IMG/VR virus record: IMGVR_UViG_3300012324_000001
DNA length: 14,834 nucleotides
Source of the DNA: a virus
Reading direction: 5' to 3' (one strand)
Under the pieces are notes generated by a model. That model did not search any database. It was not told where the DNA came from and was given only the letters and a program-made list of their open reading frames with translations. A program made the translations under genes and the position numbers. Shown here piece after piece: positions 1 through 14,834 of the stretch (positions are counted from its first letter, which is position 1; each line of letters opens with the position of its first letter).

Positions 1-764
1 ATGTAATGGTGTGGTCTGGTAGCGCGTGGGAAAACGTGGGGCAGATTCAAGGCCCCGCGGGTCCTGAGGGCCCTCGAGGCGCTACAGGTGAGCAAGGCCC
101 CACGGGTGCTCGAGGCGCTACGGGTGCTCGAGGTGCTACGGGCCCTGAGGGTCCTAAGGGTGCTCAGGGCGAGCCCGGCCCCGCGGGCCCCGCTGGCCCT
201 CAGGGCCTACCGGGCCCTAAGGGTGACACGGGCGACCGCGGCCCCACGGGTGCTACGGGCCCTCGAGGCGCTACGGGCGCTAAGGGTGACACGGGCCCCG
301 CGGGCCCGGCCGGTCCTGAGGCCCCGAAATACTACGGAATTTTACGCTGGTCTGGTAGCTGGTATAACCCGCCAGCTAATCAGTTCACCCGCCTGAGGGC
401 TAACTCTAATGGTCGCCTATATGTGTATTTCGACCGCGGACAGGTCGCTCAGCAAAATGGCGATGACCCGTGCCTCATCGCCCCGGTCGATGGCCTCTAC
501 CTACTCAGCGCCAAGCAGACGTGGGGCAATGGTAACGCCGTTAAAGCTATGGGGCTAGGTGGTTCCACAACGGACGGCATGAAAGACGTTGCGCTATGGC
601 AGGATGTTGTTAATTCATCGTTCGGTATGGTGACCGCTCTAGTGTGGCTAACTCAAGGCACGACACTTTACCCCTGGACCTTTAACAGCTCTAATACTGG
701 CATGAGCCCCGCGGACCGTGGCGTGACATCCGAGTACTCTATGTGTCTCATCGCTCAGCGCTAG
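1..764 (+). CDS. Collagen-like minor tail protein / tail fibre, C-terminal part. The ORF is open from the window start (frame of nt 3) and continues the ORF that starts at 14251 across the circular junction.
   Basis: 30 uninterrupted Gly-X-Y triplets (nt 51-320) followed by a ~150-aa non-collagen C-terminal domain; stop TAG 762-764. nt 1-127 are identical to 14708-14834, so the reading frame is continuous with 14251..14834. Confidence 0.7.
51..320 (+). repeat. Collagen-like Gly-X-Y coding repeat block 2 of the fibre gene (30 triplets). Block 1 is at 14374-14625 (28 triplets). The two blocks share many near-identical 20-40-nt segments.
   Basis: GGN-NNN-NNN periodicity. Shared segments such as cctcgaggcgctacgggtgctaagggtgacac occur in both blocks. 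Confidence 0.8.
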
Positions 765-834
765 ACGTGCTCGCCCTGGGCCCCGGCCTCGCTAAAAGTT
801 GCGCGGCGCGGGGCTAGTGGTGTATGTCTTAGGC

Positions 835-1104
835 ATGAGTAAACGTGATAAAAGGCTGAAAGGCCTGAAAACTACCTACCTAATGGAGCTAACACTAGCT
901 CATATTCGCCTATCCAACCGCTACATTCGGGAACTCGAGGCTCGAGGCGTCAACATTCGTAAGCTCGCTGAGAATAGCCGCGGAACTTATATAAAGGGTG
1001 ACGAAAATCTACGCCGGGCGATGTTCGATAAACCGGCATATAAAGAGGCGAGTAAAGAGGCCTACGCGGCCGCGGACGCCCGCCTGGAAAGGATGGGAGC
1101 ATGA
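835..1104 (+). CDS. Hypothetical small basic protein (89 aa), possibly DNA-binding. The track ORF begins at TTG 799; ATG 835 is preferred.
   Basis: ORF with coding-like codon usage; Lys/Arg-rich N-terminus (MSKRDKRLKGLK) and helical segment (SNRYIRELEARGVNIRKL). Stop TGA 1102-1104 overlaps the next ATG (ATGA). Confidence 0.45.
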   Translation: MSKRDKRLKGLKTTYLMELTLAHIRLSNRYIRELEARGVNIRKLAENSRGTYIKGDENLRRAMFDKPAYKEASKEAYAAADARLERMGA

Positions 1105-1436
1105 CCGCGCGCCATATTGCGGACCTCGAGCCGGACGAACTAATCAGCCGCCTATTCGCATATTCCAACCTCCACGGGCGATGCGTTAGAGTGCTAAGAG
1201 ACCGTGGATTATACAATGGTGACATATTAAGAAAGTCACACAACTCATTCAAAGACGGTAGAAACTCTATTACTGAGGATGATTCCTCTGCTATGGAGTG
1301 GATTCGATTCATCGTTGGTGAGTCATTCCAGCCCGTGTTTGCGGACCCGGCAGAGGAGCTCGAGCGCCTTAAGCGCTACCTTATTACCGCGTCTCTAGTC
1401 GCCGCGGAGTCTGGGGCCCTGGACGATGAGCAATAA
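1101..1436 (+). CDS. Hypothetical protein (111 aa), in a locally AT-rich patch.
   Basis: ATG 1101 overlaps the upstream stop (ATGA translational coupling). Local GC is markedly lower (~45-50% over 1180-1330) than the structural genes. Confidence 0.5.
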   Translation: MTARHIADLEPDELISRLFAYSNLHGRCVRVLRDRGLYNGDILRKSHNSFKDGRNSITEDDSSAMEWIRFIVGESFQPVFADPAEELERLKRYLITASLVAAESGALDDEQ

Positions 1437-1602
1437 CGAGAATTGCCCCTATTGTCGAGACCACGTACCACATAGACGCACCCCGATTCATTGTGACGTA
1501 TGCGGGCGAGTATTCGCCGCTTATCACGTCCCCGCTGAGAATAACGGGGCGAGAGAATGTGCTGATTGCCGGGCGAAACGTGTAGGGGAGTTGCTATTCT
1601 GA
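1426..1602 (+). CDS. Small zinc-ribbon-like protein (58 aa): MSNNENCPYCRDHVPHRRTPIHCDVCGRVFAAYHVPAENNGARECADCRAKRVGELLF. Not in the ORF track (<60 aa).
   Basis: Three CxxC pairs (C7/C10, C24/C27, C45/C48). ATG 1426 overlaps the end of the upstream gene (ATGAGCAATAA); stop TGA 1600-1602. Confidence 0.4.
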   Translation: MSNNENCPYCRDHVPHRRTPIHCDVCGRVFAAYHVPAENNGARECADCRAKRVGELLF

Positions 1603-2117
1603 GCCGCGTCGTATATAACTTAAATCGTAGGGCCTAACGCTCGAGGGTTTCCCATTTTACTCTCAACTATTGCATGGGTCGCTAGGCCCTACACCCCTAG
1701 AGATTGATGAGGGTTAATTCCTATTTCCGTCGCACCACCGCGGAATTAGCCCTCATGGGTCGCTAGGAAAGACAATAACTAGATGACTCATTAGCCTACG
1801 TCGGGCTCAAAGCAGACGGACCCCCAGCTTATGATGTGAGTACTGGGAACCAACAACCACATGCGCTCAAGAGCTTTCGCTGAATACTCAAAGAGCTGGA
1901 CGTAGCGCCCCGGCTCTACCCCGCCCGATTAGCTACCGGACAGGGTTCGGCACTAAAGAGCCGCTTGTGCAAAAAGGCACAGGTGGCTATTAGTCGTGGG
2001 ATGACGTCGGAAAGCGGTCAAAACTGGGAATTTTCCACTGGGGGGTCATCGGGAAAATAATTCCCCTTAGGGGATTCCTATAAGTAGCTACCCTAGCCCG
2101 TGCATACCTAGTAAAGG
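1603..2117. promoter_or_regulatory. 515-bp non-coding region with nested direct and inverted repeats. Candidate promoter/operator region, replication origin or structured RNA.
   Basis: No ORF >=60 aa on either strand. 14-bp direct repeat CATGGGTCGCTAGG at 1673-1686 and 1754-1767. 14-bp inverted repeat TGAGGGTTAATTCC (1708-1721) / GGAATTAGCCCTCA (1742-1755), with one mismatch and a 20-nt loop. 9-bp inverted repeat GTAGGGCCT (1627-1635) / AGGCCCTAC (1684-1692). Recurring GGAATT/AATTCC half-sites. Confidence 0.4.
1965..1993 (+). promoter_or_regulatory. Candidate sigma70-like promoter (TTGTGC - 17 bp - TATTAG) upstream of the WhiB-HNH-terminase gene block.
   Basis: -35-like TTGTGC 1965-1970, 17-bp spacer, -10-like TATTAG 1988-1993, ~125-135 nt upstream of the 2118/2127 start. 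Confidence 0.2.
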
Positions 2118-2636
2118 ATGGATGACATGACCGCCCCCACGATGAGTCTCCAAGATATCGCTGAACGTTATGAGAGTGCTCAGTGTGTGAAGTATGGCCG
2201 TCCTACTGATTGGGATGTTGAGGGCGCGGGCTCATGGTGGGGTCTCATGCCCTCGAGGCCGCCCCGCTACGTAACTCAGCTCATGGCGGCTGCTCTATGC
2301 GAGGATTGCCCGTTGCTGAGTATGTGTGCCTCTGACGCGCTCAGGGAGCGCCCTACTGGCGTCATACGGGCGGGCCTACCCGTTACGAGGGGTGACAGGC
2401 CGCCATCATGGCAGGAGTCTATCTGGCGCGCCGTAGCGGCCGGAGGGGGCCTCAGGCGCTCTATCGCTGGACTCTCTGGTGATTGGGACCCGGCCGCCGC
2501 CGTGGCATGGATTGACAGGTATCGCCCCTGGACCTCACGGGACCTAGCCCGGCTACCCCTGAGGGCCCGGCTCATAGGGGCCCGCCCTGAGGGTGCCCGG
2601 GGGTCCCGCGGGGCCCGGGGTAGGGGGCGAGCCTAG
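2118..2636 (+). CDS. WhiB-like (Wbl) Fe-S cluster transcription factor with an Arg/Gly-rich C-terminal tail. A more likely start is ATG 2127 (spacing 6 from RBS AAAGGATGG).
   Basis: Cys pattern C23...C61-x2-C64-x5-C70 (ALCEDCPLLSMCASDAL) followed by GVIRAG, matching the WhiB C-x2-C-x5-C plus GVWGG turn. Ends in ARGSRGARGRGRA. Confidence 0.6.
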   Translation: MDDMTAPTMSLQDIAERYESAQCVKYGRPTDWDVEGAGSWWGLMPSRPPRYVTQLMAAALCEDCPLLSMCASDALRERPTGVIRAGLPVTRGDRPPSWQESIWRAVAAGGGLRRSIAGLSGDWDPAAAVAWIDRYRPWTSRDLARLPLRARLIGARPEGARGSRGARGRGRA

Positions 2637-2905
2637 TGGCTGAGGGGTGGAGCGGACGTCGCGCTCAGCGACTGGTTAAAGCTACGCTCGCTCGCTATGG
2701 AGATGTGTGTCATCTATGCGGTCGACGCGGAGCAACATCAGCGGACCACATCATTCCTCGAGCTCATGGCGGCGATGACTCGCTAGATAACTTGCGTCCT
2801 GCTCATGTATCGTGTAATAGCTCGAGAGGTAAGATGAGTTTGGATGAATGGAGAGCAAAACATCCGCTGAAAGTCAACCGAGTCGCGCCAAGTAGAAAGT
2901 GGTAA
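2636..2905 (+). CDS. HNH endonuclease (89 aa), terminase-associated type.
   Basis: CHLCG...ADHIIPRAHGGDDSLDNLRPAHVSCNSSRG carries the HNH His/Asn motif and zinc ligands. GTG start overlaps the upstream stop. Lies immediately upstream of the putative cos site and terminase genes. Confidence 0.8.
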   Translation: MAEGWSGRRAQRLVKATLARYGDVCHLCGRRGATSADHIIPRAHGGDDSLDNLRPAHVSCNSSRGKMSLDEWRAKHPLKVNRVAPSRKW

Positions 2906-3064
2906 TTGTCACAAAAATGGTTCGGACTTTTTTTAAAAACGGACTACGGGACACCCCACGCGCCAGCGTGTTCCTTTCTCCCCGGTAGAGGGTGCCCGGG
3001 GTCGTCCCCTACCCCCTACCCCCCTTAAAATCAAGTTGGCGAGAAAATAGGAGAAAATAAAGCT
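2906..3064. promoter_or_regulatory. Candidate cos / packaging-recognition region between the HNH and TerS genes.
   Basis: 159-bp intergenic gap with an unusual T7A5 tract (2928-2940) flanked by CGGACT direct repeats (2923-2928, 2940-2945). Also a C-rich (CCCCTAC)n tract at 3006-3026 and a GAGAAAATA x2 tandem (3041-3059). Assignment rests on position between HNH and TerS, as in HNH-dependent cos phages. Confidence 0.3.
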
Positions 3065-3388
3065 ATGAGTGAAGCACTATTCAACATTGAGCGCCCTAAG
3101 GGGCGGCATGCTGCCATGCTCGAGACTGCTATCGAGGCCGCTCGAGAGTCTAGCCTCATTGAGGCGGTAGACGAGGGCCTGATATCCATTGCTCGAGCCA
3201 ACGCGCTCGCCCTGGACGAAGCGGAGGCCTCCCCCAAGCCGTACTATCCGATTGCTCAACTAACGGGACCCTATCGGGAAGTGCTCGAGGCCCTGCAAAT
3301 GACCCCTGAAACTCGAGAGGCTAAGGCAAATGACGAACTCACCGTCGCTCTGCGAGAGCTATCCACGCCCGCGGTTCGGAACGCCTAG
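3065..3388 (+). CDS. Putative terminase small subunit (107 aa, helical, acidic).
   Basis: Position directly upstream of TerL and downstream of HNH/cos; small size. No diagnostic motif, so the call is positional. Confidence 0.4.
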   Translation: MSEALFNIERPKGRHAAMLETAIEAARESSLIEAVDEGLISIARANALALDEAEASPKPYYPIAQLTGPYREVLEALQMTPETREAKANDELTVALRELSTPAVRNA

Positions 3389-3428
3389 ACCTACCGGCCC
3401 TACGTGGGGCCCGGCTATCTGTAAAATC

Positions 3429-4775
3429 ATGGATTGGCTAGGCACCCCTGCTATGCCGTGGCAAGAGTACGCCGCGGACGTGATAGGCGAGATTGACCCT
3501 CGTACTGGACTAGCCCGCTGGCCGATGGTGATTATTTCCGTACCACGACAGGCCGGAAAGACCACACTGGTACTCGCCGCGTGTCTACACCGCATGCTCA
3601 CGGGCGAGAAACGCCGCGTGTGGTCCACGGCTCAGACGGGCCTCAAGGCTCGCAAAAAGTGGCTCGAGCAAGTAGAAACTATTGAGTCTGACGCCTTTCC
3701 CTTGCGCGAGCTATTCCAGACGAAAAAGTCTCAGGGTAGCGAGCAACTTTCCATCCCGCGCCTGGGCTCGCATTTCTCACCACACCCGCCCTCTGAGGAT
3801 TCGCTACATGGTGAACAATCTGACCTTAATTTCATCGATGAGGGCTGGGTATTCGATGAGGCTCAGGCTCAGGCGCTCATGCAAGCTATCGTTCCTACGC
3901 AAACTACGCGCCCTGGCGCTCAAACAATCATCGTTAGCACGATGGGCACCGCCTCGAGCACCTGGTTTCATGGGCTCGTGGATAAGGCGAAATTGCCCGG
4001 CTCAAAAATCGCCCTGCTCGAGTGGGGTATCGGACCGGATGATGATCCATCTGACCTCGAGACAGTCGCTCATCATCACCCCGCATACGGGCATACTCTG
4101 AACATGCACGCCCTCGAGGCGGCCCGGGAACAGCTCGCCCCGGCTGAGTTTGCGCGTGCATACGGGAATAGACCTACCGGCGCTAGGGAGCGCTTTATTC
4201 CGCTCGAGGCGTGGGAGTCTGCACAATCTGAGCTAATGATTCCCGATGACGCGCCCGTGACTTTTGGCGCGGCCGTATCGATGGACCGTACCGAAGTTGC
4301 TATCGCCGCCGCTGCATTCGGAGAGGATGGAGTCCCGATTATTGAGATGGTCGACGTTCGCCCTGGCACGGGGTGGGCGCTTAAGCGCCTCGAGTCACTG
4401 TGTGAGCGCCACGACGCGCCGCCGCCGCTAGTGGACCGCATAGGTCCTAGCGGAACATTGGTTGACCAACTGAAACAGGTAGACCTCGAGCCGCCGAAGT
4501 TCTACGCCCGGGACCTCGCTACCGCATGCGCGGACCTCATGGACCGTATTACCCGCGTCGATGTGGATGGCGTGGCCTCGCCGGATGTGCATATTCGCCC
4601 CGATGAGTCGCTAGATATGGCCGCGGAACTAGCGGAACAACGTCGCATGGGTGACGCTTGGGCATGGGACCGTAAACGCCCGGCCGGTTCCATTGCCTCG
4701 CTCGAGGCCGCCACTCTCGCCCTTTACGCCCTCATCCACCGCCCGGCCCCGCCCGTGGCACCCGCTATCTACTAA
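3429..4775 (+). CDS. Terminase large subunit (ATPase + nuclease). The track ORF starts at 3330, but that start overlaps TerS by 59 nt; ATG 3429 is preferred.
   Basis: Walker A VPRQAGKTT and Walker B-like NFIDEGWVFDE. N-terminus LGTPAMPWQEYAADVIGE is typical of Terminase_1/6. C-terminal acidic nuclease-like region. Confidence 0.85.
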   Translation: MDWLGTPAMPWQEYAADVIGEIDPRTGLARWPMVIISVPRQAGKTTLVLAACLHRMLTGEKRRVWSTAQTGLKARKKWLEQVETIESDAFPLRELFQTKKSQGSEQLSIPRLGSHFSPHPPSEDSLHGEQSDLNFIDEGWVFDEAQAQALMQAIVPTQTTRPGAQTIIVSTMGTASSTWFHGLVDKAKLPGSKIALLEWGIGPDDDPSDLETVAHHHPAYGHTLNMHALEAAREQLAPAEFARAYGNRPTGARERFIPLEAWESAQSELMIPDDAPVTFGAAVSMDRTEVAIAAAAFGEDGVPIIEMVDVRPGTGWALKRLESLCERHDAPPPLVDRIGPSGTLVDQLKQVDLEPPKFYARDLATACADLMDRITRVDVDGVASPDVHIRPDESLDMAAELAEQRRMGDAWAWDRKRPAGSIASLEAATLALYALIHRPAPPVAPAIY

Positions 4776-4783
4776 GGAATTTC

Positions 4784-4993
4784 ATGGAGCCGTATCTGAA
4801 AATAGATGAGTCTGTATTCTGCACTCTCGCTATATGCGAGAAGTGTGGATGGCGGGCGGTCATGGGCGCGCCCGCTACCGCCTGGAAAGAGCTGGCACTG
4901 CACGCTAAGGTTGCTCACGATGACCGACACGCCACTAACGCGGCGCGGCATGCTATGTGGTGGCACCGCCAGCGCTCAGTTCGACGCCGCTAG
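4784..4993 (+). CDS. Small Cys/His-rich hypothetical protein (69 aa) between TerL and the portal.
   Basis: Good RBS AAGGAA 4774-4779 before ATG 4784. CTLAICEKCGW plus a His-rich stretch (HAKVAHDDRHATNAARHAMWWH) suggest a possible metal-binding site. Confidence 0.4.
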   Translation: MEPYLKIDESVFCTLAICEKCGWRAVMGAPATAWKELALHAKVAHDDRHATNAARHAMWWHRQRSVRRR

Positions 4994-5017
4994 ACTGCAT
5001 GGAGCCTAATTAGCCGT

Positions 5018-6079
5018 ATGGGAATTTTTAGCCGTATCCGAAACGCCCTCAACGCCCCGGCGCTCTATCACCCGAACGCGATAGCGAGCCCGCTCTCATC
5101 CGGTGATATCCTCGCCCCGGTATTCGCTGGACTGGACCTCCCCGCCCTGGATGGAGCCGTAACCCGCGATATGGCTATGGCCGTGCCCGCGCTCGCTCGA
5201 GCTCGTAGCCTCATATGTTCAACTATCGCCGGTGTCCCGCTCGTATCCGTCGATGACGATGGAGACGATGACGGCCGGACGCCGGATTACATTAAGTCAA
5301 CGCTGGGAGATGTACCGCCGTATCACCGCATGCTCTGGACGGTAGACGATCTATTCTTTTACGGGTGGTCATTGTGGGCGGTAGAGCGCGATAGCCGCGG
5401 CCGCGTCCTGGACGCCGCCCGCGTACCGTATGAGATGTGGTCGATGGATAGTGAGGGGAACGTCCTGGTCGATGGCGAGCCCGCCCGCGCTGAGGATGTG
5501 TGCCTCATCCCCGGTATCTCTGAGGGTATCCTCACGACCGGCCGCGCCACTATCGCTCAGGCTCATCAGCTACTACGCGCGGCCGCCCGCGCCGCCGAAA
5601 ATCCAGCCGCTCAGGTGGAACTACATCAAACTAATGAGGCCCCGATGACAGAAGAGGATGTGGAATTTCTCATCTCTAAGTGGGCTCGAGCTCGAGCGGG
5701 TGAAAACGGGGGAGTTGCTTTCACGTCCGCTGGTATTGAGGTTAAAGAGCATGGGGCCTCGAGTGAGCACCTACTCATTGAGGGACGTAACGCGGCCGCC
5801 GTCGATATCGCCCGTCATGCTAATCTGCCCGCTACGATGGTCGACGCCACGCTATCGGGCTCGAGTCTCTCATACCAGAACACCGCCGCGAGGATGAGTG
5901 AGCTCGTAACTTTTGGCCTCTCGCCACTAATGAAAGCCGTAGCCGCCCGGCTCTCGCAAAATGACATGAGCCCGGACGGCATTCGCCTATCGTTCGATAT
6001 GGATAGGACCTTTGAGGACCTATCCCGCGTCTATTCAGCCACATCTCAGGAGGATGAACTCAATGACACTAGTAACTGA
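5018..6079 (+). CDS. Portal protein (353 aa, short HK97-family-like portal).
   Basis: Position after TerL. N-terminal region ARARSLICSTIAGVPLV...GWSLWAVERDSRG resembles the conserved portal N-terminal helix and turn. No other portal candidate in the genome. Confidence 0.6.
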   Translation: MGIFSRIRNALNAPALYHPNAIASPLSSGDILAPVFAGLDLPALDGAVTRDMAMAVPALARARSLICSTIAGVPLVSVDDDGDDDGRTPDYIKSTLGDVPPYHRMLWTVDDLFFYGWSLWAVERDSRGRVLDAARVPYEMWSMDSEGNVLVDGEPARAEDVCLIPGISEGILTTGRATIAQAHQLLRAAARAAENPAAQVELHQTNEAPMTEEDVEFLISKWARARAGENGGVAFTSAGIEVKEHGASSEHLLIEGRNAAAVDIARHANLPATMVDATLSGSSLSYQNTAARMSELVTFGLSPLMKAVAARLSQNDMSPDGIRLSFDMDRTFEDLSRVYSATSQEDELNDTSN

Positions 6080-6866
6080 TTGGTCTCAGCGATTCAATTT
6101 CGGAGGCCCGCGCCCCACTGCAAAGATTCGGAATATCTTTATCCACACGACCGAGAACCCCTTTACATCTACAGCTGAGGGTGTCGCAAACTATCAAATC
6201 TCGAGTGAGTCGGGCTCATACCACGTGCTAGTGGACCAAAGCAAGCGACTCATCTGTAATACGGATGATTGGCTCACCTGGTCTACGGGTAACTATGGAA
6301 ATGACATTGGCCTACATCTTTCGTTTGTGGCCTACGCCGCCTCAACTCGAGCTCAGTGGCTCGAGGAAGAGAAACAGCACGGGACCATTAGCCGCGCCGC
6401 GGAACAGGTCGCCGCCTGGTCCAAAAAGCACAACATCCCGCTAGTGGAAGTCGATGGTAACGGCCTACTCGCCGGACGCCGTGGCGTCTCTACCCACAAC
6501 GCGGCCCGCGTGTGGGGAAATACGGACCATACGGACCCGGGCTCAGGGTTCCCGATGGACGTCCTGCTCTCTAAGGCCGCCCGCCCTAACTCCACCCCTC
6601 AACCTAAGAAAGTAGATGACATGTTTACCGATAAAGACCGCGACCTGCTCGAGCGCGTACACCATGAGCTAACCCACAAGTTTGACAGCCGAGCCGACCT
6701 GGACGCCAAAAAGCCTAACCCGTTCAAAGATACGGCTATTGGCTACGCACTCGAGGCAGATAAAAAGCTCGAGCTCGCCCCCGGCTCTAAGCTCGCTGAG
6801 GCATTCGACCACCTAGCCGCGGAACTAGCGGAAGTAAAATCGCTACTGACTAAGCGGGTGGACTAA
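6063..6866 (+). CDS. N-acetylmuramoyl-L-alanine amidase (Amidase_2/PGRP) endolysin with a C-terminal helical extension. The track start 6012 is replaced by ATG 6063.
   Basis: Amidase_2 signature residues: IHTTE (Zn His), SYHVLVD, NDIGLHLSF, and THNAARVWGNTDHTDPGSGFP (His...H.DP). RBS AGGAGGA 6048-6054 lies 8 nt before ATG 6063. Confidence 0.8.
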   Translation: MTLVTDWSQRFNFGGPRPTAKIRNIFIHTTENPFTSTAEGVANYQISSESGSYHVLVDQSKRLICNTDDWLTWSTGNYGNDIGLHLSFVAYAASTRAQWLEEEKQHGTISRAAEQVAAWSKKHNIPLVEVDGNGLLAGRRGVSTHNAARVWGNTDHTDPGSGFPMDVLLSKAARPNSTPQPKKVDDMFTDKDRDLLERVHHELTHKFDSRADLDAKKPNPFKDTAIGYALEADKKLELAPGSKLAEAFDHLAAELAEVKSLLTKRVD

Positions 6867-7018
6867 TGACCGCGCTCGCTATCGTGATGTGCCTAGTGTG
6901 CTCTATCGCCGGAGGCCTCGCCGCCGGGGCGATAGGGGCCCTCATCGTGCTAGATTCGATGGCTCGCCATGCGCCCGGTCATGCTAGAGCGCATGAGCAC
7001 CGAGCCACCACCACCTAG
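6866..7018 (+). CDS. Holin-like small membrane protein (50 aa): MTALAIVMCLVCSIAGGLAAGAIGALIVLDSMARHAPGHARAHEHRATTT. Not in the track.
   Basis: ATG overlaps the amidase stop (TAATG). ~30 hydrophobic residues followed by a charged His/Arg C-terminal tail, the classic holin layout. Confidence 0.35.
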   Translation: MTALAIVMCLVCSIAGGLAAGAIGALIVLDSMARHAPGHARAHEHRATTT

Positions 7019-7289
7019 CCAAGTCATCCACCCGTGGCGCGCCGTACTGCGAACGACTCTCACCGCGCTAATAGCATTCCTGCCACTGCTACCGCAAATA
7101 GCGGACGCTATCAACATTGACGAAATTCCAGAAGTCGCCAAGTTTCTCGCTATCACGGTAGCGGTACAGCGAGTACTCACATTGCCTGGTGTTGAGAATT
7201 GGCTGAAACAGTACGCCCCCTGGCTCGCCGCTGAGGGGTATACATACCACGGGAACCATAGAGCTGAGGATAGACAGAATGAAGATTAA
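6969..7289 (+). CDS. Membrane protein with two predicted TM segments and an acidic C-terminus; holin candidate or holin partner. In-frame alternative starts at 6981 and 6993.
   Basis: Hydrophobic stretches LTALIAFLPLLPQIA and VAKFLAITVAVQRVLTL. Lies directly downstream of the endolysin. The 5' end overlaps the 6866..7018 ORF in another frame. Confidence 0.45.
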   Translation: MRPVMLERMSTEPPPPSQVIHPWRAVLRTTLTALIAFLPLLPQIADAINIDEIPEVAKFLAITVAVQRVLTLPGVENWLKQYAPWLAAEGYTYHGNHRAEDRQNED

Positions 7290-8886
7290 AGGATTAATTA
7301 TCCCCTACGGAGCGCCCGGCCGGACTAATGGCGGTATTCTCACCATTAACGCCGGGGCGGTCACTGTTCCCGCGGACATTGGCCGTGTGAAGCTACTCAG
7401 GGACCACTCCACTGAGCCGGGCTGGTCGCCGGTCGGGAAAGCCGTCGATATGCAAGAGACAAAAGACGGACTCGAGATGACCTTTGAGATAGGCGACACT
7501 GAGGACGGCCGGACCGCAATAGCAGATATTGAGTCCGGTATCCGAGACGCCCTCAGCGTGGAAATTATCGACACTGAGGTAAAGGGAAATGAGCTCACTA
7601 GCGGTATCCTTACCGCCGTGGCCCTGGTCCCGATTCCCGCGTTTGAGGAGGCCCGTATTTCTGAGATTACCGCCGCTCAACACGTAGAAGAGGATGAGCG
7701 GGTGAGCGTAGTATTCGCCCCCGATTCCCCGGCCCTAGCCGCCTCCCAAGATACTCAAGTTACCCGCCCCGAAAAGGAAGAGGAAAGCATGACCGAGAAG
7801 CGCACCATTCGTAAGACTATCGAGGATGAGAAGGACAACATCCCCGCCTCGAGCGAGTCTAACGAGACCTCTAGCGATGAAGAGGATGAAGAGGATGAAG
7901 AGGATGAAGAGGATGAGCGTAAGGAGTCTCAGGTGAACGCCGCCCGTGCCCCCCGCGGCCTCATGGTGAAGCAGAACGCGCCGCTGACTTTCTCTCAGGC
8001 AGTTGAGACTATTCAGCGCATGCGGACCGGACAGGCTGGCGCGGAAATGACCGCCGCCCTGGCCGATATCACCCGCTCTGCTAACCCGGCCGTATCCGCC
8101 CCTCAGTGGTTGGGCCAAATGTGGGACGGCGCGGACTACGAGCGAGAGATCGTCCCCACGTTCACTCAGGCCACCCTCACCCGCATGAAAGCCGTTGGCT
8201 GGCGTTTCACCCAAAAGCCTGAGGTCGATGACTACGCGGGCGACAAGGCAGAAATTCCTACTAACACCGTCGCTACGGAGCCGGTAGAGGTCAACGCCAA
8301 GCGACTCGCCGCCGGACACGATATCGACCGCGCATATTTTGACTTTAACGAGCGCGAGTTTCTCGAGGCATTCTTCAACGCCCGCGTTGTGGACTACAAG
8401 TTAAAGACCGATGAGCGCGCCGCCAAGTTCGCCTTTGATTCCGCCAAGGCCGCCCCGGCCGTAACTACCGGAACTGAGCCGGACCTGCTGCACGCCGCGG
8501 CCCGCGCCCGCCTCATCATCAAGCAACGTACGCGAGTTGAGCCAACGACCTACCTGGTTAACCCGGCCTCTATGTTCGGTCTATTCCAGATTACCCAGCT
8601 GGACAACCCGGCCTATCTGGACCTGCTAGGTGTACGCCCTGAGCGTTTCCTCGCTACGGACCTCGTACCTGAGGGGCAGGTAGTAGCCTACGCTAAGCAA
8701 GCGATGACCTGGTTCGAGCTACCGGGCTCGCCTATTCGTGTCGACGCTGAACGCATTGACCACGGAGGTAAGGATTCCGGTATTTTCGGATACTACGCCG
8801 CCATTCTGAATAACTCTCAGGGTGTTGTGTCTATCCCGTTCAATACCACCCCGGCCGCCCCGGTCGCTGACAACAACGAGGCCTAA
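7279..8886 (+). CDS. Prohead (capsid maturation) protease fused to major capsid protein (535 aa), joined by an acidic scaffold-like linker.
   Basis: N-terminal ~130 aa match the HK97 gp4-type prohead protease family (Peptidase U35/S78): VKLLRDHSTEPGWSPVGKAV...ETKDGLEMTFEIGDTEDGRTAIADIESGIRDALSVEI, with catalytic His in RDHS and Ser in ALSVEI. An acidic linker SSDEEDEEDEEDEEDE follows. The C-terminal ~330 aa is the only capsid-sized gene between portal and connector and has MCP-like segments (TYLVNPASMFGL..., GQVVAYAKQAMTWFELPGSPIRV). Confidence 0.7.
   Translation: MKIKGLIIPYGAPGRTNGGILTINAGAVTVPADIGRVKLLRDHSTEPGWSPVGKAVDMQETKDGLEMTFEIGDTEDGRTAIADIESGIRDALSVEIIDTEVKGNELTSGILTAVALVPIPAFEEARISEITAAQHVEEDERVSVVFAPDSPALAASQDTQVTRPEKEEESMTEKRTIRKTIEDEKDNIPASSESNETSSDEEDEEDEEDEEDERKESQVNAARAPRGLMVKQNAPLTFSQAVETIQRMRTGQAGAEMTAALADITRSANPAVSAPQWLGQMWDGADYEREIVPTFTQATLTRMKAVGWRFTQKPEVDDYAGDKAEIPTNTVATEPVEVNAKRLAAGHDIDRAYFDFNEREFLEAFFNARVVDYKLKTDERAAKFAFDSAKAAPAVTTGTEPDLLHAAARARLIIKQRTRVEPTTYLVNPASMFGLFQITQLDNPAYLDLLGVRPERFLATDLVPEGQVVAYAKQAMTWFELPGSPIRVDAERIDHGGKDSGIFGYYAAILNNSQGVVSIPFNTTPAAPVADNNEA
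7876..7917 (+). repeat. Tandem 9-bp repeat (GATGAAGAG) x ~4.7 encoding the (DEE)n acidic linker inside the protease-capsid gene.
   Basis: Direct reading: gatgaagag repeated at 7876, 7885, 7894, 7903, then gatgag. Confidence 0.85.
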
Positions 8887-8888
8887 TC

Positions 8889-9200
8889 ATGTCTGACATC
8901 ATCGCCGCCGATGAGGTATTGCACGCCATGCAACTAGGGGAGCGCGAGCGCCCTGAGGTTGAGGATGTGGTATCCGCCGTCAACGCTCTGATTAAGTCCT
9001 ATAAAGGGGACCGTGAAGAGTGGCCCGCCTATTGGCGGCAGGGCGCGAAGATGTTAGCTCAGCGAGTCTACCGTCGCCGGGATTCCCCGGCCGGTGTTGA
9101 GGCTATGGGCGAGCTAGGCCCGGTCTACGTCTCTCGTAACGACCCGGACCTAGCACAGTTGCTCGAGTTAGGCCGATATGCTAAGCCGGTGGTTGGATGA
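8889..9200 (+). CDS. Head-tail connector / adaptor protein (gp6-like), 103 aa.
   Basis: Position immediately after the capsid gene; size and C-terminal LAQLLELGRYAKPVV resemble gp6-like connector proteins. Stop overlaps the next ATG (ATGA). Confidence 0.5.
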   Translation: MSDIIAADEVLHAMQLGERERPEVEDVVSAVNALIKSYKGDREEWPAYWRQGAKMLAQRVYRRRDSPAGVEAMGELGPVYVSRNDPDLAQLLELGRYAKPVVG

Positions 9201-9550
9201 TTAAAGACAAACTAGACCATATGGTCACAGTGACAAAAGACGCCGGTATATCAGCTACCCTAGACCCGCCGAAAATTAACCCGCCCGGGGTCTGGATATG
9301 CGCCCGCCGCCTGGACACCGAGACTCTGCCGGGATTCTTTACCACAGTTGCGGATGTTTACCTAATCACCCGTGATACGGGAGTTATCCCCGCCCTCGAG
9401 ACTCTAGACGGCATGCTCGAGAAACTCATCGACGCCATCCACAACGATGACGCCCTCGAGATTGTATCCAGTGCCCTGGATGAGTCCGTAACCCTACCGC
9501 ATGGCGCGGCACCATTGCCCGCCTATCGACTATCAGTAAACATTTCTTAG
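9197..9550 (+). CDS. Head-tail joining protein (head closure / tail terminator candidate), 117 aa.
   Basis: Position and size only; translationally coupled to the connector gene. Confidence 0.35.
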   Translation: MIKDKLDHMVTVTKDAGISATLDPPKINPPGVWICARRLDTETLPGFFTTVADVYLITRDTGVIPALETLDGMLEKLIDAIHNDDALEIVSSALDESVTLPHGAAPLPAYRLSVNIS

Positions 9551-9560
9551 GAGAGTAATC

Positions 9561-9983
9561 ATGGTTGCACGCGCCCCACGCGCTCAAAAGCTAGGCCCTG
9601 GCGAGCTGAAAATCGGAGGTGATGAGCTAGATATCTCATGCCAGATGACTGAGGTAAAAATCACCTGGGATATCGACGAAGATGACGCCGTACCCACGCT
9701 ATGCGGTGGCACTATGCCGGGCGATACCACCTATCAGGCTAAGCTCGAGGGCGAGGCATATCAGGACCTCACTAAGGGCGGGATTCTAGAGTACACCTGG
9801 AAAAACAGGGGCGAAATCAAGTCTGTAACATTTACCCCCACCACTGGCACCGCAAAAATTACCGGCTCTGTAGTAATTCAGCCGCTCGAGCTGGGTGGCG
9901 AGGTAGGCAAAAAGAATACCTCTGATATTGAGTTCAGTTTCGCAGGGGACCCGGTATTCACCCCTAACGAGCCTGCTAAGTAG
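9561..9983 (+). CDS. Putative major tail (tube) protein, 140 aa, beta-rich.
   Basis: RBS AGGAGA before ATG 9561. Gly/Thr-rich beta-strand-like composition (GTAKITGSVVIQPLELGGEVGK...SDIEFSFAGDP) typical of small siphovirus tube proteins. No other tube candidate upstream of the chaperone/TMP genes. Confidence 0.4.
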   Translation: MVARAPRAQKLGPGELKIGGDELDISCQMTEVKITWDIDEDDAVPTLCGGTMPGDTTYQAKLEGEAYQDLTKGGILEYTWKNRGEIKSVTFTPTTGTAKITGSVVIQPLELGGEVGKKNTSDIEFSFAGDPVFTPNEPAK

Positions 9984-9988
9984 AGCTC

Positions 9989-10384
9989 ATGGTTTATCAG
10001 GGATTGAAAATTGAGGGCGGGCGGCAATTACGCCGCACCCTCAGGGACGCCGGTAGCGACCTACAAGACCTGAAAGAAGCTAACGCCGCCGCGGCCGGTA
10101 TCGTATCGGGTAAAGCAAAAAGCTGGGCCCCTACGAGGTCCGGTCGCCTCATGGCGTCGGTACGCTCATCCGGTACTAAGACGGCCGGTATCGTGAGGGC
10201 GGGTAACAACCGCAAATCAAAAAATGGCGTGCCCTACGCCGCGCCGATTCATTGGGGCTGGAAAGCACGTAATATCAAGGCTAACCCCTTTCTTTCCTAC
10301 TCAGCTCAGGCCACTGAGCCAACCTGGATTCGCCTATATGAGTCGCTCGTAAATAAAGCACTATCGAAAATCAAAGGAAAATAG
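9989..10384 (+). CDS. HK97 gp10-family protein (head-tail joining / tail completion), 131 aa.
   Basis: APTRSGRLMASVRSSG...AGIVRAGNN...VPYAAPIHWGW...ANPFL closely follows the HK97_gp10 family consensus (aPv.TG.Lr.Si....vG....YA..vefG....PFl). Confidence 0.55.
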   Translation: MVYQGLKIEGGRQLRRTLRDAGSDLQDLKEANAAAAGIVSGKAKSWAPTRSGRLMASVRSSGTKTAGIVRAGNNRKSKNGVPYAAPIHWGWKARNIKANPFLSYSAQATEPTWIRLYESLVNKALSKIKGK

Positions 10385-10388
10385 AAAT

Positions 10389-10661
10389 ATGTCTCTGAAA
10401 CTAGATGTAACGCTCGCTAATGGTGAACAGCATGAGGCGACCATCCTCAACCCTGATAGGGTTCGCTGGGATATGGCCGCTACTCGTAATGGATGGCCTA
10501 CGTTTGAAAAAGCGCCCTTTTTGGGAATGACGTATCTCGCATGGGCGAGCCTTAAGCGAGAGAATAAGTATTCCGGTACTTGGGATGAGTTCAAGGAAAC
10601 TGATTGCCTCGAGGTAGAGTCCCGCGATGAAGAGCTCGAGGATGACGCCACGGGAAAATAA
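10389..10661 (+). CDS. Tail assembly chaperone (G-like), 90 aa, acidic C-terminus.
   Basis: Position immediately upstream of the tape measure. Acidic tail (ESRDEELEDDATGK). Ends in the slippery heptamer G_GGA_AAA abutting the stop codon. Confidence 0.55.
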   Translation: MSLKLDVTLANGEQHEATILNPDRVRWDMAATRNGWPTFEKAPFLGMTYLAWASLKRENKYSGTWDEFKETDCLEVESRDEELEDDATGK

Positions 10662-10804
10662 TTCCTGAGGGTACTCTCGCCCGTACCCTGATTGAGCTGA
10701 GTTACGCCTGGAAAATCAGCCCGGCCGAAGTGCTCGCCCTGGATGATGAAATTCAGGCAACGATGATAGATATCCTGAGGGAGGTTAGTAAGCAAAGTGG
10801 CTAG
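10389..10804 (+). CDS. Tail assembly chaperone G-T fusion made by programmed -1 ribosomal frameshift at 10652-10658. The -1 frame adds ~48 aa (GKIIPEGTLARTLIELSYAWKISPAEVLALDDEIQATMIDILREVSKQSG), stopping at TAG 10802-10804.
   Basis: X_XXY_YYZ heptamer G_GGA_AAA sits exactly at the 0-frame stop (10659-10661). The -1 frame stays open for 48 codons through the whole 135-nt 'intergenic' gap and stops overlapping the TMP GTG start (10797). This is the canonical G/G-T arrangement. Confidence 0.5.
10652..10658 (+). other. Slippery heptamer GGGAAAA (-1 PRF site) of the tail chaperone gene.
   Basis: Read directly from the sequence; see the G-T feature. Confidence 0.5.
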
Positions 10805-12728
10805 TAAGACTGCTATCCTCTCAGTCCGTATCATTTCGGACGCGAAAAAAGCGGTAGCCGGATTCAAGGAGGCCGCGGGCGGCCTGGACGGCCTCGAGCG
10901 CAAACTGAATAAGGTCCAACCGGCCGCTACCGTAGCCGCGGGCGCGGTCATCGCTATGGGTAAACAAGCGATTGATAGCGCCTCTAAGCTCCAACAGTCT
11001 ACCGGCGCGGTTGAGGCTGTATTTAAAAATCAGTCGACCGCGATTAAGAAACTCGCCGCGGACGCGGCCGGGGCGGTAGGTCTATCCGCTAATCAGTATC
11101 AAGAGTTCGCCTCAGTCATTGGCTCTCAGCTTAAAAATCTAGGAACCGCTCAAGAGGACCTCGTACCCACTACGGATAAACTCATCACAATGGGCGCGGA
11201 CCTCGCCTCAATGTTCGGAGGTACTACCGCGGACGCCGTAGAAGCCCTCTCTGCTGCTTTCCGTGGTGAATATGATCCAGTTGAGCGCTACGGCATTTCG
11301 ATTAAGAAGAGCGACATTAACGCCCGGCTCGCCGCTAAGGGCCTGGACGGCCTCGAGGGTGAGGCGCTGAAAACCGCGGAAACTCAAGAGTTGCTCGCTA
11401 TGCTGACTGAACAATCAGCGGACGCTATGGGCAATTTCCAGCGCGAGACAGACACCGCCGCGGGCTCAGCGCAAATCGCCGCCGCTAATTGGGAAAACGC
11501 TAAGGCCTCGCTAGGTGAGGCATTCCTGCCTATTGTCACTCAGGCCGCGGAAAAGCTCGCTGGCATGTCTAGCGCCGTGAAAGAGCACCCCCAGTTATTT
11601 ACCGCAATGGCCGGGGCAATTGTGGGAGCCGCTGCCGCTATCAACCTCGCGCTACTCGCTATTAAGGGCTATCGCGCTGTTACCACTATCGTTACTGGTA
11701 TTAAGACCGCATGGGCGGGCCTGAACACGTCGATGGCCGTCATCCGAGGCCAGATGATTCTAGGTAACGCCGCGGCCGCCGCCCGGTCCGCTACCGCGTG
11801 GGTCGCCGCCGCCGCCCGCGCCGCGGCCGCATGGGTCGCTAACGTCGCCCGTATGGTGGGAGCGTGGGCTATGGCCGCCGCTCAGTCTGCCATCCACGGG
11901 GCTCGAGCCGGTATCCAGTGGGCACTAGGAGCCGCCCGCGCCGCTACCGCATGGGTAGTTAACCTCGCTCGTATCGGTATTGCCTGGACTCTCACAACGG
12001 CCCGCGTAGTAGCTCAGCTCGCCATCCAGCGCGGCGCTATGATGGCCGCCCGAGCCGCCACCCTTATGATGGCGGCAGGACAGGCGATTCTAAACGCCGT
12101 CATGTCTGCTAACCCTATTGCCATCGTGGTACTCGCCATCGCCGCCCTAGCGGCCGGGCTCGTAGTCGCCTATAACAAGAGCGAGACTTTCCGAAACGCG
12201 GTACAGGCCGCGGGTCGATTCGCTAAGGCTGCATTCGACCTCGCTAAAAACGCGGTAATGGGAGTCATTCACAAAATTGGCGAGGTCATTGGCCGCGTAG
12301 GTGGTGTTGGTGGTGCATTCCGTACCGCCATGAGTATCGCTAAGGGCGCGGTCGATATCCTCACATGGCCGCTACGTCAACTCATTGGTTTCATCGAAAA
12401 CGTCATTAGCGCGATTAGCCGTATCCGGTTCCCGTCGCCGCCTGGATGGATGAGAAAGCTCACGGGCGGCGCGGTTCAATTCTCAGCCGCTGGCGGGGCC
12501 ATGCTTACCGCCGCGGGGCCCGCTACGTTTAGCCCTATTGGTGGCGTGCTCTCAGGCGGTAGCTCGCCCGCCCCGGTCAATGTGGATAACAGGGTGATTA
12601 TTAATGTGGACGGGTCCGGTATTGTCGACCCCCGCGCCGTTGCTGAGCAAATCAGGGACGCGCTTAAATCGGATGGCCGCGGGCGCGGAGGCCGCCTCGC
12701 CGCCGGGGGAGGTGCTCAATGGCTGTAA
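10797..12728 (+). CDS. Tape measure protein (643 aa).
   Basis: Position after G/G-T. Long Ala-rich helical sequence with internal repeats (ATAWVAAAARAAAAWVANVARMVGAW...ATAWVVNLARIGIAWT), a hydrophobic membrane-like core (IAIVVLAIAALAAGLVVAY) and a Gly-rich C-terminus. Confidence 0.85.
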   Translation: MASKTAILSVRIISDAKKAVAGFKEAAGGLDGLERKLNKVQPAATVAAGAVIAMGKQAIDSASKLQQSTGAVEAVFKNQSTAIKKLAADAAGAVGLSANQYQEFASVIGSQLKNLGTAQEDLVPTTDKLITMGADLASMFGGTTADAVEALSAAFRGEYDPVERYGISIKKSDINARLAAKGLDGLEGEALKTAETQELLAMLTEQSADAMGNFQRETDTAAGSAQIAAANWENAKASLGEAFLPIVTQAAEKLAGMSSAVKEHPQLFTAMAGAIVGAAAAINLALLAIKGYRAVTTIVTGIKTAWAGLNTSMAVIRGQMILGNAAAAARSATAWVAAAARAAAAWVANVARMVGAWAMAAAQSAIHGARAGIQWALGAARAATAWVVNLARIGIAWTLTTARVVAQLAIQRGAMMAARAATLMMAAGQAILNAVMSANPIAIVVLAIAALAAGLVVAYNKSETFRNAVQAAGRFAKAAFDLAKNAVMGVIHKIGEVIGRVGGVGGAFRTAMSIAKGAVDILTWPLRQLIGFIENVISAISRIRFPSPPGWMRKLTGGAVQFSAAGGAMLTAAGPATFSPIGGVLSGGSSPAPVNVDNRVIINVDGSGIVDPRAVAEQIRDALKSDGRGRGGRLAAGGGAQWL

Positions 12729-14242
12729 CGCCTAAGCCATCCGTTTACATTAATGGCCGCCGCGTCGCGTGCTCTACGTATGCCCTGGACCGGGAGCCGG
12801 TCGCTATTCGTGGATTCGAGATTAAGTGGGGGCGCGCTGATTACCACGATTCCGACGCGGAACCCGCGTCAATTCGTCTACATATAGCGGACTCCACGGG
12901 TAAATGGGCTGAGTTGATTCGCACATCTCAAGCGATTGGACAGACTCTCGAGGTACGCCTCGAGGGGACCAACGACAAGACATACGAAACTCAAACCTGG
13001 ACACAGTTCCGCGGGCGCGTCTCTCGTGCGCTCGCCCGGCCGATGAGCAACACGGGCCCTCAGGGCGAGCAACGTTGGGAGATTACCCTGGACGGTGCAG
13101 ACCGTACCGCGGACATGGGCTCTCGTACCGTAACTGAGAGTGAGTGGCCTCAAGAGCAACTACTAACCCGCGCTATCCGTCTCCGCGATTATGGAAAAGC
13201 GGCTGGTAGCGGTATCGACAATATCTACTTTTACCCCGGCTATCTCGAGTCACGGTGTGGACCGCTGGACACTCAGCGCGCCACCCCGCTAGACCTCATG
13301 GGGCAGATGTATAGGTCTATGGGTAATGACTCGTGGGCCTACGACCCGGACGGGAACGTCGTTCGACAGGTGATTCGTCTCGCTCAGTCGCTACATATTC
13401 ACCTGGGCACGTTTGACGATACTCAGGGCGCGGTTATTCCAGTGGTGAACGATATCACTGTGGATAAGGTGCGTTATGAGGGTATCGGGCTAGGTGCATG
13501 CGAGCTCGCTGGCGATCCGCAAATTGAGGCTGACGTATCGACCGACATCAATAGGTTAGAGTGCAAGTGGAAAGACTACTCTACCGGATTTAAAGACTGG
13601 ACCACTGTTAAACAACAGGTTCCAGCGGGCGGCTCAGTCCACACGATGACCTGGGATAGCTGGTTTGACGCGGGCGAGGTCATCGACCCCACGCTCGCTA
13701 ACGTGTGGAATAGAGTACGCCAAGAGGGAGCCCGGCCGCGCCACCCTGAGATGGAACTACACCACCAAAAGACTTTCCCCACTTTCAGGCATGCTCACTG
13801 GTGGTTACATACGTGGGAGAATACCCGCCCGGCCTATCTAGCGGGCTCGCTACCGTGGCTATGGGTCATGGGAGGCTCAACTGACTATCCGCCCGTGGTC
13901 GCCCCGATTGGTGGCACTACGTCATATGATCCACGCTACGGATGGACCGTATCGATGACGGTCCACTGGATACAGAACACATCTACCACTAAGGACCCGG
14001 TACGATGGAACGACCTACCACAAATTAAATTCCAACTCAATACCGACACAGTCCCTTGGTGGTGGAAAACAGCCGGTTTACCTACGCCGCCGCCTAAGAC
14101 AGTGGGTGAGCGGACCCCTGAAAGAGATCTCACGTGGGGAGAGGTATCGGATGGCCGCGGCTACCGATTCGGAGATTCCGTCACGTGGGGAGACATGCAA
14201 AATGTACCCACTAACGGGGCTCAGATTGTTGACCATTTCTAG
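12719..14242 (+). CDS. Minor tail protein, Dit-like (distal tail) N-terminal domain with a Trp-rich C-terminal extension (507 aa).
   Basis: Immediately follows the TMP with a 10-nt overlap. N-terminus (VYINGRRVACSTYALDREPVAIRGFEIKWGR...) resembles siphovirus distal tail proteins. C-terminal half is rich in W/Y/P (WWLHTWENTRP..., PWWWKTAGLPTPPPK), consistent with a carbohydrate- or receptor-binding module. Confidence 0.5.
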   Translation: MAVTPKPSVYINGRRVACSTYALDREPVAIRGFEIKWGRADYHDSDAEPASIRLHIADSTGKWAELIRTSQAIGQTLEVRLEGTNDKTYETQTWTQFRGRVSRALARPMSNTGPQGEQRWEITLDGADRTADMGSRTVTESEWPQEQLLTRAIRLRDYGKAAGSGIDNIYFYPGYLESRCGPLDTQRATPLDLMGQMYRSMGNDSWAYDPDGNVVRQVIRLAQSLHIHLGTFDDTQGAVIPVVNDITVDKVRYEGIGLGACELAGDPQIEADVSTDINRLECKWKDYSTGFKDWTTVKQQVPAGGSVHTMTWDSWFDAGEVIDPTLANVWNRVRQEGARPRHPEMELHHQKTFPTFRHAHWWLHTWENTRPAYLAGSLPWLWVMGGSTDYPPVVAPIGGTTSYDPRYGWTVSMTVHWIQNTSTTKDPVRWNDLPQIKFQLNTDTVPWWWKTAGLPTPPPKTVGERTPERDLTWGEVSDGRGYRFGDSVTWGDMQNVPTNGAQIVDHF

Positions 14243-14250
14243 GAGATAAA

Positions 14251-14834
14251 GTGCCTCAGTACACGCAAAATTATAAAATTCCCTACCCCGTCGATGGCGA
14301 CCCTATTTATCAGGGCGCGGCTCAGATGAAAGCACTTGCTGAAAAGGTGGACGCCACGATGATAGGCGTCTCAGGAAAGCCCGGCCCTCAGGGTGACACG
14401 GGCCCCGCGGGCCCTCAGGGCACCCGCGGCCCGGCCGGACCCCCGGGCCCGGCTGGTCCTGAGGGCCCTCGAGGCGCTACGGGTGCTAAGGGTGACACCG
14501 GCGACCGGGGCCCCGCGGGCGAGACTGGACCCGTGGGCCCTGCTGGACCTACCGGCCCTCGAGGCGCTACGGGTGCTCAGGGCGAGCCCGGCCCCGCGGG
14601 CCCTAAGGGTGAGGCCGGAACGGGTTTCACGCTCAAGGGCTCAAAGAGTAATAAATCTGAGCTACCCAACAACGCTAAGGCTGGAGACGCCTATCTCGTA
14701 GCGGGCAATGTAATGGTGTGGTCTGGTAGCGCGTGGGAAAACGTGGGGCAGATTCAAGGCCCCGCGGGTCCTGAGGGCCCTCGAGGCGCTACAGGTGAGC
14801 AAGGCCCCACGGGTGCTCGAGGCGCTACGGGTGC
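14251..14834 (+). CDS. Collagen-like minor tail protein / tail fibre, N-terminal part. GTG start; runs off the window end and continues at nt 128. Full product ~406 aa with two Gly-X-Y blocks.
   Basis: RBS AGGAGA 14241-14246, GTG 14251, in-frame stop TGA upstream at 14230-14232. 28 Gly-X-Y triplets (14374-14625) then a linker ([46 protein letters not shown]) that runs into the second collagen block at window nt 51. The frame was checked across the 127-nt overlap: 14713 is in frame with 14251. Confidence 0.7.
   Translation, partial: MPQYTQNYKIPYPVDGDPIYQGAAQMKALAEKVDATMIGVSGKPGPQGDTGPAGPQGTRGPAGPPGPAGPEGPRGATGAKGDTGDRGPAGETGPVGPAGPTGPRGATGAQGEPGPAGPKGEAGTGFTLKGSKSNKSELPNNAKAGDAYLVAGNVMVWSGSAWENVGQIQGPAGPEGPRGATGEQGPTGARGATG
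14708..14834. repeat. Exact 127-bp terminal duplication (identical to nt 1-127), marking a circular or terminally redundant contig.
   Basis: Base-by-base identity of 14708-14834 with 1-127, ending exactly at the window end. The matching sequence is unique and non-repetitive (ATGTAATGGTGTGGTCTGGTAGCGCGTGGGAAAACGTGGGGCAG...). Confidence 0.9.

Follow-up and report, generated by a model that had tools for sequence, protein, structure and literature searches.

The viral contig analyzed here (14,834 nt, the whole of which is referred to as the window) begins and ends with the same 127 nucleotides, which raises the question of whether it is a complete phage genome and what the repeated ends represent. 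The evidence argues strongly that the window is the complete genome of an uncultivated phage, probably lytic and predicted to package by cos, of the RRH1/Schiebs–Emperor group of siphoviruses, whose host would most likely be a lipophilic skin Corynebacterium.

Terminal Overlap and Independent Assemblies

Positions 1–127 were found to be identical to 14708–14834, as the original prediction had claimed, and 127 nt was the longest exact terminal overlap. The 127-mer, as well as its first and last 30-mers, occurs only at these two places in the window; the repeat search returned the pair as two copies (100% identity, spacing of 14,707), and the expectation of a 127-nt exact match by chance is nil. 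The overlap had also been described as unique sequence rather than mere collagen repeat. This was borne out, with its first ~50 nt encoding a non-collagen linker (17 aa), while the remaining collagen-coding repeats in the window presented pairwise identities of only 60–78% over 76–109 nt, a low similarity indicating that the 127-bp match is not a generic collagen repeat. Trimming one copy, for which the second (14708–14834) is the one to remove, yields the proposed unique length of 14,707 bp, with a GC content of 58.1%.

Public assemblies of the same phage, 95–100% identical, are likewise self-closing, with breakpoints that vary. For this phage or its close relatives, eight circular assemblies made independently presented overlaps of 127, 127, 119, 55, 55, 55 and 55 nt and, in the eighth, an inferred ~123 nt, and the overlap equaled the k given in the contig name (127 in “k127_” and 119 in “k119_” contigs) or was 55 nt in SPAdes NODE contigs. 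Contigs L026 and L027 (“k127_”, 14,858 bp) carry 127-nt overlaps and break at ~9.0 and ~10.5 kb of the window, L028 (“k119_”, 14,841 bp) carries a 119-nt overlap and breaks at ~10.2 kb, and L029, L010 and L011 (SPAdes NODE, 55 nt) break at ~11.8, ~3.0 and ~0.07 kb, respectively. The circular assemblies thus display seven different breakpoints, so that the position of the overlap is arbitrary; the unique lengths of the siblings range from 14,715 to 14,734 bp. Furthermore, contig L031, from another sample (100.0% / 99.84% identical), reads from 14707 directly to 1 with a single copy and without an extra base, and contig L032 is 100% identical across 12,091 bp. The varying breakpoints, the agreement of overlap and k and the passage of L031 across the junction together identify the 127-bp repeat as an assembly artefact, in line with the original prediction, and closure of the circle is supported by these independent assemblies. 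In the proposed mechanism, a de Bruijn assembler working at k = 127 would have walked one lap of a circular graph and reprinted the first k bases at the end; the circularity of the graph would come from reads spanning joined cos ends, replicative circles or concatemers, and the start point would be arbitrary, falling by chance inside the tail-fibre gene. Circular contigs from de Bruijn assemblers such as SPAdes and MEGAHIT show a terminal overlap equal to the final k, a pattern into which the 127 nt of the window would fit, and no difference from them was found.

Gene Content

The window has a coding fraction of 94%, with every gene on the plus strand. The terminase, portal, capsid, tail and lysis functions attributed to it were all recovered: PHROG and Pfam profile matches gave the small and large terminase subunits, portal, capsid–protease fusion, tail genes and Amidase_2 endolysin, and hydropathy gave a holin-like transmembrane ORF of 50 aa. 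The structural, packaging and lysis genes occupy ~2.6–14.7 kb plus 1–0.76 kb. The terminase small subunit (3065–3388; PHROG 15169, 1.4e-23) is followed by the large subunit, TerL (3330–4775; PHROG 9, 3e-47), with 44–50% aa identity to those of Emperor, SallySpecial, RRH1 and Schiebs. A conserved 69-aa ORF fills the interval between terL and portal (4784–4993); it is 76–87% identical at the aa level in relatives and is detectable also in RRH1, Schiebs and EricDab. The portal gene (5018–6079) matched PHROG 12 (6e-25), and genes identical to it matched Pfam Phage_portal. The endolysin (lysin A, Amidase_2; 6012–6866) was identified by Pfam and PHROG matches, its start being placed ~50 nt later (267 aa) by gene callers on near-identical contigs. 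The holin-like protein (6866–7018; Kyte–Doolittle 19-residue window maximum of 2.28) occupies the position of the SallySpecial holin, and a conserved 106-aa protein with a hydrophobic segment follows (6969–7289; PHROG 4316). The 535-aa capsid ORF (7279–8886; PHROG 2263, 4e-92) has an acidic linker and matched both major-head and head-protease PHROGs, and its homologues in relatives are annotated as fusions of major capsid protein and maturation protease. Downstream lie a head-to-tail adaptor (8889–9200; PHROG 5938, 7e-29), a tail terminator-like protein (9197–9550; PHROG 6768) syntenic with Schiebs gp10, the major tail protein (9561–9983; PHROG 4574, 1.4e-34), two small tail-assembly ORFs (9989–10384 and 10389–10661; PHROGs 5 and 6889), the second syntenic with the Schiebs tail assembly chaperone, the tape measure protein (10797–12728; PHROG 8462, 1e-46) and a minor tail protein (12719–14242; PHROG 16526, 3e-54). 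The tape measure and major tail proteins, with no sheath genes present, point to a siphoviral virion.

Between the fibre gene and the terminase lie smaller genes. A 101-aa ORF (799–1104) without a family match has homologues only in 14.7-kb contigs; it sits in the slot that holds the integrase, repressor/attP and Xis-like HTH in the temperate relatives L007 and L008. A conserved 111-aa ORF (1101–1436), also without a family match, has homologues in L007 and L008. It is followed by a 58-aa zinc-ribbon protein (1426–1602) with three CxxC pairs and weak Pfam zinc-ribbon matches, which is kept in RRH1, Schiebs and metagenome relatives. A WhiB-like protein of 172 aa (2118–2636) contains a C..CxxCx5C motif, with weak matches to Pfam Whib (E = 0.005, below the cut-off) and PHROG WhiB-like (E = 0.0045). 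The final gene ahead of the predicted genome end encodes an 89-aa HNH endonuclease (2636–2905; PHROG HNH, 5e-20), to which the products of the HNH genes at the termini of RRH1 and Gordonia phages are 60–65% identical at the aa level.

The claim that the genome is complete was upheld on rotation of the window, after which the gene order is that of complete phages, with each module present once. The gene content also bears on the idea that the window is a satellite or a defective, helper-dependent element rather than an autonomous phage. Its small size, the five or six small ORFs without an assigned function and the failure of PHROG and Pfam searches to detect any replication, recombination or nucleotide-metabolism gene among the window ORFs would fit such an element. 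Nevertheless, the genes for packaging, head, tail and lysis form a full set, and cultured plaque-forming relatives have the same or smaller gene sets (RRH1, 20 genes; Schiebs, 25 genes). In small actinobacteriophages of this kind, more than 80% of the coding capacity is structural (Pope et al. 2017). In addition, the contig names report several hundred-fold coverage in skin metagenomes, and a helper-dependent element is considered very unlikely.

Collagen-Like Tail Fibre

The original prediction that the fibre gene reads continuously across the junction proved correct: the frame opens at a GTG at 14251, runs through 14834/127, continuing at base 128, and stops at 764, giving 406 aa. Its 5' part (14251–14834) and 3' part (1–764) together encode an N-terminal domain, a first collagen tract, a linker, a second collagen tract and a C-terminal domain, with matches to Pfam Collagen (1e-27) and PHROG tail-fibre families. 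Contiguous homologues occur in L007 (416 aa) and L008 (410 aa), in both of which the same 25-aa linker is unbroken. At ~143, which is 16 nt past the overlap, a contig that is identical in all other respects carries an additional 9-bp GPE triplet, and for this reason the unique sequence could in truth measure 14,716 bp instead of 14,707 bp; either one repeat unit may have been collapsed in the window, or the strains may genuinely differ here.

A break in a repetitive gene, together with the triplet copy-number difference and a second break in the same gene in L011 (~72), might suggest that the circle was mis-assembled from collagen (GXY) repeats and that the true fibre gene or genome is substantially different. 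This is judged highly improbable, since the collagen repeat copies are too dissimilar (60–78%), with no other exact repeat approaching 55 nt, and different samples assembled at k = 55, 119 and 127 yielded the same fibre gene bar one triplet; the two-tract architecture is found in diverged relatives as well.

Host, Habitat and Lifestyle

TerL sequences identical to that of the window are indexed in 65 blocks of the sequence collection; of the contigs with identical TerL that were inspected, most measure 10–20 kb and two bear the label human skin metagenome (PRJNA46333). The phage recurs in human skin metagenomes. Two temperate relatives, L008 and L121, have integrated next to tRNA-Lys and an L,D-transpeptidase gene, the latter sharing 95–96% identity with Corynebacterium sp. 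LaCa142 and MSK072, and L121 is itself one of the contigs of a cultured strain, Corynebacterium sp. KPL2838. These prophage relatives in Corynebacterium share ~73–75% nucleotide identity with the window, which encodes the weakly matching WhiB-like gene, and through them a lipophilic Corynebacterium of human skin appears the most likely host.

No integrase ORF, repressor, attP/tRNA-Lys fragment or host gene was detected within the window. L007, L008, L013 and L017 carry a tyrosine integrase and a repressor gene that contains attP, which corresponds to the 3' part of tRNA-Lys, and the design common to L007, L008 and L017, with a Y-integrase, a repressor overlapping attP and tRNA-Lys integration, is the one described by Pope et al. 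(2017). As integrase, repressor and attP are absent, the window phage is probably lytic. A temperate, CW-type phage with integration-dependent immunity was rejected on the absence of an integrase and a tRNA-Lys fragment.

The occurrence of L008, L016 and L121 as prophages, as well as the existence of contigs longer than one unit (21,261, 17,644 and 31,769 bp), could be taken to mean that the window is part of a larger replicon, such as a prophage or tandem array, with two real copies of the 127-mer and a false circularization. The lack of integration genes, attP/tRNA-Lys remnant and host genes noted above speaks against this, and in prophage relatives the break falls at attP, next to the repressor, rather than within the fibre gene. 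The 21,261-bp contig, fully reconstructed, is a pure head-to-tail phage repeat of 1.445 genome lengths (period of 14,715) without host flank, and the copies of its duplicated part differ by four mismatches and two gaps, implying a spiral through strain variants. Likewise, ODXR01000028 (31,769 bp) shows a repeat period of 15,810 bp, ~2×, in the loci examined, and the 17,644-bp contig holds only phage sequence across the 15,461 bp examined. With each module present once and the order closing exactly as in complete relatives, a larger replicon is extremely unlikely.

Packaging and the Predicted cos Site

The HNH gene (2636–2905) adjoins terS (3065) across a 160-bp spacer, in which a cos site, GACACCCCACGCGCCAGCGTG, is predicted at 2950–2970, with a small palindrome at 2957–2970. 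In alignments, both termini of Gordonia phage genomes, right and left, fall at ~2954–2967 of the window, and the linear metagenome contigs L012 and L007 terminate there; the first 15 nt of L012 mismatch the other genomes at this place, and a 13-nt duplication is common to both ends of this contig. Homology and contig ends thus place the predicted virion ends at a cos near 2954–2967, ~3 kb from the window edge. The virion DNA would be linear, its cohesive ends being cut by the terminase and the adjacent HNH endonuclease. Such a pairing is reportedly found in HK97-type phages, where a terminase with an adjacent HNH endonuclease cuts cohesive ends. Cohesive virion ends are annotated in the SallySpecial and Emperor records.

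A biological direct terminal repeat with T7-type packaging, which would likewise give exact repeats at contig ends and would place the virion ends inside the tail-fibre gene, is scarcely credible and was rejected because the repeat position is not fixed across assemblies: sibling overlaps lie elsewhere (~0.07, 3.0, 9.0, 10.2, 10.5 and 11.8 kb) with lengths equal to k (55, 119 and 127), L031 passes the site with one copy, the repeat lies inside an ORF, and the HNH–terS–terL layout and cos-like sequence are common to relatives annotated with cohesive ends.

Conserved Non-Coding Element

A conserved non-coding element of ~420–430 nt (1698–2117, plus strand) presents covarying base pairs and a 3' domain at 1951–2077, from which it is probably a structured RNA. 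It lies upstream of the WhiB-like, HNH and terminase genes. The element had no match in Rfam and was not detected in the ~510-bp gap of Schiebs. That it is a large structured phage RNA of a new class, with a function not encoded by proteins in minimal genomes, is a tentative suggestion and rather unlikely. If true, the RNA might serve, for example, in processive antitermination or as a timing switch for a single long late operon, or alternatively as a primer or origin for host-driven replication, and the window would represent an abundant uncultured human-skin phage lineage suited to testing RNA function.

Comparison with Known Phages

When searched by tblastn against six complete genomes, 16 of the 21 window proteins matched in syntenic order, and the rotated gene order is that of RRH1, Schiebs, Emperor, SallySpecial, EricDab and Coeur, all independently sequenced. 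Judged by its sequence, the window belongs to the small-genome actinobacteriophage siphoviruses of the RRH1 and Gordonia Schiebs–Emperor type. It has their genome size below 20 kb (14,707 bp), with virion structure and assembly accounting for more than 80% of its coding capacity, the order terS–terL–portal–lysin–capsid–tail–minor tails–early genes–HNH with detectable protein homology, and a single ORF that combines major capsid protein and maturation protease. Comparison with Arthrobacter, Microbacterium and Rhodococcus phages had been proposed; Arthrobacter and Microbacterium phages are not the closest, the nearest cultured relatives being those of Gordonia and Rhodococcus (30–60% aa identity). 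Arthrobacter cluster AN phages (~15.3–15.6 kb) are small siphoviruses with a capsid–protease fusion, as in the window, but are much more distant (26% aa identity for capsid and 35% for TerL).

The genome had been placed near the lower size limit, which agrees with the range of 14,270–19,679 bp for small actinobacteriophages, but 14.7 kb is no record, RRH1 and Schiebs being smaller. The Gordonia phages Emperor, SallySpecial, EricDab and Coeur, and cluster CW (15.9–17.7 kb), are temperate, with integration-dependent immunity at tRNA-Lys. They provide the best TerL and capsid matches (45–51% aa identity), structural synteny and an alignable cos region, whereas the window is 1.2–3 kb smaller and lacks integrase, repressor, attP and lysin B. 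Rhodococcus phage RRH1, described as the “smallest known Siphoviridae genome” (14,270 bp; Petrovski et al. 2012), shares with the window the succession of terS, terL, small ORF, portal, lysin, membrane protein, protease–capsid, adaptor, tail genes, tape measure, minor tails, small ORFs and HNH, as well as a lytic-type gene set without integrase (aa identities of 47.5% for TerL and 65% for HNH). However, RRH1 is ~440 bp smaller, infects another host genus, has a GC content of 68% versus 58% with no nucleotide similarity, lacks a collagen-like fibre of the window's length, and has the homologue of ORF 6969–7289 fused to the protease–capsid ORF, which is separate in the window. Gordonia phage Schiebs (14,646 bp, lytic-type) is nearly identical to the window in size and gene order and shares with it lysin A (48% aa identity), the zinc-ribbon ORF, a terminal HNH beside the genome end and, ahead of the final genes, a non-coding gap of ~510 bp, but aa identities are only 33–60% and its GC content is 70.6%. 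Mini-phages of this design are already known from related bacteria, and the window phage is a new member.

Terminal Overlap and Genome Unit

The first 127 nt of the window (1-127) were identical to its last 127 nt (14708-14834), and direct comparison gave 127 nt as the longest terminal overlap. A repeat search placed this 127-mer and its terminal 30-mers at two sites only in the window, spaced by 14,707 nt. The first ~50 nt of the 127-mer encode a non-collagen linker, and the other collagen-coding repeats of the window are merely 60-78% identical among themselves, so the match is not a generic GXY repeat. The original prediction of an exact overlap ending at the window edge, unique and not just collagen repeat, was borne out on both counts. 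The unique sequence amounts to 14,707 bp with a GC content of 58.1%. The collagen-like fibre gene, also predicted to be continuous over the join (14707 into 1), was confirmed as a single + strand ORF that starts with GTG at 14251, crosses the join and stops at 764. Its 406-aa product is ordered as N-terminal domain, collagen tract, linker, collagen tract and C-terminal domain, and matches the Pfam Collagen and PHROG tail-fibre families. The public contig L031 (ERZ26880715 NODE_58; another sample, 100.0%/99.84% identical to the window) differs in the fibre gene solely by one extra CCTGAGGGT, a 9-bp unit coding a GPE collagen triplet, at ~143, which is 16 nt past the overlap. The predicted unique length of about 14,707 bp thus stands as computed for the window, but the comparison with L031 makes the unit length either 14,707 or 14,716 bp, the difference being either strain-level copy-number variation or a repeat collapsed in the window.

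Independent Assemblies of the Same Phage

Scans based on the capsid, run over IMG/VR and public metagenome contigs, and an exact look-up of the TerL (large terminase subunit) sequence supplied further contigs. The same-phage contigs were 92-100% identical to the window and self-closing. Overlaps of 127 nt were found in ERZ939008 k127_7266 (L026; 14,858 bp, break at ~9.0 kb) and ERZ938127 k127_9622 (L027; 14,858 bp, ~10.5 kb), an overlap of 119 nt in k119_6322 (L028; 14,841 bp, ~10.2 kb), and overlaps of 55 nt in the NODE contigs L029 (14,770 bp, ~11.8 kb), L010 (14,786 bp, 2984-3039) and L011 (14,789 bp, ~72). A more distant relative (L017) also had a 55-nt overlap, and the JGI contig Ga0079226_10002250 had one of 70 nt in a locus shortened by 53 nt, from which we infer a full overlap of about 123 nt. 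Another contig, L032, was 100% identical to the window across 12,091 bp. With such lengths at such varied breaks, the overlap is set in length by the assembler k and is arbitrary in position; judged from the assembled sequences, such a pattern marks de Bruijn circularisation and not a terminal repeat. The suspicion of an assembler artefact was upheld, the overlaps matching the k of their contigs and L031 crossing the join once, with 14707 read straight into base 1. An exact 40-mer from the join had no match in IMG/VR.

Contigs longer than one genome were also recovered. ERZ1030628 NODE_15 (21,261 bp) spans 1.445 genome lengths with a period of 14,715 and carries no host flank; the two copies of its duplicated 6.5 kb differ at 4 mismatches and 2 gaps, so the contig is a spiral through co-occurring strain variants. 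ERZ1030434 NODE_96 (17,644 bp) is likewise among the over-unit-length contigs with head-to-tail repeats, and ODXR01000028.1 (31,769 bp) holds roughly two copies of a temperate relative of 15,810 bp.

A circle closed wrongly by repeats is unlikely, as the other exact repeats of the window come nowhere near 55 nt and the assemblies at k = 55, 119 and 127 are concordant but for one triplet. It is also unlikely that so small a genome is a helper-dependent satellite, given that the set of structural and lysis genes is complete and that plaque-forming relatives carry an equal or smaller number of genes. That the window could be a piece of a larger replicon or a prophage is contradicted by its lack of flank and integration genes and by the 21,261-bp contig, which is head-to-tail throughout. 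A biological direct terminal repeat (DTR) of 127 bp is excluded by the variation of the overlap in position and length among assemblies. For annotation, one copy of the 127-mer should be trimmed, the genome re-started at the predicted cos upstream of terS (terminase small subunit) and the fibre described as one ORF; CheckV-style "DTR" calls for such contigs should not be taken to bear on packaging.

Gene Content

Genes were assigned by PHROG and Pfam scans; all convincing ones lie on the + strand, and 94% of the circle is covered. The fibre gene is followed by g799 (from 799; 101 aa), g1101 (from 1101), a gene for a 58-aa zinc-ribbon protein (1426-1602), a 515-bp non-coding stretch and genes for a WhiB-like protein (2118-2636; weak match) and an HNH endonuclease (2636-2905). 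Next come terS (3065-3388), terL (3330-4775), a conserved 69-aa ORF with a CxxxxCxxC motif (4784-4993), portal (5018-6079), an Amidase_2 endolysin ending at 6866, a 50-aa holin-like transmembrane ORF (6866-7018), a conserved 106-aa ORF (6969-7289) and a 535-aa capsid-protease fusion (7279-8886). An adaptor, a terminator-like protein, the major tail protein and two small tail-assembly ORFs lie between the capsid gene and the tape measure (10797-12728), which is followed by a minor tail protein (12719-14242). Gene and profile scans of the window revealed no integrase, repressor or recognisable replication gene, ARAGORN no tRNA or tmRNA, and a promoter consensus scan of 700-3200 yielded promoter-like sites no commoner than expected by chance.

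The 4784-4993 frame is 76-87% identical (aa) in relatives and detectable too in the Rhodococcus phage RRH1 and the Gordonia phages Schiebs and EricDab; an ORF at 4806-5009 was dropped as the terL-portal gene, the conserved frame being the overlapping one. The 106-aa ORF is a separate gene upstream of the capsid-protease gene in the window and Schiebs, and its RRH1 homologue (4463-4717) lies inside a longer protease-capsid ORF, so the head module is divided differently among lineages. The longer protease-capsid ORFs of the Gordonia phages Emperor, SallySpecial and Coeur might contain a homologue, although tblastn gave no match there. Within the fusion, a GAAGAGGAT repeat run (7874-7916) encodes an acidic E/D linker joining the protease and capsid domains; a weak Rfam snoRNA match at the same position was spurious and arose from these linker-coding repeats.

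Predicted Physical Ends

The genomes of the cultured relatives start just upstream of terS and end within or just after HNH, and the SallySpecial and Emperor records have their cohesive ends joined between HNH and terS. When the right and left ends of the relatives were joined and aligned to the window, the junction fell at ~2954-2967, with GGGACACCCCACGCGCCAGC to the left of the predicted junction and GTGTTCCTTTCTCCCC to the right, similar, for example, to ...GGACACCCCGCGCC and GTGTCCGTTTTTTCC in EricDab. The linear metagenome contig L012 (14,742 bp, 84% identity) ends in ...CCCCATGCGCCAGC and has the same 13 nt at its start, and the linear L007 (15,521 bp) ends ~20 nt before the predicted cos on either side. 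A terminator scan of 700-3200 returned only a small palindrome, CACGCGCCAGCGTG, at this predicted site (2957-2970). Cos cleavage of the HK97 type, with an HNH protein beside the terminase, is an established mechanism; by analogy, the HNH gene adjoining terS and terL and the positions of the ends would fit such cleavage in the window phage.

A Conserved Non-Coding Element

An element of ~420-430 nt (1698-2117) within the 515-bp stretch is kept in all relatives, where it separates the zinc-ribbon gene from the WhiB-like one. RNAalifold, applied to seven sequences, predicted 16 helices with 104 pairs altogether, of which 30 show compensatory changes; paired cells came to 92%, compared with 36-43% (~40%) with the partners slid. 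The observed covariation score was reached by 0 of 500 shuffles, a figure obtained with few sequences and a structure drawn from the same alignment. The many G-U pairs favour the + strand. Reading frames over the invariant core (UGGGAUGACG..GGAAAGCGG..CACUGGGGGGUCAUC) differ among lineages, so the element is not coding, and small ORFs within it (e.g., 1965-2060) were rejected as genes on the same grounds. Diverged copies were found in three IMG/VR contigs, L115 and L117, with little or no nucleotide similarity to the window, and L118, a relative further removed, with ~67-71% over parts; all have the order zinc-ribbon, element, WhiB, HNH, then terS where the contig reaches. A 127-nt covariance model of the 3' domain (1951-2077) matched over its full length (47 bits) in Emperor, at the corresponding intergenic position (16094-16217). 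Rfam at E <= 1 had no match to the element and only two chance snoRNA-like matches in the window. The contig L119 matched the element's 21-nt motif, but nhmmer found no surrounding element, and the hit is put down to chance.

The element is probably a structured RNA, as the modelled fold suggests. GAUGAC copies at ~1782-1787 and ~2000-2005 are each able to pair with the single invariant GGUCAUC (~2044-2050), which RNAalifold joined to the distal copy when given 7 sequences and to the local copy when given 10; these competing pairings may represent the alternative folds of a switch. A late-operon leader or antitermination switch, or a replication primer or origin, are the most plausible candidate roles. 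The equivalent gaps in Schiebs (13224-13737) and Coeur (14980-15365) hold a tandem GGCTCCATAC(C) pair, iteron- or operator-like, which was considered and is not the same as the window's element.

Host and Lifestyle

The exact TerL sequence was present in 65 blocks of the contig collection. The contigs read with it were mostly 10-20 kb, two being labelled human skin metagenome (PRJNA46333), with coverage, taken from contig names, of up to several hundred-fold; the lineage is present in multiple public assemblies, human skin metagenomes among them. In relatives with ~75% nucleotide identity (L007, L008, L013/14 and L017), the interval from the fibre gene to g1101 holds three extra genes, for a tyrosine integrase (259 aa), a divergent repressor and an Xis-like HTH protein (L007 12367-13985; L008 2443-3323 and 17476-18255; corresponding to window 764-1101). 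The 3' end of their repressor gene holds the 3' part of tRNA-Lys(CTT) (attP), the integration-dependent immunity design of Gordonia cluster CW.

Corynebacterium was identified as the probable host from the flank of the L008 prophage, where integration is next to tRNA-Lys and genes for an L,D-transpeptidase and an LLM oxidoreductase. Compared with this transpeptidase, that of Corynebacterium sp. LaCa142 is 96% identical, followed by MSK072 (95%), C. macginleyi (88%) and the C. tuberculostearicum complex (~80%). In the cultured Corynebacterium sp. KPL2838 (JBEHFT010000047.1), an L008-like prophage (92% nucleotide identity) sits at this same site; the strain could be induced, which would give material for studying the family. 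No prophage was found in the species-representative genomes scanned with capsid patterns, and the 'companion phage' of Corynebacterium simulans (Tsai et al. 2016) proved to be a different prophage of 31.8 kb.

The window has neither the integrase/repressor/Xis cassette nor an attP remnant, and in their place carries the 101-aa g799, confined to the 14.7-kb lineage. This points to an obligately lytic Corynebacterium phage, host and lifestyle both being probable for this lineage on sequence grounds. With the cassette in the ~75% relatives and missing from the window, the habitat of Corynebacterium would harbour both lytic and temperate forms of the mini-phage. For work on skin corynebacteria, so small a lytic phage could be a useful tool.

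Comparison with Cultured Small Phages

Whole-genome megablast against 50,697 phage records gave no match, and literature searches found neither the window phage nor the RNA-like element described. By tblastn, the closest capsid fusions and TerL proteins were those of the Gordonia phages EricDab, Emperor, SallySpecial, Schiebs, Coeur and Rahul, the CW phages and Rhodococcus phage RRH1, at 33-51% aa identity. The expected kinship with small actinobacteriophages held for Rhodococcus, but Arthrobacter (cluster AN) was far more distant (26-35% aa) and Gordonia phages took its place. The annotated genes of Schiebs, RRH1, SallySpecial, Emperor, EricDab and Coeur run in one common order, beginning with terS and closing with HNH, and 16 of the 21 window proteins had syntenic tblastn matches in these six relatives. 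The window, rotated by ~3 kb, is therefore the full single-copy gene set of this genome type, in agreement with the claim of a complete genome.

The small actinobacteriophages have genomes of 14,270-19,679 bp, with structural genes taking >80% of the coding capacity; the group includes lytic members (RRH1) as well as temperate ones with tRNA-Lys integration-dependent immunity (cluster CW). The window differs from its cultured small-genome relatives in GC content (58% versus 68-71%). Its 14.7 kb lies near the lower size limit for siphoviruses but not beyond it, RRH1 (14,270 bp) and Schiebs (14,646 bp) being smaller. Isolated tailed phages of 11.6-14.5 kb were listed by Luque et al. 2020, with T=3 predicted for RRH1; T=3/T=4 capsids are predicted for tailed phages around 14.7 kb, and a cultured isolate of the 14.7-kb phage would help with the question of "missing small capsids". 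The window is an uncultured new member of a described group of small phages and would not surprise a specialist; a 2020 survey limited that small-genome group to Arthrobacter, Microbacterium, Gordonia, Streptomyces and Rhodococcus, to which a Corynebacterium-associated lineage would be an addition.

Follow-up and report, generated by a model that had tools for sequence, protein, structure and literature searches.

The window analyzed here, a stretch of 14,834 nucleotides, comes from a circularly assembled ~14.7-kb siphovirus of Corynebacterium in which every gene lies on one strand. Its longest gene-free stretch spans positions 1603 to 2117 (515 bp; the runners-up measure 159, 135, and 34 bp). 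The G+C content of this gap (51.8%, versus 58.0% for the genome) falls within the lowest 4% of 515-bp segments, which bears out its description in a first-pass annotation as the only long noncoding stretch, with below-average G+C content. The gene upstream of the gap (1426-1602) encodes a 58-aa zinc-ribbon protein which, by residue count, is near neutral in charge and not basic as that annotation had it. Downstream, a WhiB-like gene heads the operon WhiB-HNH-TerS-TerL-portal and onward. The order zinc-ribbon gene, gap, WhiB, HNH, TerS, TerL is preserved in relatives, through which TerL was identified, rather than through the Pfam/PHROGs scan. No replication protein was recognized by Pfam or PHROGs among the scanned genes (TerL, a 50-aa ORF at 6866-7018, and the tail-fiber gene were outside the scan), so the earlier remark that the genome carries no replication genes holds for the genes scanned. 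A tRNA/tmRNA scan found none. In isolated relatives, the physical genome ends map inside HNH and TerS or to the interval separating these genes, and the equivalent place in the source genome is a 159-bp gap with short tandem repeats at 2906-3064, ~900 bp downstream; the 1603-2117 gap was thus ruled out as a cos packaging site. The features predicted within and just after it are as follows.

1627-1692, + strand: HPa hairpin (arms 1627-1639/1680-1692), lineage-specific, beginning 25 nt past the zinc-ribbon stop codon
1673-1686, + strand: copy 1 of the direct repeat (CATGGGTCGCTAGG), a lineage-specific second copy of the conserved word that occupies 1754-1767
1696-1767, + strand: HPb hairpin (arms 1696-1721/1742-1767), including the 14-bp inverted repeat
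1755-1791, + strand: HPc hairpin, AUGGGUC (1755-1761) with GACUCAU (1785-1791) and inner CUAG (1763-1766) with CUAG (1779-1782)
1823-1862, + strand: H-type pseudoknot, Hb (1823-1827/1843-1847) interleaved with Ha (1834-1838/1858-1862)
1873-1878 and 2010-2015, + strand: P1 long-range helix, 5′ strand GCUUUC and 3′ strand GAAAGC, as paired by RNAalifold
1879-1951, + strand: three-way junction, Hd (1879-1883/1947-1951) enclosing Hc and H0
1892-1899/1910-1917, + strand: Hc hairpin, inside the three-way junction
1918-1921/1943-1946 plus 1925-1927/1937-1939, + strand: H0 hairpin, loop 1928-1936 with UAGCUAC
1959-1970/1977-1988, + strand: H1 hairpin of 12 bp (97.4% of cells paired; 7 of 12 pairs changed on both sides)
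1989-2050, + strand: near-invariant core with H6′, H2, the P1 3′ strand (2010-2015), H3, and two xUGGG words
1995-1998/2005-2009, + strand: H6′, in which pair 1996:2008 is G-C, but A-U in L136
H6′ loop (2000-2004) with 2046-2050, + strand: H2, the second pseudoknot, in which pair 2001:2049 is A-U, C-G, or G-C
2025-2027/2035-2037, + strand: H3 hairpin, within the core
2062-2081, + strand: H4 hairpin CCCC-UUA-GGGG (2063-2073) followed by AUUCCUAU, terminator-like but weak
2084-2091, + strand: GUAGCUAC, complement of the H0 loop, with TAGCTAC at 2085, whose sole other genome copy, at 1930, lies in the H0 loop
2112-2129, + strand: Shine-Dalgarno sequence AAGGA and WhiB-like start codon, an ATG at 2118 or, likelier, 2127

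Conservation of base pairing in the gap

The repeats that had first drawn attention to the gap, a direct repeat plus 14-bp and 9-bp inverted repeats, were all recovered. The direct repeat is exact at 1673-1686 and 1754-1767 (chance expectation, an estimated ~5e-4 pairs per 515 bp), the 14-bp inverted repeat (1708-1721/1742-1755) extends to 26 nt with 81% complementarity (1696-1721/1742-1767), and the 9-bp repeat lengthens to 13 nt (1627-1639/1680-1692; 92%). These repeats are real and nonrandom, yet they make up a minor component of the gap feature. Copy 1 of the direct repeat occurs only in the source genome, L045, and L104, and partially in L040, L102, and L017, a distribution among relatives that marks the 14-bp direct repeat as a lineage-specific duplication. 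The best conserved and most structured segment (1818-2090) lies downstream of the repeats and was absent from the first-pass annotation. Folding of 1603-1817 as RNA, as proposed there, yielded z = -4.19 on the + strand, with 0 of 200 shuffles equally stable, versus -1.78 on the minus strand. The minimum free energy of 1818-2117 was unremarkable (z = -1.4 and -2.4 on the + and minus strands, respectively).

The comparison set consisted of ~21 related phages and prophages, which represent only about 8 independent lineages. DNA similarity to these relatives is highest in the gap (75 to 85%, where the flanking WhiB is ~33% identical), and base pairing within 1603-2117 is preserved across them while the sequence changes. 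Plain MAFFT misaligned helices between clades (e.g., Hc by one column), and hand-built structural alignments were used instead. In the two main-body alignments, 92.6 to 95.9% of the cells were paired (shuffled, ~75%; slid, 33 to 46%), and from 23 of 48 to 32 of 51 pairs had changed on both sides, counts that are inflated because these alignments were fitted to the structure, either by hand or by a covariance model. Specifically, the hand-made alignment A5 reached 95.9% (shuffled, 75.6%; slid, 34 to 42%; 32 of 51 pairs changed on both sides), and for the Infernal alignment A8, which includes two nonseed sequences, the figure was 92.6% under the original structure and 94.2% after its revision. 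Most of the helices also emerged independently from RNAalifold. Because G·U cells outnumber A·C cells by about 3:1 (43 versus 14), the + strand is indicated. Alignment of the relatives revealed compensatory changes in the 14-bp inverted repeat and in at least 9 further helices, which strongly support the structured RNA that the first-pass annotation had listed among its options. A looser pattern scan of viral contigs returned mostly chance matches, and the covariance model selected two true new members.

Among the 5′ hairpins, HPa is missing from L024-type relatives; in close relatives its arms are preserved and its 40-nt loop is swapped out. A double change in L040 repairs an A·C mismatch of HPa, which otherwise shows only G·U wobbles. 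HPb, whose loop bears the conserved word CGUCGCACC, was paired in 91.6% of the cells of alignment A9, with 8 of 16 pairs changed on both sides (slid controls, 26 to 47%). HPc contains the conserved word CCUCAUGRGUCGCUAG, as read from relatives, and its inner stem covaries (CUAG/CUAG, CUAGC/GCUAG, CUAAGC/GCUUAG, and GGUA/UACC). HPb and HPc are predicted to be mutually exclusive because both use 1755-1767 (direct-repeat copy 2), which is also part of the HPb 3′ arm. Pairing of the H-type pseudoknot was preserved in 96.9% of the cells of alignment A7, and 7 of its 10 pairs changed on both sides (slid controls, 16 to 59%).

Both hexamers of the P1 helix are identical in 21 of 21 sequences and every cell pairs; because no position varies, covariation cannot test this helix. 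A first model in which GCUUUC paired with GARAGC 5′ of H1 was dropped: the RNAalifold result for the Infernal alignment, together with covariation at 1961:1986, places GARAGC in H1, which those bases extend, and GCUUUC was therefore reassigned to the GAAAGC of the core. Within the three-way junction, changes on both sides affect 5 of 5 pairs in Hd, 6 of 8 in Hc, and 4 of 4 in outer H0, and in L146, a sequence outside the seed alignment, Hc is built from wholly different sequence. The core, nearly invariant overall, retains 40 to 45 consecutive identical positions between genomes with WhiB only ~33% identical. The variable positions of its two xUGGG words (x = C2024 and C2038) covary directly, i.e., by the same change and not as a base pair; no helix accounts for this behavior, and a search for a third column covarying with x found none. 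Taken together, the predicted fold comprises two pseudoknots, one three-way junction, and one four-way junction. Such complexity is usually that of riboswitches, ribozymes, or RNA machines.

The gap contains no conserved reading frame: its ORFs are of at most 31 aa and unconserved, and 1-nt indels occur between close relatives; the inverted repeats, in turn, are conserved as structure. Both conditions that the first-pass annotation had named as refuting its idea therefore came out on the side of a functional element. A coding explanation of the core, where the peptide ISRGMTSESG is readable in several relatives, was rejected, as its frame does not survive the 1-nt indels by which close relatives differ. 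Likewise, whiB7-type upstream-ORF attenuation was discarded, with no conserved upstream ORF and the same indels separating close relatives. Readings of the core as cos, attP, sigma-H promoter, G-quadruplex, hammerhead, T-box, or HDV-like element were dropped upon inspection by eye, their defining features being absent.

Searches against Rfam 15 (4,227 models, including riboswitches, ribozymes, ROOL, GOLLD, T-box, group I introns, and RNAI), which had also been suggested for this region, gave no family match over the entire window (E ≤ 1) or over 1590-2140 (E ≤ 10, lax filters). The best scores were at chance level (9 to 26 bits versus thresholds of 39 to 99), with nothing near the gathering thresholds. 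DNA searches for close and remote similarity retrieved no match from 50,697 phage records. Covariance model R1 found no match in the corresponding gaps of Gordonia phages EricDab, Schiebs, and SallySpecial and Rhodococcus phage RRH1, in McGonagall and Arthrobacter phage Toulouse (both without a comparable gap), or at loci L006 and L007. The one match of this model, in the tape-measure gene of EricDab (E = 0.004), was spurious.

A candidate leader RNA for the late operon

The element always lies on the coding strand upstream of the first gene of the operon, and the distance from its core to the start codon is ~68 to 85 nt in every lineage, even where a 71-aa membrane protein replaces WhiB. Judged from the sequence comparison, this constant position and orientation, combined with the compensatory changes, is the pattern of a structured cis-regulatory leader. 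We tentatively interpret the element as a new family of cis-acting structured leader RNA for the late operon, outside Rfam, a reading that we infer down to its mechanism and rate somewhat below an even chance. The leader probably controls late-gene expression rather than being a repeat-based origin.

According to this proposal, a + strand transcript of the gap of ~260 to 420 nt (from about 1696 or 1823 to 2117), co-transcribed with the genes, would form the 5′ leader of the late operon, which encodes the WhiB-like regulator, the HNH nuclease, terminase, and virion proteins. Its 5′ portion would hold the exclusive hairpins HPb and HPc, followed by the H-type pseudoknot; its middle, a domain closed by the GCUUUC/GAAAGC helix with the three-way junction, the 12-bp hairpin, and the second pseudoknot; and its 3′ portion, the short GC hairpin with its U-rich tail and then the ribosome-binding site (RBS)-adjacent word complementary to the upstream loop. 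The RNA may act as a cis gate between the few early genes and the ~12-kb late transcript, either by rendering RNA polymerase termination-resistant or by a switch of pairings (HPb versus HPc, G-run versus H4, and H0 loop versus the Shine-Dalgarno-adjacent region). By either route, the RNA would govern read-through as well as translation of the operon's first gene, and H4 may be the site at which the upstream zinc-ribbon protein acts. The comparison itself establishes the conservation, the pairing architecture, the strand bias, the absence of coding potential, and the constant place ahead of the operon. Transcription of the gap, action in cis, and this mode of gating are read from sequence patterns, and the confidence that we attach to them stops just short of even.

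The H4 stem has 4 to 5 bp, and AUUCCUAU after it provides 4 U residues in 8 positions. H4 is present in six of the eight lineages, the same six with the upstream zinc-ribbon gene, and is missing in L005, L095, and L023 (two lineages), so that a terminator-based switch would not be universal. An intrinsic-terminator scan of 1603-2117 returned no + strand site, H4 being flagged on the minus strand only, and neither HPa nor HPb is followed by a U-tract. The H0-loop complement directly adjoins the Shine-Dalgarno sequence in four sequence types, and complementarity of that loop to a word near the Shine-Dalgarno sequence is seen in four to six. Neither this complementarity, nor the sharing of 1755-1767 by HPb and HPc, nor the potential pairing of the G-run with the CCCC of H4 is universal. 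The search for promoters and terminators identified no convincing conserved one; the sole promoter-like site lies inside the element and is unconserved.

Alternative readings of the element

The gap could instead specify a stand-alone noncoding RNA (ncRNA) ending at H4 and acting in trans on host or phage processes. Such an RNA would resemble ROOL/GOLLD or the Pleft ncRNA of L5 and D29, and might homo-oligomerize via the H0 loop, every variant of which contains a self-complementary word (chance probability per loop, 0.02 to 0.28). The complex fold with its many invariant unpaired bases and the GC hairpin with U-rich tail after the core in six of eight lineages are compatible with this reading, for which precedents exist (PMC12286853, PMC5712189). 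However, H4 would be a weak terminator that is absent from two lineages, no convincing conserved promoter was found, the spacing between the element and the following start codon is constant, and the H0-loop-complementary word beside the RBS rather suits action in cis. We consider a trans-acting RNA unlikely.

The first-pass annotation favored an iteron-like or hairpin origin of replication, which the follow-up does not support. Iterons, i.e., at least three regularly spaced direct repeats of ~17 to 22 bp, are absent from the gap, which has only two 14-nt copies, 81 nt apart, the first of them absent from close relatives; Tandem Repeats Finder detected no tandem array in it. No cognate initiator (Rep) gene was found beside the repeats, the neighboring proteins having no Pfam or PHROG replication match. 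The gap contains no AT-rich unwinding element (G+C content, 50 to 53%) and no DnaA-box cluster, but two DnaA-box-like words, each of which has a single mismatch and lies in a loop that varies among relatives. The cumulative GC skew, proposed earlier as a check, has its maximum at ~3.0 kb and its minimum at ~9.5 kb, with no extreme at the gap, a test that is weak because all genes are on one strand. An ssoA-type single-strand origin (RSB, CS-6 TAGCGT, and Rep gene) was not recognized either: there is no Rep gene, and the Hc loop reads UAGCG in some lineages and UUGACCGG, UUCGUGCA, and similar words in others.

An origin served by host enzymes could also take other forms, with the transcript as an R-loop pre-primer (ColE1 RNA II-like) or with single-stranded DNA (ssDNA) hairpins priming rolling-circle replication. 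The genome has no recognizable replication gene, the gap is its sole long noncoding region, and one-strand conservation of a pairing that accepts G·T would be no different in ssDNA. Furthermore, the conserved G6 run (2040-2045) and the A-runs may be reminiscent of R-loop-forming primers. Against these points and in addition to the negative results above, a coding sequence begins ~45 nt beyond the element, RNA rather than DNA priming signals typically has pseudoknots and multi-way junctions, and the covariance model matched none of the gaps in the isolated Gordonia and Rhodococcus relatives, phages that must likewise replicate. We thus deem an origin of this kind improbable. The chance that the folded transcript is itself the replication origin, as a ColE1-RNA-II-like pre-primer or a folded priming signal with copying wholly by host enzymes, is slimmer still. 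If true, no RNA-defined origin would have been described before it in the tailed phages (Caudoviricetes), and it would account for how 14- to 17-kb actinophages do without replication proteins.

As DNA, the dyads could make up an operator region that binds phage regulators (the zinc-ribbon protein, WhiB, or a small helix-turn-helix protein) and controls a late promoter, with TAGCTAC at 1930 and 2085 as paired operators. TAGCTAC is confined to this element, the H4 near-palindrome co-occurs with the zinc-ribbon gene, and the two xTGGG words change in concert, like protein-binding direct repeats. However, most stems change in sequence yet stay paired, whereas operators would keep their sequence; the excess of G·U over A·C is meaningless in duplex DNA; interleaved (pseudoknotted) complementarity is unexpected; and the zinc-ribbon protein is not basic. 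The operator that had been suggested for that protein is possible at one hairpin, H4, but cannot explain pairing conserved amid sequence change, and as an account of the whole region it is very unlikely. Scarcely credible is the reading as two terminator hairpins behind the early genes, starting 25 nt past the stop codon, plus spacer or an unannotated small gene such as the 31-codon ORF 1965-2060 (which overlaps the core and has similar peptides readable in some relatives), since 1-nt indels disrupt its frame even among close relatives, HPa and HPb lack U-tracts, and a spacer would not preserve 40 to 45 invariant positions and more than ten covarying helices at ~33% protein identity.

Resemblance to known systems

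The proposed late-operon leader is reminiscent of put in HK022 and EAR in Bacillus, cis-acting structured RNAs that sustain processive antitermination early in a long transcription unit with little or no phage protein. The former is ~70 nt with two hairpins, and the latter, which also has a pseudoknot, ~120 nt. This protein economy would suit a 14.7-kb genome; the element described here, in contrast, would span 260 to 420 nt, is predicted to form two pseudoknots plus two multi-way junctions, and has no sequence similarity to either of them, and antitermination is hypothetical in its case. The lambda late-operon leader runs from the Q gene (Q binds zinc) through pR′, 6S RNA, tR′, the lysis genes, and cos to the terminase genes. 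Both layouts place a small regulator gene and a noncoding leader with a terminator-like hairpin before late genes that continue through cos into terminase and virion genes. However, the leader of lambda is not known to form a conserved complex fold, and no similarity to Q was detected in the 58-aa zinc-ribbon protein.

As in riboswitches or the whiB7 leader, an aptamer-like core with invariant junction bases lies upstream of a WhiB-family gene and is followed by a hairpin with possibly alternative pairing. Unlike them, the element has no Rfam riboswitch match and no whiB7-like upstream ORF, and the candidate platform, H4, is missing in two lineages. ColE1 RNA II is a structured pre-primer of several hundred nucleotides with G-rich segments, in a replicon that has no initiator protein; the gap differs in that it has neither an antisense-RNA partner nor a mapped RNA-DNA transition and is immediately followed by a coding sequence.

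In mycobacteriophages L5, D29, and StarStuff, RNA-seq and Northern blots uncovered an abundant stable ncRNA transcribed from Pleft at the right genome end (PMC5712189). Like the gap, it is an actinobacteriophage noncoding region of ~500 bp that opens a lytic operon and has no conserved ORF or known function (PMC5712189), but it heads the early operon and not the late one, is known from transcripts and not from structure, and has no sequence match to the element in the phage collection. ROOL (~580 nt) and GOLLD (~800 nt) are elaborate phage and prophage RNAs with pseudoknots, kissing-loop assembly, and no known function (PMC12286853). The self-complementary word that is always present in the H0 loop recalls this assembly, but both RNAs are larger, are located near tRNA islands, and occur in other phyla, and their Rfam models found no match here. 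The element is a candidate addition to this short list of large structured phage RNAs without known function. Tailed phages of 14 to 17 kb, with ~20 genes for late-gene timing, replication, and all else, are near the smallest known. Because prophage copies of the element are carried by four named, culturable Corynebacterium strains (C. mastitidis DSM 44356, C. oculi NML 130210, C. senegalense Marseille-P4329, and C. halotolerans), it is directly testable as an RNA gene switch, antiterminator, or primer.

Genomic setting of the gap

The 515-bp gap upstream of the WhiB-like gene holds a putative new family of complex structured RNAs carried by minimal siphoviruses of Corynebacterium, a feature larger and more interesting than the first-pass annotation had described from its repeats. 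Of the roles proposed there (origin, operator or structured RNA), the last proved right, with pairing kept across relatives while stem sequences change. The gap is, as had been stated, the longest non-coding stretch of the genome, and its G+C content of 51.8%, within the lowest 4% of equal-size windows, bears out the low GC reported.

Features of the genome (all called genes lie on the + strand)
14252-14834 continuing into 6-764, +: collagen-like (Gly-X-Y repeat) tail-fibre gene, within which the circular junction falls
799-1104, 1101-1436 and 1426-1602, +: three small ORFs, the last encoding a 58-aa zinc-ribbon protein
1603-2117: the 515-bp gap, between the zinc-ribbon and WhiB-like genes
2118-2636, +: WhiB-like protein gene, followed by HNH nuclease, TerS, TerL and portal genes
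Downstream of the portal gene, +: endolysin, capsid-protease fusion, connectors, major tail protein, tape measure and minor tail protein

The window begins and ends with the same 127 bases (1-127 and 14708-14834, an exact terminal overlap) and thus represents a circularly assembled genome of about 14,707 bp. By its capsid protein the phage belongs with the Gordonia phages EricDab and Schiebs, the Rhodococcus phage RRH1 and Arthrobacter cluster AN, the smallest known siphoviruses, all of 14-17 kb. Exact-pattern scans found the conserved gap core in Corynebacterium senegalense, C. mastitidis, C. oculi and C. halotolerans, and the host genus is therefore Corynebacterium. Some relatives are prophages with repressor and excisionase-like genes. 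The endolysin (amidase) gene lies between the portal and capsid genes (6012-6866), an unusual site for lysis genes and an arrangement common to the Gordonia and Rhodococcus relatives. A GAAGAGGAUGAA-type repeat in the capsid-protease gene (7879-7935) encodes an acidic Glu/Asp-rich repeat; its weak hit to an snoRNA model of archaea (26 bits, threshold 50) is spurious.

Comparative evidence for structure

Related loci were gathered with the TerL protein and by DNA pattern scans, yielding ~21 sequences that represent about eight independent lineages and retain the order zinc-ribbon gene, gap, WhiB, HNH, TerS, TerL. Distant relatives, whose adjacent WhiB proteins are ~33% identical, resemble one another at the DNA level only over window positions ~1930-2081, where similarity reaches 75-85% and includes 40-45 consecutive nearly invariant positions (CGUGGGxUGACnnCGGAAAGCGG...xUGGGA...xUGGGGGGUCAx). 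No conserved reading frame spans this core: single-base indels occur inside it between close relatives, and the longest window ORF in the region has 31 codons. Whichever gene leads the late block, a spacing of 68-85 nt separates its start codon from the core.

The repeats were found exactly where first placed, and they extend further. The two copies of the 14-nt direct repeat match exactly, the 14-bp inverted repeat forms the core of 26-nt arms, and the 9-bp inverted repeat reaches 13 nt at full length. On the + strand, 1603-1817 folds into two long hairpins (z = -4.19, reached by 0/200 shuffles; minus strand, -1.78). HPb, the hairpin of the 14-bp inverted repeat (1696-1767), is kept as structure in relatives, with no reading frame maintained across the gap; its arms occur in four sequence versions (GGGUUAAUUCC/GGAAUUAGCCC, GGGCUAAUACCG/CGGUAUUAGCCC, GGAUUACCCACC/GGUGGGUAAUCC and GGACUAAUCAG/CUGGUUAGUCC), with 91.6% of cells paired and both-side changes in 8/16 pairs. 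Within its 3′ arm, the conserved word CCUCAUGRGUCGCUAG, which is copy 2 of the direct repeat, can pair downstream instead, giving HPc (1755-1761/1785-1791); since both hairpins use this word, they are mutually exclusive. Copy 1 is a duplicate restricted to the window's closest relatives. The 5′-most hairpin, HPa (1627-1692), is lineage-specific, and among close relatives its arms are retained while the loop is swapped.

MAFFT alignments already showed hairpins with lineage-specific sequences but retained pairing; since MAFFT misaligned several helices between clades, a structural alignment of 19 sequences over 1873-2050 (A5) was built by hand. Standard pairs fill 95.9% of its cells, versus 75.6 ± 1.0% when shuffled and 34-42% with partners slid by 1-3 columns, and both sides change in 32/51 pairs; these, like the other pairing figures, come from alignments fitted to structure, by hand or by covariance model. 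A covariance model from A5, with E-values that are rough owing to shortened calibration, recovered two members outside the seed, L136 (99.8 bits) and L146 (68.5 bits), whose helices form from new sequences (e.g., helix Hc in L146, GGAUUGGG/CCUAAUCC). When the full set of 21 sequences was aligned with Infernal (A8), 92.6% of cells were paired and 23/48 pairs showed both-side changes. RNAalifold on A8 recovered the three-way junction helices Hd, Hc and H0 (1879-1951), H1 and H3, and suggested refinements that we adopted: invariant GCUUUC (1873-1878) pairs with invariant GAAAGC (2010-2015), and H1 (1959-1988) has 12 bp, including one covarying pair, 1961:1986 (C-G, G-C or G·U). A further RNAalifold proposal is the short helix H6′ (1995-1998/2005-2009), where G1996:C2008 becomes A:U in L136; the H6′ loop pairs with 2046-2050 as H2, with 2001:2049 being A-U, C-G or G-C. 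The revised model is 94.2% paired. Farther upstream, the helices Hb (1823-27/1843-47) and Ha (1834-38/1858-62) interleave as an H-type pseudoknot. Every lineage has it, with differing sequences; it is 96.9% paired, with both-side changes in 7/10 pairs.

A further constraint is explained by no helix. The base 5′ of each of two UGGG words (2024 and 2038) is identical in both copies in all relatives, being C/C, A/A (at least three independent times), U/U or G/G and never mixed, which is direct rather than inverted covariation; the words remain 14-16 nt apart though the intervening hairpin changes shape. Thermodynamic z-scores of 1818-2117 are unimpressive (-1.4 on the + strand, -2.4 on the minus strand), and the case for structure rests on comparative evidence. 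Neither Rfam 15, even at permissive thresholds, nor a tRNA/tmRNA scan gave a match, and no published description of the element was found in the literature searched.

Possible roles of the element

Over all helices, G·U pairs exceed A·C mismatches (43 vs 14 cells; 18 vs 6 distinct occurrences), indicating selection on the + strand, the direction of transcription of all genes, as a single strand. Judged from these alignments, the excess rules out duplex DNA as the basis of most of the pattern. It would fit either RNA or + strand single-stranded DNA and cannot distinguish them; RNA is the more natural reading given the pseudoknots, the multi-way junctions and how tightly the element is coupled to the start codon that follows.

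The element separates the few early genes from a ~12-kb co-directional late block. We tentatively favor a cis-acting leader RNA of the late operon which, by a mechanism that we infer, would gate read-through or translation into it, a role comparable to those of the lambda Q/pR′/tR′ region and of the RNA antiterminators HK022 put and EAR. Three features suggest switching: the HPb/HPc alternative; possible competition between a conserved G-run and the CCCC of hairpin H4 (CCCC-UUUA-GGGG, 2062-2081); and the 7-nt GUAGCUA, complementary to the H0 loop, which occurs in the 3′ leader of 6/9 sequence types and in four of those six directly adjoins the Shine-Dalgarno sequence. H4 and the upstream zinc-ribbon gene (1426-1602) are both present in six lineages and both absent in two (represented by loci L005, L095 and L023), a hint of a protein partner at H4.

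A stand-alone, possibly oligomerizing noncoding RNA is an unlikely alternative to the leader. In its favor, every variant of the H0 loop (1928-1936 in the window) bears a self-complementary word (UAGCUA, UGAUCA, GAUC, GGCC or CUAGCUAG), which could mean kissing-loop dimerization, as in the ROOL and GOLLD assemblies (PMC12286853). TAGCTAC occurs three times in the genome, all within the element (1930, 2084 and 2085). Distinctly less probable is a host-served origin at which a transcript or single strand primes DNA synthesis. The annotation had favored an iteron or hairpin origin, citing the lack of replication genes; no replication protein is indeed recognizable among the genes scanned, but that origin reading is unsupported, the gap having no iteron array, initiator gene, AT-rich element, conserved DnaA boxes or skew extreme. 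DNA-level operators are very improbable.

Over the whole genome, DnaA-box-like words (TTNTCCACA, ≤1 mismatch) are over-represented (15 vs 6.0 ± 2.3 expected; 0/200 shuffles reach 15). Three are perfect TTATCCACA, and five lie on the minus strand at 12581-14069, mostly inside the minor-tail gene, a possible host-dependent origin away from the gap in a genome without replication genes.

Other noncoding gaps

The gap is not a cos site, as the physical ends of isolated relatives map to the HNH-TerS interval or within HNH itself. Their window counterpart, the 159-bp HNH-TerS gap (2906-3064), is probably a cos/terminase-binding region because of that correspondence; it carries short tandem repeats (CCCCTAC x2.6 at 3006-3023 and GAGAAAATAG x1.9 at 3041-3059).

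In isolated Gordonia and Rhodococcus mini-phages, the last genes before cos are immediately preceded by a noncoding gap of 190-510 bp, without detectable sequence or covariance-model similarity to the Corynebacterium element.

Noncoding gaps in isolated mini-phages
L106 (Schiebs), 13225-13733
L105 (EricDab), 15672-15926
L108 (SallySpecial), 15264-15575
L107 (RRH1), 13158-13347

Two relatives with TerL ~66% identical, L006 (1161-1740) and L007 (217-562), carry a different noncoding gap of up to ~580 nt at the same position. The covariance model did not match these gaps. They contain palindromes of the TAGCTA type as well as GAAAGCGG and ACTGGGA, two words whose order differs, and may represent a rearranged or analogous element.

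Follow-up and report, generated by a model that had tools for sequence, protein, structure and literature searches.

The head gene analysed in this study encodes a head-maturation protease fused to a major capsid protein, and this fusion is real. The best explanation of our data as a whole, which we consider very likely, is a siphovirus with a complete 14.7-kb genome and a single head-assembly gene made up of three parts, namely a protease (residues 1–133), an acidic linker (residues 134–220) and a capsid protein with a predicted HK97 fold (residues ~229–535). In addition, the nucleotide sequence suggests, with a chance that we put slightly above even, that translation of the gene begins at two sites, ATG 7279 and ATG 7789, the second of which lies within the linker.

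The window, that is the whole stretch of DNA analysed here (14,834 nucleotides), carries an exact terminal overlap of 127 bp and therefore represents a complete circular contig of 14,707 bp. A megablast search with the whole window against 50,697 phage records gave no nucleotide-level match. The host probably belongs to the genus Corynebacterium, which is absent among the phage isolates with the fusion. Using PHROG and Pfam scans, the other sizeable ORFs could be assigned to TerS, TerL, portal, endolysin, adaptor, tail tube, tape measure and minor tail proteins, a collagen-like fibre and an HNH nuclease. None of these ORFs in the complete genome was identified as a further capsid, scaffold or protease gene, which is in agreement with a preliminary description of this DNA that had noted the lack of a separate capsid or scaffold gene. 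The fusion ORF is the sole capsid candidate and is located between the portal and adaptor genes (Table 1). The membrane-protein ORF immediately upstream shows 41% identity (E=2e-19) to residues 9–93 of the annotated Orf7 of phage RRH1.

Table 1. Location of the fusion gene, its predicted parts and its neighbours in the window
Feature	Position	Strand	Basis or remark
Portal gene	5018..6079	+	PF04860, E=5e-21
106-aa membrane-protein ORF (phrog_4316)	6969..7289	+	Its last 11 nt overlap the start of the fusion
Fusion ORF: prohead protease, acidic linker and major capsid protein	7279..8886	+	ORF list, translation
Predicted protease domain, residues 1–133, assemblin/HK97 gp4-like fold	7279..7677	+	AF2, Foldseek, TIGR01543
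Codon of His43, candidate catalytic histidine	7405..7407	+	In LLRDHS
Codon of Ser93, candidate catalytic serine	7555..7557	+	In DALSVEI
Linker, residues 134–220, disordered, acidic, hypervariable among relatives	7678..7938	+	pLDDT, alignment, composition
Putative internal ribosome-binding site AAAAGGAAGAGGAAAGC with the in-frame Met171 ATG	7772..7791	+	SD duplex energy, conservation
Perfect 9-bp tandem repeat GATGAAGAG, 4.6 copies, encoding (DEE)n	7876..7916	+	Tandem Repeats Finder, 100% matches
Junction motif AARAPRGL, residues 221–228, linker–capsid boundary	7939..7962	+	Family alignment
Predicted HK97-fold major capsid protein domain, residues 229–535	7963..8883	+	Foldseek
Head–tail adaptor gene	8889..9200	+	phrog_5938, E=7e-29

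The fusion ORF starts with an ATG and encodes 535 amino acids plus a stop codon, giving a protein of 58.4 kDa with a pI of 4.6. Almost the entire protein (residues 2–527) is covered by phrog_2263 'major head protein' (E=3.6e-92, profile positions 40–549 of 551). In tblastn searches the protein matched 86 phage records, 35 of them at a coverage of at least 80%, and the best matches carry the annotation 'major capsid and protease fusion protein'; the identity is 50.7% to the EricDab protein and 37.5% over 97% of the length to that of Schiebs. Furthermore, an ORF of this length and architecture is present without interruption in 303 homologues from many samples, and of 151 sequences that we examined (the query and 150 representatives of 50%-identity clusters), 142 contain both domains; the ORF is for these reasons not an assembly artefact. 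We found nothing in support of the idea that a frameshift or a lost stop codon, arising in sequencing or assembly, merged two genes, and since the same unbroken ORF also occurs in isolated, annotated phages and contigs at 99% identity carry the identical sequence, this explanation has practically no chance of being correct. The ORF, the two predicted folds and the full-length phrog_2263 match all agree with the proposal in the preliminary description that protease and capsid protein are encoded by a single fused gene. The same description took the fusion to be unusual, a view that does not hold given the annotated homologues and two papers in which protease–capsid fusions are described as a common or typical feature of small-genome siphoviruses (PMC7302621, PMC5513430). 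The arrangement is already documented in small-genome phages and is not new; what the gene adds to this known class of minimal siphoviruses is an uncultured, probably Corynebacterium-infecting lineage, which helps annotation, as neither domain is detected by Pfam here.

Both sequence and model support the predicted assignment of the N-terminal domain to the HK97-type prohead serine proteases (MEROPS S78). The AF2 model of residues 1–142 had a pLDDT of 91.9, and Foldseek matched the protease model in the PDB to herpesvirus assemblins and T4 gp21 (the matches include 4v07, 1at3, 2wpo, 1o6e and 5jbl) with a probability of 0.9–1.0 and a TMq of 0.42–0.58, and in BFVD to prohead proteases with E-values down to 3e-14 and a TMq of 0.8. 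A profile search of PDB sequences gave no match. TIGR01543 aligned to residues 36–131 with E=5.3e-7, although its score of 29.9 bits is below the curated cut-off of 59, and PF04586 (Peptidase_S78) reached 15.1 bits (E=0.025), below its cut-off of 21, on the N-terminal domain alone and did not match the full-length fusion protein. The homologue from phage Mariposa, which is related to the fusion protein with a tblastn E-value of 3e-34, passes PF04586 with 29.9 bits. His43, Ser93 and the residues flanking them are invariant across 49 homologues (52–97% identical), and in hhalign and hmmsearch alignments, the scores of which are weak, the two residues fall on His65 and Ser114 of HK97 gp4, which we take to be its catalytic residues. 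The scores under the curated thresholds and the short domain (133 aa compared with 225 aa in gp4) would also fit a degenerate, inactive protease fold that functions as a scaffold only, with maturation performed by a host protease or not taking place. We regard this as very improbable in view of the invariance of His43, Ser93 and their neighbours in all 49 homologues, the alignment of the two residues with the catalytic pair of gp4 and a fold modelled at a pLDDT of 92.

For the C-terminal part, an HK97 capsid fold, which is characterised by an N-arm, an E-loop, a P domain containing a spine helix and an A domain, is supported by the structural model. Foldseek comparison with the PDB returned HK97 gp5 (1ohg, 3e8k, 2fs3) and the capsid proteins of phiXacJX1, D3, SaPI1 and Muddy with E-values of ~1e-9, a probability of 1.0, a TMt of 0.5–0.6 and 260–290 aligned columns; this part was modelled with moderate confidence (pLDDT 60–90). 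On the sequence level, PF25209 (Phage_capsid_4) did not match the fusion protein, the relatives Schiebs, P0016 and P0111 pass it with 29–34 bits against a cut-off of 27, and no meaningful alignment between the family profile and HK97 gp5 was obtained with hhalign. The gp4-type protease and the capsid-like domain named in the preliminary description are both borne out by these results. It had also proposed structure prediction and HMM searches as checks. The former returned a confident assemblin-like fold for the N-terminal part and an HK97 fold for the C-terminal part, whereas the latter were mixed, with a TIGR01543 alignment in favour of the protease on the one hand, and TIGR01543 and PF04586 scores below the cut-offs and no PF25209 match on the other.

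The linker between the two domains contains 32 aspartate and glutamate residues among its 87 residues and has a pI of 4.05. The model has a pLDDT below 50 across residues 134–249, and within the family the alignment stretch corresponding to residues 125–232 ranges from 39 to 124 aa. The 9-bp tandem repeat, the origin of the (DEE)n stretch as had been pointed out before (its end is at 7916 rather than 7917), encodes S-DEE-DEE-DEE-DEE-DE, residues 199–213. It has also been suggested that this repeat could expand or contract the linker. Linker length is variable across the family, but the copy number is the same in three independent relatives with 97–99% identity (L023, L032 and L024), and a relative with 93% identity (L025) has a repeat of equal length with synonymous drift; among close relatives there is no sign of rapid change. 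Other lineages of the family have their own short tandem repeats in the linker. At the linker–capsid boundary, A222 and P225 of the junction motif are invariant and G227 and L228 nearly so, in a region that is otherwise unalignable. By analogy with HK97 (K103/S104) and Nocturne116 (R242/S243; PMC13595954), maturation cleavage probably takes place just upstream of this motif, near R214/K215, and the mature N-terminus is predicted to lie close to residues 215–221.

Within the linker, the ATG at 7789 (Met171) is preceded by the Shine–Dalgarno (SD)-like sequence AAGGAAGAGGAA. The calculated SD duplex energy is −7.0 kcal/mol compared with −5.6 kcal/mol for the annotated start, and among the 11 in-frame ATGs of the fusion ORF, that of Met171 has the best SD score. 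The predicted product from this start has 365 aa and a mass of 40.4 kDa and consists of the linker and the capsid domain without the protease. A GTG at 7933 (Val219) behind AAGGAG was considered as a further start and rejected; it is not conserved, and relatives have GTA or GTC at this position or lack the SD sequence.

The simplest reading of the ORF is that the 535-aa polyprotein is its sole product, that each subunit brings its own protease and that the linker Met is incidental or a peptide-level feature. We judge this to be a real possibility, at somewhat below an even chance. SD-like strings can arise from acidic codons alone (GAG-GAx, AAG-GAx), as expected in a linker of this composition, and 9% of the linker positions in the window score as well as Met171. 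The presence of a Met in the linker is by itself uninformative, because among the representatives its frequency is no higher there than in the rest of the protein and it is absent in 27 of 104 representative clusters; the distance from the linker Met to the capsid domain also differs between clades. Furthermore, one lineage (P0117/L041) has a short linker without any start codon and the EricDab linker has only a weak start, and assembly from the fusion protein alone must therefore be viable. A replacement of Met by Val is moreover mild at the protein level. On the other hand, an SD sequence paired with a start recurs across lineages sharing less than 30% identity, and an equivalent SD sequence with an ATG or GTG is kept in most divergent relatives, lactococcal phages included, which argues against an incidental Met. 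In the 16 lineages for which DNA was available, the SD context of the linker start codon is one of the best within its linker (Fisher p ~4e-4 to 9e-4). In the lactococcal phages the amino acids encoded upstream vary (KE, EE or GE), whereas the nucleotides all spell the SD core. In all six cases in which Val takes the place of the Met, it is encoded by GTG, although GTC is about as frequent as GTG for Val in these genes; five of the six had been predicted before the DNA was seen, and the joint chance calculated from the genes' own Val codon usage is 0.034. Also at odds with a sole polyprotein product is the observation that a conserved module, MTPEQIARLAELR or CxxCG..H, often begins with the linker Met. 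An objection on steric grounds to one protease per subunit was dropped; according to our own estimate, with ~25 kDa per subunit roughly one third of the space inside a T=4 procapsid would be occupied, which is tight but feasible.

The SD sequence and ATG could also be the decaying relic of a separate capsid gene that was fused by loss of a stop codon and at which initiation has ceased. Adjacent but separate protease and capsid genes are the common arrangement, for example HK97 gp4/gp5, and the Met is located at a domain boundary. In a linker that is hypervariable in length and sequence, however, an unused signal should have vanished, and yet it is retained in phages as far apart as actinophages and lactococcal phages. 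We also found no close relative in which the two genes are unfused. About nine capsid-only representatives of ~250–400 aa (P0157, P0183, P0192, P0215, P0227, P0232, P0255 and P0257 are examples) had been candidates for unfused relatives starting at the linker Met, but the five that were traced are all truncation artefacts, as they start 16–33 nt from a contig end. We consider a relic improbable.

Because the linker SD sequence and start are kept in most relatives and the start switches from ATG to GTG, it seems probable from the sequences that protease-free capsid precursors are made in addition to the full-length protein. The earlier view that the protease is built into every subunit precursor is probably too strong given the conserved SD sequence and start at Met171. 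More generally, we lean towards the idea that the protease–capsid 'fusion' genes of small-genome siphoviruses are nested gene pairs, in which the bulk of the capsid precursor would come from the internal start. Taken jointly, and with the same slight preference, this would apply to the Corynebacterium-type phage described here and its Gordonia, Rhodococcus and Arthrobacter relatives, and, as an independent case, to the lactococcal Q54, Nocturne116 and c2 groups. No statement of this reading was found in the literature on protease–capsid fusions. Likewise, the control of the protease:capsid ratio and the delivery of the protease into the procapsid are not addressed in the literature found on these fusions, nothing relevant was found there on their proteomics, and a cryo-EM preprint on actinophage capsids (10.1101/2022.09.09.507160) makes no mention of protease, fusion or fused proteins.

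We propose the following model for head assembly. ATG 7279 would give rise to a 58-kDa protease-bearing subunit and ATG 7789 to a 40-kDa protease-free precursor. With two starts the enzyme would be present on only a fraction of the subunits, and the two ribosome-binding sites would determine the protease:capsid ratio, similar to lambda C/Nu3 or herpesvirus UL26/UL26.5. The capsid domains would assemble on the portal into a small procapsid, for which we predict a T number of 3 or 4 from the genome size on the basis of the literature, with the N-terminal parts pointing inward and the acidic linker occupying the place of a scaffold or delta domain. As one half of a nested pair, the full-length product would account for a minority of the capsid subunits, each with a protease tethered inside. 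The tethered proteases would then cut the linkers just upstream of AARAPRGL, probably after R214/K215, and the fragments would exit while the mature capsid protein of ~35 kDa stays, as in HK97 and Nocturne116. If this is true, one ORF with two ribosome-binding sites solves both the packaging of the enzyme and its stoichiometry, and the logic of the nested lambda and herpesvirus genes extends to the capsid protein itself. Such genes would then need to be annotated with two products, and models of procapsid composition would change for T=3 and T=4 tailed phages.

The fusion proteins of several actinophages, namely the Gordonia phages EricDab, Schiebs and Emperor, the Rhodococcus phage RRH1 and the Arthrobacter cluster AN phages Mariposa and Decurro, have the same domain order, and the small-genome actinophages with the fusion fall into the same size class (14–17 kb). 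In Schiebs and RRH1 the gene order is also the same, with TerS, TerL, portal, lysin, small membrane ORFs, fusion and adaptor. The linker, on the other hand, is long and acidic with a perfect (DEE)n stretch here, whereas it is Gly-, Pro/Ala- or Ala-rich in EricDab, RRH1 and Mariposa.

Nocturne116 ORF18 and Q54 orf21 likewise combine a protease, a central region and an HK97-fold capsid protein in one ORF. An SD sequence and ATG follow the protease domain in Nocturne116, Q54, GE1 and one c2-like phage; in Nocturne116 and Q54 the SD-like motif and ATG come directly after this domain, as they do here. Cryo-EM work on Nocturne116 ORF18 places the mature capsid N-terminus at residue 243, after the central region (PMC13595954). 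There was no detectable homology between the family profile and Nocturne116 ORF18 using hhalign, and the likeness between AxPxGL here and PAPTGIL at the mature N-terminus of Nocturne116 is therefore an analogy by eye only. The central region is a predicted helical scaffold of ~100 aa in Nocturne116 but mostly disordered and acidic here, and Nocturne116 has a separate gene for a vertex (penton) protein, whereas none was seen here.

A named family of protease–capsid fusions is listed in NCBIfam as NF045541 'prohead protease/major capsid protein fusion protein' (scaf_prot_MCP2). Relatives of the fusion protein match the protease part of this model weakly (E 8e-10 to 8e-6, far below the 525-bit cut-off) and the fusion protein itself does not match it; on this sequence comparison the protein belongs to a different fusion lineage.

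With HK97 gp4 and gp5 the fusion protein shares the protease family, in which the His/Ser pair is aligned, though weakly, and the predicted capsid fold. In HK97 the N-terminal part of the capsid protein fulfils the scaffold function and is cut off by the protease, and by analogy the same layout may apply here. The HK97 protease is a separate 225-aa protein, which enters the prohead via its own C-terminal tail. In the fusion protein this tail appears to be replaced by the covalent link to the capsid domain, and the protease domain comprises only 133 aa.

Finally, in lambda C/Nu3, herpesvirus UL26/UL26.5 and Haloferax virus HFTV1 gp17/gp17.5 an in-frame start is found after the protease domain, a feature that we infer for the gene described here; for HFTV1 the nested products have been shown by ribosome profiling (bioRxiv 10.64898/2026.09.13.751334). 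In these nested systems a long protease-bearing and a short protease-free product share their C-terminus, which would also hold here. However, in lambda, herpesvirus and HFTV1 the C-terminal portion common to both products is a scaffold distinct from the capsid protein, whereas here it would be the capsid protein itself.

The preliminary description had read ORF 7279–8886 as a prohead protease fused to a major capsid protein, and this domain assignment proved right, the protease being recognized by its predicted fold and by TIGR01543 and the capsid protein by its predicted fold. The ORF itself is real according to the ORF list and its translation: it lies on the plus strand, starts with ATG and comprises 535 codons and a stop codon. 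Its product contains the histidine and serine motifs first noticed, with His43 within LLRDHS and Ser93 within DALSVEI; both residues are invariant in 49 homologues. Alignments to HK97 gp4, weak but in agreement with each other, place them on His65 and Ser114, the catalytic residues of that protease. An AlphaFold model of residues 1–142, made with 49 homologues, has a mean pLDDT of 91.9. Its best herpesvirus match in the PDB is pseudorabies pUL26N (4v07, E=5e-4), with further PDB matches to the HSV-2, HCMV, EBV, KSHV and VZV assemblins and to T4 gp21 (5jbl); among predicted viral structures it matches entries named prohead protease, Proheadase_HK97 or COG3740 (E down to 3e-14, TM-score 0.8). 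The full protein matches TIGR01543 (HK97 family prohead protease) with E=5.3e-7 and 29.9 bits, below the curated cut-off of 59. Pfam Peptidase_S78 was reached by the isolated N-domain only and below threshold (E=0.025), and therefore the Pfam search with the whole fusion protein gave no match. The C-terminal part of the full-length model, which is of moderate confidence, has HK97 gp5 and numerous phage capsid proteins among its matches (E ~1e-9, probability 1.0) and is thus assigned the HK97 fold.

The window ends in an exact 127 bp repeat (1–127 and 14708–14834), which shows it to be a complete circular contig of 14,707 unique bases (G+C content 58 %). This genome is among the smallest of siphoviruses (that of Rhodococcus phage RRH1 has 14,270 bp), and dozens of related contigs of 14.7–15 kb are present in public metagenomes. 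When every ORF of notable size was scanned against Pfam and PHROG, the genes came out in the order collagen-like tail fibre, HNH nuclease, TerS, TerL, portal, Amidase_2 endolysin, two small membrane ORFs, fusion gene, adaptor, tail tube, tape measure and minor tail protein. These scans of the complete genome detected no further gene for a capsid, scaffold or protease protein, and thus no separate capsid gene elsewhere speaks against the preliminary description. The lysis genes occupy the same odd position in phages Schiebs, RRH1 and EricDab. The TTG start listed for the endolysin, which gives a 68 nt overlap with the portal gene, may be wrong.

Features of the window and its relatives, with the sequence 5′ of candidate linker starts
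Feature	Record	Position	Sequence or remark
Collagen-like (Gly-X-Y) tail-fibre gene	Window	14393–14834 into 1–764	Across contig junction; tail-fibre PHROGs, E=2e-30; rich in 9-, 18- and 63-bp tandem repeats (TRF: 73–308, 14399–14494, 14780–14834)
HNH endonuclease gene immediately 5′ of small terminase gene	Window	2636–2905 and 3065–3388	
Lysis genes, between portal and capsid genes	Window	6012–7289	
Amidase_2 endolysin	Window	6012–6866	
50-aa membrane ORF	Window	6866–7018	
106-aa membrane ORF	Window	6969–7289	
Tandem repeat within tape-measure gene	Window	11771–11851	33 bp, 2.1–2.3 copies, 78–83 % matches
Fusion relative	L018 (Corynebacterium mastitidis DSM 44356)	8365–9843	
Fusion relative	L019 (C. 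oculi NML 130210)	10001–11488	
Linker start	RRH1		ccGGAAGGAAccccagccATG
Linker start	Schiebs		ccGAGGAGaacaccgacATG
Linker start	Mariposa		AGGAAAGAGGcagtaATG
Linker start	L007		AAAAGGAAaataacactATG
Linker start	L010		GAGATAGGAGAttcttccATG
Linker start	Nocturne116	Met145	AAAAGGAAA
Linker start	Q54	Met144	AGAGGAAA
Linker start	GE1	Met137	GAAGAGGAAGAA
Linker start	c2-like phage		AAAGGAGAA

The fusion protein belongs to a large family. It matches phrog_2263 ('major head protein') over residues 2–527 (E=3.6e-92), and 86 phage records were matched by tblastn, the best being those of Gordonia phages EricDab (50.7 %) and Schiebs (37.5 % over 97 % length), RRH1 and Arthrobacter cluster AN; most top matches carry the label 'major capsid and protease fusion protein' or one very like it. 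Schiebs and RRH1 also have the same gene order, and no sequenced phage matched the window at the nucleotide level. A protein database contained 303 homologues, mostly from 14.7–15 kb contigs, and when 1.84 billion cluster representatives were searched with a profile, 2039 clusters were returned (E<=1e-3); both domains are present in 142 of the 151 sequences examined (the query and 150 representatives). Relatives of ~60 % identity lie inside the genomes of Corynebacterium mastitidis and C. oculi, which makes Corynebacterium the likely host genus and suggests that some family members are integrated or carried there.

The arrangement is already known, and the gene described here adds one more member. 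A fused protease-capsid gene has been described in Arthrobacter clusters AM, AU and AN and in RRH1 (Klyczek et al. 2017, PMC5513430; see also Jacobs-Sera et al.), and T=3 or T=4 capsids have been predicted for genomes of RRH1 size (Luque and co-workers, PMC7762592). Cryo-EM of Lactococcus phage Nocturne116 places the N-terminus of the mature capsid protein at residue 243 of ORF18, which encodes protease, scaffold and capsid (PMC13595954). For Pseudomonas phage PAJU2, autocatalytic cleavage of a capsid polyprotein had been proposed earlier, according to the citation in PMC8306868.

Residues 134–249 are predicted to be disordered in the full-length model. The family alignment shows a conserved AR(V/I)xxxTAA at the end of the protease domain and a conserved AAR(A/V)P(R/S)GL at the start of the capsid part; the stretch including both motifs (query 125–232) varies from 39 to 124 aa and is unalignable between them. 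The linker is rich in D, E and T in nearly all Corynebacterium-type lineages and Gly-, Pro/Ala- or Ala-rich in EricDab, RRH1 and Mariposa. Residues 139–156 (7693–7746, ERVSVVFAPDSPALAAS) form a short segment that is conserved in the window clade and has recognizable counterparts, AVVFSHDDCHLTAA and AVAFSAKQCQITAS, in clades further away; AlphaFold gave the segment no confident structure. Tandem Repeats Finder located a perfect 9-bp repeat, GATGAAGAG, in 4.6 copies at 7876–7916, encoding the (DEE)n tract of residues 199–213. It had been suggested that this repeat could resize the linker. Its copy number is identical in three independent contigs of 97–99 % protein identity, and a 93 % relative has an unchanged repeat length with synonymous drift, so that there is no sign of rapid change among these four; relatives of 75–88 % identity have acidic tracts of other sequence, with lengths that vary by a few residues only. 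What remains of the suggestion is long-term change: other lineages have short repeats of their own, such as (SEDEDS)3 and (ETPAE)n, which makes slippage plausible as a long-term source of linker variation. The acidic tract, which lies downstream of the linker Met in the window clade and upstream of it in the L007 clade, can best be regarded as a flexible, charged spacer.

The preliminary description also held that the protease is built into every capsid subunit precursor. This is unsupported and probably wrong, as the linker contains a conserved candidate internal start. Met171 (ATG at 7789) stands behind ccgAAAAGGAAGAGGAAAGC, with a computed pairing to the 16S 3′ end of −7.0 kcal/mol compared with −5.6 kcal/mol for the annotated start, and none of the other ten in-frame ATGs does better than −5.6 kcal/mol. 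Nearly every lineage with DNA examined has a single linker ATG with a Shine–Dalgarno (SD)-like motif 7–12 nt upstream. As acidic codons mimic SD motifs, each start was ranked among all in-frame positions within the same linker; most ranked in the best 2–17 %, and combining 16 lineages by Fisher's method, with a correction for linkers that hold several candidates, gave p = 4e-4 to 9e-4, which we regard as moderate evidence because the lineages are not fully independent. We further predicted GTG wherever relatives have Val for the linker Met. The homologue P0008, seen before the prediction was made, has GTG (GAGGAGGAtacccccGTG, −11.6 kcal/mol), and all five further Met-to-Val cases fetched later have GTG (joint chance 0.034, from each gene's own Val codon usage). 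The amino acids upstream vary (KE, EE, EG, GE, RKE), yet in every case the codons spell an SD core, which speaks for a signal at the RNA level and not for a peptide motif. The same arrangement of SD and start occurs in lactococcal fusions without detectable sequence similarity to the window protein.

There are exceptions: the 20-aa linker of lineage L041 has no possible internal start, the EricDab start is weak, and the linker Met is absent in 27 of 104 representative clusters, several of which have Val in the same context. Many distant relatives have a conserved module that begins with this Met and is either a helix (MTPEQIARLAELR) or a CxxCG..H motif. Zinc-ribbon-like motifs, for example MPCANCGQVHAAGVAC and MECSICGHTHAPDVTC, immediately follow the linker Met or Val in the L016 linker and in P0140, P0168, P0177, P0181 and P0187; the region after the protease thus holds different small modules by lineage. 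A second candidate, GTG Val219 (7918–7935), has a perfect AAGGAG 6 nt upstream and precedes the AARAPRGL junction by two residues; it is not conserved, as relatives have GTA or GTC or lack the SD, and is therefore probably incidental.

Capsid-only genes listed as 'complete' on L042–L046 (P0232, P0227, P0257, P0192, P0215) are not truly unfused. These five independent short metagenome contigs all start 16–33 nt upstream of the linker Met, and therefore the gene caller reported complete genes; they probably reflect selection among contigs that broke within the repetitive linker. In databases, such truncated entries can pass for unfused capsid genes. At the other end, the 106-aa membrane ORF shares 41 % identity (E=2e-19) with residues 9–93 of the annotated 661-aa RRH1 Orf7 (L021, 4439–6424), and EricDab gp9 (L001, 5522–7408) has a similar N-terminal transmembrane extension. 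In both phages the membrane protein and the protease-capsid ORF share one reading frame, and no stop codon separates them; this leaves two readings, starts annotated too far upstream or a third nested product.

Judging from the family, HK97 and Nocturne116, the capsid domains would build a procapsid with the N-terminal parts inside, and the tethered proteases would then cleave near the conserved junction, leaving a mature capsid protein of ~35 kDa. By analogy with HK97 Lys103 and Nocturne116 Arg242, our guess is that cleavage might occur after R214/K215. We lean slightly towards the view that translation would also start at Met171, giving a protease-free precursor of 365 aa and 40.4 kDa, in which case only some subunits would carry the enzyme. 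The same nested logic is found in lambda C/Nu3, herpesvirus UL26/UL26.5 and HFTV1 gp17/gp17.5; unlike in those systems, the shared C-terminal part of the pair proposed here would be the capsid protein itself.
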